From NCBI GenBank assembly GCA_040388725.1, contig JAZKBH010000206.1, forward strand, positions 6,757 to 49,153: a DNA stretch of 42,397 nucleotides, given 5' to 3'. Position numbers and translations under genes: made by a program. This document shows positions 1-42,397 of the stretch, in pieces (within the stretch, counting starts at the first letter, position 1; each line of letters begins with the position of its first letter). Below the pieces are notes generated by a model, which was given only the letters and a program-made list of their open reading frames with translations, was not told the DNA's origin and made no database searches. This stretch comes from Verrucomicrobiota bacterium. Its GTDB lineage: Bacteria; Verrucomicrobiota; Verrucomicrobiia; Methylacidiphilales; CAMAQI01.

Positions 1-488
1 CCCTGTCGAATGAGCTCTCCTGCGTAGACCGCAACTTCGACATGGAGCAGCTCGCTGTAATAGACCATGTATTTTTGACCGGTCTTCTGAACGGCTTTTT
101 TCGCCGCGTCGAGTTGTTCAAAGGAGGTGAAGGGAGTTTTATCTGTGAAATAATCTTTTCCCGATTCCATGACTCGAATGCCGAGTGGCCCCCGTTCATT
201 GGGAATGGCGGCCGCTGCGACCATTTTGATTTCAGGATCGTCTAAAATCGTTTCCAAACGATCGACCGCTTTGACGCCGGGATACGTTTCACAAAATTTG
301 GCGACTTTTTGAGGATCGGGATCATACACGTAGCGCAATTCTCCCCCGGCCTCACGCAGTCCATTGCACTGGCCGTAGATATGACCATGCTCGAGCGAGA
401 CCGCCGCAAAGGGAAAATCCCCCGGATTACAAACAGGTTTCGGTTTTCCCTGCGGGGCGTAGTTCATTCCATCGCTTTTTTGCGTCAC
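1..488 (-). CDS. Gfo/Idh/MocA-family oxidoreductase-like protein, N-terminal part (3' end runs off the window)
   Basis: Not in the ORF track because it is edge-truncated. My reverse-strand translation from GTG (488-486) reads VTQKSDGMNYAPQGKPKPVCNPGDFPFAAVSLEHGHIYGQCNGLREAGGELRYVYDPDPQKVAKFCETYPGVKAVDRLETILDDPEIKMVAAAAIPNERGPLGIRVMESGKDYFTDKTP... and stays open to position 1. The layout (..D.PEI.MV..A.PN..., SGKDYFTDKTP ~ aGKhVlcEKP) fits the Gfo/Idh/MocA N-domain, but the GxGxxG dinucleotide motif looks degenerate. AGAAGGA Shine-Dalgarno at 500-494. Alternative ATG at 467. Confidence 0.65.
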   Translation of the reverse strand, partial: MTQKSDGMNYAPQGKPKPVCNPGDFPFAAVSLEHGHIYGQCNGLREAGGELRYVYDPDPQKVAKFCETYPGVKAVDRLETILDDPEIKMVAAAAIPNERGPLGIRVMESGKDYFTDKTPFTSFEQLDAAKKAVQKTGQKYMVYYSELLHVEVAVYAGELIRQ

Positions 489-502
489 AAAAATCCTTCT
501 TT

Positions 503-1276
503 TTAAGAGACTAAATACTTTTTGATATAATCAAAACTCTTTTGAACGGAATCAAAAGGATCGCCGGGGCAAGTATCCTGCTCCACAATGTACCAGAGAC
601 AGGCCGATTGATCCGCCGCTTCGATGATTTCTTTAAAATTCAGATTTCCGCTTCCAATCTCCATATAGGTCGGTTGCTCTGTTTGAGGATCGATTCCATA
701 ATCCTTGATATGAAGAAGGGGCGTCCGATTCCGAAGTTTTCGACACCAGGCCACATTATCTCCTCCACCCGTTTGAACCCAATAGGTATCCAATTCGCCT
801 TGGAGAAATTGACTATCGGTCTCCGTATAGATTTTTTCTAAGATGGTGGAATTCCCCAATTTCGCGAATTCCTTTCCGTGGTTGTGATAGCAGAGCACTT
901 TTCCAGCTCGATGTAGGATCTCTCCGGACCGATTTAATCCCTGAATCATTTCCGTGACCGACGCTTCTGATTTTAAATCGACTCCACCAGGATAAGGATA
1001 AGCCGTATAAGTACATTCGAGTTTTCCGAGTCGATCGATCACGCGCTGAGGCTCTTTCAGAATCAGATCGGGGGACTCATGGGTGGCGCAGCAGACGATG
1101 CCTTCTCCTTTTAAAACCTTGATGACATCCTCCTCAGGAATCGGCCCGATCCCGCTGACTTGAGCGGCTCGATATCCGATTTTTGAAACTTTTTGGATGG
1201 TTTTGGTAAAATCTTCCAGCGTCTTGCAGTGATCCCGCAAAGTGAAGAGTTGAATCGCGACTTGATTGAGTTTCAT
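503..1276 (-). CDS. sugar phosphate isomerase/epimerase (xylose-isomerase-like TIM barrel)
   Basis: 257-aa ORF with typical family strings VLCYHNHGKEF, GELDTYWV, PLLHIKDYG and IVEQD. It sits between two Gfo/Idh/MocA genes on the same strand. Confidence 0.85.
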   Translation of the reverse strand: MKLNQVAIQLFTLRDHCKTLEDFTKTIQKVSKIGYRAAQVSGIGPIPEEDVIKVLKGEGIVCCATHESPDLILKEPQRVIDRLGKLECTYTAYPYPGGVDLKSEASVTEMIQGLNRSGEILHRAGKVLCYHNHGKEFAKLGNSTILEKIYTETDSQFLQGELDTYWVQTGGGDNVAWCRKLRNRTPLLHIKDYGIDPQTEQPTYMEIGSGNLNFKEIIEAADQSACLWYIVEQDTCPGDPFDSVQKSFDYIKKYLVS

Positions 1277-1327
1277 AAATTTTTCTCTTTTCTAAATTTT
1301 GTTTTTTCTGAGGGACTTCTTATTCTT

Positions 1328-1392
1328 GGAGGGACGAGCGATGCGAGTCCTTGATGTCGCAACACGAAGGACTCGCATCGCTCGTCCCCTCC
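1328..1392. repeat. long near-perfect hairpin (25-bp stem, 14-nt loop) between two co-directional genes
   Basis: GGAGGGACGAGCGATGCGAGTCCTT (1328-1352) pairs with AAGGACTCGCATCGCTCGTCCCCTCC (1367-1392) with one bulged base. A half-copy, GGACTCGCAGCGCTCGTCCCTCC, is at 37300-37322. Confidence 0.85.
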
Positions 1393-1418
1393 AGGGTTTT
1401 TGAATTATCCAGTGTGCA

Positions 1419-2573
1419 TTAACGGAACGATTTCGAGAAATCGTCGTTGGATAATTTTTTAACGACCTTTTTTTTGAAAGTTGAGCTGCTTATCTTTTTT
1501 TTTAGAAGCGCTTCATACTTTTTCGCATTGAGCGGCATTTGAACCGTTTCTTTCGTAAACGAAGAATAGAGCATCGCATTCGCCAGTTCGACGGAATGAA
1601 TTCCTTCCGATGCGGGAGCAATTAATTTTTCTCCCTTTAGAATGGCTCGGCAAAAATTCTTCATAATCCCGAGATGTTGAGGGCCATGCCCTCCGGCGAT
1701 GGGAATGGTCACCTCCCATGCTTCGGGTTTTGAAAATCGTTCCTGCGTCTTTTTGCTAAAGGCCGACATCTCTTCTTCATTGCGTAGATATTCCAACTTT
1801 CCTTCACCAACCACGAGGCGTCCCTTTTCTCCGACAATTTCAAGGCGATTGGTTCCCGGAGCTTCTCCGGTCGAGGTGACAAAAACAGCGGTACATCCGT
1901 TCTTATATTGCATGTACGCCGTCACATCATCTTCGACTTCGATGTGATGATAACGGCCGATCTGACAAAAGGCTCTGACTTCATCGGGCATTCCAAACAT
2001 CCATTGGAAAAGATCGAGATTATGGGGACATTGATTGAGCAGAACGCCACCGCCTTCACCGGCCCAGGTCGCTCTCCATCCTCCCGAGGCATAATACATT
2101 TCGCTTCGGAACCAGTTGGTGATAATCCAGTTGATTCGGCGGATCGTTCCGAGCTCACCACTCTCGATCATCTGTTTCACTTTGGTATAATGCGGATCGG
2201 TCCGTTGATTAAACATCGCCGCAAAAACCTGTTTCGGATTTTTGTGTGCCGCAATCAAACGCTCACAGTCTGCTTTATGAACCGAGATCGGTTTTTCGAC
2301 GAGCACATGGAGCCCTGCATTTAAGGCCGCGATGCCAATGGTCGTATGATCGTAATGCGGAGTGGCAATCAGCACGGCATCGACAAACCCGGAGGAGAGG
2401 AGTTCTTTATAATCCTTAAAGCGCCAGATATCCGGAGCATCCGTAAAATTTTGGATCGCCGGATCGCAAAGCGCCGTCAACTCACATTCGGGGACTTCTC
2501 CTTTTAAAATTGCCCTTGCATGAGCGGCTCCCATCGATCCAACCCCAATAATTCCAAGACGTACTTTTTTCAT
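1419..2573 (-). CDS. Gfo/Idh/MocA-family NAD(P)-dependent oxidoreductase
   Basis: 384-aa ORF. Rossmann motif LGIIGVGSMGAAHA at the N-terminus, HVLVEKPIS (EKP motif), and a typical C-terminal alpha/beta domain. Confidence 0.9.
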   Translation of the reverse strand: MKKVRLGIIGVGSMGAAHARAILKGEVPECELTALCDPAIQNFTDAPDIWRFKDYKELLSSGFVDAVLIATPHYDHTTIGIAALNAGLHVLVEKPISVHKADCERLIAAHKNPKQVFAAMFNQRTDPHYTKVKQMIESGELGTIRRINWIITNWFRSEMYYASGGWRATWAGEGGGVLLNQCPHNLDLFQWMFGMPDEVRAFCQIGRYHHIEVEDDVTAYMQYKNGCTAVFVTSTGEAPGTNRLEIVGEKGRLVVGEGKLEYLRNEEEMSAFSKKTQERFSKPEAWEVTIPIAGGHGPQHLGIMKNFCRAILKGEKLIAPASEGIHSVELANAMLYSSFTKETVQMPLNAKKYEALLKKKISSSTFKKKVVKKLSNDDFSKSFR

Positions 2574-2601
2574 ATCGATTGCATTCCCTGTTGATGGTTT
2601 T

Positions 2602-4881
2602 TCATCGGATCGAGATCCAATGATTTCCTTGAGCTAAAGTTTGAGACTCCGATTGCGAAAAGATTTGAACCTTTTGCGGATGAAGAAGATGGAGATGAAT
2701 CGATTTCGTCAAAGCATCCGAACTCTTGATTTTCAAAACATTTTCCGGAGAGGATTCCATGTCGCAATTCCAGCAGAAAAAGGAGCCATCTTCCCGTTCA
2801 TGAAGATAGGCCTTTCCAACAATGACCTCTTCGAGACATTTGAAATGCTCGTGAACATCATTGTCATTCGATCCATACGAGGACCAGTGAGAGACCATCT
2901 CCATATATTGTTCAGAAACGACAAAAGAGCGACTGGGAAAACGATCGGGATGAGCAAATCCGCTTTGCCCGAGATCCGGTTTTTCTTTTACATCGAAAGG
3001 GATCACCTGACGCGCTTCGAGATGAGGATCGAGCAGAAATCCCCAGTAGAGGAGATCTTTCTTTTCGTCGATCATCTGAGCCGCTGCGGCCAATGCATTT
3101 CTCGTTTGAAGAAGATAGCTGATCTCGCCAGTCAGGAGATAGAGGTAATAAGTCGCATATGTCCGCCACGAAGACCAGCCATGAGGACAAACAATTGCAG
3201 CGGGTTGAAGATGAATATCGTATTGCGCTTCCCACGTGCGATGCGTTCCGCCGCGCACACGGGCATCCGGAGTCACGGTTTGGGAAAGACAGTCATGTTG
3301 CGCCAATAATTGCTGAGCGCGTTGAAGGCATTGATCGCGAAAAGGGGATTTCGGAAAAGCGAGGGCAAATGCAGCGAGTTGAAGCGCCGCACAACTGATC
3401 ATTCCATCCTCGAAAAATTGTTCTCCTTCCGTTTGGAGATCATCCCCTCTTTTTTCCAAATCGAGAATCGCCTTTTCGATCCCTTTTCGATGTCTTTCGG
3501 TTCGTTCGATCCAAGAAGCCGTTTTTATTTTTTCTTCGCATTCCCACAATTCGATCAAACTTTTGATCGGATAAATCACCGTGCTATAGAAAATATCTTT
3601 CGCCCAGAACGCTCCGTCGGATCCTTGATGAGTTGCAATCATCAGATCCGCCATTTGCGCGGCGGATTCCAGATCCTTTAAATCTCCATAGGCCTGATAC
3701 CGATCCACGAAAAGACTCAAGAGCGTCGATTTATTTTGAACTCTCCAATTTTCTTTAGCAGGAATAAAAGCCTCATCAAATTGGGTTTTCAAAAGATCGC
3801 CCCAATGCTCTCCTAATTTTTGTCCATATTCAGCTTGTGGAAAATACTTTTCCTTTAAAAATCCGGAGAAAAATCCGTACCACCCCTCACAATGGGCGAT
3901 CGATTGAGGAGGATTCTTCAAAGCGAAGTCCCCAGCCTTTTTCAATATCTCGCTCCATTGTTTCACGACAAAAATCGATCCTTCGGATTGCTTGCGGCTG
4001 ATATCTTGGACGAGAATCCGATGGAGTCCCGCTTCCGTTCCTTCCACTTCGACTCTCCAAAGGTTGGTTTCAAAAAATTCAGGAGTTAATCTTTTTTCTT
4101 CGCCCGAGGGAGATTGATGAAGAACCTCAACCAATTTCTGGGAGCTATGGATAAAAACGGCTGTCTTTTGACCTAAATCCACCGTTGTCTCAGGGAGTTG
4201 GATCACGGGTGCTTTGCACAAAGCGGCCGCTTGGATTTCTAAATTTTCCATGATAGGAAGATTTCGACCGAAAATTTGCCATCTCTTTTCTTCACCGGGA
4301 GCGAGCTGACTCAGGTGTTGAGGGTGTCTTTCGGGAAGTGCTCCCTTTCGAAGAAGATCGAGATCGAAGGTATTGACGATTTGAGCTCCCCAAACGGTTC
4401 CGTCATCCCAACGGCGCATCGCATAATCCAAAGACCACGAGGCAATCGCGTCGGGAGAAGCGAGTAAAAGCCCTTTTCCGTGAGGGGTACTGGCATAGCC
4501 CCAGAAATGGGTTTTTTCGCAGCGTAAAAAGGTAGGATAATGCTTATCCGTCCATTCTGGATAAGGCTGCATTCGACAATCTAATCCGATTCGAAGGGCC
4601 AATCGATCCGGATGCCAAGGAAGAGTCCCTTTATTCCGGGCCCGAACGGTTAATTTCCATTCGGACTCCGAGTAGTTCCATTCCATTTCAAATTGAATCC
4701 GATGATGACTTCCAGAAAAGAGTTTGTGATGCCGATCCATCGAGCGAAGCGTGAGGGGATGAACCTCCCCTGCTTCCTCGTAGATCAGAGCAGGGCCTGC
4801 ATGAATACCGCTCGCGTGGTACTCAGGGGCGTGAATCGTTCCATCTTCTCGAATGGGGGACATGGGGAGTAAGTTCTGCAT
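2602..4881 (-). CDS. hypothetical protein, 759 aa (possible intracellular glycan-active enzyme; family not recognised)
   Basis: Long uninterrupted ORF with no signal peptide, lying 28 nt upstream of the oxidoreductase gene in the same operon. The aromatic-rich C-terminal half (CEGWYGFFSGF, PHGWSSWRTYATYYLYLL) is reminiscent of alpha/alpha-toroid glycosidase-like folds; that is inference only. Confidence 0.75.
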   Translation of the reverse strand: MQNLLPMSPIREDGTIHAPEYHASGIHAGPALIYEEAGEVHPLTLRSMDRHHKLFSGSHHRIQFEMEWNYSESEWKLTVRARNKGTLPWHPDRLALRIGLDCRMQPYPEWTDKHYPTFLRCEKTHFWGYASTPHGKGLLLASPDAIASWSLDYAMRRWDDGTVWGAQIVNTFDLDLLRKGALPERHPQHLSQLAPGEEKRWQIFGRNLPIMENLEIQAAALCKAPVIQLPETTVDLGQKTAVFIHSSQKLVEVLHQSPSGEEKRLTPEFFETNLWRVEVEGTEAGLHRILVQDISRKQSEGSIFVVKQWSEILKKAGDFALKNPPQSIAHCEGWYGFFSGFLKEKYFPQAEYGQKLGEHWGDLLKTQFDEAFIPAKENWRVQNKSTLLSLFVDRYQAYGDLKDLESAAQMADLMIATHQGSDGAFWAKDIFYSTVIYPIKSLIELWECEEKIKTASWIERTERHRKGIEKAILDLEKRGDDLQTEGEQFFEDGMISCAALQLAAFALAFPKSPFRDQCLQRAQQLLAQHDCLSQTVTPDARVRGGTHRTWEAQYDIHLQPAAIVCPHGWSSWRTYATYYLYLLTGEISYLLQTRNALAAAAQMIDEKKDLLYWGFLLDPHLEARQVIPFDVKEKPDLGQSGFAHPDRFPSRSFVVSEQYMEMVSHWSSYGSNDNDVHEHFKCLEEVIVGKAYLHEREDGSFFCWNCDMESSPENVLKIKSSDALTKSIHLHLLHPQKVQIFSQSESQTLAQGNHWISIR

Positions 4882-4996
4882 GAAAAGCTTCCTTCTCTAC
4901 CTTCGCTCAAACTTTTCGTTTTAAAAATGAATTGCAGGTTATTCGTATAAACAAAATGCACCTCGCGACATTCTCAAGGTAGGATATTTTAAGGAT

Positions 4997-6064
4997 GTGG
5001 CCACTCCCCATTTCTTTTCAGATGATAGTTTTTGGAATACTCCTTTAAACCCAGGTCTTTCGGAAGATCCCCAAAGCGACCGCTGGATTTCTCTTCTCAA
5101 AGAGGCTCAGCTCAAAACCCACCGCTATGTCGGGCTTCATCTGAATCTCCACGCCTGGACGGTTCCCCTCTTCGAAAGCTCCCCTTCAACGAAAAAAGTC
5201 CCTGTCGCTCCCAAAATTCTCGACTGCCCCTTGAGCCAAGGGCATCGGATCGCTTCAGCCCCTTATTTTCATTCTCAACATCCTTATGGCATTCATTCAT
5301 CGGTGAAAAACGGCATTCCGATTCCCCCCAAAGCAGCCCCCGATGTCGAAGAGGATGCCCACATGGTGATTATCGATCGCCAGGAAAATAAAGTTTACGA
5401 CATGTGGCAACTCCGCCAGGGCGAGGATGGACAATGGGCGAGTAATGCCGCCATTGCTTATGACCTCAAAGGCTCGGGTGTTTTTTCGGCGGAGACGATT
5501 GCCGGAATTCATCATGGAGAAAGCATCCATTATTACGGTCCTTGTCGTGCGACGGGGGTTCCATTGGTAGCCGGTCTTATTTTACAGGAAGAAATTTTAA
5601 ACGGCGAAATTCCCCACAAACTCGTTTATGCTTGTGGTGTCGAAGGCTTGGAACGATTTGTCTCTCCCGCCATCTGGACCGATGGATGGCTCCCCGGGGG
5701 AGTCCCCGCCGGCAGTATTTTGCAACTCGATCCTCTCTTCCCTCTCGAGAGCCTCTCTTTATCCCCTGCGGCGAAGGTTGTCGCCCGGGCCCTTCAAAAA
5801 TACGGCGCGGTTTTGGCCGATAATGCCGGGGGAGTCACCCTCTACGGTGAAAGCCTCTCCTCGACGAAAAAGTCGTGGACTTCTCTTTTGGAAGAGGACG
5901 ATTTACGAAATTTAGATATGAGTTACTTCCGCATTGTCGAAACCGGGCCTCTCCAAAAGGGAGGTTCTCACCCGGTCTATCACCACGGAATGTCCCTTTC
6001 CTATTACAATTATATCAAAACACACGGTTCGGCGTGTTTGAAGGACTATCACTCAGTCCCTTAA
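4997..6064 (+). CDS. hypothetical protein, 355 aa
   Basis: ORF with a GTG start and no signal peptide. It is the first gene of the plus-strand CAZyme operon, divergent from 2602-4881. No motif recognised by eye. Confidence 0.65.
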   Translation: MATPHFFSDDSFWNTPLNPGLSEDPQSDRWISLLKEAQLKTHRYVGLHLNLHAWTVPLFESSPSTKKVPVAPKILDCPLSQGHRIASAPYFHSQHPYGIHSSVKNGIPIPPKAAPDVEEDAHMVIIDRQENKVYDMWQLRQGEDGQWASNAAIAYDLKGSGVFSAETIAGIHHGESIHYYGPCRATGVPLVAGLILQEEILNGEIPHKLVYACGVEGLERFVSPAIWTDGWLPGGVPAGSILQLDPLFPLESLSLSPAAKVVARALQKYGAVLADNAGGVTLYGESLSSTKKSWTSLLEEDDLRNLDMSYFRIVETGPLQKGGSHPVYHHGMSLSYYNYIKTHGSACLKDYHSVP

Positions 6065-6093
6065 TCATCTCAACCCATCCACTCATTTAAATT

Positions 6094-7278
6094 ATGAAAA
6101 ACGAATCCCATCAAAAACGTCTGCGTACTTTATTGGAAACTCAAAAAACTTTTCTCGCACGGCACAATCCCTGCGATGTGAAATGGTTCAATGGCATTTT
6201 CTCTCGATATGAATATCCCGTGCTCACTCCCGATCATATTCCGTTAAATTGGAGATATGATTTCAATCCCGAAACCAATCCTCTTCTCTTGGAACGCCTC
6301 GGGGTGAATGCCGTTTTCAATGCGGGAGCGATTGAAAAGGATGGCAAGATTCTTCTCGTGGCCCGTGTAGAAGGTTATGACCGGAAATCCTTCTTCGCTG
6401 TCGCGGAATCCACCAACGGAGTCGATCAATTCAAATTCTGGGACTACCCCCTCGAAATGCCGGAGACCTCGGTTCCGGATACGAACATCTACGACATGCG
6501 CGTCGTTCAACATGAAGATGGTTGGATCTATGGCTTATTTTGTACGGAACGAAAAGATCTCGCCGCTCCTCGTCATGATACCTCCTCTGCCGTCGCTCAA
6601 TGCGGCATTGCGCGGACACGCGATTTGAAATCATGGGAGCGTCTCGCAGACCTTCAAACGCCTTCGGCTCAACAACGGAATGTGGTTCTCCATCCCGAAT
6701 TCATCGACGGAAAATATGCGTTTTATACCCGCCCCCAATCCGGATTTATTGATGCCGGGAGCGGAGGTGGTATCGGCTGGGGCTTCAGCAAAACGATGGA
6801 AAATGCTCGCGTCGAAGAAGAGGTCGTTCTCGATCCTCGCGTCTATCACACGATCAAAGAGACCAAAAACGGAGCTGGTCCTGCCCCGATCAAAACGGAA
6901 AAAGGATGGCTTCATATCGCACACGGCGTACGAAACTGTGCCTCCGGTTTACGTTATGTGCTCTACGCTTTTTTGTGTGAATTGGAGCGACCCTGGGTCG
7001 TCACGCATCGCCCTGGCGGTTATCTCATTGCCCCTCATGGCGAAGAGCGTATCGGTGATGTGAGCAATGTCGTCTTCTCCAACGGAATCGTGGCGCGAAA
7101 GAACGGCGATATTTTTCTCTATTACGCCTCTTCCGATACGCGTCTGCATGTCGCGACCTCGACAGTGGAAACGCTTTTGGATTATGTTCTCCATACTCCG
7201 GAAGATGGCCTTCGCTCTGCCGTTTCGGTTCAACAACGCATTGATCTCATCCAAAAGAATGCCTCATTTTTAAAATAA
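6094..7278 (+). CDS. GH130-family beta-1,4-mannoside phosphorylase (mannosylglucose-phosphorylase-like)
   Basis: 394 aa. The N-terminal helical extension plus beta-propeller pattern resembles GH130_1 enzymes ([61 protein letters not shown]). Confidence 0.8.
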
Positions 7279-7283
7279 CCGTT

Positions 7284-8648
7284 ATGAAAACTCCTCAGGT
7301 TCGATCCATTTTAAGTACGAGTGATGGAAGCCAAAAGCTTGCGCTCCAGCCTTCGGTTTCGTTTGAAACATCCTACACGGAAAACCCAAAAATTCCGGTG
7401 ATTCATCTCGACGAAAAAGTCCGTTATCAAAAAATTGAGGGCTTTGGAGGTGCGTTTACAGAAGCCGCCGCGGTGACTCTTCAAAAATTACCGAAGGCCA
7501 AGCAAGAGGAGATCCTTCAAGCCTATTTCCATCCCAAAAAAGGGCACGGCTATACCCTTTGTCGAACGCATATCAATAGCTGTGACTTTGCACTCGGGAA
7601 TTATGCTTACTGTGAAAAGGAAGGGGATCTCACTCTCTCCACGTTTTCCATCGACCGCGATCGTCTGGCTCTTATTCCGATGATCAAACGCGCACAGGCG
7701 ATCTGCGGAAAAGCCATGAAGCTTCTCGCTTCTCCTTGGAGTCCTCCGGCATGGATGAAAACCACCGGAAAGATGAACGAAGGCGGAAAACTCAAACCAG
7801 AATATCGTGGTGTTTGGGCCCGTTACTACACCCGCTATATTCGTGAGTACAAAAAAGAAGGGATTCCGATTTGGGGACTCACCGTTCAAAACGAACCGAT
7901 GGCGACTCAAACGTGGGATTCCTGTATTTATACGGCCGAAGAGGAACGCGATTTTGTGCGAGACCATTTGGGACCGACGCTTCATCGGGAAAAAATGAAA
8001 AACGTGAAGTTGATCATTTGGGATCACAACCGCGACTGGTTGTACGATCGTTCAAAAACCATTTTTGAAGATAAGAAGGCTTCCAAATTCGTCTGGGGAG
8101 CAGGCTTCCACTGGTATGGCCACGAAGCCTTTGACAATGTCCAACGCGTTCACGATGCGTGGCCCGATAAAAAATTGATTTTTACCGAAGGATGTCAGGA
8201 ATTTGGGCCTCATCTCGGTTCCCCTCTCGTCGGTGAACGTTATGCGCGTTCGCTTATTCATGATATGAACCGATGGACGGCGGGCTTTATCGATTGGAAC
8301 TTATTGCTCGATACCACGGGAGGTCCCAACCATGTCGGCAATTTTTGTAGTGCACCGATTTTGGTCGATCCAGAAACGAAAGAAGTTCACTACCAAAGCT
8401 CCTTTTACTACATCGGTCACTTTTCAAAATTTATTAAACCGAATGCGACCCGGATTTTAAGCTCCTCTTCCCATGATAAGCTCGAAATCACCGCTGCTCA
8501 AAATCCCGACAAATCGATTGTTTTGATCGTTCTCAATCGGGAAGATCGCGAACTCCCCTTCGTTTTAAAATTTAAGAAATATTCGATTTCCCTACGGGCT
8601 CCAGCTCATTCGATTCAAACATTCGTCATCCCTTCTTCATTGAAGTAA
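7284..8648 (+). CDS. GH30-family glycoside hydrolase (glucosylceramidase-like)
   Basis: 454 aa with IEGFGGAFTEAAA and ASPWSPPAWMK, an acid/base-type motif LTVQNEP and a nucleophile-type motif IFTEGC. No obvious signal peptide. Confidence 0.85.
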   Translation: MKTPQVRSILSTSDGSQKLALQPSVSFETSYTENPKIPVIHLDEKVRYQKIEGFGGAFTEAAAVTLQKLPKAKQEEILQAYFHPKKGHGYTLCRTHINSCDFALGNYAYCEKEGDLTLSTFSIDRDRLALIPMIKRAQAICGKAMKLLASPWSPPAWMKTTGKMNEGGKLKPEYRGVWARYYTRYIREYKKEGIPIWGLTVQNEPMATQTWDSCIYTAEEERDFVRDHLGPTLHREKMKNVKLIIWDHNRDWLYDRSKTIFEDKKASKFVWGAGFHWYGHEAFDNVQRVHDAWPDKKLIFTEGCQEFGPHLGSPLVGERYARSLIHDMNRWTAGFIDWNLLLDTTGGPNHVGNFCSAPILVDPETKEVHYQSSFYYIGHFSKFIKPNATRILSSSSHDKLEITAAQNPDKSIVLIVLNREDRELPFVLKFKKYSISLRAPAHSIQTFVIPSSLK

Positions 8649-8665
8649 TCGTCAACAAAGTCCTT

Positions 8666-10030
8666 ATGTCCGAAAAAAATAATTCCACTCCTTATGGAGT
8701 CGATTCCCTCACCTATTCCAAACAAGGGCTCATTACCTTATTTTCATGGCTCCTCTGGGGAGACTTTGCCTTTGTTTTCTTTGAACAAATTTTCGGAAGA
8801 TTTCTTCCGATTTTTCTAAAAGAACTTCGCGTCTCTAATCTCATGATCGGTGTTCTTTCCGGGAGCACCGTCGGACTCGTGAATATTTTGTTTCTTCCCT
8901 ATGTAAGCCAATGGAGTGACTCCTTTCGAAGTAAATGGGGAAGGCGTATTCCTTTTCTCTTTTGGACAACCCCTTTAACCGTCATCACCGTCATCTTCGT
9001 CGGTTGCGCTCCCGAAACAGGGGCTTGGATTCATCAGCACTGGGTCTCTCCTTATTTCCCTCATGTGACGGAACATCAAGTCATTATCGGTCAACTCTGC
9101 TGTTGGGTTTTCGCTTTTAATTTCTTTAACATGATTCTGGTGAATTCATTCAATTGGCTGGTCGTCGATATCGTTCCTCAATTCATCATCGCACGCTTTC
9201 TCTCCTGGTTCAAAGTCGTCGGAACGATCAGCAGCTGTCTCTTCACCTGGTATGTCTTCCCCCATATTTTAGAATATCGAAAAGAAGTCTGTGTCGGAGT
9301 CGGGGTCTTTTACACCGTCGCGTTCTGGGTGATGTGTTTTAAAATTAAAGAAGGGGTCTATGCGGAGCCGATTGTTTCCGATCGAACCAATTTTTGGAAA
9401 AAATTTAGCGGCTATTTTAGCGACTGTTGGAGCGTCCCTCTTTATCGCCATTACTTTTTGACGAACATCATGGTGATGATTGCCACCGCAAGCTCCGCTT
9501 CTTTCATCGTTCTTTTTTCGAAAGAGACTTTGGGATTGAGCCTGGAGGATATGGGAAAATCGTTCACCTACGGATTGATCGTCTCCGCCATTCTCTATTT
9601 TATTTTTGGATGGCTTTGCGACAAGATGAATCCTCTCTTGGTGGTTGTTTGCAGTCTGGTCGGATTTGTATTCATTTCCATCGGTTCTTATTTTCTCATC
9701 CAGGGAAAAACGTCGTGGATTATTTATTCCATGGTCAGCATGATTCCCGGAGTCGCTCTCGGAATCGGATCCAATATTACCGGCATGCGCATTTTTCCAC
9801 GCGAGCGTTACGGTCAATTTGCGGCCGGTTCGAATGTCTTTGGCTGTGGAAGTCAGATTCTCTTTAACTTTCTCTCCGGTAAATTCATGGATTGGACAGG
9901 AAGCAATTACCGTCTGATCTTCCTTTGGAGTTTTACCTTCTTTTTATTAGCCACCTTTTATTTCATGAAGGTTTATCGGGAATCCAAAAAACTCGGTTTG
10001 CATGAAAAAATTCCATTACCCACCCCCTAA
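8666..10030 (+). CDS. MFS/GPH-type sugar transporter
   Basis: 454 aa with about 12 hydrophobic spans and an RRIPF-type loop after TM2. Embedded between glycoside hydrolase genes. Confidence 0.8.
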   Translation: MSEKNNSTPYGVDSLTYSKQGLITLFSWLLWGDFAFVFFEQIFGRFLPIFLKELRVSNLMIGVLSGSTVGLVNILFLPYVSQWSDSFRSKWGRRIPFLFWTTPLTVITVIFVGCAPETGAWIHQHWVSPYFPHVTEHQVIIGQLCCWVFAFNFFNMILVNSFNWLVVDIVPQFIIARFLSWFKVVGTISSCLFTWYVFPHILEYRKEVCVGVGVFYTVAFWVMCFKIKEGVYAEPIVSDRTNFWKKFSGYFSDCWSVPLYRHYFLTNIMVMIATASSASFIVLFSKETLGLSLEDMGKSFTYGLIVSAILYFIFGWLCDKMNPLLVVVCSLVGFVFISIGSYFLIQGKTSWIIYSMVSMIPGVALGIGSNITGMRIFPRERYGQFAAGSNVFGCGSQILFNFLSGKFMDWTGSNYRLIFLWSFTFFLLATFYFMKVYRESKKLGLHEKIPLPTP

Positions 10031-10036
10031 ATCTCT

Positions 10037-11959
10037 ATGTCTGTAAAAAAATCGTCTCAGCCTTTCTTCCATCTCGCGTCTACACCCTCGGAACTCCGTT
10101 CAGGACTCAAAGAGATTCAGAATTTTTATCCGCATCGTTTTTCGGACAATCGATCATCACTCCGAATCTCTTTTCAAAAAAAATCATTTCCTGCGGAACG
10201 AGGTTATCACTTCGAGAAAAAGGAAAAAGAGTTCGTCGTTTCCTATGTACGTCCGATCGATGCCTTTCGTGCTCTCGGAATCCTTTTTTCAGGACGATTT
10301 GATTCTCAAGCGACTGCAACCTTTCAAGAAACCCCTCGGATGAAAACCTTAGGCGTGATGCTCGATGTCTCGCGGAATGGAGTTCTTCGCGTCGATGTGG
10401 TGAAAGAACTTCTTCGTAAGCTCTCCCTCATGGGAATCAACGCCGTGATTCTCTACACCGAAGACACTTACGAAGTTCCCGGAGAACCGTTCTTCGGTTA
10501 TCTCCGTGGAGGTTATTCACAAAAAGAGTTGAAAGAATTGGATCGTTACGCTTCCCGCTTTGGAATCGAAATGTTCCCTTGCATCCAAACCTTGGGACAT
10601 ATGGAGCAGATGTTTCAATGGCTCGAATATAAAGATCTCATGGATGTCGATGGCGTCCTCCTCGCGGAAGATGAAAAGACATACAAGTTCATCGAAAAGT
10701 TAATTACAACCGCGAGTTCCGCTTTTCGCTCCAAGCGAATTCACATCGGAATGGATGAAGCGCATGGCGTCGGCACCGGACGCTATTTAAAACAAAAGGG
10801 TTACAAGCGGCCTTTCGACGTTTTGAACGCTCATCTGAAAAAAGTTCGAGAGATTTGTCTCCAGCGTGGCTTGAAGCCGATGATTTGGAGCGACATGTAT
10901 TTTCGTTTGGGTTCTAAATACAATCATTACTACGATGAAAAGACGGTCATCCCTCAAGATGTCATCGCGGGAATCCCCAAGGATATTCAACTCGTTTACT
11001 GGGACTACTATCATACCGATCAAAAATTTTACGAAGATTGGATTCACCGACACCATCAACTCGGATCCAATCCGGTGATGGCCGGCGGCGTTTGGACCTG
11101 GAGTCATTTTTGGGCTGCGCTTCCGTTCTCATTCACCACGACCAACGCCTGCATGAGCGCCTGTAAAAAGAAAAAAGTCGATGAAGCCTTTGTGACGATG
11201 TGGGGAGATGACGGCATGGAATGCGATATTTTCTCCGCGCTGCCCGGAATCCAATACTTCGCCGACCACGGCCATGCCGATCAAGTCGAAATGAAGGAAG
11301 TCGCTCAAAATTTTCTCGGAAGCTGTAATGCGACGTTTGATTCCTGGGTCAAAGCGAGTGATCTCGATTTAGTTCCCGGGATTGCCGAGACCTCCAAAAG
11401 CAATAATAACTCCAGTAAATGGCAGCTCTGGGATGATCCTCTTTTGGGCGTCGTTCAACCGCATCGTCCGAAGGTTTCTCTTCAACGCCATTACCAATCG
11501 CTCGCCCTCTTTCTTCAAAAGGCTTCCAAAAATAACCGAGAAGACCACCGCCTGATTTTCCCGGCTCAAATCGCCCGTGTCCTCGCATTGAAATGTGATT
11601 TGGTGAAGGATCTTCGCTCCGCTTATCAGAAAAAAAATCGCCCTGCGCTGAAAAAGATCCAAAAGAAAGTCATTCCTGCTCTTCAAGTAGAAGTCCGAGC
11701 CCTTTGGAAAATTCATCATAAACTCTGGCTCTCCCTTTATCGCCCCTTCGGCCTTGAAGTGTTGGAGCAACGTTACGGAGGACTTCTCGCTCGACTCGAA
11801 AGTCTCTCCGAACGTCTTCAGGATTATTTAGAAAAGAAAGAGCCCTCGATCCCTGAATTCGAAACAACGCTCCATAAGTTTTATGTCTGGGATACTCCAG
11901 ATAAAGATCTCCCTCGCATGACCTACGGCCGCGCCTCGACCTCGACAAAACTACGCTAA
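10037..11959 (+). CDS. GH20-like beta-N-acetylhexosaminidase (intracellular type)
   Basis: 640 aa. MLDVSRNG at the barrel start, CIQTLGHM, and RIHIGMDEAHG matching the GH20 H-x-G-x-D-E catalytic pair. No signal peptide. Confidence 0.75.
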   Translation: MSVKKSSQPFFHLASTPSELRSGLKEIQNFYPHRFSDNRSSLRISFQKKSFPAERGYHFEKKEKEFVVSYVRPIDAFRALGILFSGRFDSQATATFQETPRMKTLGVMLDVSRNGVLRVDVVKELLRKLSLMGINAVILYTEDTYEVPGEPFFGYLRGGYSQKELKELDRYASRFGIEMFPCIQTLGHMEQMFQWLEYKDLMDVDGVLLAEDEKTYKFIEKLITTASSAFRSKRIHIGMDEAHGVGTGRYLKQKGYKRPFDVLNAHLKKVREICLQRGLKPMIWSDMYFRLGSKYNHYYDEKTVIPQDVIAGIPKDIQLVYWDYYHTDQKFYEDWIHRHHQLGSNPVMAGGVWTWSHFWAALPFSFTTTNACMSACKKKKVDEAFVTMWGDDGMECDIFSALPGIQYFADHGHADQVEMKEVAQNFLGSCNATFDSWVKASDLDLVPGIAETSKSNNNSSKWQLWDDPLLGVVQPHRPKVSLQRHYQSLALFLQKASKNNREDHRLIFPAQIARVLALKCDLVKDLRSAYQKKNRPALKKIQKKVIPALQVEVRALWKIHHKLWLSLYRPFGLEVLEQRYGGLLARLESLSERLQDYLEKKEPSIPEFETTLHKFYVWDTPDKDLPRMTYGRASTSTKLR

Positions 11960-11996
11960 AGACAGCGTTTCGCACAACGACACAACGACGCGACGG
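11955..11996. repeat. repeat family A copy (AAAGACA...CGCACAACGACACAACGACGCGACGG), left arm
   Basis: Overlaps the GH20 stop codon. Related to 24958-24998 and inverted relative to 12258-12298. Confidence 0.7.
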
Positions 11997-12257
11997 AAAA
12001 ACAAAGAAATCGTTTTTGTCTTAAAACCAAATGAATTTTTGGGTCTCATCCCTTGTATCGGTTTTATATTCATGTAAATTTCTACCTTTGCCTCATTTTT
12101 TCTCGCTGTGACATCTGAAGTAATTCTCTAACTCCATGATGATTCGTTCGGTGCCCACCTCACTCTGGCTGCCTCCTGCAGTCTCTCGTATTCACTCGAT
12201 CGTCTCATCCGTTCCCAACGGATTCGGCACCATGTAAATAAATGTATTCTGTATTTA

Positions 12258-12298
12258 CGTTGCGTCTTAGCGCCGTCGCGTGAGGCCATGTCTTTGAA
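12258..12298. repeat. repeat family A copy, right arm (ACGTTGCGTCTTAGCGCCGTCGCGTGAGGCCATGTCTTTGAA)
   Basis: Aligns closely with 25092-25135 (ACGTCGCGTCGTTGTGGCGTCGCGTGAGATAAATGTCTTTCAA). Confidence 0.75.
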
Positions 12299-12443
12299 TT
12301 TCTTCCTCGTGTTAACTGTATAACCGAGAGATTTTTTGCTCCTTTTTTTCCCTCGCTTACTTTCAAGGATGCTTCGAAAAACTTTTAGGGCGCAGAACGC
12401 CTCGTCCCTCTCCCATTAACCAACCCCTAAACCAAAAAATAAT

Positions 12444-15400
12444 ATGAAACCGATTAACCTCCCTTTTTTTGCCCCTAAAGTAGCGATTGCTATTATTTTA
12501 ATTTTTAGTGTTTTTCCCGCCCCCGCACAAACCCAAACGTATCATTGGAACCAAGCGAAACTCGGAGCCGGCGGTTGGGTGACCGGGATTGAAATTCATC
12601 CGACTCAGCCGAGCTTGAAAGTGATTCGTACCGACGTGGGTGGCGTTTATATTTGGAATTCCACAAACTCCGCTTGGACCCCGATCACCGATACTCTCAT
12701 CGCTTCAAATTTATCGGGCCATTACGAAGAAATTGAAAGTATCGCGATCGATTCCACCGACTCCTCCGCCCAAACCCTCTATATTGCGGCGGGCCGTGAT
12801 AATGCGACTGGACTCGGCGATGTTTTTAAATCGACTGATCGTGGAAGCCATTGGACAGCCACGCATCTCAATGTGCCGATGTTCGGAAACGGAGATTATC
12901 GTTGGTTCGGAGAGCGTCTTGCCGTGGATCCTCATAATGGACAAATGCTTTACTTTGGTTCGCGATCGAGTGGCCTTTGGAAAACAACCAACGGCGGTGG
13001 CGTTTGGAAACAGGTTTCAGGATTTCCCAATAGTGGTGCTGCAGGAAATGGGATTGCTTTTGTTGCGTTTGACCGTGGAAGCCGAACCGCAAACAGTGCG
13101 ACACAAACGTTGTATGTCGGTGTGATCGGCGATGGAGGAGTAAAGCCTAATGGAGTATATAAAAGCGTCGATGGCGGCACCTCGTGGCAGCTGCTTTCGG
13201 GACCTGGAACCAACTATACTCCAACAAAGGCTGCGATTGCCTCGGATGGATCTCTCTATGTTTCTTACATCGTTTGTCGTGATCCTGAAAATGCCTCTGT
13301 CACGGGCGGTGCGATTTATAAATTCTCCAATACTCGCGATCAATCGGGAGCCGTCGCTGCGAATATCAGCCCTGCTTCAGGCCAAGGATTTTCGGCGGTC
13401 GCGGTCGATCCCACAAAACCGAATACCCTCGTCGCTTCGAAATGGTATTACGGCTCTTACTGTAATCTTTATCGCTCCACCGATGGAGGACGTTCTTGGA
13501 TTCAACGGAATGTCGACGACATCACCTGGCAAAAATTGCCCGGCTGGTACAATTATACCAAAGGCACTTACCAATTTCTGACCGGCCCTGCGGCGATGGC
13601 CATTGATCCTGCCAATCCTTCTTCCGTGTGGCTTGCGGATGGATTTGCGGTCTGGCGTACCGATAACGCGGCCGATTTCTCGACGTGGTCCTATATGTCC
13701 GACGGATTGGAAGAAGTGATCGCGAATGTTTTCTGCAAACCTCCGGGAGAATCGCTCCTCAGCGGGACGTGTGATCGAGATGGATTCCGTCACGTTTCGC
13801 TCACGACCGCTCCAGACAATACGTTTCAAAACGGTCTCTTCGGCGATACCACCGGTTTTGATTTTTGCGAAAATCATCCTTCTTTTGTCGTTCGCGTCTG
13901 TGCTCGGCAGTACAACAAAGTCGGTGACAGTTTTCCCAATGGATTTTATTCCACAAATGGCGGGGCGACGTGGACTCTTTTTGGTACTCGTCTCCAAGAA
14001 CATGAAGGAGGCCGTATCGCGGTTGCGAGCCAAAACACCAAAAATATCGTTTGGACTCCATCCGGATGGGATTCCGGTGCTTTCTACACAAAAGATGGCG
14101 GGAATACCTGGACGAAATCTTCCGGCCCCGTCGATAGTGCAGGAAACTCAGCGGTCAGCTATATCGCGGATACCTGGTCTCAACGTCAACCTCTCGCCGC
14201 CGATCGGGTGCAAGATGGAGTCTTTTATTTCTTACGTTCCAATTCCTACGATGGAAATCCTTCGACGGTGAATAGCTTTTATCGCAGTACAAATGGAGGA
14301 GCAAACTGGAGTCGCGTGGGAACCATTCCCATCACGAACGAAACGGATCTCTATACCATTAAAGCCGTCCCCGGAAATGCGGGCGAGGTCTGGGTCAACT
14401 ATCAAGCGGACAACGTCGGTCTCTTCCGAACCGTCGATGGCGGTCAAACGTTCGGAAAAATTCAAGGCGTTCAGCGCGCGGATGCCGTCGCTTTTGGAAA
14501 AGGAACGGGTTCTGCTCCCGCTGTTTTTATCATCGGTACAATGAATGGCGTGCGTGGTATTTTCGTTTCAAATGACGCGACCGCCAGCACGTACCCCGAT
14601 GCGCGCGATGCGCACTGGCAACAGCTCGATGTCGGCTCAACCCCGATCATCACGCCTCGTCCCGATGGCTTTATTGCGGATCGGGAGACCTATGGAAATC
14701 TATATTCATCCGGCGCAGGTCGAGGAATTTTCTATGGGACTTTCGCGGCAAGCGATACGGGCTCGGGTTCTGGAACGGGAACAGGCTCTGACACAGGAAG
14801 CGGATCCGGAGGAACAACGAATCCCGGTTCTTCCTCCGGCGGAAGCACCACCCCCACATTGGCCAATCTCCTCAGCGATCCGAGTTTTGAAAGCGGTAAT
14901 ATGACCGCGTGGAGTGACTGGCCGACAAATGCCAAGGTTGTTTCGACCAATGCGCATAGCGGCCATTCTGCCTGCCAGGTCACGAATCAAGGGATGGCTC
15001 AAAGTAAACCGGTTCAACCCAACACCGATTATAGTCTCAGCGGTTGGGGTTTTAGCAACGACGGTCAAGCAAGCATGGGATACTGGCTCTATGATCAAGG
15101 AGGCCATCTCGTCTCGGGTGGCTATCTCCCTCCTTTCGGAACGAGTTATAGTTATCAATCGACAGTTTTTCACACGACGAATAACACCTCTTTTATCGTC
15201 GTCGGTGTCTGGGGCGGTGGAAATGGATCGACCTCTTACTTCGACGATTTTCGCCTCACGAAAAATCTCGTGAAGAATGGCGATTTCGAATTAGGGAATA
15301 CCGGATGGCAACATTGGGGAACGCATTCTTCGATTGCATCGAGCGGAGGTCATACCGGCCCTGCCGTCGGAAAAATTACGGGAGGAGCGGATGGAGAAGG

Positions 15401-15677
15401 AGAAACGATTTCGGTAAAAGCGGGAGCCTCCTACACCCTCAGTGGATGGGGATCGAACACCTCGAATGTTTACGGCGCTTTGGGTTATCAATTCTTTGAC
15501 AAAAATTGGAATCCCGTCGGCGCACAGATTTATCTGTCAACCTTTGGCTCTTCTTACTCCAATCGTCAAACGACCATTACCACTCCCTCTTCTGCGGCGT
15601 ATATCCTCGTCGATCTCTGGGGCGGAAGCTCCACATCAACGTCTCTCTTTGATGATATCGCATTGATCGAAAACTAA
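12444..15677 (+). CDS. secreted Asp-box/BNR beta-propeller protein (GH74/sortilin-like) with two C-terminal CBM4/9-like modules
   Basis: 1077 aa. Signal peptide MKPINLPFFAPKVAIAIILIFSVFPAPAQ. Eight S/T-x-D/N-G-G-x-x-W boxes (STDRGSHW, TTNGGGVW, SVDGGTSW, STDGGRSW, STNGGATW, TKDGGNTW, STNGGANW, TVDGGQTF). G/S/T linker at about 14751-14856. Two tandem modules of about 135 aa follow (SDPSFESGNMTAW... and KNGDFELGNTGW...). Confidence 0.8.
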   Translation: MKPINLPFFAPKVAIAIILIFSVFPAPAQTQTYHWNQAKLGAGGWVTGIEIHPTQPSLKVIRTDVGGVYIWNSTNSAWTPITDTLIASNLSGHYEEIESIAIDSTDSSAQTLYIAAGRDNATGLGDVFKSTDRGSHWTATHLNVPMFGNGDYRWFGERLAVDPHNGQMLYFGSRSSGLWKTTNGGGVWKQVSGFPNSGAAGNGIAFVAFDRGSRTANSATQTLYVGVIGDGGVKPNGVYKSVDGGTSWQLLSGPGTNYTPTKAAIASDGSLYVSYIVCRDPENASVTGGAIYKFSNTRDQSGAVAANISPASGQGFSAVAVDPTKPNTLVASKWYYGSYCNLYRSTDGGRSWIQRNVDDITWQKLPGWYNYTKGTYQFLTGPAAMAIDPANPSSVWLADGFAVWRTDNAADFSTWSYMSDGLEEVIANVFCKPPGESLLSGTCDRDGFRHVSLTTAPDNTFQNGLFGDTTGFDFCENHPSFVVRVCARQYNKVGDSFPNGFYSTNGGATWTLFGTRLQEHEGGRIAVASQNTKNIVWTPSGWDSGAFYTKDGGNTWTKSSGPVDSAGNSAVSYIADTWSQRQPLAADRVQDGVFYFLRSNSYDGNPSTVNSFYRSTNGGANWSRVGTIPITNETDLYTIKAVPGNAGEVWVNYQADNVGLFRTVDGGQTFGKIQGVQRADAVAFGKGTGSAPAVFIIGTMNGVRGIFVSNDATASTYPDARDAHWQQLDVGSTPIITPRPDGFIADRETYGNLYSSGAGRGIFYGTFAASDTGSGSGTGTGSDTGSGSGGTTNPGSSSGGSTTPTLANLLSDPSFESGNMTAWSDWPTNAKVVSTNAHSGHSACQVTNQGMAQSKPVQPNTDYSLSGWGFSNDGQASMGYWLYDQGGHLVSGGYLPPFGTSYSYQSTVFHTTNNTSFIVVGVWGGGNGSTSYFDDFRLTKNLVKNGDFELGNTGWQHWGTHSSIASSGGHTGPAVGKITGGADGEGETISVKAGASYTLSGWGSNTSNVYGALGYQFFDKNWNPVGAQIYLSTFGSSYSNRQTTITTPSSAAYILVDLWGGSSTSTSLFDDIALIEN

Positions 15678-15766
15678 CCCGTTGTATTAAGATTTAAAAT
15701 TTGGAGGGCCACAAGGTTTGCATCGCAATTTTCCAATCCACGCGGAGCGCTTACTATTTGAGACCA

Positions 15767-15847
15767 GGGAAGAGGGGGTCAACTCGCGCCGAGAGGCCGA
15801 GGTTTTGAGAGGTTATAGAGACAAGGCCTCTCGGCGCTCGGCCCTCC
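15767..15847 (+). repeat. structured repeat family E, copy 1 (GGGAAGAGGGGG...CGCCGAGAGGCC-loop-GGCCTCTCGGCG...GGCCCTCC)
   Basis: 13-bp stem 15786-15798 / 15825-15837. The loop GTTTTGAGAGGTTATAGAGAC and the tail CTCGGCCCTCC are shared with 30921-30992. Confidence 0.75.
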
Positions 15848-15886
15848 AGTTCCTAAGTCATGACTCTCCAGGCCGTTGCTTCCCCT

Positions 15887-15917
15887 GGAGCGGCACAGGC
15901 TCTGTGCCTCCGTTTTT
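15887..15917 (+). terminator. intrinsic terminator
   Basis: GGAGCGGCACAG-GCT-CTGTGCCTCC followed by TTTTT, downstream of the Asp-box gene. Confidence 0.75.
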
Positions 15918-16075
15918 CGATCGAAGCCCCTCTCCTTCGTAATACATTTTACAGGTTTTTATTTAGATATTTGACTCTGCGCCTTTGATCTCTTAGTTTT
16001 GTTATAAGATAACCCGAGGTCAAAACTCCTTTTTTCAGAGAAAAAGGTCGTTTTTCTCTTTTATTAAAAGCATTC

Positions 16076-18994
16076 ATGAAAACCATTCGGATTTTTTCAT
16101 ATTTCGCTTTTTTGGTTTTCAGTAATTTCTCCCTCCTTCACGCCGCCGCTATTATCCTCAATGCCGATGATGCCGCGGCTTCGAGTTCTCTCAACGCGGC
16201 AGGGAACTGGAGTGTTGCCGCCGCCCCTTCGGCAGGGAATACGTATTCGACAAACGGTCATCTTTTACGAACCCCCGGCGGCGTTGGAATTACTTTCGCG
16301 GGAGACTCTCTCTCCATCGATAATGGAAGTCTCTTCTTGTTCAAAGGAAATACAGGATCAACCACCACCGTCGGAAATCTCATTTTAAATGGCGGTACGG
16401 TTGCCGATGGAACAGGAGCCACGACATACGGATTGGCAGGAGCCATCAGTGTCAACGCGGTCTCCGGATTCGATGTGAATTCCAACTCTGCCAATAATCG
16501 AACTCTTACTATTTCTTCCACGATTTCAGGTGCTTCGAATTTAGTCATCGGAAATGGAAGTGGCGGAACCGATACGGGAAGTATTATTCTTTCCGGAAAT
16601 AACAGCGCATTCACAGGGGGAGTCTCCCTCGGAGGAACGAGTGGAAGCGGTGGCGGATCTCGTGTTCTCGCCACCACCAACGTCACTCTTCAAATCGGCA
16701 ATGCCAACGCTTTGGGAACAGGAGCCTTCACGGTGAATGGGGGAACGGTCGATCTCAATGGATTTTCCACTTCCGTAGATAATTTTACAGGGACGGGGGG
16801 AACGATTGTGAATCAAAGTTCTGGAACCACTTCGACTTTGACCATCGGCGCCAGTAACGGAACCGGCGGAAATTATCAAGGAACGATCGCCGATCATACG
16901 TCGGGAACAGGCGTTGTCGCGATGACGAAATCGGGGACAGGAACCATCACTCTCAGTCATGTTAATACTTATACGGGAGCGACCACGATCAATGGGGGAA
17001 TTCTAAGAGCAGGCGTTGTCACCACTGCCTTTGGATCGAATTCTGCCGTCACCCTCGCCAATGTTGCAGGCACCGCACTCGATCTCAATAATAATAGCAA
17101 TACGATAGGCTCCCTCTCGGGAGGAGGAACAACCGGCGGCAATGTCACTTTAGGGAGTGGAACGCTGACCACCGGAGCGGATAACACCAGCACCACCTTT
17201 GCCGGCGTGATTTCGGGAACAGGAGGCCTCACTAAAACAGGTACAGGAATACAAACCTTATCCGGAACCAATACGGCGACAGGAACCGCCACCGTCAGTG
17301 CTGGAACGCTTTCCCTCGGAACTTCTGGAACCTGGGCGGGCAATGTCATCGTGAATAGCAGCTCCACCTTTAAAGGCCGTGGCTCTGTTCTCGGAGCACT
17401 CACGATTAATTCCGGGGGAACTTATAGTCCCGGGACTTCGCCTGGAATTCAAACCGTCGGAAGTCTGACTCTCAATTCCGGAAGTAATACGATTATAGAA
17501 ATCGATGGAGCCACCGCAGGGAATGGCGCAGGATTTCACGATCAAATTCAAGTGACGGGAGCGGCCACGATCAACGGTGGAACGCTCACTCCTCAAACTA
17601 TTTTTTCCGGCTCCAGCGGTTATTCTCCTTCGGCAGGTCAAACGTTTACCATCCTCAGCGCCGGCTCTTTAACAGGTCAATTCACCAGCGTGGATAATTC
17701 TGGAAATCCTTCCGGTCTCACCTTTATTCCTCAATACACCGGAACCTCGGTAATCCTCCTGACCTCTCTTGCGAATTTTAGTTCCACCAGCTCGATCTCT
17801 CTGATGAATTTAAATCCGAGTGAAATTGCGATCGCGCGCTCCCTCGATCAATTTCGTCCGACGGTTATCAATTCCACTCCCGGACATGTGATGAGCGACG
17901 CGGAAGTCATTTACCAAAGCCTGAGTCGACTGACTGCGAATCAAATCCCTGAAGCGATCACTCAGTTAAGTCCCGCCAAACTTGAAGCAGCTCCTCAACT
18001 CTCCCATGCCGTCGGAAGCCAGATTCATTCCCAAATCGGAAGACAACTCGAACTCCGTCGTGATAGTAATCCCACGCAGGGGGCGCTCTCGATTTACGAT
18101 CGAAACGGCCAGCTCATTTACGAACCCGTCGCCTCTTTGGATTCGGGCTCTTTATTCATTCGTAAACAACCCGATAAACTCAGTTTTTTTGCCTCCGTCA
18201 ACGGAGAGCAAGGTGAAGTCAAACCTTCCGAGACACGAACCGATTACGATTACTGGTCCACCACCGCCATTTATGGAGGAAATTATGCACTCTCTCGCGA
18301 ATGGAATCTTGGCGTATTTACCGGTTATGGCCATGCCGATACGAGTCTCGGCGGATCGGGAGGGAAAATTTTCTATAATAGCGGAAAGCTCGGCGGCTAT
18401 GTCAGCTACAATAAAAATGATTGGTTCGGAGAATTCAGCAGCACCATCGGAAAAGGATTTTATGACACTCGTCGAAACATCTCCTTCCTCGCCGAACAAG
18501 CGCGCGGAAAAACCGAAGGCTGGGAACTTTCTCAAGAGCTAAAACTCGGGAAAGATTTAAGCTACGACAAATGGACCTTTAGCCCATCACTCCTCGGACG
18601 CTACTCCCGAACGATCTTGGATGCGTATGATGAAACGGGTTCCGCGGCTCGCCTCCATATCGGCTCCATGGATCAGCAGTCCGTCGTCTCTGGCGCGGGC
18701 CTCACGATTCAACGGCTTATTCCCATCGGAAAAATGAGCTTGAGCCCCCGAGTCTTTCTCAATTATGAACGCGAGTGGATTCGTTCGGGCACCATCGATG
18801 CTCGTTTTGCGGCAGGAGGCGATTCCTTCCGCATTCAAACCGATCCGATCGATCCCGATCAACTCACTGCCGGCACCGGCATTTCCTGGTTCGTCTCCGA
18901 CCGCCTCCAATGGGATCTCTCCTACGAATGCGAAGCCCTCCAAAACGATCTTCAGCGTCAAGCGATCCATCTGAGCTGCAAATTCGAATTTTAA
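16076..18994 (+). CDS. autotransporter with PATR-type (autotransporter-associated beta-strand) repeats and a C-terminal beta-barrel
   Basis: 972 aa. Signal peptide ending LLHA-AA. Many units of about 30 aa of type G(T/S)G..TLSG.NT.TG.TT(I/V).GGTL. The C-terminal third has alternating beta-strand character and ends in ...LSCKFEF (terminal Phe). Confidence 0.9.
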   Translation: MKTIRIFSYFAFLVFSNFSLLHAAAIILNADDAAASSSLNAAGNWSVAAAPSAGNTYSTNGHLLRTPGGVGITFAGDSLSIDNGSLFLFKGNTGSTTTVGNLILNGGTVADGTGATTYGLAGAISVNAVSGFDVNSNSANNRTLTISSTISGASNLVIGNGSGGTDTGSIILSGNNSAFTGGVSLGGTSGSGGGSRVLATTNVTLQIGNANALGTGAFTVNGGTVDLNGFSTSVDNFTGTGGTIVNQSSGTTSTLTIGASNGTGGNYQGTIADHTSGTGVVAMTKSGTGTITLSHVNTYTGATTINGGILRAGVVTTAFGSNSAVTLANVAGTALDLNNNSNTIGSLSGGGTTGGNVTLGSGTLTTGADNTSTTFAGVISGTGGLTKTGTGIQTLSGTNTATGTATVSAGTLSLGTSGTWAGNVIVNSSSTFKGRGSVLGALTINSGGTYSPGTSPGIQTVGSLTLNSGSNTIIEIDGATAGNGAGFHDQIQVTGAATINGGTLTPQTIFSGSSGYSPSAGQTFTILSAGSLTGQFTSVDNSGNPSGLTFIPQYTGTSVILLTSLANFSSTSSISLMNLNPSEIAIARSLDQFRPTVINSTPGHVMSDAEVIYQSLSRLTANQIPEAITQLSPAKLEAAPQLSHAVGSQIHSQIGRQLELRRDSNPTQGALSIYDRNGQLIYEPVASLDSGSLFIRKQPDKLSFFASVNGEQGEVKPSETRTDYDYWSTTAIYGGNYALSREWNLGVFTGYGHADTSLGGSGGKIFYNSGKLGGYVSYNKNDWFGEFSSTIGKGFYDTRRNISFLAEQARGKTEGWELSQELKLGKDLSYDKWTFSPSLLGRYSRTILDAYDETGSAARLHIGSMDQQSVVSGAGLTIQRLIPIGKMSLSPRVFLNYEREWIRSGTIDARFAAGGDSFRIQTDPIDPDQLTAGTGISWFVSDRLQWDLSYECEALQNDLQRQAIHLSCKFEF

Positions 18995-19116
18995 CAGCTG
19001 AGATCTCGACCCATAGAGGACTCCAAATCCATTCTCCTTGAGCGAGACACTTTCCCTTGGAAAATCTTTCATTCTGTAAACCCCGTGGGTTGGGTGACAG
19101 AGGATCAAAGAGTTGC

Positions 19117-19138
19117 CTATGGGGTGAAGACCCCATGG
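19117..19138. promoter_or_regulatory. palindromic variant of the GGGT/ACCCCAT element upstream of the signalling operon
   Basis: CTATGGGGT-GAAG-ACCCCATGG. Arms ATGGGGT/ACCCCAT are perfect. It lies 53 nt upstream of the CheB-like start. The spacer is 4 nt rather than 3. Confidence 0.5.
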
Positions 19139-19190
19139 TCAAAAAAATTAAAGAATTAGAAAATAGGAGGATGAAAGGGAAGAGATCAAA

Positions 19191-19859
19191 ATGGTTTTAT
19201 TAAAAACAAAACAGATCCGACGATCGATCAAGTCGAAAAAGGCCGTTCGTAAGAAAACGCCAAGGGCGTCGAAAGTGAATCTCTCCTTTCCGGTCATCGC
19301 CATTGCGACTTCTGCCGGAGGCTTGAAAGCCTTGTCTGTGATTCTCGGAGGATTACCTGCCGATTTTCCGGCGGCGATTGCGATTGTCATGCATCTCTCT
19401 CCCGACCACAAAAGCCTTCTCGCAGATATTTTAAGTTGTCGTACGCCTTTAGCAGTCAAACAAGCCCATACAGGCGATCTCCTCCGTCCTTCGAGTGTCT
19501 TTGTCGCTCCTCCCAACCATCATCTTCTTGTGGCGAAGGGGGGGAAACTACGTCTCTCTTCGTCGACTTCCAAAAAAGTTCATTTTGCGCGTCCCTCGGC
19601 GGAACCTCTTTTTACCTCGGTGGCATCGGTTTATAAAAAAAAGGCCATTGCGATCGTTCTGACGGGGGGTGATGGCGATGGATCGATTGGGGTGCAGATC
19701 ATTAAGGAAAAAGGGGGTCTCGTCATCGCGCAAGATCGCCCGACATCGCAGGACTTCAGCATGCCTGAATCTTCAATCAAAACCGGGGATGTCGATTTTA
19801 TCCTTCCTTTAAGTGAGATCGCCCCCAAGTTGATTAAACTGGTGGGCATCGGCAGATAA
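19191..19859 (+). CDS. stand-alone CheB-type methylesterase domain protein (no receiver domain)
   Basis: 222 aa. Basic N-terminal tail, then ATSAGGLKAL (Ser nucleophile), VMHLSP and TGGDGDG, typical of the CheB catalytic domain. Confidence 0.85.
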   Translation: MVLLKTKQIRRSIKSKKAVRKKTPRASKVNLSFPVIAIATSAGGLKALSVILGGLPADFPAAIAIVMHLSPDHKSLLADILSCRTPLAVKQAHTGDLLRPSSVFVAPPNHHLLVAKGGKLRLSSSTSKKVHFARPSAEPLFTSVASVYKKKAIAIVLTGGDGDGSIGVQIIKEKGGLVIAQDRPTSQDFSMPESSIKTGDVDFILPLSEIAPKLIKLVGIGR

Positions 19860-19910
19860 GAAGATGATCTCCCCACGACTTTTTAAACTCGGTGGCGGCA
19901 GGATCAACGT

Positions 19911-22574
19911 ATGAAAACAAAATCTCCCCTCCCCCCGACAGGAAAGAAATCCGTTCATGCCTCGGCTAAAACTTTTTCTCTTTCGCGTGGAAATTCCTCT
20001 TTCCCGATCATTGGCATAGGAGCTTCCGCTGGAGGCCTTGAAGCCTTGGAGCAATTTTTTCGAGGAGTTCCTCTGAAGAGCGGCATGGCTTTTGTGATCG
20101 TTCAACATTTAGATCCGACACGCAAAGGGATCATGTCCGAGCTCCTTCAACGCGCGACTCCCATGAAGGTAACGCAGGTGAAAAATCGAACGGTGATCTC
20201 CCCCGACTGCGTTTATGTCATTCCCCCGAATAAAGAGATGTCTCTGCTACATGGAGTTCTCCATTTACTCGAACCTGTGGCCCCTCGCGGTCTCCGTTTA
20301 CCGATTGATTTTTTCTTTCGTTCCCTCGCCCAAGATCAGAAAGAGCAGAGTATGGGCGTCATTCTTTCGGGAATGGGGTCGGATGGCACTTTGGGACTAC
20401 GGGCAATCAAAGAGAAGTCGGGCGTTGTCTTTGTACAGGAACCATCGACCGCCAAATTTGAAAGCATGCCGCAGAGCTCGATTGCCGCAGGATTAGCGGA
20501 TATCGTCGCCCCCGCGGATAAACTCGCGGGAGAGATCATCGCCTATCTCAAGCAAAAACCGTTTCTCATCATGCCCGAAGTCTCCTTGGATGACAAAGAA
20601 CAGAGCTCCTTGGAAAAAGTGATCATTCTCCTTCGCTCTCATACCGGTAACGATTTTTCATTCTATAAGCGAAATACTCTTTATCGACGAATTGAACGTC
20701 GGATGAGCGTGCATCAAATTAGCAAGATCCCGACTTATATCCGCTACCTGCAGGAGAATTCTCAGGAACTCGATCTTCTTTTTAAAGAACTCTTGATTGG
20801 AGTGACCCAATTTTTCCGAGATGCCGCCATATGGAATCAATTGAGCACCAAAATCCTTCCTCCTATGCTCACCCATCGAACCTCGGGTTCCGCATTTCGC
20901 GCTTGGGTCCCCGGATGCTCGACCGGGGAAGAAGCGTACTCACTCGCCATCGTTCTCAAAGAAACGATTCAAAAAATTAATCCCAAGACTCATTTTACAA
21001 TCCAAATTTTTGCTACGGATCTGGATCGGGATGCGATTTATAAGGCGCGTCAGGGAGTTTTTTCAAAATCGATCACGGCCGACGTTTCAGCAGAGCGACT
21101 CAAACGGTTTTTTACCAAAAATGAGCAGAGCTATCGGGTGAACAAGGAGATTCGAGAAATGGTGATTTTTGCACCGCAGAATCTCATTCTCGATCCTCCC
21201 TTTACTAAGCTCGATCTCCTGAGCTGTCGCAATCTCTTGATTTATTTCACTTCCGACGCACAGAAAAAATTAATTCCCTTATTTCATTACAGCTTGGTTC
21301 CTGGTGGAATTTTACTCTTGGGAAGCGCCGAGACCATTGGAAATAGCCATGACCAATTTTCTTCTTTTCATGGAAAATCGAGAATCTTCACACGGTCAGA
21401 GACTCCCTTTCGACCGGATCAAATTGCCTTCTCCTCTCCGCTTCATCTTCCTAAAATCATGGAGCCCGAATTTTCTATATTGCCTAAACCTGAGGTCGGC
21501 CTTCAAACCCAAGCAGATCAGTTGGTTCTCCAGCATTATGCACCCCCTTCGGTGATTACCAACAAAGTCGGCGATATTCTTTATGTGAGTGGACGGACAG
21601 GGAAGTATTTGGAGCCCGCCGCAGGAAAAGCGAATTGGAATCTTTTTGCAATGGCTCAAGAGGGATTACGTTACGAACTCGAACACTCTTTTTCGAAAGT
21701 CCTTCAACAAAAAGAAAAAATAGTGCTTCGAGGTTTGAAAATCGAAACCCCGAATGGCGCAGAATTTGTCACCGTAACACTTCAACAACTGGATGAGACG
21801 GGCCCTTTGAAAGGATCCGTTATTATTCTTTTTACGGAAGCGAGTGCTCCGATGACCTCCGCTCGCGTCGGTCCGTCTCCCCAACTTCGTCTCCCCAATA
21901 CGGAACTGGCGAAATTAAAATTGGAACTTCAACAAGTTCACTCGGAGGCCCGTATCGCTCATGAGGAGATGCAAACCTCGCAGGAAGAACTTCGATCCAC
22001 GAATGAGGAACTGCAATCGACCAATGAAGAATTGCAATCCACCAACGAAGAGCTGACGACTTCGAAAGAAGAAATGCAATCGATGAATGAGGAACTTCAG
22101 ACCGTGAATACCGAGTTGCAGGCCAAAGTGGACGAGCTTTCGAGAACAAGCAACGATATGAAAAACCTGCTCGATAGTACGGATATCGCGACTCTCTTTT
22201 TGGACAAGGATCTCAAAGTTCGTCGGTTTACGCCTCAAGCGACCAAGATTATTAAATTGATCCCAAGCGATGCCGGGCGACCGATTACCGATCTCGCTTC
22301 GGAACTTCGCTACAGCGACCTTGCCGTGGATGCCAGAGAGGTCCTGCGAAAGCTGACCTCCCTCGAAAAACAGATCAGTACCGACGATGGGCGTTGGTTC
22401 ACCATACGCATCATGCCTTATCGAACGCTCGAAGAACGGATTGACGGTGTGGTCATCACTTTCACCAATATTACCGAATCCAAAACGTTGGAAGCCCAAC
22501 TGCGAAACAATCCCTCTCTCTTGAAAAAAAGCGCAAAGAAATCATCCAAAAAAAAGTCCGGTAAAAATCGTTAA
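19911..22574 (+). CDS. CheB-methylesterase / CheR-methyltransferase / PAS fusion protein with a heptad-repeat coiled coil
   Basis: 887 aa. CheB part: GASAGGLEAL, VQHLDP, GMGSDG. CheR part: WVPGCSTGEEAYSLAIVL, LLSCRNLLIYF. A PAS-like region follows, then eight EE(L/M)xSTN heptads, then a C-terminal PAS (FLDKDLKVRRFTP...ITFTNIT). Confidence 0.9.
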   Translation: MKTKSPLPPTGKKSVHASAKTFSLSRGNSSFPIIGIGASAGGLEALEQFFRGVPLKSGMAFVIVQHLDPTRKGIMSELLQRATPMKVTQVKNRTVISPDCVYVIPPNKEMSLLHGVLHLLEPVAPRGLRLPIDFFFRSLAQDQKEQSMGVILSGMGSDGTLGLRAIKEKSGVVFVQEPSTAKFESMPQSSIAAGLADIVAPADKLAGEIIAYLKQKPFLIMPEVSLDDKEQSSLEKVIILLRSHTGNDFSFYKRNTLYRRIERRMSVHQISKIPTYIRYLQENSQELDLLFKELLIGVTQFFRDAAIWNQLSTKILPPMLTHRTSGSAFRAWVPGCSTGEEAYSLAIVLKETIQKINPKTHFTIQIFATDLDRDAIYKARQGVFSKSITADVSAERLKRFFTKNEQSYRVNKEIREMVIFAPQNLILDPPFTKLDLLSCRNLLIYFTSDAQKKLIPLFHYSLVPGGILLLGSAETIGNSHDQFSSFHGKSRIFTRSETPFRPDQIAFSSPLHLPKIMEPEFSILPKPEVGLQTQADQLVLQHYAPPSVITNKVGDILYVSGRTGKYLEPAAGKANWNLFAMAQEGLRYELEHSFSKVLQQKEKIVLRGLKIETPNGAEFVTVTLQQLDETGPLKGSVIILFTEASAPMTSARVGPSPQLRLPNTELAKLKLELQQVHSEARIAHEEMQTSQEELRSTNEELQSTNEELQSTNEELTTSKEEMQSMNEELQTVNTELQAKVDELSRTSNDMKNLLDSTDIATLFLDKDLKVRRFTPQATKIIKLIPSDAGRPITDLASELRYSDLAVDAREVLRKLTSLEKQISTDDGRWFTIRIMPYRTLEERIDGVVITFTNITESKTLEAQLRNNPSLLKKSAKKSSKKKSGKNR
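21963..22130 (+). repeat. 21-nt (7-aa) tandem repeat inside the CheB-CheR-PAS gene
   Basis: EEMQTSQ EELRSTN EELQSTN EELQSTN EELTTSK EEMQSMN EELQTVN TELQAKV. Confidence 0.9.
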
Positions 22575-22598
22575 TTCGGAATACCCCCTCTTCCTCTT

Positions 22599-23987
22599 GT
22601 GAAACAAAAAACAACACTTCAAAAGAAATTCTCCACTCTGCGCCACCGTGCCGAACGCCTGATTTTAGAATCGGAGAAAAACATTTCGAAGGAGAAAACT
22701 CCCAAGTCGACCGGTGAATTTTTGCGCATGCTTCACGAACTCCAAGTGCAGCAGGTTGAACTTGAAATGCAAAATGAGGAACTTCAGGAGGCGCGGAATC
22801 GAATGGAATCCGCTTTGGAAAACTATACTGAGCTCTATGATTTTGCGCCGGTGGGCTATTTCACTCTTAGTCCCACGGGGATCATCCTTCAGGTCAATCT
22901 TACCGGAGCACGTTTTGCAGGAATCGAACGGTCGAGGCTGATTGGAAAATCTTTCACGTTTCTTCTTTCTCCCCTGGTTCGTTCCATTTTTCTTTCATTT
23001 CTCAAAGAGATCTTTGGAGGTCCCATTAAAAAATCCGCCGATTTCGAACTTTCAAGCGAATCAACATCCCCTCGAACGATCAACATTGAGGGGCAACGTT
23101 CTCCCCATGAGAAAGAATGTCATGTGGCGGTCATTGATATCACCGAACGGAAGGAAGCGGAGAGAGCCCGACGTCAGATTGAAGTGTTGGGAGCCTCAAA
23201 CCTAAAACTGGAACAGGAAATTCTTCGGCGTCAGAAAGGAGAGGAACTCCTGAAGAAAGGAGAGCGATATCAAAAGGATCTTTTGGCGCAATCCCAGGAG
23301 ATGCAAAAACAACTCCGATTATTTTCCCATCATATTCTTTCAACGCAGGAAGAAGAACGTAAGGAAATCAGTAGGGATTTGCATGACATCATCGTTCAGA
23401 CCCTGACAGGCATTAATCTCCGTCTTGCCACATTGAAAAAAACTTCCCCTATCACAACCAAGGGATTTGATCAAAAAATCGAACAAACTCAGAGGATGAT
23501 TGAAAAATCTGTGGGGATCATCCACCGGTTTGCCTGCGAATTACGTCCACCGGTTCTGGACGATCTCGGATTAATTCCTGCCCTTCAAACTTTTTTAGAA
23601 AATTTTAAAGAGCGAACCGGAGTTCAAACCTATTTAACGACTTTTCATCGGACCATCCCTTTGGAAATAAAGCAGCTCACGGTTCTTTTTCGTATCGCCC
23701 AAGAATCTCTGAATAATGTCGCCCGACATGCGCAAGCCAGTCATGTGAGCGTGAGCTTCGTCAAATCCTCTCATGAGATTTTGATGAAAATCGAAGACGA
23801 TGGAAAATCTTTTGATGTGAAGCGCATCTATAATTCCAAAGGGAGAAAACATCTCGGTCTTCTGGGAATGAGGGAACGCGTTGAAATGGTCTCCGGAACT
23901 TTTTCGATCCATTCCGCACCTGGCCAAGGAACGACCATTGAAGTTAAAATCCCATTTTTCAAAAACAAGGAAACCACCTCTTCATGA
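22599..23987 (+). CDS. PAS-domain sensor histidine kinase (HisKA_3/NarX-DesK type)
   Basis: 462 aa. N-terminal coiled coil ELEMQNEELQ, then PAS (YDFAPVGYFTLSPTGIIL). H-box EEERKEISRDLHDIIVQ (HisKA_3). HATPase_c (LNNVARHA, DDGKSFD, GLLGMRERV, GQGTTIEV). Confidence 0.9.
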   Translation: MKQKTTLQKKFSTLRHRAERLILESEKNISKEKTPKSTGEFLRMLHELQVQQVELEMQNEELQEARNRMESALENYTELYDFAPVGYFTLSPTGIILQVNLTGARFAGIERSRLIGKSFTFLLSPLVRSIFLSFLKEIFGGPIKKSADFELSSESTSPRTINIEGQRSPHEKECHVAVIDITERKEAERARRQIEVLGASNLKLEQEILRRQKGEELLKKGERYQKDLLAQSQEMQKQLRLFSHHILSTQEEERKEISRDLHDIIVQTLTGINLRLATLKKTSPITTKGFDQKIEQTQRMIEKSVGIIHRFACELRPPVLDDLGLIPALQTFLENFKERTGVQTYLTTFHRTIPLEIKQLTVLFRIAQESLNNVARHAQASHVSVSFVKSSHEILMKIEDDGKSFDVKRIYNSKGRKHLGLLGMRERVEMVSGTFSIHSAPGQGTTIEVKIPFFKNKETTSS

Positions 23988-24223
23988 AAATCAATAAGCT
24001 CCATCGCAAGGGGAAGCTCTCTCAAAAATTCAGGTTGATCAAATCCCGAAAGACGCATCTCCTCCGACTTTTCATTGCGCGAGCAACGACACGCTTTCTT
24101 CAAGCGAGCGAACTACGCCTGGGGAATTCTCAACGTCAATCAACGTTTCACGTTGGTGCCACGATCAAGACGCTCATTCACCTCCCCCTGAAACCGAAGG
24201 GAATTCCTTCTAAGAGATTATGA
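23984..24223 (+). CDS. possible small basic protein (79 aa) bridging the kinase and regulator genes
   Basis: Its ATG overlaps the kinase stop (ATGA, 23984-23987) and its TGA overlaps the regulator ATG (ATGA, 24220-24223). The frame is open across the whole 232-nt gap. Very K/R-rich with no recognisable domain. Confidence 0.35.
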   Translation: MKINKLHRKGKLSQKFRLIKSRKTHLLRLFIARATTRFLQASELRLGNSQRQSTFHVGATIKTLIHLPLKPKGIPSKRL

Positions 24224-24903
24224 AAAAAAATACATTACTCCTTGCCGATGATCATACGATGGTGCGCGAAGGCTTCCGAAAAATGCTGGAATTGGAAACC
24301 GATGTCGAAATTATCGGCGAGGCCAAAGATGGCCGCCAAGCCGTCGAGATGGCGATCAAACTTCGACCTGAGGTCGTCTTGATGGATATTGCGATGCCCC
24401 GCCTCAATGGATTGGAAGCGACCCGCCAACTTCTTAAAGCCCTCCCCAAGATCAAAATTCTCATTCTCTCCGCACACAGCGATGATGCTTACGTTCAAAG
24501 TGCCATCGAATCGGGAGCCGTCGGATTTCTATTAAAACAAACCTCCACCGCCGATGTCTGCAAAGCGATCCGGGAAGTACGCCAAGGGAAAACGTTTTTC
24601 TCTCCCTCGATTGTCAAACGACAAGCGCGACTCAAATCTCGAACAACCGTTCATACGGGCGTTTTTGATAAGAATAAAAAAGCGGCGACCTTGACCTCGC
24701 GCGAAATGGAAGTCCTTCAATTGATTGCTGAGGGAAAAGCAAATAAAGAGACCGCTGCCGAACTCGGCATTGGGATTAAAACCGTCGAAAAACATCGAGA
24801 ACATCTGATGGAGAAACTCGATATCCATGATACCGCCGGACTGACTCGCTATGCGATCAGTGCAGGAATCATTGAGAACAGCGTACAGATCACCATTCTT
24901 TAG
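24220..24903 (+). CDS. NarL/LuxR-family response regulator
   Basis: 227 aa. Receiver domain (LLADDH, VVLMDIAMPRLNG, ILILSAH) plus a LuxR-type HTH (LTSREMEVLQLIAEGKANKETAAELGIGIKTVEKHREHLMEKL). Confidence 0.92.
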   Translation: MKKNTLLLADDHTMVREGFRKMLELETDVEIIGEAKDGRQAVEMAIKLRPEVVLMDIAMPRLNGLEATRQLLKALPKIKILILSAHSDDAYVQSAIESGAVGFLLKQTSTADVCKAIREVRQGKTFFSPSIVKRQARLKSRTTVHTGVFDKNKKAATLTSREMEVLQLIAEGKANKETAAELGIGIKTVEKHREHLMEKLDIHDTAGLTRYAISAGIIENSVQITIL

Positions 24904-24957
24904 ATTTTTGGCTTTTCTCTCATAAAGCGTCCGATAGAGGGACGCATAAAAACTTCC

Positions 24958-25135
24958 TTAAAGACATTTATCTCACGCGACGACGCAACGACGCGATGTA
25001 AGAAAAAATAAATGGGATCAATAAAAGTGGAGAAATTTCTGCGCGGTTCTTTCCTCCTTTTCTTTGGTTTTAAGAAAATAGAATCGGATTGAACGTCGCG
25101 TCGTTGTGGCGTCGCGTGAGATAAATGTCTTTCAA
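24958..25135. repeat. 178-bp MITE-like element: family A terminal inverted repeats of about 41 bp around a 93-bp AT-rich core
   Basis: TTAAAGACATTTATCTCACGCGACGACGCAACGACGCGATG (24958-24998) versus the reverse complement of 25092-25135 (TTGAAAGACATTTATCTCACGCGACGCCACAACGACGCGACGTT). There are 23 consecutive identical nt and about 37 of 41 overall. Confidence 0.8.
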
Positions 25136-25174
25136 TGAATTTTTCGGAAGTTGTCCTGCATTCAACTTCTTCGA

Positions 25175-25193
25175 GTAGGGTTACACCCCATAG
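25175..25193 (+). promoter_or_regulatory. conserved 19-nt element, copy 1
   Basis: GTAGGGTTACACCCCATAG, 83 nt upstream of ATG 25276. Confidence 0.6.
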
Positions 25194-25275
25194 TCTCTTT
25201 TTGCCTCTTCTACTACTCTTTGACCATGAGGAACAAAATCTCCTCAGAAAACTCCCAATAAAAGTGAAACCTCTT

Positions 25276-25860
25276 ATGCCAAAAAAATCCGTATTCTGCG
25301 TCGCCAATACCCGGGAGCAAGCAGATCGAGTGGTCTTCCAACTAAAAGCCGCCAATTTCTGTCATGACGATATCTCCGTCATTTTTCTCGATAAGGAAAT
25401 TCCTCACCATTTTGTCCCTGAAAAAAATACTCCGATTCCCGAAGGAATCGTTGCTGGGGTGAGTTTAGGAGGAATTTCGGGAGGTCTCTTCGGTTGGATG
25501 ATTGGAATTGGAGCCTTGAGCATTCCCGTCGTCGATGCCTTCATTGTCGTCAGTCCTCTTTTGGAAGCATTCCGTGAAGCCGCCATGGGTGCAACGGTCG
25601 GAGGACTCATCGGGGGACTCATGGGAATGGTCATCCAGGCAATCGAAATCAAATGTAACAAGGAAAAGACCAAACTAAACCACATTCTCATTTCAGTTCA
25701 CACCGAATGCACCGATGAAATCTTTCGTGCTCGAAAAATCTTCACCCAGATAGGAACGAAGGACATTTGTACCAACGGAACATATTCGGCTTCCTTCGAG
25801 AACTCCAAAAACAATTCCTTCTCGAATCGCGGTAAAAATCTTGTCGCCATGCAGTCTTAA
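25276..25860 (+). CDS. general-stress-protein-like membrane protein (YflT/GSP17M-type N-domain plus glycine-zipper segment)
   Basis: I trimmed the 241-aa track ORF to Met48 (MPKKSVFCVANTREQADRVVFQLKAANFCHDDISVIF), because the upstream part covers a repeat arm and the 19-nt element. The middle is a Gly-zipper (GVSLGGISGGLFGWMIGIGAL...GATVGGLIGGLMGM). Confidence 0.6.
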   Translation: MPKKSVFCVANTREQADRVVFQLKAANFCHDDISVIFLDKEIPHHFVPEKNTPIPEGIVAGVSLGGISGGLFGWMIGIGALSIPVVDAFIVVSPLLEAFREAAMGATVGGLIGGLMGMVIQAIEIKCNKEKTKLNHILISVHTECTDEIFRARKIFTQIGTKDICTNGTYSASFENSKNNSFSNRGKNLVAMQS

Positions 25861-26009
25861 TCGCCTTTTTTCTAAGATCGATTGCTTAGAAAATTATGGG
25901 AGATGAATCCTGCTAAGGACCCCCTTTTTAAATCGCTCCCAAAGATGCTAAAATTCGACGTGGGTGATCTCTTTAAAAAATATTTTTGTACACCTCAAGG
26001 AGTTTTATC

Positions 26010-26162
26010 ATGGGTATTATTTTATTGATCGTTCTTGTTCTGATGATGATTGGAGCATTTCCCGCATGGCCTCATAGCCACGATTGGGGATATTACCCCA
26101 GCGGGGGACTCAGCATGATTTTAATCATTTTGGTTATTCTGATTTTGCTCGGAAAAATTTAA
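26010..26162 (+). CDS. DUF3309-like small membrane protein (50 aa)
   Basis: Below the ORF-track size cut-off. AAGGAG at 25997-26002, 7 nt before the ATG. MGIILLIVLVLMMIGAFPAWPHSHDWGYYPSGGLSMILIILVILILLGKI matches my memory of the DUF3309 pattern (two TM segments flanking WPYS..WGY.PSGG). Confidence 0.65.
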   Translation: MGIILLIVLVLMMIGAFPAWPHSHDWGYYPSGGLSMILIILVILILLGKI

Positions 26163-26313
26163 GCCATACGAATCTGTGGTGGCAGCTCAGGCGGCTCTTC
26201 TTGATCGCGCGCAATAGTCAAGCGATCCAGGGAAGGTATTCCCCCAATGTTTTTATGATCCTCCCCATCCTATTATCGATGCAAATACTGTATTTATTGA
26301 TGAACTCATCCTC

Positions 26314-27510
26314 ATGAAAACTTCCCAACCCTCTCTTTTGATTATGAATGGGGGTTCATCGAGCATTAAGTTCGCTCTCTATAAACACGGGGAACCTCTC
26401 ACACGAGAACTTCATGGAAAGATTGATCAGATCGGGAGCAAAGGAACAAGCCTGACCTTCAATGATCCCACCCAGAATCCGTCGGAGAAAAAAAGAATCG
26501 TTGTACCCGATCATTCATCGGCCGCGAATTTTCTAATTCACTGGCTTGAAGAACAGATCCACTTTGAATTCGTGAAGGCCGTGGGACATCGTCTCGTTCA
26601 CGGCTTACAACATACCGCTCCCGAAAGAGTCACTCAGAAACTTTTAGATGAACTCCGTGGGATGAGTCCGTATGATCCGGAACATCTTCCGAGCGAGATC
26701 GAGATGATCGATCTCTTTTGTCAACGCCATCCTCAACTTCCCCAAGTCGTCTGCTTTGACACGGCATTTCATCATGAGATGCCACGGATCGCTAAATGTC
26801 TGCCGATTCCAAGACGCTTTGAAGCGAAGGGAATTCAACGCTACGGGTTCCATGGTTTATCTTATTCTTTTCTGATGGAAGAACTCCTCCGCATCGGGGA
26901 TCCCACCGCGTCCCAAGGCCGCGTGATCCTCGCTCATCTGGGCAACGGAGCCAGTCTCGCCGCCATTCTGAATGGGAAAAGCATCGAGACGAGTATGGGC
27001 TTCACTCCCGCATCCGGATTGATGATGAGTACCCGTTCCGGTGATCTCGATCCCGGATTAATTCATTACTTGGCACAAACCGAACAAATGACTCCGACTC
27101 AATTTAATCACATGGTCAACCACGAGTCTGGTCTGCTCGGCATTTCCGAAACCAGTTCCGATATGCGGGATCTGCTCGCGATAGAAGCCCATGACCCACG
27201 CGCTGCAGAAGCGATCGCCTTATTTTGTTATCAGGTTAAAAAATGGATCGGCTCCTTCGCTGCTGTCTTGGGTGGATTGGATACCCTCGTCTTTTCCGGG
27301 GGAATTGGCGAAAACTCTCCCTCCATTCGCACGCGAATCTGCGCCGGGCTTGATTTTCTCGGCATCGAATTGGATGAAAATTTAAACCAAAAAAATTCAT
27401 CCCTAATTTCAAATGCCTCTGGACGCGTCACGGTTCGAGTGATTCCCACGGACGAAGAGCAAATGATTGCCCGATCCGTTAGTCGTCTGATGAGTAAAAA
27501 ATTGAAATAA
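26314..27510 (+). CDS. ackA: acetate kinase
   Basis: 398 aa with LIMNGGSSSIKFALY at the N-terminus, RYGFHGLSY, AHLGNGASL and VFSGGIGENS. Confidence 0.92.
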   Translation: MKTSQPSLLIMNGGSSSIKFALYKHGEPLTRELHGKIDQIGSKGTSLTFNDPTQNPSEKKRIVVPDHSSAANFLIHWLEEQIHFEFVKAVGHRLVHGLQHTAPERVTQKLLDELRGMSPYDPEHLPSEIEMIDLFCQRHPQLPQVVCFDTAFHHEMPRIAKCLPIPRRFEAKGIQRYGFHGLSYSFLMEELLRIGDPTASQGRVILAHLGNGASLAAILNGKSIETSMGFTPASGLMMSTRSGDLDPGLIHYLAQTEQMTPTQFNHMVNHESGLLGISETSSDMRDLLAIEAHDPRAAEAIALFCYQVKKWIGSFAAVLGGLDTLVFSGGIGENSPSIRTRICAGLDFLGIELDENLNQKNSSLISNASGRVTVRVIPTDEEQMIARSVSRLMSKKLK

Positions 27511-27789
27511 TACGAATCTCCATTTCTATAATGAGATTAGAAAAATCTTAAGAATAAACCAAACAAACCCCGATAAAATCGCATACGTGTCAAATGAAGT
27601 GAAATACAGGAGTTGCATCGATAACAGGATGGGGAGGATCATTGAAATTGAGTTCGAAAACTTGATAATTGAAAAACCCCCTCTGAATTTTTATCCACTT
27701 CATCCTGATATCGATGCTGAATTTTCCACCATCCTTTTCTCATTTATCCCTTTCATCGTTTTTAGATCCATGTAAATTTTCTCTATACC

Positions 27790-29496
27790 ATGACGGTCCC
27801 CTCTTCCCCTTCTCCAAATCCATTGGGTAAAATGGATCTATGGGCGATCGTACTTCTCTCTCTCCTTCTTTTTTTCATCTTCCTCATTACCCGTGAATGG
27901 ATGAGTCCCCTCCAACAAGTCCCTCTCATTCATCTCGAGGGACGATATCTCCCTCTCTATCTCCTTTTCAGTCTATCCCGCGGAATCATCGCCTATGGGA
28001 TCTCTTTTTTATTTACCATGATCTATGGATACGTGATGGCTCGTGTCACGGGAGCCGAACGCTTCATGCTCCCTCTCCTCGATATTCTTCAAAGCATCCC
28101 GGTGCTCGGTTTTCTTCCCGGATTCGTCCTCGGCCTCGTTTACCTTTTTCCCCAACAAAATATCGGTCTTGAAATCGCTTCCATTCTCATGATTTTCACC
28201 GGACAGGTCTGGAATATGACCTTTTCGTTTTATTCGTCGTTGAAATCCGTTCCCCCCGATTTGGTGGCCGTGGCCAGGCTCTCCAGACTCTCCTGGAGTG
28301 AACGATTCATTCGTCTCGATCTCTCTTATGCCACGACCGGACTCCTTTGGAATAGTATGATGTCGATGGCGGGAGGTTGGTTTTTCCTGATGGTGAGCGA
28401 AGCCTTTGTCCTCGGAGAACACGACTTTCGACTCCCCGGAATCGGTTCTTATATGAGCCTCGCCATCGAACGTGGCGACGGAACCGCCCAAGGGATGGGC
28501 GTTCTTGCTATGCTGGGAATGATTGTCTTTGTCGATCAAATCGTCTGGCGACCGTTGGTCAACTGGTCTCATAAATTTACCGATGAAGAAGCGACGGTGG
28601 GAGCCCATCCCTGGTTTTGGAAACAAATCACTCAAACGTGGACTTACTGGAAAATCAGTCGTTTATTCCTATTTTTATTCACTCCACTCCCACTCCTCTT
28701 CAATGGGATTCGCCATTGCACCTCCAAAATAAATTTTCCCGGCTATTTCAAACAAGGGTCCAAGCTCCTCCTCTATATCTTTATCGGCCTCCTTGTTCTC
28801 GGAGGAGCCGTGAAATATCTCCAACTCCTGATGACTCTCGAAAGCCAAGATTGGATCCATCTTCTGACCAGCACGGGAGCGACTTTTATCCGGGTGACCA
28901 TGGCCGTCCTGCTCGCCTCTCTCTGGACGATCCCGGTCGGGGTCATCATTGGTCGTCATCCCCGATGGGTTCATTTCCTTCAACCGATCATTCAGATGGC
29001 CGCGAGTTTTCCTGCTCCGATGATTTTCCCCGTGGTCGTGGGAGTCATGCTGGGGTCTGGCATTGGGCTGGGAATGAGTTCGGTGGTTCTGCTCCTCTTG
29101 GGTTCTCAATGGTATATTCTTTTTAATGTCATCGCCGGAAGCAGTTCCATTCCACGTGAACTCTGGGAAGTCTCTCAAATCACACGGCTCACTTTCTTCC
29201 AACGATGGAGGCATCTCATCTTACCCGCAATCTTCCCCAGCCTTCTGACCGGTTGGATAACGGCCATGGGCGGTGCCTGGAATGCCAGTATCGTCGCCGA
29301 ATATATGAAATATCACGGCGAGACTCTCCTGACGACGGGCCTTGGATCCACGATCAGCCAATCCACAGAACAGGGAAATTTTCACATCCTGGCCGCTGCC
29401 GTGGGAATCATGGCCATCACGGTCGTCAGCTTTAACCGGCTTGTCTGGAGACCTCTCAGTCATTACGCCCAAACCCGCTTCACAATGGAGACCTAA
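27790..29496 (+). CDS. ABC transporter permease, duplicated (two BPD-type domains; nitrate/sulfonate/taurine-like family)
   Basis: 568 aa, polytopic. Two internally similar halves, each with an EAA-like loop (VARLSRLSWSERFIRLDL / VSQITRLTFFQRWRHLIL). Confidence 0.85.
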   Translation: MTVPSSPSPNPLGKMDLWAIVLLSLLLFFIFLITREWMSPLQQVPLIHLEGRYLPLYLLFSLSRGIIAYGISFLFTMIYGYVMARVTGAERFMLPLLDILQSIPVLGFLPGFVLGLVYLFPQQNIGLEIASILMIFTGQVWNMTFSFYSSLKSVPPDLVAVARLSRLSWSERFIRLDLSYATTGLLWNSMMSMAGGWFFLMVSEAFVLGEHDFRLPGIGSYMSLAIERGDGTAQGMGVLAMLGMIVFVDQIVWRPLVNWSHKFTDEEATVGAHPWFWKQITQTWTYWKISRLFLFLFTPLPLLFNGIRHCTSKINFPGYFKQGSKLLLYIFIGLLVLGGAVKYLQLLMTLESQDWIHLLTSTGATFIRVTMAVLLASLWTIPVGVIIGRHPRWVHFLQPIIQMAASFPAPMIFPVVVGVMLGSGIGLGMSSVVLLLLGSQWYILFNVIAGSSSIPRELWEVSQITRLTFFQRWRHLILPAIFPSLLTGWITAMGGAWNASIVAEYMKYHGETLLTTGLGSTISQSTEQGNFHILAAAVGIMAITVVSFNRLVWRPLSHYAQTRFTMET

Positions 29497-29498
29497 AG

Positions 29499-30800
29499 AT
29501 GAGTTCATCTCTTTTGGAAATTAGAAACCTCTTTCAATCCTTCCCTAATCCCCATGGAGGAACAACGGAAGTCCTTCACGACATCAACCTTGAAATCCGC
29601 GAACATGAAGTCGTCGCCATCCTCGGCCCCTCCGGATGCGGCAAATCGACCCTCCTTCGTGCGATCATTGGATTTGAGCCTCCGACTTCCGGTCAAATTT
29701 TTTACCGTGGAAAACTTCAAATGGAATTAAATCCTTCCGCTGCATTAGTCTTTCAAAACTTTGCGCTCTTTCCTTGGTTGACGGTTCAACAAAATATAGA
29801 AATCGGTTTATCGCATCTATCGTTATCTGAAGAGATCCGATTAAAACGTGTTCGCCACGCCATTGATTTGGTCGGACTCGCGGGATCCGAAGAGGCTTAT
29901 CCGAAGGAACTTTCCGGTGGAATGAAACAACGTGTCGGCCTCGCTCGCGCCCTCGCCGTCGAACCCGAAGTTCTTTTCATGGATGAAGCGTTCAGTGCGC
30001 TGGATGTCCTCAGCAGCGAGACGCTTCGCAATGAAGTGGTCGATATCTACACAAGAAAAACATCGGCTGTGAACAGTATTCTCATGGTCACGCATAGTAT
30101 TAGTGAAGGCGTTTTTATGGCGACCAGGCTCGTGGTGATGGGCTCCCACCCTGGAACAATCCGAGCCGTTCTCGACAATCCCCTTCCTTATCCCCGGGAC
30201 GAACATCATCCTGACTTCCTCGCGTTGAATCAAAAGATTCACGAATTGATTACCCAGACAATGATGCCATCGAAGCCCATTTTTCCCACAGTCTCCGGAA
30301 GCACTAAACCTCATATCCAATCGCTTCCCATTGTCTCCCTCAGTCGTACCATCGGTCTTCTGGAAGTTTTAGAAAACGAGGGAACCATGGAACTTTTCGA
30401 ACTCAGTCGTCACGTGAATCTGGAACTGACCCAACTCCTCCTCGTCGTCAAGGGATCCGAACTTCTAAACTGGGTCACCACTCCCGACGGAGAGGTTGAA
30501 ATGACCGAAGCAGGCCGTCAGTTTTTGGAAGCCGATGTCTCCACTCGCAAAAAGCTTTTAAACGAAACCTTGAGACATCTTTATGTTTTCGATCTCGTGA
30601 TTCAGAAGCTTCGAGCATCGTCAAATCAGGAAGTCGATGAAAGCATTATTCTAAAAGAATTATCTATCCTATTTCCCCATGAACGTCCTCTCCGGATCAT
30701 GCGAACCATCATCTCCTGGGCCCGTTACGGCGAGCTCTTTAAATACAGCGCGACCAGAAAAGTTTTTCACGGACTTCAAGAAATACCCTCTCCCCTCTGA
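29499..30800 (+). CDS. ABC transporter ATP-binding protein with a C-terminal extension of about 170 aa (AAA-associated-domain type)
   Basis: 433 aa. Walker A GPSGCGKST, signature LSGGMKQRV, Walker B VLFMDEAFSALD, H-loop MVTHS. A non-ABC C-terminal domain follows (IGLLEVLENEGTMELFELS...). Confidence 0.9.
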   Translation: MSSSLLEIRNLFQSFPNPHGGTTEVLHDINLEIREHEVVAILGPSGCGKSTLLRAIIGFEPPTSGQIFYRGKLQMELNPSAALVFQNFALFPWLTVQQNIEIGLSHLSLSEEIRLKRVRHAIDLVGLAGSEEAYPKELSGGMKQRVGLARALAVEPEVLFMDEAFSALDVLSSETLRNEVVDIYTRKTSAVNSILMVTHSISEGVFMATRLVVMGSHPGTIRAVLDNPLPYPRDEHHPDFLALNQKIHELITQTMMPSKPIFPTVSGSTKPHIQSLPIVSLSRTIGLLEVLENEGTMELFELSRHVNLELTQLLLVVKGSELLNWVTTPDGEVEMTEAGRQFLEADVSTRKKLLNETLRHLYVFDLVIQKLRASSNQEVDESIILKELSILFPHERPLRIMRTIISWARYGELFKYSATRKVFHGLQEIPSPL

Positions 30801-30835
30801 TTTTTGCGCTCATAAACGTCACTCGAAGGAAAATG

Positions 30836-30878
30836 CAGAATTCACCGCAGAGTTTTCCTGCGTTGAATTCTGTTTTTT
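30836..30878 (+). terminator. strong intrinsic terminator
   Basis: CAGAATTCACCGCAG-AGTTTTC-CTGCGTTGAATTCTG (15-bp stem, 1 mismatch) followed by TTTTTT. Confidence 0.85.
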
Positions 30879-30920
30879 ATCAATTTCAAACCCATTTATT
30901 GAATAGGAAATTCTAAATAC

Positions 30921-30992
30921 GGGAGGGGCAAGTTTCCGAGGCCGTCGTTTTGAGATGTTACAGACTCGTGGCCACGGAACCTCGGCCCTCCC
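30921..30992 (+). repeat. structured repeat family E, copy 2
   Basis: GGGAGGGGCAAGTTTCCGAGGCCGTCGTTTTGAGATGTTACAGACTCGTGGCCACGGAACCTCGGCCCTCCC. The termini GGGAGGG/CCCTCCC and CCGAGG/CCTCGG pair. The loop and tail are shared with 15767-15847. Confidence 0.75.
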
Positions 30993-31064
30993 GTTTCGAT
31001 CCCAAAAAAGGATTTTAAGTTTTACCTCGTAAAACTATTCCTCATGCAAGATCTCGGTTAAATA

Positions 31065-31083
31065 GTCGGGTTTTACCCCATGT
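31065..31083 (+). promoter_or_regulatory. conserved 19-nt element, copy 2
   Basis: GTCGGGTTTTACCCCATGT, 83 nt upstream of ATG 31166 and 125 nt upstream of ATG 31208. Confidence 0.6.
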
Positions 31084-31207
31084 CAGTCGTTGGCGTTATT
31101 CTCTAAGTTTTATGAAGAGATGAATAACCGCATTTCCATACGCCTGACTTTTACCTCATTCAAAGATGCCGTCTCGCTCAACCAAAAATAATGAAAGGTC
31201 TTCTCTC

Positions 31208-31894
31208 ATGAATACAATGGATACGAAAAGTGATTCAGAAATTAAACATGACGTTCTTTCAGAACTTAAATACCAACCGAGCGTGAAAGAGACGGATATC
31301 GGCGTCCTTGTCAAAGAGGGAGCCGTAACTCTCACAGGATACGCGGAAAGCTACGAAGACAAAAGGCAGGTCGTCCTTGCGACAAGACGTATTGCAGGGG
31401 TCAAAGCCATCGCGGATGAGCTCCAAGTCCGAATTCCTCACACCTCACTCCGAACCGATGGAGAAATCGCCACGGCAGCGGTCAATCAACTCAATTGGTC
31501 CACCACCATTCCCACAGATGCGGTTCACGTAACAGTTCGAGAAGGTTATGTCACTCTCGAGGGTGAATTGGAATGGGGATATCAAAAAACAGCGGCTGAA
31601 AATGCCACCCACCATCTCATGGGAATTAAAGGCGTCGTCAACCTCATCACCATCAAACCGACACTCGACCCTGCAAATCTCGAATCGGCAATCCAAAAGG
31701 CCTTTGAAAGAAATGCACTTCTCGATGCGAAAAAAATTCATACCGAGATTTCAGAAAATACGGTGACCCTCCGTGGAAGGGTTCGGAATCATAGCGAGCT
31801 TGAAGAAGCGGAACGCGTCGCTTGGGCGGCTCCTGGTGTATTTCTTGTGAATAATCAACTTAAAGTCGATGGAGTGTGGAGTTTTAAGGATTGA
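31208..31894 (+). CDS. BON-domain protein (three BON domains, OsmY-like)
   Basis: Three repeats of the pattern D.EI...V...L......I.V.V..G.VTL.G.V.......A......GVK.V.N.L.V. The start is placed at Met15 (GAAAGG 11 nt upstream). The longest ORF starts at 31166. Confidence 0.85.
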   Translation: MNTMDTKSDSEIKHDVLSELKYQPSVKETDIGVLVKEGAVTLTGYAESYEDKRQVVLATRRIAGVKAIADELQVRIPHTSLRTDGEIATAAVNQLNWSTTIPTDAVHVTVREGYVTLEGELEWGYQKTAAENATHHLMGIKGVVNLITIKPTLDPANLESAIQKAFERNALLDAKKIHTEISENTVTLRGRVRNHSELEEAERVAWAAPGVFLVNNQLKVDGVWSFKD

Positions 31895-31952
31895 TCTCAG
31901 GATATTTTCCAAACAATCCATCGACAGAAAAACCCTCATACTCTCCCCTTCT

Positions 31953-32465
31953 ATGATCCCCTCCCTCCCTCATTCAAAATCGATTGGCATTGCCTCTGAT
32001 CATGGAGGCTATGAATTAAAAAAATATCTCATTCGAATGTTAAATGATGAGGGCTATGAAGTCGTTAATTTTGGAAACGATGAATTAAATTTAGAGGACG
32101 ATTATCCTGACTTTATTATCCCTCTCGCTCGCGCCGTCGCGGAGGGAAAGCCCAGCCGTGGGATTGCCATTTGTGGAAGTGGGGTCGGCGCATCGATTGT
32201 AGCGAATAAAATTCCGGGCATTCGTGCTGCTTTAATTCACGAAAAATATTCTGCTCATCAAGGCGTTGAAGACGACGATCTAAATATCATCTGTCTCGGC
32301 GGCCTTGTCGTCAGCCATCCATTCGCCTGGATCTTGGTTGAAATATTTCTCAAAGCACAATTCAGTAAAGCCCCTCGACATCAACGTCGCGTGAATAAAA
32401 TTTTAGCCCTTGAAAATACACACTCCGATTTCGTTTCTGAGACATCGTCTCTGATCTCGAATTGA
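31953..32465 (+). CDS. rpiB: ribose-5-phosphate isomerase B (RpiB/LacA/LacB family)
   Basis: SIGIASDHGGYELK, GIAICGSGVGASIVANKIPGIRAA, DDLNIICLGG. I trimmed to Met29 because the track ORF start overlaps the BON gene. Confidence 0.88.
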   Translation: MIPSLPHSKSIGIASDHGGYELKKYLIRMLNDEGYEVVNFGNDELNLEDDYPDFIIPLARAVAEGKPSRGIAICGSGVGASIVANKIPGIRAALIHEKYSAHQGVEDDDLNIICLGGLVVSHPFAWILVEIFLKAQFSKAPRHQRRVNKILALENTHSDFVSETSSLISN

Positions 32466-32625
32466 ATAAAGGGAATCCTCGTGCTTCAAAAAATTGAAAT
32501 AGAAAATTCTCTACCTCTGCGTCTCTGCGGTGAAAATGGTATTTTGTCTGTTTTTTCTTCACTTGACGTTCCTGCGACCCGCGATCGCTCCCGCTAAATT
32601 CCTACTGCACGAAATGAGTTTAATG

Positions 32626-32644
32626 GTCGGGTTTAACCCCATAG
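32626..32644 (+). promoter_or_regulatory. conserved 19-nt element, copy 3
   Basis: GTCGGGTTTAACCCCATAG, 69 nt upstream of ATG 32713. Confidence 0.6.
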
Positions 32645-32712
32645 AAGCTTTGCAGTTCGGAGTTAATCTAGGCGATATGAAAGCCCATTTAATTTTCCCT
32701 CACTTTCGAAAA

Positions 32713-32967
32713 ATGCAGTCTCCTTCAAATAAAACGTCATATCGATTGGGTCCTTTCAAAATTATTTTGGGGCTCGCCCTGATTGCCACCTTTTACGGAT
32801 GCGTCGGTTGGGTCGATAACGGAGGAAGCTATAGCGGCGGTGTTATTGTCTCGGAGCCGTATTATTCTTTCTACGACGGCGGTTATGGCGGGGGATATGA
32901 ATATCGAAACTACAGTCATCGTGGATATGCAAGTCGTTCCCATTCTCACCAGGGTCGACATCGATGA
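32713..32967 (+). CDS. small Gly/Tyr/His-rich putative lipoprotein (84 aa)
   Basis: Track ORF trimmed to Met62. Signal-like LGPFKIILGLALIATFYG-C, then GGSYSGG...YDGGYGGGYEYRNYSHRGYASRSHSHQGRHR. Confidence 0.5.
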   Translation: MQSPSNKTSYRLGPFKIILGLALIATFYGCVGWVDNGGSYSGGVIVSEPYYSFYDGGYGGGYEYRNYSHRGYASRSHSHQGRHR

Positions 32968-33026
32968 AAAGATCAGCGATGCATCTCACGACACCTCCAC
33001 AAAAATAAAATAAGAAATCTCTATTT

Positions 33027-34031
33027 ATGAAATATTCCAAACCGCTGATCCATTTCACCCGCTTTTTGACTTTTACACTCCTCGTCTGTATCGAGGGAGC
33101 GTTGACCACAAATATTCAGGCTGCCACAACGCATCCCATTGATTCCAAACCGGAAATCCGAGAAAAATTATTTTCATCTCCCGATGAAGCGATCAAAGCC
33201 TTGAAGACTGCCGTGGAGAGCGACGATCAATCCGAACTACAAAAAATCTTCGGCCCAGAATTCCGGGAGCTCCTCACAGGCGACCGAGTGCAAGATGCGA
33301 ATAACATCCACAAGTTCGCCGATGCGATGAATCAAGGTTGTAAACAGGTCAAAGAAGGAAAAAATACCGTGGTACTTGAGCTTGGAAAGAACGAATGGCC
33401 GATGCCGATTCCACTCCTGAAATCCAATGGAAAATGGCATTTCGATACGACGGAGGGGAAAGAAGAAATCATCAATCGGCATATCGGAAAAGGGGAACTC
33501 TACGCCATCGGCGTTTGCCACGACTATGTCACCGCACAGAAGCAATATGCAAAAGAGATGAAGAAAGAGGGCAACGAAAAGGAGTACGCCCAGAAATTCA
33601 AAAGCACCCCCGGGAAAAGAGATGGACTTTACTGGCCCGCAACAAAAAGTGAGCCCGCCAGTCCTTTCGGACCTTTAGTCGCGGAAGCTCATGCGGAAGG
33701 TTATGTAAGTCATAAAGACAAAGGTCCACACCCCTTTCATGGCTATTATTTTAAAATTCTCACGCAACAAGGTTCCTCCACACCTGGTGGAAAAATGAAT
33801 TATCTGCATGAGGGCCATTTGATCGGGGGCTTCGCTTTAGTCGCCTATCCCGTGATTTGGGAGAAGTCGGGAATTATGACCTTTGTCGTCAATCAAGACG
33901 GAAAAGTCTTTCAGAAAGATTTGGGAGAAGAAACTCAGCGCATTGCAGGAGAGATGAAAGAATACAATCCCGACCCCTCATGGACGAGAGTGAAGGATAA
34001 GGGAATATGGAATGCGATTTTTGAGAAATAA
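33027..34031 (+). CDS. DUF2950-like secreted protein
   Basis: 334 aa with a signal peptide. PFHGYYFKILTQQGSSTPGGKMNYLHEGHLIGGFALVAYPVIWEKSGIMTFVVNQDGKVFQKDLG matches my recollection of the DUF2950 core. Confidence 0.7.
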   Translation: MKYSKPLIHFTRFLTFTLLVCIEGALTTNIQAATTHPIDSKPEIREKLFSSPDEAIKALKTAVESDDQSELQKIFGPEFRELLTGDRVQDANNIHKFADAMNQGCKQVKEGKNTVVLELGKNEWPMPIPLLKSNGKWHFDTTEGKEEIINRHIGKGELYAIGVCHDYVTAQKQYAKEMKKEGNEKEYAQKFKSTPGKRDGLYWPATKSEPASPFGPLVAEAHAEGYVSHKDKGPHPFHGYYFKILTQQGSSTPGGKMNYLHEGHLIGGFALVAYPVIWEKSGIMTFVVNQDGKVFQKDLGEETQRIAGEMKEYNPDPSWTRVKDKGIWNAIFEK

Positions 34032-34081
34032 TGCCATCCCATTTTACGAACGAAAATAAAAACCATACCAAACAAGTTTCT

Positions 34082-34399
34082 ATGAAAATTCAAATCAACA
34101 CCGATCATCATATCAAAGCCCACGAGAAAACACTCCATCAAGCGGAAGACCTCGTGAAAAATACTTTAGGGCATCTCTCTGAACACATCACCCGTGTAGA
34201 GGTCCACCTCAGTGATGAAAATGGGAAAAAAGCGGGAGATCACGACAAACGCTGCTTGATGGAAGCCCGCCTCGAAAAACATCAACCGATTGCCGTCACC
34301 CAGGAAGCGGGGACTCTGGACGACGCGCTTCAGGGGGCTGCCGAGAAGCTTAAGCATGCCCTTGAACATCTCCTCGGTCGGTTGAGTCAACATTCTTAA
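34082..34399 (+). CDS. HPF/RaiA-family ribosome-associated (hibernation) protein, short form
   Basis: MKIQINTDHHIKAHEKTL...ITRVEVHLSDENGKKAGDHDKRCLMEARLEKHQPIAVTQEA...AAEKLKHALE. The longest ORF starts at 34031 (TAATG overlap with the upstream gene), so the start is ambiguous. Confidence 0.7.
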   Translation: MKIQINTDHHIKAHEKTLHQAEDLVKNTLGHLSEHITRVEVHLSDENGKKAGDHDKRCLMEARLEKHQPIAVTQEAGTLDDALQGAAEKLKHALEHLLGRLSQHS

Positions 34400-34414
34400 A
34401 CGTGCATGAGAACT

Positions 34415-34480
34415 GGAGGGGCAGTGGCCCACTGCCTTCCCCGTCTTCTGAGGCACAGAGCCTGTGCCCCTCCATTTTTT
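34415..34480 (+). terminator. compound hairpin plus T-tract (intrinsic terminator after the HPF gene)
   Basis: Outer stem GGAGGGGCA...TGCCCCTCC, with inner hairpins GGCAGTGG-C-CCACTGCC and GGCACAG-AGC-CTGTGCC, then TTTTTT (34475-34480). Confidence 0.75.
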
Positions 34481-34540
34481 ATCACCCTTTGGGTCTATGA
34501 CTTTGCAGATAAAACCAATTCTAATGAAGAATATGGATTT

Positions 34541-34576
34541 AAAACTCTGTGCCTCTGCCTCTCTGTGGTGAAACGG
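34541..34576. repeat. repeat family B copy (CACAGAG-type) in the phosphoketolase leader
   Basis: AAAACTCTGTGCCTCTGCCTCTCTGTGGTGAAACGG. Its reverse complement TTTCACCACAGAGAGGCAGAGGCACAGAG resembles 36981-37013. Confidence 0.7.
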
Positions 34577-34599
34577 TATTCTCTAAAACGTGTTCATTT

Positions 34600-36969
34600 A
34601 TGAAAACAAAAACACTCTCCCCCGAAGATCTAAATCAAATCGATGCCTACTGGCGTGCTGCCAATTATCTCTCGGTCGGGCAAATTTATCTTTACGATAA
34701 TCCCCTTCTCAAACGTCCCCTCAAACTCTCGGATGTGAAGCGTATGTTGCTGGGACATTGGGGAACGACTCCCGGTCAAAATTTTATATATGCGCATCTG
34801 AACCGGATCATCAAAAAATACGATCTCAATATGATCTATGTCTCCGGTCCCGGACATGGAGGCCCAGCGGTCGTGGCGAACACGTATCTCGAGGGAACTT
34901 ACAGCGAGGTCTACCCTCACATCTCCCAAGACGAAGTGGGTCTTCAAAAACTCTTCAAACAATTTTCATTTCCCGGAGGAATTCCGAGTCATGCCTCACC
35001 GGAATGCCCGGGATCGATTCACGAGGGAGGTGAACTCGGTTACTCTCTCAGTCATTCATTCGGAGCCGTCTTCGATAATCCGAATCTCATTGTGGCTTGT
35101 TGCGTCGGCGATGGAGAAGCGGAGACCGGACCTCTCGCCACCGCTTGGCATTCCAATAAATTTCTCAATCCCGCCACCGATGGCGCGGTGCTTCCGATCC
35201 TTCATCTCAACGGTTACAAGATCTCCAATCCCACCCTTCTCGCCCGCATTACCCATGAAGAATTGGATCAGTTGCTCCGGGGTTACGGCTGGATTCCTTA
35301 TTATGTCGAAGGCCATGACCCCGAACTCATGCATGAAGCGATGGCCTCGATGCTCGATCTGGTGGTGGAAGAGATTCAAAAAATTCAACAAGAAGCTCGT
35401 CGCCATGGCAATCATATCCGTCCACGATGGCCGATGATTGTCCTCGCTTCGCCTAAAGGATGGACAGGTCCGAAGCTCGTCGATGGATTACAGGTAGAAG
35501 GAACCTTCCGTTCGCATCAAGTTCCTCTTTCAGATCCCGCGACTCATTCTGAACATCTTCAGCAATTAGAAACGTGGCTTAAAAGTTATCGACCGGAAGA
35601 ACTTTTCAACGAACAAGGCCGCTTAAAACCGGAACTTGCCGAACTTGCCCCTCAAGGCGACCGACGTATGGGCGCAAATCCTCATGCCAATGGCGGTCTT
35701 CTCCTTCGTGATTTGAAGATGCCCAATTTTAAGGATTATGCCATCGATGTTCCCACACCCGGAGTGCAAGGGATCGGTGATACCCACGTCCTTGGTGTTT
35801 TTCTTCGCGATATCGCGATCCTGAATCAGGATGAGCGTAATTTTCGAATTTTCGGCCCAGATGAAACTCTCTCCAATGGCTTGGAAGCCTTATTTAAAGT
35901 GACGCAACGTCAATGGGAGGCACAGACTTTGCCAAACGACGAATTTCTTGCGCCCGCAGGTCGTGTCATGGAAATGCTCAGTGAGCACCAATGTGAGGGT
36001 TGGCTCGAAGGTTATCTTCTCACCGGAAGACATGGTCTTTTTAATTGCTACGAAGCCTTCATTCATATTGTCGATTCGATGTTCAACCAACATGCGAAAT
36101 GGTTGAAAGTCACCTTGCACATGCCGTGGCGGCGTAAGATCGCCTCGCTCAACTACCTTCTCGCTTCCCATGTCTGGCGTCAGGATCACAACGGATTCAC
36201 GCATCAAGATCCCGGATTCATCGATCACGTCGTGAACAAAAAAGCCGAAATCATCCGCGTTTATCTCCCCCCGGATGCGAACTCTCTCCTCTCTGTCATG
36301 GATCACTGCCTGCGCAGCCGACATTATGTGAATGTCGTGATCGCGGGCAAACATCCCGCTCCTCAATGGTTGACGATGGAAGCCGCGGCCAAACATTGCG
36401 CGGAGGGAGTCGGAATCTGGGACTGGGCCTGCAACGACCACGGCGAAGAACCCGATCTGGTCATGGCCTGTTGTGGCGATGTTCCAACCCTCGAAACTTT
36501 AGCGGCGGTCTCGATTCTCCGAGTCCATCTCCCCGGTCTCAAAATCCGGGTCGTCAATGTCGTGGATCTGATGAAGCTTCAACCCCAAAGCGAACATCCT
36601 CATGGACTCAGTGATCTCGATTTCGACAATCTCTTTACAAAAGACAAACCGATTGTCTTCGCCTTTCATGCTTATCCCGGGTTGATCCACCGTCTGACCT
36701 ATCGTCGAACCAATCACGACAATATTCACGTCCGGGGTTACAAAGAGGAAGGGACGATCACCACTCCTTTTGACATGACGGTGCTCAATGATCTCGATCG
36801 TTTCCACCTCGTCATGCTGGCCATCGATCTCATTCCCCGAACCGGAACCCAAGGAACATCCTTAAAACGGCGCCTCGAAGAAAAACTGATCGAACATAAA
36901 CAATACATCGATCAACAAGGCCAGGACATGCCCGAAATCCGAAACTGGAAATGGACTGCATCCATTTAA
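34600..36969 (+). CDS. xfp: phosphoketolase (xylulose-5-P/fructose-6-P phosphoketolase)
   Basis: 789 aa from [25 protein letters not shown] (the track ORF begins 17 codons earlier, inside repeat B1). [32 protein letters not shown] and the overall length are typical of XFP. Confidence 0.92.
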
Positions 36970-36980
36970 GATTCAGAAGG

Positions 36981-37378
36981 TTTTCACCACAGAGATAAAA
37001 CCGAGACACAGAGCTTAGGAGATTTCTATTTAAAAGACACAGGCTCTATTGAAATGATCCTATCAAAGTGATTGGAGGGGCAAAACCAATTTCTTAAAAG
37101 CGGAGCCTGAATAGTTTGGCGTGGGGAACGCAACCTCCGCGAGTCCAACGTGTGGGATCATCCCCGAATGATTCGCATTCAGGAAAACCTCATCGATTCT
37201 GGCATATCTCCCCTTCCTGTAGCCACTATCCCTTCGGAGATGCCAACATCCTCTCCCATGAAATGCTCATTCTATCATCACGAGATCGTCTAAAACCTTG
37301 GACTCGCAGCGCTCGTCCCTCCATATAAATCAAAGACTTTCCCATACTCTGTGTCTCGGTTTTTCTCTGTGGTAAAAA
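36981..37378. repeat. 398-bp non-coding element bounded by 32-33-bp family B inverted repeats
   Basis: TTTTCACCACAGAGATAAAACCGAGACACAGAG (36981-37013) versus the reverse complement of 37347-37378, TTTTTACCACAGAGAAAAACCGAGACACAGAG (1 mismatch plus 1 indel). The interior carries a half-copy of the 1328-1392 hairpin arm. Confidence 0.8.
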
Positions 37379-37420
37379 TGTTTTTCGGCTCTTTCTGTTG
37401 AAGTCGACCTGTATGTATCA

Positions 37421-37439
37421 GTCGGGTTTTACCCCATAG
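37421..37439 (+). promoter_or_regulatory. conserved 19-nt element, copy 4
   Basis: GTCGGGTTTTACCCCATAG, 16 nt upstream of ATG 37455 and 34 nt upstream of ATG 37473. Confidence 0.6.
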
Positions 37440-37454
37440 CATGAGTCCAGCTCC

Positions 37455-37904
37455 ATGCATTATCCTCATTCCATGAAGAACCCCACATCCGACCCTGTCA
37501 CAAAGTCTGCTGCCGGTTTATGGATTGATCACCGAAAAGCCGTCATCGTCATCCTCTCCGCGAATGGAGAAAAAACGACCGTCGTTCAATCCCAGGTCGA
37601 AAAGCAACCGGGACGTTATGAGGGAGTTCGTTCCACAACCCCATTTGAATCTCACAATGTTTCAGCCGATGATCGCCATCAAAGAAAGTTTACCAGTGAG
37701 CTCCGGGATTATTACAAAGAGGTCATCGATGTGATTGGCGAATCGCAATCCATTCTCCTCTTGGGTCCCGGCGAGGCCAAAGGCGAACTGAAAAAACGTC
37801 TCGAGCATGACCACCCTGGAAAACAAGTGATCGAGATCGAGACTTCCGATAAAATGACCGATCGGCAGATTGCAGCAAAAGTTCACGACCACTTCCATTT
37901 ATAG
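37455..37904 (+). CDS. small eRF1-domain-like / host-attachment-family-like protein (149 aa)
   Basis: LWIDHRKAVIVILS...DDRHQRKFTSELRDYYKEVIDVIGESQSILLLGPGEAKGELKKRL...ETSDKMTDRQIAAKV. The layout resembles Host_attach/baeRF-type proteins by eye. It is the first gene of the grpE operon. Confidence 0.45.
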   Translation: MHYPHSMKNPTSDPVTKSAAGLWIDHRKAVIVILSANGEKTTVVQSQVEKQPGRYEGVRSTTPFESHNVSADDRHQRKFTSELRDYYKEVIDVIGESQSILLLGPGEAKGELKKRLEHDHPGKQVIEIETSDKMTDRQIAAKVHDHFHL

Positions 37905-37915
37905 AAATTGATTTC

Positions 37916-38428
37916 GTGGACGAGCCCATGAATCCCGATCCTCTTCCTCCTGACATGGATTCCCCCATTCAAAATGAATTGATAGCCCTCAAGGAGAGCT
38001 ACCTTCGACTCGCAGCGGATTTCGATAATTTTAAAAAACGAACCCGCCGAGATTCCGAGCAACGAGCCTCAGAGGAAAAAGAATCCTTCATTCAAGATCT
38101 CCTCCCCGTTCTCGACAATCTCGAGCGTGCATTAGATTCCGGATCATCCGCCTCCTTTGAACAATTACATCAAGGGGTCGCCATGACGTTGCAGCAATTA
38201 TACCATTTGCTTCGTCAGCAGGGGATTCGAGTCGTCGATGATCTCGGTCGCCCTTTTGATCCCCATCGGCATGAAGCTATTTTTGTCCAGAACGACCCCC
38301 TTCACCCCGATCATACCATCCTCAAAGTCACTCAGCGTGGTTACTCTCGCGGAGACAAAGTTTTTCGTCCTTCCCAAGTCATTGTCAACGATCTGAACCA
38401 TTCCTCCCCGACATCCCATGCCTATTGA
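37916..38428 (+). CDS. grpE: nucleotide exchange factor GrpE
   Basis: [39 protein letters not shown] and [19 protein letters not shown] start at 37916, alternative ATG at 37928. Confidence 0.9.
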
Positions 38429-39386
38429 ATTCAAAGATTATTACGATGTTCTCGGACTCAGCCGCAATGCGAGCGACGAGGAGATTAAAAAAGCCTTTCG
38501 CAAACTGGCACGCCAATACCATCCCGACGTGGCTAAAAACAAAGCCACCGCCGAGGAAAAATTCAAGGCGATCAACGAAGCCCATGAAGTTCTGAGTGAT
38601 CCCGAAAAAAGAAAAAAATACGATGCGTTGGGAGAAAATTGGAACCATCCCGAACGACAGGCCTCTTCGTCACACGGTGGATTTAGAGGAAGTTCTGATG
38701 AAGCCTCCGAATTCCATTTTAATGGCACGGGCTTCAGTGATTTTTTTGAGCAATTCTTTGGGAATCACGGTCAACCCTCTGGAGATTTTGGCCGCACGTC
38801 TCACCGCCCAAATGGGGCACCCATCGCTCAGCATGGTCAGGATATCGAAGGGAACATTCTCGTAACTTTAGAAGAAATTCTACACGGTTCGACCCGTACG
38901 ATCCAATTGCAACATACGGATCCCAAGACTCGTCAATCCACACTGCAAACCCTACGCGTCAAGATTCCACCCGGGGTTCGCGAAGGACAACTGATTCGTC
39001 TCTCCGGGAAAGGAGAAGAAGGAATGGGAGGAGGAGATTCGGGCCATCTCTATTTGCGAGTCAAATTCGCACAACACCCCGACTATCGGATTAAAGGCAC
39101 TGATTTATATTACGATTTAGAACTCTCCCCCTGGGAAGCCGTCCTTGGTGCGACGATCCAAATTTCGACTTTAGACGGAATGGTTTCCTTAAAAGTTCCG
39201 TCAGGAACAATTTCAGAACGCCAATTCCGTTTGCGCGGCAAAGGCCTCCCCACAGGAAGCACTTCGAGGGGCGATTTTTATGCCATCACCTCCATTCAAG
39301 TTCCCTCACAAATCACCCCGGAAGAAAAAGTCCTCTGGGAATCGTTAGCTGAAAAATCGAAGTTTAATCCGAGGAAAATCTCATGA
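38418..39386 (+). CDS. cbpA: J-domain co-chaperone, CbpA type (no zinc-finger domain)
   Basis: 322 aa. KDYYDVLGL...YHPD J-domain, G/F-rich linker and two C-terminal beta domains. The protein contains no cysteine, so there is no CxxCxGxG. It overlaps grpE by 11 nt. Confidence 0.88.
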
Positions 39387-39721
39387 AAAAATTTAGCGAT
39401 CAAAAGTCTTCATCTCCGCTCGGCCTTGAAATATTTCAACCCCAACCCAACACGCTCTATAGTCTCGAAGTCACTGCGCATCTTGCCGGGGTTCCGCGTC
39501 GATCTGTTCTTCTCTACTGTCGCGCGGGCCTTGTCCACCCGCTCTTTCAACCTCCTCATGGAGTGATGGAGTTTACCGAAGAGGCCATTTATACCGTTCG
39601 AAAAATCGAGTATCTGCGGGCCAATCATACCATGGATCTCACCTGGTTCAAAATGATGATCGATTTACGTGACGAACTCGATCACTTACGTGCCGAAATC
39701 CGTTTTTTAAGGAATCGATAA
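39383..39721 (+). CDS. MerR-type HTH protein (CbpM / HspR-like chaperone-operon modulator)
   Basis: 112 aa. ATGA overlap with the J-protein gene. [26 protein letters not shown] (HTH) followed by a C-terminal coiled-coil [17 protein letters not shown]. Confidence 0.75.
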
Positions 39722-39744
39722 ATCCAATTTTCTATATTAGGAAT

Positions 39745-39895
39745 TTCTCGGGAGCGATCGCGGGTCGCGATCACGCAACCTCGCATGCCCAACGCCCTCT
39801 CAGAAAGCCTATCGATTGTGCAGGATAGAGTGATGATTTTTGAATGCGGTAATGATGATTCTTGGCGTGATCCCGACCCGCGTTCGCTCCCGAGA
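39745..39895. repeat. 151-nt element with 30-bp inverted-repeat arms and a 91-nt interior
   Basis: TTCTCGGGAGCGATCGCGGGTCGCGATCAC (39745-39774) versus the reverse complement of 39866-39895, TTCTCGGGAGCGAACGCGGGTCGGGATCAC. 28 of 30 match. Confidence 0.85.
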
Positions 39896-40001
39896 ATCTC
39901 TTTCACCTCGTGGGTGATTCGCTTTATAGATAGAGACCTAATGCATGAAATTGATTTATTGATAAATATTTATTTTCATCATCAAAAAGAACCTTTCAAT
40001 A

Positions 40002-40020
40002 GTAGGGTTACACCCCATCG
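40002..40020 (+). promoter_or_regulatory. conserved 19-nt element, copy 5
   Basis: GTAGGGTTACACCCCATCG, about 280 nt upstream of the ATPase ATG (40304) and 97 nt upstream of a 58-codon ORF (40117). Confidence 0.55.
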
Positions 40021-40303
40021 CCTCATTGAGTTTTCCAACTATCTTCTCCTCCTGAATCACCCCATTGAAAAAAGCTTACTGAAAATAAAAATTCTCTCCC
40101 CATCCTACAGACTTCCATGACCTCCTTCGACGATCCCAAAACGCTTCCCGTTCAATTAACTTTTCGAGCGGAAACCGATTCCACACGCAAAAATCCCTCT
40201 TTCCAAATCTGGCATGAGCGGGGAAGCCTTTCGTCGTCGCTTCGAAAAAAGGATCTTACCTTTCAAAAAATCCTCTTTTCCCATATAACTTAAAGACCTA
40301 CTT

Positions 40304-42184
40304 ATGGAAAAATCCCTTCCCTTAACAAAATATTCAAATTCTCTTTGGTTTAGAAAAACAACCATCATCGCTTCATTTGCACTCCTCTGCATTCTGATCC
40401 ATTTGCTCCTTCGCTTTGGATTTCAGACTCCTCCTCCGATCGATCATATTCCCCTTTGGATCACGCTCGCCCTGGGAGGATCGCCCCTTCTTTATGACCT
40501 CATCCGAAAACTCTTTAAACGGGAGTTTGGCTCCGATCTTTTAGGCGGGATCTCCATTGTTACTTCCATCGTCCTGGGTGAATACTTAGCCGGTTCCATC
40601 ATAGTCCTGATGCTCTCCGGAGGTGAAGCGTTAGAAAGTTATGCCTTAGCGAGTGCCTCTTCTGTTCTGGCTGCCCTCGCCAAGCGAATGCCCTCCATTG
40701 CCCATCGAAAAAAAGGGACTGAAATCGCCGATATCTCCCTGCAAGAAGTCGCTCTCGGAGATATCCTCGTCCTCTACCCTCATGATATCTGTCCCGTGGA
40801 TGGAGTCGTTAAAGAAGGACATGGATCCATGGACGAATCCTTTTTAACGGGCGAACCCTTTCAAATGACGAAGACCTCCGGTTCCGCTGTCATTTCCGGA
40901 GCGATTAACGGCGAATCCGCTTTAACCATTGAAACCACAAAACTTCCCGCCGACTCGCGTTATTCCAAAATCATGGAGGTCATGCGGGAGTCTGAAAGCA
41001 AACGCCCTCAGCTCCAAAGACTCGGTGATCGATTAGGCGCTTTTTATACGCCCCTCGCCCTCATCGTCGCTCTCAGTGCTTGGGGGATCAGTGGGGAATC
41101 GATCCGCTTTCTCGCCGTTTTAGTCATCGCTACCCCTTGTCCTCTCCTCCTCGCCATCCCCATTGCCATCATCGGATCGATCTCTCTCTGCGCCCGCCGC
41201 GCGATCATCATCAAAAGTCCTGTCGTTCTCGAGCAAATCTCGGGATGCCGAACCGCCATTTTTGATAAAACAGGAACACTCACTTACGGCGAACCGAAGC
41301 TCACCGATCAACTCGTCGCGCCTGACTTTCAACCGCACGAAATCCTCACCCTCGTTGCCAGCCTGGAACGATACTCCAAACACCCCCTTGCACGCGCCAT
41401 TCTGGCGGCAGCCCTTGAAGCCAAGATCACACTTCCCGAAGCCTCGGACGTCGGTGAAAAACCGGGTCAAGGATTGAAGGGAACCGTCTCGGGTCACCTG
41501 ATCCAAATCACGAGTCGAAACAAATTACTCTCTCAAAAGCTTACTCTAGCGAATCAACTCCCCCCGATCGCTGGAGGCCTTGAATGTGTTGTTCTTGTCG
41601 ATGATCGCTACGCCGCCACATTTCGTTTCCGTGATGCACCACGAGCCGAGAGTCGCTCTTTTGTGAGCCATCTCGGTCCTGCACACCAATTTAAAAAGAC
41701 CATGATCATCTCCGGCGATCGACAATCCGAGGTCCAATATCTCGCCGAACAAGTTGGCATTTCTGAAATTCATGCGGAAAAAAGCCCAGAGGAAAAACTC
41801 GCTCTTGTTCGACATGAAACCGAACTCACAAAAACACTCTATGTCGGCGACGGGATCAACGATGCTCCCGCGATGATGGCGGCCACCGTCGGAATCGCCA
41901 TCGGTCAAAACAGTGATGTCACCGCCGAAGCGGCGGGAGTCGTCATCATGGATAACTCCCTCAAAAAAGTCGACGAGTTCATGCACATCAGCCGTCGCAT
42001 GCGGATCATTGCTCTTCAAAGTGCCGTCGGAGGAATGGCCCTCAGCCTGATTGGAATGCTCTTCGCCGCCAGTGGCTTTTTAAGTCCTGTCCAAGGCGCC
42101 ATTATCCAGGAAATCATCGACGTTCTCGCCGTCCTCAACGCTCTCCGAGCCGCTTTCCCTCCAAAAATTATTCACGATCTCTAA
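40304..42184 (+). CDS. P1B-type heavy-metal-translocating P-type ATPase without an N-terminal metal-binding domain
   Basis: 626 aa. TGEP, the TM motif ATPCPL (TPC), FDKTGTLT, and [11 protein letters not shown]. No HMA (CxxC) domain and no C-terminal extension. Confidence 0.9.
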
Positions 42185-42224
42185 GAAAATTCTGCGAATC
42201 ACATTGGTCTCCTTCATCACTTTC

Positions 42225-42397
42225 CTAAATTTTTTCCTCCATAAATTCTCTGGAAGGATTTTCTCCAAATAATTGGATGTAAGGTTCATAACGAAAAAGT
42301 CTGTTTCGTTTATTCCCTGTAATTTCGAGGATCATCCCCTGCTCCACAAGACGCGAAACGAGCTTGTTCGCTGCGGGATAAGTGGTGCCTGTCAGTT
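42225..42397 (-). CDS. C-terminal fragment of a protein ending in a winged-helix domain (Fic-family-like tail); 5' end lies outside the window
   Basis: Not in the track because it is edge-truncated. My reverse-strand translation gives LTGTTYPAANKLVSRLVEQGMILEITGNKRNRLFRYEPYIQLFGENPSREFMEEKI*, with the stop at 42227-42225. The pattern ..A...L..LV..G.L.E.TG.KRNR.F resembles Fic-protein C-termini. Confidence 0.4.
   Translation of the reverse strand, partial: LTGTTYPAANKLVSRLVEQGMILEITGNKRNRLFRYEPYIQLFGENPSREFMEEKI

Follow-up and report, generated by a model that had tools for sequence, protein, structure and literature searches.

A CheB-CheR-PAS fusion and its partner kinase as a candidate chemoreceptor-independent methylation module in a Verrucomicrobiota bacterium

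The window, that is, the whole stretch of 42,397 nt of Verrucomicrobiota DNA that was analysed, carries on its forward strand an operon of four genes. These encode, in order, a stand-alone CheB methylesterase catalytic domain of 222 aa (19191..19859; Pfam CheB_methylest, 2e-54), an 887-aa CheB-CheR-PAS-like-helix-PAS_10 fusion protein (19911..22574; Pfam and AlphaFold2 domain limits), a soluble sensor kinase of 462 aa (22599..23987; Pfam) made up of an N-terminal motif, a partner helix, and PAS, HisKA_3 (5e-11) and HATPase_c (4e-12) domains with an SRDLHD H-box, and a NarL/FixJ-type response regulator of 227 aa with Response_reg (4e-27) and GerE HTH (9e-18) domains (24220..24903; Pfam). The Pfam calls thus agree with the four-gene domain architecture of the original prediction, and sequence inspection and alignment indicated that the catalytic or phospho-transfer motifs of all four proteins are intact. 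The upstream neighbour is an autotransporter gene (16076-18994), and stress or metabolic genes lie downstream. None of the four proteins reached an NCBIfam equivalog at its cut-off; for the regulator the nearest one was MctR, which scored below cut-off, as did the DosR equivalog. A search of positions 18800-26400 against Rfam gave no match, and a scan of the operon for promoter and terminator consensus sequences returned a number of sites not above that of shuffled sequence. Kinase and regulator genes are separated by 232 bp here, whereas in relatives they overlap or nearly touch; this spacer is unique within the genome, and no recognisable element was found inside it.

Within the fusion protein, Pfam placed CheB_methylest at aa 34-209 (7e-55), CheR_N at 234-283 (3e-15) and CheR at 298-489 (9e-53), followed in the C-terminal part by a coiled coil and PAS_10 at 750-855 (4e-32). 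The domain limits taken from the AlphaFold2 model are CheB 31-215 (20001..20555), CheR 229-495 including CheR_N and the SAM-binding domain (20595..21395), a PAS-like domain 531-644, a helix 668-756 and PAS_10 757-855 (22179..22475; pLDDT 84-90), all encoded on the forward strand. The model has a pTM of 0.40 and its inter-domain packing is unreliable, and we therefore make no claim that the helix docks into an active site. The CheB part lacks a receiver domain according to Pfam, and its triad could be aligned to CheB structures; across 76 homologues, S39 is nearly invariant and H66 and D158 are invariant. The CheR part contains the motifs FFRD (R303), CSTGEE, ATDLD (D370) and CRNLLIYF (Y445), aligned to 5FTW and 1BC5, all of which are invariant or nearly so (>=90%) in the 76 homologues, across phyla.

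The stand-alone CheB likewise has no receiver domain (Pfam) and starts with a basic N-terminal tail. Its Ser/His/Asp triad, aligned to S164/H190/D286 of 1A2O, is kept, as it is in nine full-length orthologues. Inactive enzymes can consequently be ruled out, the catalytic residues being kept in both CheB domains and in CheR. The stand-alone CheB is only 34% identical to the CheB of the fusion, which rules out that it is a recent tandem duplicate of that domain, and 28% identical to the canonical CheB of the genome, a separate gene (373-aa frame) on contig C56. A Thermotoga CheB scores at least as well against it as the CheB of the fusion does. Rather, the protein belongs to a clade of at least 120 protein clusters, which in the sampled loci is confined to the Verrucomicrobiota-like (closest) ones. 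The ratio of two esterases to one methyltransferase had been singled out as unusual, a view that we abandon: the extra CheB represents a conserved clade and is no oddity of the window. In some orthologues it is fused to a HisKA_3 domain lacking the His, the best match of which is the kinase's own DHp. A search of the present genome for such a pseudo-DHp partner yielded nothing but the DHp of the kinase itself.

The fusion protein carries tandem N-E-E-L-Q-S-T heptads followed by PAS_10. This Glu-Glu heptad array, EEMQTSQEELRSTNEELQSTNEELQSTNEELTTSKEEMQSMNEELQTVNTE (aa 685-735; 21963..22115, forward strand), is a candidate built-in methyl-accepting helix, and AlphaFold2 places it inside one 89-residue helix (668-756). 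No other stretch of the fusion is as well conserved; the mean top-residue frequency is 0.98 over aa 706-720. In 76 homologues the seven Glu-Glu pairs are invariant as E-E, never Q, in a register with N at position a and L or M at position d. Moreover, invariance is not limited to the core but extends to the surface positions b, c, e, f and g, which argues for recognition of this surface by other proteins, although a purely structural or signalling role could also account for a coiled coil conserved to this degree. Among the 7179 ORFs of the genome, tandem [EQ][EQ]xx[ASTG][ASTG]x heptads were found in this fusion alone. The helix fits the classical E-E-x-x-(A/S)-(S/T) site, but not the strict MCP consensus [ASTG]2-x2-[EQ]2-x2-[ASTG]2, of which it matches 9 of 10 positions at best because of a Q or R at -5; all five MCPs of the genome, taken as a control, have two strict consensus sites each. 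Unlike many MCP sites, the pairs of the fusion show no E/Q alternation.

The kinase gene is adjacent to that of the fusion, and aa 41-90 of its product consist of a near-invariant helix of the HELQVHQIELEMQNEEL type plus PAS. The full partner signature spans aa 14-78 (22638..22832, forward strand) and comprises an LRHRAE motif, a variable linker, the helix LHELQVQQVELEMQNEELQEARNRME and the PAS start YTELYDFAPVGYFTL. The partner-helix consensus was built from 70 downstream partners across phyla. A partner lies directly downstream of the fusion in 70 of 80 fusion loci and adjacent to it in six more, where it was either upstream or hidden in a frame with a wrong listed start. In the genome studied here the fusion helix and the partner helix occur once each, side by side, and each of five other genomes has one fusion and one to three partners, one of which is always adjacent. 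Within the order, all 13 genomes with a fusion have a partner, compared with 3 of the 91 without; the sole high-quality genome that lacks the fusion and has a partner-like kinase shows a decayed helix in which the EE has been lost. By contrast with this tight association, the output domain of the partners varies, being HisKA_3, HisKA, GGDEF, EAL or HD. A single-chain CheB-CheR-kinase paralogue has kept the EE heptads, and the partner helix is absent from it. The fusion and the kinase had been named as the only plausible substrates encoded nearby, and the heptad helix of the one and the signature N-terminal helix of the other make both of them likely local substrates.

No MCP, CheA or CheW gene is present at the locus, in line with the original prediction. 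Pfam profile searches of the 49-kb contig (C206) gave zero MCPsignal or CheW matches and the contig carries no chemotaxis gene, ruling out a chemotaxis cluster within the operon or elsewhere on the contig; with the catalytic residues kept as well, neither of the two findings that might have spoken against the prediction was made. The term "receptor-less", though, is apt for the locus and for the family but not for the genome. Other contigs encode five MCPs, three CheW-domain genes (one of them a 754-aa, CheA-sized frame) and a canonical pair of CheR and REC-CheB, and cross-talk of this chemotaxis set with the module is therefore possible in this organism. At the level of the family, relatives of the fusion occur in at least 565 species, and the present protein is a typical member, with 56-70% full-length identity to hundreds of others. 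No MCPsignal match was found in 19 of 48 fusion-bearing genomes, one of which is a closed chromosome of 4.26 Mb, and five of these 19 are also without CheW. Among cultured bacteria the module is carried by Thauera phenylacetica B4P, Massilia rubra and M. mucilaginosa (loci L086, L077 and L090). The CheB-CheR-PAS architecture is thus as widespread as had been supposed, and its function is described nowhere in the literature searched: the fusion is mentioned there only as a name in annotations or within gene counts, with no functional study, substrate, partner or output. Within the same literature, neither the fusion helix motif nor the partner helix motif is printed in any paper, and there is no biochemical evidence of methylation by this family.

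On the output side, a perfect palindrome with a 4-nt spacer, ATGGGGTGAAGACCCCAT (19119..19136), lies 55 nt upstream of the cheB start and is a candidate operator or promoter box. Its only other copy in the genome (C39:6853) is upstream of a multi-PAS hybrid kinase, and the same type of palindrome is found at module borders in seven relatives (L016, L018, L019, L021, L031, L045 and L055). Downstream of the regulator gene, five GC-rich palindromic boxes with a 3-nt spacer occur on the forward strand: GTAGGGTTACACCCCAT at 25175..25191, upstream of a glycine-zipper stress protein (the true start of which is probably 25276), GTCGGGTTTTACCCCAT at 31065..31081, upstream of a protein with three BON domains, GTCGGGTTTAACCCCAT at 32626..32642, upstream of DUF2950, a second GTCGGGTTTTACCCCAT at 37421..37437, upstream of a grpE/dnaJ-like unit, and a second GTAGGGTTACACCCCAT at 40002..40018, upstream of a P-type ATPase. 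The genes that follow the boxes have stress, hibernation and chaperone functions, and -10-like hexamers stand about 25 nt downstream of the boxes. The strict form GGGT-N3-ACCCCAT occurs seven times in the genome, against about 0.4 expected from base counts, and five of these seven are the co-oriented boxes next to the regulator, which mark five downstream stress units. Orthologues of the regulator (60-78% identity) are present in eight other genomes of the order. Two or more boxes were found in 8 of the 9 genomes with the regulator and in 1 of the 32 without it, and in at least 11 relatives boxes immediately precede the module. Given the difference in spacer length, a single regulator acting on both the operon-front palindrome and the stress-gene boxes is an assumption on our part. 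The module had been expected to act on the stress island that it adjoins. The co-occurrence of regulator and boxes makes such an output plausible; the position of the island does not contribute to the argument, since relatives do not keep the flanking genes in synteny with the module (matches to the downstream island are single and sporadic) and the location beside the island is therefore no evidence by itself.

Taken together, these observations lead us to propose, with confidence evenly divided for and against, that the locus encodes a chemoreceptor-independent CheB/CheR methylation module that has become the input layer of an ordinary two-component system. CheR, using SAM, would methylate exposed glutamates at positions b and c of the fusion's own dimeric helix, and the CheB domain of the fusion would strip the methyl groups off again, assisted in this lineage by the extra, REC-less and presumably constitutive CheB. 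The PAS-like and PAS_10 domains may tilt the balance between methylation and demethylation. The kinase could then sense how far the helix is methylated by means of the partner helix and docking motif at its own N-terminus, and this readout would set the autophosphorylation of HisKA_3 and thereby phosphorylation of the NarL-type regulator, which is predicted to bind the boxes before the stress genes as well as the palindrome before its own operon. In sum, a stress-response kinase would acquire a methylation memory, or adaptation, that is slow and reversible.

Among the observations that support this reading, the partner is tied to the fusion whatever its output domain, the family exists in genomes without MCP, CheA or CheW, and the kinase core, regulator and box regulon persist in relatives that have no CheB/CheR layer. 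Indeed, the DHp and catalytic core of the kinase is 52-55% identical to that of kinases adjoining the orthologous regulator in fusion-less genomes, and these relatives, which lack the partner helix too, retain kinase core, regulator and box. The fusion of its orthologues to a His-less copy of a kinase-like DHp further ties the extra CheB to the kinase. Somewhat more tentatively, at a little under even confidence, we suggest that the substrate is not a chemoreceptor at all, CheR and CheB marking the fusion's own helix and the kinase reading this mark through its docking helix; fusion and partner helix would then constitute a plug-in used across phyla to serve kinases, diguanylate cyclases and phosphodiesterases, and Verrucomicrobiota may have added to it a second esterase, which the His-less pseudo-DHp could tether to the kinase.

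The same data have to be weighed against other assignments of the substrate. The kinase itself might be methylated, on a glutamate of its N-terminal helix (ELEMQNEEL) or on another residue, with the fusion helix serving for dimerisation or docking only. In favour of this, the partner helix is almost invariant, goes together with the fusion and ends in the N-E-E-L unit of the fusion heptads; the short conserved LRxRAE motif on its variable linker is tether-like; and the extra CheB, which in relatives is joined to a copy of the kinase DHp, would place an esterase at the kinase. However, the first residue of the pair varies among partners (A, T, V, E or Q), so that an EE pair is not conserved and a single site is the most they could offer. 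Single-chain CheB-CheR-kinase paralogues, moreover, have EE heptads and no partner helix, and the seven invariant pairs of the fusion would be left unexplained, so that methylation of the kinase seems unlikely to us. The helix could also be an unmodified signalling coiled coil, in which case CheB and CheR would act on a third protein or a small molecule, or serve as SAM-sensing or scaffold domains. Long conserved helices commonly join sensor and output domains, and both the missed strict MCP consensus and the missing E/Q alternation fit such a role; yet the surface positions of the helix are invariant beside its core, both enzymes retain their catalytic residues with little or no variation (>=90%) across phyla, and the sampled loci offer no other conserved neighbour as a possible substrate. 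We judge this explanation to be quite improbable.

A module acting in trans on the five MCPs, as a PAS-regulated second adaptation system with a merely transcriptional link to the kinase, would account for CheB and CheR domains that are catalytically intact and homologous to chemotaxis enzymes, in a genome that has CheA, CheW and MCPs with consensus methylation sites. This genome, however, already possesses its canonical CheR and REC-CheB, and no chemotaxis gene shares the 49-kb contig with the module. The family is also found in genomes lacking MCPs, the closed chromosome among them, and in others lacking CheW in addition, and neither the tie to the partner helix nor the invariance of the internal helix would find an explanation. 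An action in trans thus appears very unlikely.

The textbook account of memory in bacterial chemotaxis is that CheR and CheB methylate glutamates reversibly, a modification that, to our knowledge, has been described only on chemoreceptor-type proteins. Compared with Tar/Tsr and CheR/CheB of E. coli and Salmonella, the enzyme domains described here are homologous and have intact catalytic residues, the candidate substrate is likewise a long helix, in which Glu-Glu pairs recur every 7 residues, and a slow memory could arise in this case too from a methyltransferase and an esterase working against each other. Unlike that system, the module has no MCP signalling domain, CheA or CheW, and neither CheB has a receiver. 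Methyltransferase, esterase and PAS domains share one chain, which also contains the candidate substrate; the strict MCP consensus is missed; and the output consists of a HisKA_3 kinase with a transcription factor, in place of a motor. In the Wsp system of Pseudomonas and the Che3 system of Rhodospirillum centenum, CheR/CheB-type enzymes tune non-motility outputs, namely c-di-GMP, cyst formation or gene expression (PMC3868531, PMC4436063). Those systems still employ an MCP, CheW and a CheA-type kinase; the present module would need none of these, and its kinase is an ordinary HisKA_3 protein. The fusion is a typical member of the KEGG entry cheBR ('two-component system, chemotaxis family, CheB/CheR fusion protein'; Pfam architecture CheB_methylest-CheR_N-CheR-PAS_10), and what distinguishes the present locus from this label is that a defined kinase, a regulator, a candidate DNA box and an extra CheB accompany the fusion. 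In dormancy regulons of the DosS/DosT-DosR type, a NarL-family regulator binds palindromic boxes before stress or hibernation genes. The output side seems to be of a similar type, with a NarL-family regulator, a soluble kinase with N-terminal sensor domains and a GC-rich palindromic candidate box, but the box sequence and the sensor domains differ.

If the proposed mechanism is true, adaptation by covalent modification would extend from chemotaxis to general bacterial signalling, including sensor kinases and c-di-GMP enzymes, and a function would be assigned to a gene family of at least 565 species that now has a mere annotation label. Every step of the chain can be read in this locus, which makes it a suitable starting point: two esterases with one methyltransferase, the helix that is their candidate substrate, a docking helix, a soluble kinase, a regulator and a candidate DNA box before named stress genes. 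Relatives in which kinase core and regulon are the same but the methylation layer is missing offer natural controls.

The domain architecture put forward in the original prediction was borne out by the ORF listing and Pfam. That is, four co-oriented genes encode a stand-alone CheB (hereafter extra CheB) with a CheB_methylest domain only (19191-19859), an 887-aa fusion with CheB_methylest, CheR_N, CheR, coiled-coil and PAS_10 segments (19911-22574), a 462-aa kinase with PAS, HisKA_3 and HATPase_c domains (22599-23987) and a NarL-type regulator with REC and GerE domains (24220-24903), the successive spacers being 51, 24 and 232 nt. The kinase and regulator genes of relatives overlap or lie <30 bp apart, whereas the 232-bp spacer here (23988-24219), non-coding and unique in the genome, gave no Rfam match and contains no convincing terminator. 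The 5′ neighbour of the putative operon is an autotransporter gene; on the 3′ side follow genes for a small glycine-zipper protein, acetate kinase, an ABC pair, a 3xBON protein, RpiB and DUF2950, and further on phosphoketolase, GrpE, a DnaJ-like protein and a P-type ATPase. No synteny of the module-flanking genes with those of relatives was found.

Alignment to Salmonella CheB (1A2O) showed that the Ser/His/Asp triad is kept in both CheB domains, and alignment to CheR structures that the FFRD, CSTGEE, ATDLD and CRNLLIYF motifs are kept in the CheR domain of the fusion; across 76 fusion homologues the CheB and CheR catalytic residues are invariant or nearly so (≥90%). The catalytic residues are thus intact, and no chemotaxis cluster lies beside the operon. 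The proposal that the module is receptor-less held for its contig (C206, of which the window covers 6757-49153), which carries no MCP, CheW-domain gene or canonical CheR/CheB, but not for the genome: elsewhere in the assembly (3.62 Mb, 287 contigs, 89% complete) there are five MCPs, three genes with a CheW domain, of which one is a CheA-sized frame of 754 aa, and a canonical pair of CheR and REC-CheB. Cross-talk with this chemotaxis set is possible.

Scanning one genome per species identified relatives of the fusion in at least 565 species. The best 80 of these are 56-70% identical to it across the full length and come from Verrucomicrobiota, Chloroflexota, Desulfobacterota, Burkholderiales, Myxococcota and an archaeal MAG, the nearest being Verrucomicrobiota MAGs; many of the compared genomes are MAGs. 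Conservation in the alignment peaks at residues 691-735, which do not form a catalytic motif. AlphaFold2, run with a 76-sequence alignment, predicted an uninterrupted helix (668-756) between a PAS-like domain (531-644) and PAS_10 (757-855), in a model (pLDDT 77) whose inter-domain geometry is unreliable (pTM 0.40). The helix carries seven Glu-Glu pairs spaced by exactly seven residues, from 685/686 to 727/728. Essentially every one of the 76 sequences has E-E at all of them, and Q never occurs there. In the heptad register, a is Asn and d is Leu or Met, and the surface positions (Q, S, T) are likewise invariant.

The classical MCP methylation site is E-E-x-x-(A/S)-(S/T), and the fusion unit N-E-E-L-Q-S-T matches it. 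When all stop-to-stop ORFs (≥100 aa) of the genome, 7179 in number, were scanned, tandem [EQ][EQ]xx[ASTG][ASTG]x heptads occurred in the fusion alone. A strict 10-residue MCP consensus, which as a positive control matched each of the five MCPs twice (e.g. AASLEETSAS), was not satisfied by the fusion helix, where Q or R stands at -5, and the helix is thus MCP-like yet distinct from MCP sites. Its methylation by CheR, as well as every later step of the proposed mechanism, is inferred.

In 70 of the 80 loci, the gene directly 3′ of the fusion resembles the first ~190 residues of the window's kinase, and in six further loci such a partner is adjacent, either upstream or concealed in a frame listed with a wrong start. 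The part common to the partners consists of a short LRxRAE motif, a variable linker of ~20 residues and a helix, RLxHELQVHQIELEMQNxEL, that continues into the PAS start YTDLYDFAPVGYFTL. The remainder varies (HisKA_3 kinases in 29 of 63 partners, HisKA kinases in 18, GGDEF in 7, plus EAL, HD and hybrid kinases). A six-frame search of the window's genome found a single fusion-type helix next to a single partner-type helix; in each of five other genomes, one fusion is accompanied by one to three partner helices, of which one always adjoins it. Across 104 genomes of the same order, the partner is present in 13 of 13 fusion-bearing genomes, often flanking the fusion on both sides, versus 3 of 91 fusion-less ones, counts that are descriptive only because kin are not independent. 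Two of these three exceptions are incomplete MAGs; in the third, which is 96% complete, the partner helix has decayed to IHQLKDHQIKLERENKEILESR and the Glu pair is gone. The pairing of fusion and partner is therefore tight. As to which helix would accept the methyl group, the first residue of N-x-E-L is variable in partners, leaving no conserved EE pair, and a single-chain CheB-CheR-kinase paralogue retains the EE heptads with the partner helix absent. For these reasons we favour the fusion's own helix as the putative acceptor, with the partner helix serving in docking or read-out.

No MCPsignal match was obtained in 19 of 48 fusion-bearing genomes, including genomes of 5-7 Mb and a closed 4.26-Mb chromosome, and in five of these 19, the closed chromosome among them, the CheW domain is missing as well. 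MCP arrays therefore cannot be a requirement of the family. In the searchable literature CheR fusions and Che-like pathways always involve an MCP, and neither the fusion-helix nor the partner-helix motif was found there. The fusion architecture is a database family with a KEGG-style name and a Pfam domain order, mentioned in that literature only in gene lists and counts.

The extra CheB lies directly 5′ of the fusion in 11 loci, all within the 43 closest (L014-L056), a set mostly labelled Verrucomicrobiota. Its orthologues keep the triad, and its clade comprises at least 120 protein clusters in metagenomes. With 34% identity to the fusion's CheB and 28% to canonical CheB, it is a lineage of its own. 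Absence of the receiver domain should leave a CheB constitutively active. Some members of the clade begin with a HisKA_3-like domain whose His is exchanged for R or Q (DLRD or ELQD for DLHD), i.e. a pseudo-DHp, DHp being the kinase dimerisation domain that holds the phospho-acceptor His. In other loci a separate gene upstream encodes the pseudo-DHp, and often an RsbU_N-like region too; proteins of this kind with His replaced by Q, free-standing or joined to the extra CheB, lie upstream of the fusion in four Verrucomicrobiota-like relatives (L016:4924-5892, L017:3711-4478, L021:15-1661 and L032:1690-2061). No pseudo-DHp is present in the window's genome, where the best match is the kinase's own DHp. 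The fusion of extra CheB to pseudo-DHp hints that the extra esterase may act at the kinase.

A de novo k-mer search found five co-oriented copies of the box GT[AC]GGGTTnnACCCCAT (25175, 31065, 32626, 37421 and 40002), each ~25 nt upstream of a -10-like hexamer before a stress-type unit; a sixth, weaker copy at 26088 lies upstream of the acetate kinase gene. Strict boxes number seven genome-wide versus ~0.4 expected from base counts, the two outside the window being at C263:6749-6765 and C43:4348-4364. Of these two, one precedes by ~45-60 nt the gene for a 756-aa membrane protein which, judged from its sequence alone, resembles a BcsA-type glycosyltransferase with a PilZ-like tail, and the other falls within a toxin-antitoxin-like region. 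At 55 nt upstream of the cheB start stands a perfect palindrome, ATGGGGTGAAGACCCCAT, whose spacer is 4 nt long. Its only other copy in the genome, ATGGGGTAAAGACCCCAT (C39:6853-6870), precedes by 37 nt the gene for an 865-aa multi-PAS hybrid histidine kinase, with a divergent gene for a 745-aa secreted protein on the other side. In at least 11 loci of PVC relatives, boxes of both kinds immediately precede the first gene of the module; loci of other phyla gave no more than three weak matches, confined to the core and lacking the extended consensus.

The listed ORF 25135-25860 contains the first box copy (25175-25191), and its L056 homologue aligns only from residue 48, which makes the ATG at 25276 (MPKKSVF...) the probable true start. 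The small product contains a glycine-zipper membrane segment and matched nothing in Pfam or NCBIfam. A ~41-nt sequence, ATGATCCTCCCCATCCTnTTATCGATGCAAnTnCTGTATTT, different from the GGGT-N3-ACCCC box, forms an inverted pair (26255-26295, + strand; about 27600-27645, - strand) bracketing the acetate kinase gene (26314-27510). There are also shorter CTCCCCATCCT cores, one at 40096 and two, each with a single mismatch, at 37208 and 2072.

Within the order, the fusion is patchy (10 of 41 genomes), and a regulator orthologue of at least 60% identity occurs in nine of 41. At least two boxes, usually near the regulator, were found in eight of these nine versus one of the 32 regulator-free genomes, a co-occurrence that supports, but does not prove, the regulator as the box-binding factor. 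Five of the nine, one of them closed, have regulator and boxes without the fusion. In four of the five, the kinase adjoining the regulator matches the window's kinase at 52-55% identity over the DHp and catalytic core only, except that one (G053) additionally keeps the helix-PAS region, with a decayed helix; the partner helix is absent altogether from the other three. The fifth genome (G079) yielded no kinase match. The CheB, CheB-CheR and helix/PAS elements thus form an optional layer of input to an older kinase-regulator-box regulon. In two fusion-less loci, L102 (G064:C5, 2391-3845) and L104 (G053:C11, 2382-3836), an orthologous HisKA_3 kinase gene is directly followed by an ATPase gene, which we read as KaiC/RadA-like from GIQGLDEITGGGLPRGRP...GGAGCGKT, and in G064 a His-less pseudo-DHp ORF also lies 5′ of the kinase. 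These adjoining genes suggest that the same kinase core also takes other, interchangeable input modules.

Follow-up and report, generated by a model that had tools for sequence, protein, structure and literature searches.

Introduction

General stress regulons of other bacteria are run by sigma factors (RpoS, SigB, EcfG), and the heat-shock operators CIRCE (TTAGCACTC-N9-GAGTGCTAA) and HAIR (CTTGAGT-N7-ACTCAAG) are well conserved across phyla. To our knowledge, a general stress regulator has yet to be defined for the Verrucomicrobiota, Lentisphaerota, Kiritimatiellota or Planctomycetota, phyla whose members abound in soil, peat, freshwater and the gut and are for the most part uncultured. NarL recognizes the heptamer TACYYMT, arranged 7-2-7. 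LuxR and TraR are ligand-binding regulators, not phosphorylated response regulators, and their boxes are more symmetric than the box described here and unrelated to it in sequence. The DosR (DevR) regulon includes hibernation-factor-like proteins, chaperones and a P-type ATPase, and the consensus of the 20-bp DosR box is TTSGGGACTWWAGTCCCSAA, in which GGG and CCC are separated by 8 nt. In DosR promoters the proximal site lies 34 bp ahead of the start, overlapping the -35 region, and the SigA -10 element reads TANNNT (PMC5360333).

We analysed a stretch of 42,397 nt from a Verrucomicrobiota bacterium (the window), in which a 19-nt box had been noticed. Its promoters share with those of DosR/DevR a NarL/LuxR-family regulator, in our case a candidate, together with a HisKA_3-type kinase, a GGG...CCC dyad that overlaps the -35 position and stops some 34 bp short of the start, a primary-sigma -10 element TANNNT, and an operon that is, here apparently, autoregulated, combined with a dormancy or stress regulon whose genes likewise encode hibernation-factor-like proteins, chaperones and a P-type ATPase. 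The differences are also clear: the GGG-to-CCC gap is 5 nt in the box and 8 nt in TTSGGGACTWWAGTCCCSAA, the flanks differ, the regulator of the window resembles VraR and NarL more closely than DevR, PAS or RsbU_N domains are found in the kinases whereas DosS and DosT are haem-GAF kinases, a CheB/CheR module is attached, and the hosts are PVC bacteria, not Actinobacteria. We found no 20-bp DosR box and no DevR orthologue with GAF-haem kinases, so the locus does not belong to the DosR/DevR regulon. It would instead be a second, independent DosR-like design, with a NarL-family regulator, dormancy genes and a site overlapping the -35 region.

Copies of the box in the window

A search of the whole window with GTMGGGTTWHACCCCAT gave five exact matches, all on the + strand, at 25175, 31065, 32626, 37421 and 40002, while dinucleotide-preserving shuffles gave 0.00 matches; the five co-oriented copies of the original prediction were thus confirmed. 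When three mismatches were allowed, no extra copy appeared in the window (0.43 expected by chance). A profile made from 211 related sites recovered the same five boxes only, with E-values from 2e-6 to 7e-4; the next-best match in the window was a variant palindrome at 19119-19136 (E 0.3). The flanks of the five boxes could not be aligned with each other, and no longer repeat was seen. Genes on the + strand lie downstream of all five boxes, and the first 19 kb of the window, where the glycan genes had been said to be free of the box, indeed contained none. The box had also been placed upstream of every stress-type unit. This is correct for five units, but no separate box precedes ackA, the ABC transporter or xfp, and mismatch and profile scans of the window found no degenerate box ahead of them, so that "every" was too strong.

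Conservation of the box

The 19-mer was found in at least 120 stretches of 8 kb in the collection, about 100 of them labelled as PVC bacteria and some, according to their record labels, as Acidobacteriota and Chloroflexota. The box is conserved almost letter for letter in Verrucomicrobia, Lentisphaerae, Kiritimatiellae and Planctomycetes, and its broader consensus is gGTAGGGTwAyACCCCATrGc. The orientation of the related sites matches that of the downstream gene, and only 12.6% of sites are deep inside long open frames, compared with 68.7% of random positions. A scatter in both orientations and inside genes had been named beforehand as the sign of a generic repeat, and the outcome favours the element. 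Being short, imperfectly palindromic and recurrent in intergenic DNA, the box could still be a REP- or MITE-like repeat or a transcribed RNA element, but we find this scarcely credible: the flanks are unrelated, the orientation follows the downstream gene, open frames are depleted of sites, and we saw none of the extended conserved flanks, use of both orientations or indifference to gene starts that mark REP and MITE sequences. An Rfam scan of 24000-42397 with E-values up to 1 gave no match, which means that the box is not a known RNA motif, and its position upstream of the inferred transcription start argues that it is not transcribed. Searches of full-text literature with variants of the core sequence returned unrelated matches only, and searches on stress regulons, NarL, leaderless transcripts and promoters in Verrucomicrobia and Planctomycetes returned nothing relevant. 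The motif was predicted to be undescribed, and we found no earlier description of it in Rfam or the searchable literature.

Promoter geometry

The surroundings of the box were analysed in two samples of related sites from public genomes and metagenomes, with 142 and 205 sites. In 140 of the 205 sites, a TAnnnT hexamer begins 38-40 nt after the motif start (at +39 in 104 sites, at +38 in 15 and at +40 in 22, over a background of 0-5 per position); no TAnnnT signal was present in the opposite orientation of these sites. In the 142-site sample the sole information outside the box was T, A and T at +39, +40 and +44 (88, 107 and 108 sites, respectively). The distance between box and hexamer is about 20-22 nt, or 22 nt when counted from the end of the 17-mer, that is of CCCCAT, to the first base of the hexamer. 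The suggestion that the CCCCAT tail is itself a -10 or spacer element was therefore rejected, since the TAnnnT -10 element lies 22 nt further 3'. At the place of a -35 hexamer, +16 to +21, the 142 sites read TAGCrn, which is unlike TTGACA, an extended -10 was not recognisable in the box promoters, and a scan for a two-hexamer sigma-70 promoter at the five -10 positions of the window found none. An upstream -35-like element, CTGCA/ATGCA, noticed by eye in the window, was discarded because its spacing from the box is not constant (7 to 17 nt) and because the 142 sites hold no information upstream of -8.

ATG codons in related sites are concentrated at +50 to +52, with a peak at +51/+52, and 31 of those at +50 to +52 open ORFs of at least 50 aa, which corresponds to about 15% of box promoters. 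Such a pile-up indicates leaderless mRNAs and the ORF-opening ATGs pin the start point; this puts the probable transcription start some 51 nt downstream of the first base of the motif, so that the box would occupy positions -51 to -33, approximately, in promoters of the sigma-70 type without a -35 hexamer. Given the ATG peak, the imperfect dyad TAGGGT-N3-ACCCCA is centred near -43. It pairs at 5/6 positions, its promoter-proximal half is invariant and its distal half variable; this strong asymmetry and imperfect symmetry are unusual for a simple homodimer operator. A fixed site over the -35 region, a single orientation, a housekeeping -10 and a poor or absent -35 hexamer, all found here, are the features of class II promoters. 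The class II promoters of LuxR and TraR, with the lux box near -42.5, share with the box an approximately 18-20 bp dyad replacing the -35 element, with its centre at about -43 here, and a GerE-type HTH dimer, which in our case is proposed. NarL sites are bound by a protein of the same family, and the proximal half yACCCCAT resembles the heptamer TACCCAT with one additional C, although the half-sites are arranged as GGGT...ACCC here and as ACCC...GGGT there, and the spacing and the fixed promoter position differ.

Strict orientation, the fixed distance to the -10 and the invariant ACCCCATrG are typical of sigma-dependent promoters, and stress regulons elsewhere are sigma-run (RpoS, SigB, EcfG), so an alternative sigma factor, perhaps equipped with an accessory domain, could read the box directly as a -35-type element of unusual length, with no activator involved. 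We regard this reading as quite improbable; an alternative-sigma promoter had also been considered in the original prediction. The -10 is the housekeeping TAnnnT, and the conserved block stops 20-22 nt upstream of it and reaches -51, which by the geometry of the sigma-70 family seems too long and too far for region 4 alone. Sigma70_r2 was not among the best 25 families listed for the 300 ORFs, each 150-300 aa long, that we took from motif loci, and matches to Sigma70_r4_2 fit cross-matching of the GerE HTH, as seen in one member. By reading, the GG-N10-GC and GGAAC/CGT patterns are absent from the box, and its expected dissimilarity to CIRCE, HAIR, the sigma-54 GG-N10-GC pattern and the DosR box was borne out in the same way.

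Because the box overlaps the -35 region and a similar degree of conservation between phyla is known from operators such as CIRCE and HAIR, it might also be the operator of a repressor. The same regulator, or some other protein, would then block access to the -35 region and be released under stress. This is very improbable in our opinion. Box promoters have no recognisable -35 hexamer or extended -10 and should therefore be weak without an activator, leaving little for repression to act on, and the fixed helical position suits activation better.

Genes downstream of the box

Box 1 (GTAGGGTTACACCCCATAG, 25175..25193, + strand) has the -10 TACTCT at 25214-25219 and, by the geometry of related sites, a predicted start at about 25226. 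Unit 1 behind it (25276..27510, +) encodes a glycine-zipper membrane stress protein (25276-25860) and a DUF3309 protein (26010-26162); ackA (26314-27510) is possibly co-transcribed with them. Box 2 (GTCGGGTTTTACCCCATGT, 31065..31083, +), with the -10 TAAGTT at 31104-31109 and a predicted start at about 31116, precedes unit 2 (31166..32465, +), which encodes a triple-BON protein and RpiB. Box 3 (GTCGGGTTTAACCCCATAG, 32626..32644, +) has the -10 TAATCT at 32664-32669. Its unit (32677..34399, +) comprises genes for a small Gly/Tyr-rich protein, a DUF2950 protein and an HPF-like protein, followed on the 3' side by a terminator-like hairpin at 34452-34468, and is probably leaderless, as ATG 32677 is at box start +51. 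Box 4 (GTCGGGTTTTACCCCATAG, 37421..37439, +), with the -10 TATCCT at 37461-37466, likewise has an ATG, 37473, at box start +52, and unit 4 (37473..39721, +) is also probably leaderless; it encodes a 143-aa protein with no family match, GrpE, a CbpA/DnaJ-like protein and an HspR/CbpM-like MerR protein. For these two units the ATGs at 32677 and 37473 are the likely starts, in place of 32713 and 37455. Box 5 (GTAGGGTTACACCCCATCG, 40002..40020, +) has the -10 TATCTT at 40040-40045 and a predicted start at about 40052, and the P1B heavy-metal P-type ATPase of unit 5 (40304..42184, +) has a leader of about 250 nt.

Genes behind boxes encode BON, PRC, YflT, CsbD, OsmC, DUF3309 and HPF proteins, chaperones and phosphoketolase/acetate kinase; among the families counted in motif loci BON occurred 12 times, and PRC, YflT, CsbD, OsmC, DUF2934 and Xfp were also present. 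Judged by these predicted products, the regulon is of a general-stress or dormancy type. The proposal that the box is a shared regulatory signal of stress-type units is supported. The regulons of SigB, RpoS and EcfG have CsbD, YflT, OsmC, BON/OsmY, PRC-barrel and DUF3309 proteins in common with it, as well as the RsbU_N domain found here in kinases of relatives; the difference is an upstream activator box with a housekeeping -10 in place of a sigma-specific -35/-10 pair.

The neighbouring signalling operon and the candidate regulator

A signalling operon on the + strand begins with a stand-alone CheB methylesterase (19191..19859) and continues with a CheB-CheR-PAS_10 fusion protein (19911..22574), which has orthologues of 64-72% identity in 7 motif-selected loci, a cytoplasmic PAS-HisKA_3-HATPase sensor kinase (22599..23987) and a NarL/FixJ-type response regulator with receiver and GerE HTH domains (24220..24903). 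The best PDB matches of the regulator are VraR (1e-45) and NarL (3e-31); DevR reaches 3e-25. Orthologues with 55-80% identity to one another or to it have an almost unchanged HTH, and the recognition helix KTVEKHR is invariant in 14 orthologues. The operon is preceded by the variant palindrome TATGGGGTGAAGACCCCATGG (19117..19138, +), a perfect one with two ACCCCAT halves and a 4-nt spacer, and GAAAAT is located 23 nt 3' of it. This may possibly be an autoregulatory site of the signalling operon; in relatives, a canonical box is present at the head of the same kinase-regulator operon.

When 996 ORFs taken from 120 of the at least 120 motif-selected stretches of 8 kb were grouped in an unbiased clustering, the HisKA_3 kinase came first (18 loci) and the NarL/GerE regulator second (14 loci). 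We estimate that a gene present once per genome should turn up in about 0.2 of these stretches. The regulator is thus present in about a tenth of motif stretches; it was absent from the 8-kb motif stretches of Planctomycetota and Acidobacteriota. In the reverse test, 80 metagenome loci selected by the regulator (610 kb) contained 76 sites with at most 2 mismatches. At least one site was present in 41 of the 80, and in 14 of 65 regulator-selected loci a site lay within 700 nt after the regulator stop codon. In one relative, 7 sites were counted within 20 kb of the regulator orthologue, each co-oriented with its downstream gene. Clustering of the regulon near the regulator gene is suggestive of a link between them, not proof of it.

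A dimeric HTH regulator, as first proposed, is the best reading of the box, and of the two candidates named the NarL/LuxR regulator at 24220-24903 is the better one, given that its orthologue and the kinase are the families most enriched near the motif and that regulator-selected loci are rich in the motif. The MerR-type protein was rejected as unlikely: its match to HspR/CbpM is weak, it accompanies cbpA and it occurs in only 4 of 120 motif loci. A MerR mechanism would in addition require a site in the spacer between -35 and -10, yet the spacer is not conserved. We therefore consider, with a probability of roughly 0.6, that the box is the activator half of a composite promoter bound by the NarL/GerE-type regulator for class II activation; the assignment of this regulator to the box is what we infer from the genomic associations.

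According to this proposal, the regulator, phosphorylated and with the HisKA_3 kinase and the CheB/CheR module as partners, would bind the box as a dimer. From the class II position it would recruit RNA polymerase carrying the primary sigma factor, as DosR, LuxR and TraR do, and the invariant promoter-proximal half ACCCCAT would place the subunit that touches the polymerase, which would account for the constant orientation of the box with respect to the gene ahead of which it lies. The signalling system appears to regulate its own operon.

The same box ahead of the kinase-regulator operon in relatives means that the enrichment could reflect regulon membership and not control, and a different transcription factor with the same geometry would then bind the box, the two-component system being a mere member of the regulon. 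Candidates are an orphan GerE-only protein, which is found directly behind a box in locus L004 and has relatives in L045, L070 and L092, the partner of a single-domain receiver protein that recurs in 6 loci, or an unlinked regulator. This alternative appears unlikely to us. The orphan GerE protein was rejected as a universal binder, as it occurs in those 4 motif loci only and its recognition helix differs, the MerR-type protein is HspR/CbpM-like, is tied to cbpA and occurs in 4 loci, and no other DNA-binding family comes near the recurrence of the NarL-type regulator in motif loci.

Wider implications

For the activator reading, the box may mark a so far unrecognised general stress or dormancy response across PVC bacteria and, going by labels, some Acidobacteriota and Chloroflexota. 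We put this forward tentatively, at a little short of even odds. One conserved NarL-type regulator would take the role of RpoS, SigB or EcfG, with inputs from RsbU_N- or PAS-HisKA_3 kinases and a CheB/CheR methylation module, acting at class II promoters of which about 15% would give leaderless mRNAs. With the near-invariant box of 19-21 nt, the genes of a stress or dormancy regulon could be read from sequence alone in any MAG of the four phyla, and the box supplies a specific candidate regulator with its sensory module as well as predicted transcription starts, many of them leaderless.

We also noticed that the kinases of relatives carry an RsbU_N domain. One observation speaks against the proposed regulator: in the relative L002, which has an orthologue of it, no canonical box was present within 10 kb, and only a degenerate form, ATAGGGTGAAACC, was located ahead of the kinase operon.

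Copies of the box in the window and in other genomes

A pattern search of the window with GTMGGGTTWHACCCCAT gave exactly five matches, all on the + strand (25175, 31065, 32626, 37421 and 40002), and zero matches in dinucleotide-preserving shuffles of the window; the five co-oriented copies of the original prediction were thus recovered. In the whole window (from a Verrucomicrobiota MAG; G+C content 48%), no copies beyond the five were seen at up to three mismatches, with 0.43 expected. There were no alignable flanks around the five copies, so the box is not part of a longer repeat.

The genes were assigned by Pfam and NCBIfam, and all units behind the boxes lie on the + strand. Box 1 (25175) precedes a glycine-zipper protein and DUF3309, possibly also ackA; box 2 (31065), a triple-BON protein and RpiB; box 3 (32626), a small protein, DUF2950 and an HPF-like protein; box 4 (37421), a 143-aa protein, GrpE, CbpA and an HspR/CbpM-like MerR protein; and box 5 (40002), a P1B-type ATPase. 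It had been claimed that every stress-type unit has a box ahead of it. This is true of these five units but not of ackA, the ABC transporter and xfp, for none of which was a box of its own found in window scans. A terminator-like hairpin with a T-run (34452-34468) separates the HPF-like gene from xfp, so xfp is apparently a unit of its own and has no box; in two stretches from other genomes (L006 and L057) xfp lies directly behind the box, unlike in the window. The DUF3309 gene (26010-26162; 50 aa), located between the stress protein and ackA, is overlooked in ORF lists with a 60-aa floor.

The box is conserved well outside the window's genome. GTMGGGTWWHACCCCATAG was scanned in a 596-Gb collection with one genome representing each species, and at least 120 stretches matched; about 26 chance matches were estimated for the entire collection, assuming equiprobable bases. 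Among the matches listed, with taxa counted from record titles and MAG labels that may be wrong, about 80 were from several orders of Verrucomicrobiota, 11 from Lentisphaerae, 4 from Kiritimatiellae, 5 from Planctomycetota, 2 from the 'PVC group' and 4 from Acidobacteriota, plus a few contigs with doubtful labels; 6 were scattered, and the 4 of these without a downstream -10 look like chance. All carriers labelled as Pedosphaera parvula Ellin514, Chthoniobacter, Prosthecobacter or Opitutus relatives were MAGs. In L004, a relative encoding a regulator 77% identical to that of the window, seven copies of GTAGGGTWWYACCCCATAG lie within 20 kb of the regulator gene, on both strands, each oriented towards its own downstream gene.

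Bona fide boxes together with Verrucomicrobia-like genes were also seen on contigs labelled Bifidobacteriaceae or Solirubrobacteraceae (L084, L086, L092, L118, L045 and L068), and these bin labels look wrong. Two stretches labelled Anaerolineae and Chloroflexota (L100 and L108) have an identical box, common flanks and a proper -10. A single-domain response regulator follows the box in L100, and the regulator match by tblastn was only partial in L108; the box may also occur outside the PVC group.

Position of the box in the promoter

When 142 sites were aligned on the box, information outside it was limited to G at -1, C at +19 and T/A/T at +39/+40/+44, counted from its first base. Of 205 sites, 104 had a TAnnnT hexamer starting at +39, with a further 15 starting at +38 and 22 at +40, against a background of 0-5 per position, and no such signal was present in the opposite orientation. 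The CCCCAT tail had been proposed as a -10 or spacer element; this is not the case, as the -10 lies further downstream, at +38 to +40. Sharp ATG peaks were observed at +51 and +52, and 31 of the ATGs at +50 to +52 are the first codons of ORFs of 50 aa or more. Judged from sequence, ATGs piled up in this way probably mark leaderless mRNAs and put the predicted transcription start about 7 nt past the -10. Because the -10 and the ATG are fixed relative to the box, the latter spans approximately -51 to -33, with the dyad TAGGGT-N3-ACCCCA centred near -43 and TAGCrn at the -35 position. The dyad is asymmetric: in a search loosened to four mismatches, the promoter-proximal ACCCCAT was unchanged in 59 of 59 sites and the distal GTAGGGT was variable. 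The sites avoid coding sequence, with 12.6% deep within long open frames versus 68.7% of random positions.

All five window copies conform, with -10 hexamers at 25214, 31104, 32664, 37461 and 40040. The ATGs of unit 3 (32677) and unit 4 (37473) coincide exactly with the predicted starts, so these mRNAs are probably leaderless. At unit 1, the predicted start coincides with the ATG with which an 11-codon mini-ORF (MRNKISSENSQ; 25226-25261) begins, 5' of the real gene. In the ATPase unit, a second half-site, CACCCCAT (40058-40065), lies shortly after the predicted start; the leader of this unit, about 250 nt long, contains a sigma-70-like TTGAAA-16-AAAAAT (40065-40092) and a 58-aa, unconserved-looking ORF (40117-40293).

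Linkage to a two-component system

Upstream of box 1, also on the + strand, are genes for CheB (start 19191), a CheB-CheR-PAS fusion (start 19911), a PAS-HisKA_3 kinase (22599-23987) and a NarL/GerE response regulator (24220-24903). In unbiased clustering of 996 ORFs from the 120 motif-selected stretches listed, the HisKA_3 kinase was the top family (18 loci) and the NarL-type regulator the second (14 loci), followed by BON, PRC-barrel, YflT and the CheB-CheR-PAS fusion; we would expect a single-copy gene in about 0.2 of 120 such stretches. A tblastn search of these stretches with the window proteins agreed with the clustering. In the reverse test, 80 metagenome loci (610 kb) picked solely for encoding a relative of the regulator contained 76 sites (up to two mismatches) in 41 loci. 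These sites often follow the regulator gene closely (14 of 65) or precede the kinase operon. The earlier proposal of this regulator as a candidate is thus borne out as linkage. Its HTH is nearly invariant among orthologues of 55-80% identity.

Immediately 5' of the signalling operon, several relatives carry a box, which points to autoregulation. At this place the window has a variant, the perfect palindrome TATGGGGTGAAGACCCCATGG (19117-19138), with two ACCCCAT halves and a 4-nt spacer, 55 nt 5' of the stand-alone cheB, first gene of the cheB-cheBR-kinase-regulator operon; GAAAAT occupies its -10 position, and the canonical box of the relatives there has a GAnnnT hexamer. In L002 (8040-8070 and 10678-10880), from a complete 3.6-Mb relative, no canonical box was found within 10 kb of the regulator (78% identical), only ATAGGGTGAAACC 5' of the kinase operon. 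In relatives (L050 607-1740, L033 3929-4669 and L076 3588-4397), RsbU_N replaces the PAS domain of the kinase, and a kinase-like protein of 246-269 aa with RsbU_N and HisKA_3 but no ATPase domain heads the signalling operon directly behind the box.

Other readers of the box were considered. The lists of the 25 top families for 300 ORFs close by did not include Sigma70_r2, and the MerR-type protein, also suggested as the cognate regulator, is HspR/CbpM-like and rare near the motif. An orphan GerE-HTH protein was rejected as a universal reader, being present at 4 loci only. It lies directly behind the box, has N-terminal TRTEQAE-like repeats (L004 11305-11937; also L045, L070 and L092) and may be a second-tier regulator.

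Proposed mechanism and comparison with known systems

The box is a promoter element of specific orientation and fixed position, 5' of a housekeeping-type -10, and is linked to one two-component system. We propose that a dimer of the phosphorylated regulator would bind the box, in a class II position, and recruit polymerase. Class II promoters with a response-regulator box are, as a kind of system, well known. Rfam holds no family for the box and no literature match to its sequence or concept was found, in keeping with the earlier reading of an undescribed signal; the box, the regulon, the spread over the PVC phyla and the near-invariance of the sequence seem to be undescribed.

The closest precedent for such a mechanism would be DosR, whose proximal site, 34 bp upstream of the start, overlaps the -35 and is combined with a SigA -10 of TANNNT (PMC5360333). 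The present system is nevertheless not the DosR regulon: its box has another spacing, its regulator resembles VraR and NarL more closely than DevR, and its kinases have PAS or RsbU_N domains and no GAF.

Genes behind the box

The first genes behind 150 sites were enriched in BON (12), DUF5670, ice-binding-like, PRC, OsmC, CsbD, DUF2934 and YflT proteins, as well as in HisKA_3 or receiver proteins, with Xfp among them. Near sites in other genomes, ackA, Xfp, DUF2950, CbpA and the ATPase recur. By its predicted functions, this gene set is of the general-stress or dormancy type. In L065, a further box-bearing stretch, two near-identical 319-aa genes (304-1263 and 3664-4623) each lie behind a near-identical box-bearing promoter, which suggests that a regulon member was recently duplicated in tandem.

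Follow-up and report, generated by a model that had tools for sequence, protein, structure and literature searches.

The window analysed here is a 42,397-nucleotide stretch of contig JAZKBH010000206.1 from a Verrucomicrobiota bacterium (G000). Its central portion carries a sensor/regulator operon followed by an inverted repeat:

19191-19859, + strand: CheB, opening the sensor operon (Pfam)
19911-22574, + strand: CheB-CheR-PAS_10 fusion, second gene of the operon (Pfam)
22599-23987, + strand: soluble PAS/HisKA_3/HATPase_c histidine kinase, HK1 orthologue (Pfam; tblastn against the G004 operon)
23984-24223, + strand: orf79, a KaiB stub (BLASTP, 44% identity, E 9e-7)
24220-24903, + strand: NarL-family response regulator (Response_reg/REC plus GerE HTH), candidate activator of the box (Pfam)
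24948-25144, no strand: inverted-repeat element of 52 nt separating box 1 from the regulator gene (repeat analysis)

The CheB and CheB-CheR-PAS_10 pair also lies upstream of the kinase in G004, G120 and about 16 of 80 regulator-centred loci. By tblastn, the window HK1 lacks some 240 internal residues found in that of G004. The start and stop codons of orf79 overlap the kinase and regulator genes, and its first 41 amino acids align with the N-terminal part of KaiB2 in relatives. At this position, flanked by the first kinase and the regulator, relatives carry KaiC-KaiB-KaiB-HK2, an arrangement akin to non-cyanobacterial KaiBC-linked two-component modules that is found in G004, G141, L011 and 10 of the 50 regulator loci that were long enough. 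In contrast, the window genome keeps only the 41-residue KaiB stub and gave no KaiC match. VraR, NarL and DesR are the closest solved relatives of the regulator, for which no NCBIfam equivalog model was found. The inverted repeat, likely an insulator or terminator, has related arms at 11970-12010 and 12235-12284. No promoter box precedes the kinase/regulator operon in the window.

Directly downstream of this kinase/regulator pair, where the sequence-only reading had placed it, lies a 17-kb stretch that is a true cluster of five stress-protection gene groups, all with the same conserved promoter box. Its left border is the first box at 25174 rather than 25276, and rightward it was followed to the contig end, which is also the window end.

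25174, + strand: promoter 1, box AGTAGGGTTACACCCCAT, GGGT 25178, -10 TACTCT 25214-25219, predicted transcription start ~25226
25276-25860, + strand: unit 1, YflT/Gly-zipper-like membrane protein (sub-threshold Pfam)
25986-26162, + strand: unit 1, DUF3309 (Pfam, E 5e-22)
26314-27510, + strand: acetate kinase, AckA (Pfam)
27790-29496, + strand: fused ABC permease (Pfam)
29499-30800, + strand: ABC ATPase (Pfam)
31064, + strand: promoter 2, box AGTCGGGTTTTACCCCAT, GGGT 31068, -10 TAAGTT 31104-31109, predicted start ~31116
31166-31894, + strand: unit 2, 3xBON OsmY-like protein (Pfam, NCBIfam)
31983-32465, + strand: unit 2, RpiB (Pfam, NCBIfam)
32625, + strand: promoter 3, box GGTCGGGTTTAACCCCAT, GGGT 32629, -10 TAATCT 32664-32669, predicted start at ATG 32677
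32677-32967, + strand: head of unit 3, small Tyr/Gly-rich lipoprotein, predicted leaderless (ATG at +48)
33027-34031, + strand: unit 3, DUF2950 (Pfam)
34031-34399, + strand: unit 3, HPF/S30AE (RaiA), divergent short paralogue (Pfam, weak, 31 bits)
34403-34546, no strand: MITE-like repeat, ~140 bp, between HPF and xfp (copies in G003)
34600-36969, + strand: phosphoketolase, xfp/XFP (Pfam), its true start probably ATG 34600
37420, + strand: promoter 4, box AGTCGGGTTTTACCCCAT, GGGT 37424, -10 TATCCT 37461-37466, predicted start at ATG 37473
37473-37904, + strand: unit 4, eRF1 middle-domain-like protein, predicted leaderless (fold search)
37916-38428, + strand: unit 4, GrpE (Pfam)
38418-39386, + strand: unit 4, CbpA-type J protein (Pfam)
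39383-39721, + strand: unit 4, MerR/CbpM-like (borderline: MerR_1 E 2.6e-4, MerR_2 E 1.6e-3)
40001, + strand: promoter 5, box AGTAGGGTTACACCCCAT, GGGT 40005, -10 TATCTT 40040-40045, predicted start ~40052
40304-42184, + strand: unit 5, P1B heavy-metal P-type ATPase (NCBIfam TIGR01525, 489 bits; TIGR01512)

All genes named in the sequence-only reading are present, the eRF1-like protein by fold only and the glycine-zipper protein weakly, its YflT and Gly-zipper matches being below threshold (E 0.04-0.08). Homologues of the Gly-zipper-like and DUF3309 proteins stand behind boxes in relatives (clusters CL8 and CL5). The lipoprotein ORF at 32677-32967 had been overlooked; similar 'GCxGYVD' lipoproteins follow boxes in relatives. 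HPF at 34031-34399 is a second copy, the canonical HPF being encoded on contig C276, and no binding-protein gene adjoins the ABC pair. The ATPase gene would be preceded either by a leader of some 250 nt or by a small ORF (40117-40293). Repeats abound in the region: besides several long inverted repeats there is the MITE-like 140-mer, which carries a terminator-like hairpin at 34452-34468 and has more than 40 copies in G003, a genome of the same genus. The same reading called the stretch an island. It is a gene cluster, but horizontal acquisition was rejected as there is no GC shift, tRNA or Rfam family.

Neither Pfam nor NCBIfam recognises the eRF1-like protein. Its AlphaFold model (pLDDT 76.5) returned eRF1, aRF1, Pelota, Dom34 or Balon as all of the top 30 PDB matches, so that its identity is confirmed only by fold. 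The 143-residue protein equates to the middle domain only and is a member of a distinct and very large family for which Pfam has no model. Orthologues in L019 and G001 follow a box, with the ATG at +49.

The core of the box is a 15-bp palindrome, TRGGGT-N3-ACCCYA, and the full form is GGTAGGGTTACACCCCATAGC, with a -10 hexamer of the form TAnnnT beginning exactly 36 nt past the first G of GGGT. The shared element said to punctuate the region is thus borne out by five copies, at 25174, 31064, 32625, 37420 and 40001, all on the + strand and co-oriented with the genes. By chance 0.08 copies are expected, and no shuffle reached five. Only seven strict copies exist in the whole 3.62-Mb assembly, and the five of the cluster fall within 15 kb, where ~0.03 would be expected. 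Among 31 relatives, the strict box is present in eight and the reversed control pattern in none, while single genomes of the phylum contain up to 23 copies of a looser form, GGGTWWNACCCCAT, against control counts close to 0.

Promoter anatomy was derived from about 120 box sites in relatives, leaving out the window's own genome. Across 120 aligned sites the core is invariant, no information lies upstream of position -4, and the A at +37 and T at +41 of TAnnnT occur in 83%; in the window's own genome, TAnnnT lies within 1 nt of the consensus position at 7/7 boxes. A -10 at this distance would therefore place the start of transcription some 48-49 nt past the first G. In 20 of 127 sites the ORF behind the box has its first ATG at +48 or +49, and in the others within a broad 79-106 range, which provides an estimate of the start that is independent of the -10 position. 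Since the predicted start coincides with the ATG in units 3 and 4, their mRNAs would be leaderless. The pile-up also puts the palindrome centre near -43.5, the position of a class-II activator, where it abuts a poor -35 region.

Two other explanations of the element may be weighed against this anatomy. Given the surrounding MITE-like 140-mers and long inverted repeats, and the capacity of GGGU-N3-ACCC to fold as a tiny hairpin, the element could be an RNA hairpin or else a structural or mobile repeat; clustering would then be a by-product of repeat spread or chance neighbourhood, and the units would be independently regulated. This is very improbable: the element is only ~20 nt long without terminal repeats, always points to a gene and keeps a set distance from the -10 and leaderless ATGs, has invariant rather than covarying arms, is kept across families before the same gene families and has no Rfam match. 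Alternatively, the palindrome could be the operator of a repressor, NarL-type or other, whose genes are de-repressed under stress, as a palindromic operator close to a promoter often binds a repressor and sequence alone does not give the sign of regulation. A repressor site, however, more usually overlaps the -10 or the start, whereas this one is centred near -43.5 upstream of the -10, and a -35 position without a TTGACA-like consensus is an activator-dependent layout; repression is accordingly rather improbable.

Regulator orthologues at 60-80% identity were found in 80 loci, with 109 boxes around them in a total of 1.13 Mb. Two or more boxes occur in 20 of 33 genomes with the regulator versus nine of 267 without it, an odds ratio of 44; for a paralogous NarL regulator used as control it is 1.4. 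It is nevertheless conceivable, if unlikely, that this shared promoter element is genuine but serves another factor, be it some other transcription factor or an alternative sigma factor recognising an unusual extended -35, and that the kinase/regulator pair is a regulon member or frequent neighbour. At least 10 loci (cluster CL1) have a box in front of the kinase operon, as expected if that operon were a mere regulon member; 13 of the 33 regulator-bearing genomes have fewer than two boxes of the searched form; and in six drafts (G001, G003, G352, G378, G390 and G393) conserved boxes persist with the regulator undetected. G001 and G003, of the same genus and 95-96% complete, have well-formed boxes before xfp, the eRF1-like gene and the ATPase, while no regulator, kinase or CheBR orthologue was found in them and the best NarL match is a 40% paralogue. 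The remaining four have 4-7 boxes each. Against another factor, the -10, at its fixed distance, has the housekeeping form TAnnnT, the dyad-symmetric 15-mer with its variable 3-nt centre is a typical dimeric HTH site and not a -35, no different regulator recurs beside boxes in the loci examined, the two odds ratios differ as given, and the genomes lacking the regulator are fragmented, with many boxes at contig ends.

The favored reading, held at a probability of about 0.7, is that the five co-oriented transcription units share one activator-dependent promoter switched on by the adjacent NarL-family regulator. The box, its conservation, the fixed -10 spacing, the gene associations and the linkage to the regulator can be read from sequence comparison; binding, activation and an inducing signal are what we infer. 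The soluble PAS/HisKA_3 kinase would phosphorylate the regulator, which would then bind the palindrome as a dimer near -43.5, where a class-II activator contacts RNA polymerase, and turn on the whole set. The set would comprise envelope and osmotic protectants (Gly-zipper protein, DUF3309, BON, lipoprotein), candidates for ribosome silencing (HPF paralogue, eRF1-domain protein), a GrpE/CbpA/CbpM chaperone module, a metal-efflux pump and probably phosphoketolase. The upstream two-component regulator is thus probably the switch of the cluster.

Not every gene is equally secure as a member. DUF2950, HPF, RpiB, AckA and the ABC pair are tied to the cluster by position only. Between AckA, the ABC pair or xfp and the closest box upstream of them lie 1-5 kb that include inverted repeats or a terminator-like hairpin. 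A 46-nt inverted repeat (26250-26295 / 27602-27647) flanks AckA, and the region's best sigma70-like match is at 27642-27669. No box-linked AckA or ABC-pair homologues were found in relatives, and their membership of unit 1 is uncertain. DUF2950 homologues in seven other genomes have neither a box nor an adjacent HPF gene. The hairpin separating xfp from its upstream box sits in the MITE-like insert; a box directly precedes xfp in G001, G120, G352 and G390, xfp lies inside a boxed cluster in G141 and G355, and boxes stand just beyond it in G388. Phosphoketolase probably falls within the regulated set. The proposal of a co-regulated programme holds insofar as the units are tied by one promoter architecture, linked phylum-wide to the HisKA_3/NarL pair; it does not extend securely to AckA, the ABC pair and XFP, far from a box, or to DUF2950.

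In relatives, the gene families behind boxes (Pfam) are BON/PRC-barrel, Dps, OsmC, CsbD, DUF883, DUF5670, entericidin, SRPBCC, ice-binding-like, DUF3309, Gly-zipper, eRF1-like, P1B ATPase and phosphoketolase, with BON proteins the commonest (24 sites). The ATPase orthologue of G001 (84%) starts 84 nt past the first G of its box, and that of G004 (78%) comes after a small ORF behind a box. In G120, some 13 co-oriented boxed units extend for 58 kb behind CheBR-HK-RR, with xfp at the end, and the boxed cluster of G141 includes GrpE-CbpA-MerR and BON...xfp. Since the order of regulator and co-oriented boxed units recurs in another family, the clustering is conserved (G004, G120, G141).

A close parallel is DevR/DosR-DosS/DosT of Mycobacterium tuberculosis, which likewise pairs a HisKA_3-type kinase with a NarL-family regulator. 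The DevR box is similarly dyad-symmetric, with GGG in its half-sites (GGGACT; here TRGGGT), and lies beside or over the -35 (PMC3177182). The DevR regulon includes HPF-like Rv0079, the aeRF1-fold protein Rv2629 (Balon), the P-type ATPase ctpF and a chaperone, Rv2629 being a hypoxia-induced gene of the DevR-regulated Rv2628 operon (PMC3177182, PMC10901736). The match of the eRF1-like fold to Balon strengthens the analogy. Unlike DosS/DosT, however, the sensor here is a PAS protein without heme-GAF domains, each promoter has one box where DevR requires at least two, the ATPase is P1B rather than ctpF-type and the eRF1-like protein is single-domain. As a DosR orthologue the regulator was rejected, DevR ranking sixth among solved relatives (E 3e-25 versus 1e-45 for VraR). 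The analogy suggested earlier therefore survives as "works like" and not as membership.

Balon genes are reported beside RaiA, DnaK/DnaJ, OsmY and OsmC (PMC10901736), the same company as in this cluster. The 143-residue protein matches the eRF1/Pelota/Balon fold, but the family members here are ~134-143 residues and a middle domain, as opposed to ~370 residues and three domains in Balon. Class-II NarL/FixJ promoters likewise have a dimeric GerE-type HTH site ~41-45 bp before the start in place of a good -35, although the box sequence is unlike NarL heptamers.

General stress regulons are governed by RpoS in E. coli, SigB in Bacillus and EcfG/PhyR in Alphaproteobacteria. The effectors in common with them are OsmY/BON, Dps, OsmC, CsbD, ElaB/DUF883, entericidin, YflT-like, RaiA/HPF and CbpA-CbpM. 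In contrast to these systems, control here appears to lie with a two-component activator acting on a housekeeping-type -10 and not with an alternative sigma factor. The survival or dormancy content proposed earlier is indeed of general-stress and dormancy type elsewhere, but the regulon looks broader than a dormancy programme. A literature search found no publication describing the box/regulator circuit. The five units would be co-regulated in the window genome, and the box and regulator pair appear to define a general-stress-type regulon across Verrucomicrobiota, a control circuit that recurs across Verrucomicrobia.

Between 19191 and 42184, all long ORFs of the window lie on the + strand, and the window (C206:6757-49153) runs to the end of its contig. 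The features at issue are:

19191-22574, + strand: a stand-alone CheB and a CheB-CheR-PAS_10 fusion
22599-23987, + strand: PAS/HisKA_3 kinase
24220-24903, + strand: NarL-type regulator
25174, 31064, 32625, 37420 and 40001, + strand: five copies of a palindromic box, marking the co-oriented gene groups called units 1 to 5
34600-36969, + strand: phosphoketolase gene (xfp)

A sequence-only reading had described this region as an island with the content of a dormancy regulon. Its gene list is borne out by Pfam and NCBIfam, with three items qualified (the glycine-zipper, HPF and eRF1-like proteins). The confirmed genes encode the PAS/HisKA_3 kinase, the NarL-type regulator, DUF3309, acetate kinase (AckA), a 3xBON protein, RpiB, DUF2950, an S30AE/HPF protein, phosphoketolase, GrpE, a CbpA-type J protein, a MerR/CbpM-like protein, a P1B heavy-metal ATPase and an ABC pair (fused permease and ATPase) that has no binding-protein gene. 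Overlooked at that stage was a small lipoprotein ORF that heads unit 3. In Pfam, the regulator (Response_reg, 4e-27; GerE, 9e-18) and the kinase (HisKA_3, 5e-11; HATPase_c, 4e-12) have the domains of a NarL/FixJ-type two-component system; 'NEELQ'-type coiled-coil repeats occur both in the kinase N-terminus and in the CheB-CheR-PAS_10 fusion. The 'glycine-zipper' protein matches YflT and Gly-zipper models, all below threshold. The cluster HPF passes the PF02482 gathering score (31.9 bits; cut-off 23.7), and since a canonical HPF scoring 67 bits is encoded on contig C276 (7985-8269) of the same assembly, the cluster copy is an extra, divergent paralogue. The J protein matches DnaJ (1.8e-28) and DnaJ_C (2e-42), with the zinc-finger domain match absent in Pfam, and scores 237 bits against the NCBIfam curved-DNA-binding protein model, under its cut-off of 403. 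For the MerR/CbpM-like gene, MerR_2 reaches no better than E 1.6e-3, under the gathering score. GC content ranges from 0.43 to 0.54 across the window with no step, no tRNA or Rfam family was found in the stretch, and no integrase occurs among the Pfam-scanned ORFs. The stretch is therefore better described as a gene cluster, and the idea of a horizontally acquired island was dropped.

The box, AGT[AC]GGGTT[AT]NACCCCAT, occurs five times in the window where 0.08 copies are expected by chance, and strict copies number only seven in the whole 3.62-Mb assembly. The two outside the window both point at genes: one (C263:6749-6765, locus L002) has a BcsA-like cellulose synthase gene (756 aa) 44 nt downstream, with a BcsB-like gene after it, and the other (C43:4348-4364, locus L003) lies upstream of a gene for a Cys-rich secreted protein. 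An alignment of 120 non-redundant sites, all from other genomes, gives the box as GGTAGGGTTACACCCCATAGC with a core dyad T-R-GGGT-N3-ACCC-Y-A. Counting from the first G of GGGT, the alignment carries no information upstream of position -4. Beyond the box, 19 uninformative positions are followed by TAnnnT at +36 to +41 (A at +37 and T at +41 in 83% of the 120 sites), a motif that falls within 1 nt of the aligned position at all sites in the window's own genome. The first downstream ORF has its ATG at +48 or +49 in 20 of 127 sites and otherwise begins over a broad range, 79-106. Since a leaderless mRNA starts at the A of its ATG, this pile-up would place the transcription start site (TSS) at about +48/+49 and, in turn, the centre of the dyad (+5) near -43.5. 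No TTGACA-like signal is seen in the -35 region (+13 to +18) of the aligned sites. Class-II promoters were defined by an activator site whose centre lies between about -41 and -45, together with a -10 that can be recognised and a -35 that is weak or absent; in silico, the box sites have this layout of an activator-dependent, sigma70-type promoter. Within the window, leaderless transcripts are predicted for unit 3 (ATG at 32677, that of the small lipoprotein) and unit 4 (ATG at 37473, not 37455). The box was also considered as an RNA element and rejected as such, as Rfam gave no match and the arms are invariant. No description of a CACCCCAT-type box or its regulon was found in the literature.

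Turning to the protein that reads the boxes, the upstream regulator probably fills this role, at a probability of about 0.7. Its orthologues (60-80% identity) were taken with 10-kb flanks from 80 species, and these 1.13 Mb of regulator-centred loci contain 109 boxes, with a box ahead of the kinase operon itself in at least 10 loci. Sites collected genome-wide in relatives, and thus without this bias, also often adjoin the kinase/regulator pair. In a set of 300 genomes of the phylum with a completeness of 90% or more, at least two boxes were found in 20 of the 33 with the regulator and in 9 of the 267 without it (odds ratio 44; related genomes are not independent, which inflates the nominal p of 5e-16). 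The control, a paralogous NarL regulator, gave an odds ratio of 1.4. The assignment goes no higher because boxes persist in genomes with no detected regulator. In G001 and G003, two genomes of the same genus (95-96% complete), well-formed boxes precede xfp, the eRF1-like gene (ATG at +49) and the ATPase gene, and orthologues of the regulator, kinase and CheBR were not found in either; the search of same-genus genomes for these components returned only unrelated CheBR-MCP systems, in G003. Four other draft genomes likewise have boxes and no detected regulator, many of these boxes being at contig ends. The paralogous NarL regulator, encoded on contig C128 of the window's assembly, was tried as a general box factor for the same-genus genomes and rejected, its distribution following the class and not the boxes. 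The shared-promoter reading is much firmer than the assignment of the upstream regulator.

The clustering, which the sequence-only reading expected to recur in at least one relative, is conserved in G004, G120 and G141, with gene-by-gene synteny to the window otherwise loose. In G004, of the same family, four boxed units lie within 9 kb, and the ATPase orthologue and OsmC-CsbD are among their genes. In G120, of another family, CheBR-HK-RR (HK and RR being kinase and regulator) leads into a co-oriented series of about 13 boxed units that spans 58 kb and ends with xfp. In G141, KaiC-KaiB-KaiB-HK2-RR (HK2 being the second kinase of the operon) precedes boxed units with GrpE-CbpA-MerR and BON...xfp. 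Phosphoketolase recurs near boxes: xfp lies directly downstream of a box in G001, G120, G352 and G390, within a boxed cluster in G141 and G355, just ahead of boxes in G388, and on one contig with boxes, 1.5 to about 14 kb apart, in G011, G319 and G349. By Pfam, the genes behind boxes in relatives further encode BON and PRC-barrel proteins (24 sites), small membrane proteins (DUF3309, DUF5670 and a 65-aa family), entericidin, Tyr/Gly-rich lipoproteins, Dps, OsmC, CsbD, DUF883, SRPBCC and ice-binding-like proteins, an AMPK-type carbohydrate-binding module, aldehyde dehydrogenase, hemerythrin, and Gly-zipper, eRF1-like and P1B ATPase proteins. The box regulon is a general-stress repertoire with ribosome-silencing and chaperone additions, and its content resembles the RpoS, SigB and EcfG regulons. 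The association of DUF2950, HPF, RpiB, AckA and the ABC pair is not conserved, and these genes are tied to the cluster by position in the window only. DUF2950 was rejected as a conserved regulon member, as nine homologous loci in seven genomes have neither a box nor an HPF gene.

The eRF1-like protein (143 aa) gave nothing significant in Pfam, NCBIfam or a profile search against PDB sequences, and was identified by fold search only. The top 30 Foldseek matches in the PDB to its AlphaFold model (pLDDT 76.5) are all eRF1, aRF1, Pelota, Dom34 or Balon (Rv2629, Msmeg1130), with E from 3e-6 to 1.6e-3, and the predicted structure has the eRF1/Pelota fold. The model covers the middle domain only (TM 0.53 to 2hst; 0.22-0.27 when normalised to full-length targets), and the three-domain aeRF1 architecture of Balon (~370 aa) is absent. 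The family is very large, with about 8000 matches that are typically 134 aa long, some of them named Dom34 by JGI.

The sequence-only reading had also drawn an analogy to the mycobacterial DosR system, which stands as a likeness in how the systems work and fails as membership. Both have a HisKA_3 kinase, a NarL-type regulator and a GGG-containing dyad adjoining the -35 region. The DosR regulon includes the HPF-like Rv0079, the aeRF1-fold Rv2629, the P-type ATPase ctpF and a chaperone (PMC3177182, PMC10901736), and a factor of each kind is encoded in the window cluster. However, four comparisons rule out membership of a DevR/DosR regulon. The window regulator is not a DevR orthologue, being closer to VraR (1e-45), NarL (3.5e-31) and DesR (1e-29) than to DevR (3e-25), with no NCBIfam equivalog model matched. 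While DosR sensors have tandem heme-binding GAF domains, Pfam finds only PAS/PAS_9 ahead of HisKA_3 in the window kinase, and no GAF. The Dev box is 20 bp with GGGACT half-sites and occurs at least twice per promoter (PMC3177182), whereas the window box has TRGGGT half-sites, a 3-nt spacer and one copy per promoter. Lastly, the window ATPase is of the P1B type.

Several repeats lie at or near the unit borders. The acetate kinase gene is exactly bracketed by a 46-nt inverted repeat (26250-26295 and 27602-27647, 89% complementary); the region's best match to a sigma70-like promoter (27642-27669) overlaps its right arm. The HPF gene is separated from xfp by a MITE-like repeat some 140 bp long (34403-34546) that contains a terminator-like hairpin (34452-34468); this repeat has more than 40 copies in G003 and a few in G002, and a related arm lies at 15886-15910 of the window. 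Because of these two repeats, it is uncertain how far units 1 and 3 reach. Between the regulator gene and the first box is a 52-nt inverted-repeat element with CGACG/CAACG words (24948-25144), related arms of which occur about 13 kb upstream (11970-12010 and 12235-12284) before a 1077-aa BNR/CBM gene. Following the MerR-like gene, GC-rich arms (GCGACCCGCGATCGCTCCCG) form an inverted repeat (39718-39776 and 39865-39896), and a further complementary arm (32574-32624) ends right before the third box; a possible role of these arms is to insulate or terminate the units. When 24000-42397 was scanned for generic sigma70 promoters and terminators, matches were no more frequent than in shuffled sequence, so the unit definitions do not draw on them. 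For the P1B ATPase, a leader of about 250 nt is predicted in the window (40052-40303) and one of about 35 nt in G001, where the orthologue starts 84 nt after the first G of the box. The extra sequence contains a 58-codon ORF (40117-40293) for which no homologues were found. In G001, a box at locus L098 (contig C18) precedes a 138-aa ORF (1451-1867) that is only a C-terminal fragment of a P-type ATPase.

Upstream of the kinase, the CheB and CheB-CheR-PAS_10 pair is kept in about 16 of the 80 regulator loci. A full operon of CheB, CheBR, HK1 (the first kinase), KaiC, KaiB, KaiB, HK2 and regulator is present in G004, G141 and locus L011, and in 10 of the 50 regulator loci whose upstream sequence reaches 5 kb or more. 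The window kinase is the HK1 orthologue. Between it and the regulator lies a 79-codon ORF (23984-24223) that is a KaiB stub as judged from its first 41 residues, 44% identical to the second KaiB of G004 (E 9e-7). KaiC has no match anywhere in the window's assembly. One reading, which we consider unlikely, is that the box regulon is the transcriptional output of a KaiBC timer in the wider family, and that the window strain is a natural 'clock-less' derivative that kept the KaiB stub and has HK1 wired directly to the regulator. If true, non-photosynthetic Verrucomicrobia would use the time of day or a metabolic hourglass to set when ribosomes are silenced, chaperones deployed, the envelope protected and ATP supplied through phosphoketolase. 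The literature yielded nothing relevant on a verrucomicrobial general stress response or its link to Kai proteins.

Soil, freshwater and guts all harbour abundant Verrucomicrobiota, a phylum for which, to our knowledge, a general stress response has yet to be defined. The handles gained here are a precise cis-element, predicted TSSs that include leaderless mRNAs, and a named candidate sensor/regulator pair. With them, the survival programme of the phylum becomes directly testable and its regulon readable from any genome or metagenome. One predicted circuit unites a large uncharacterised single-domain eRF1-like family, a second HPF, a DnaK-less GrpE/CbpA module and phosphoketolase, which suggests that translation shutdown, proteostasis and substrate-level ATP supply are linked to one another and, in relatives, also to KaiBC.
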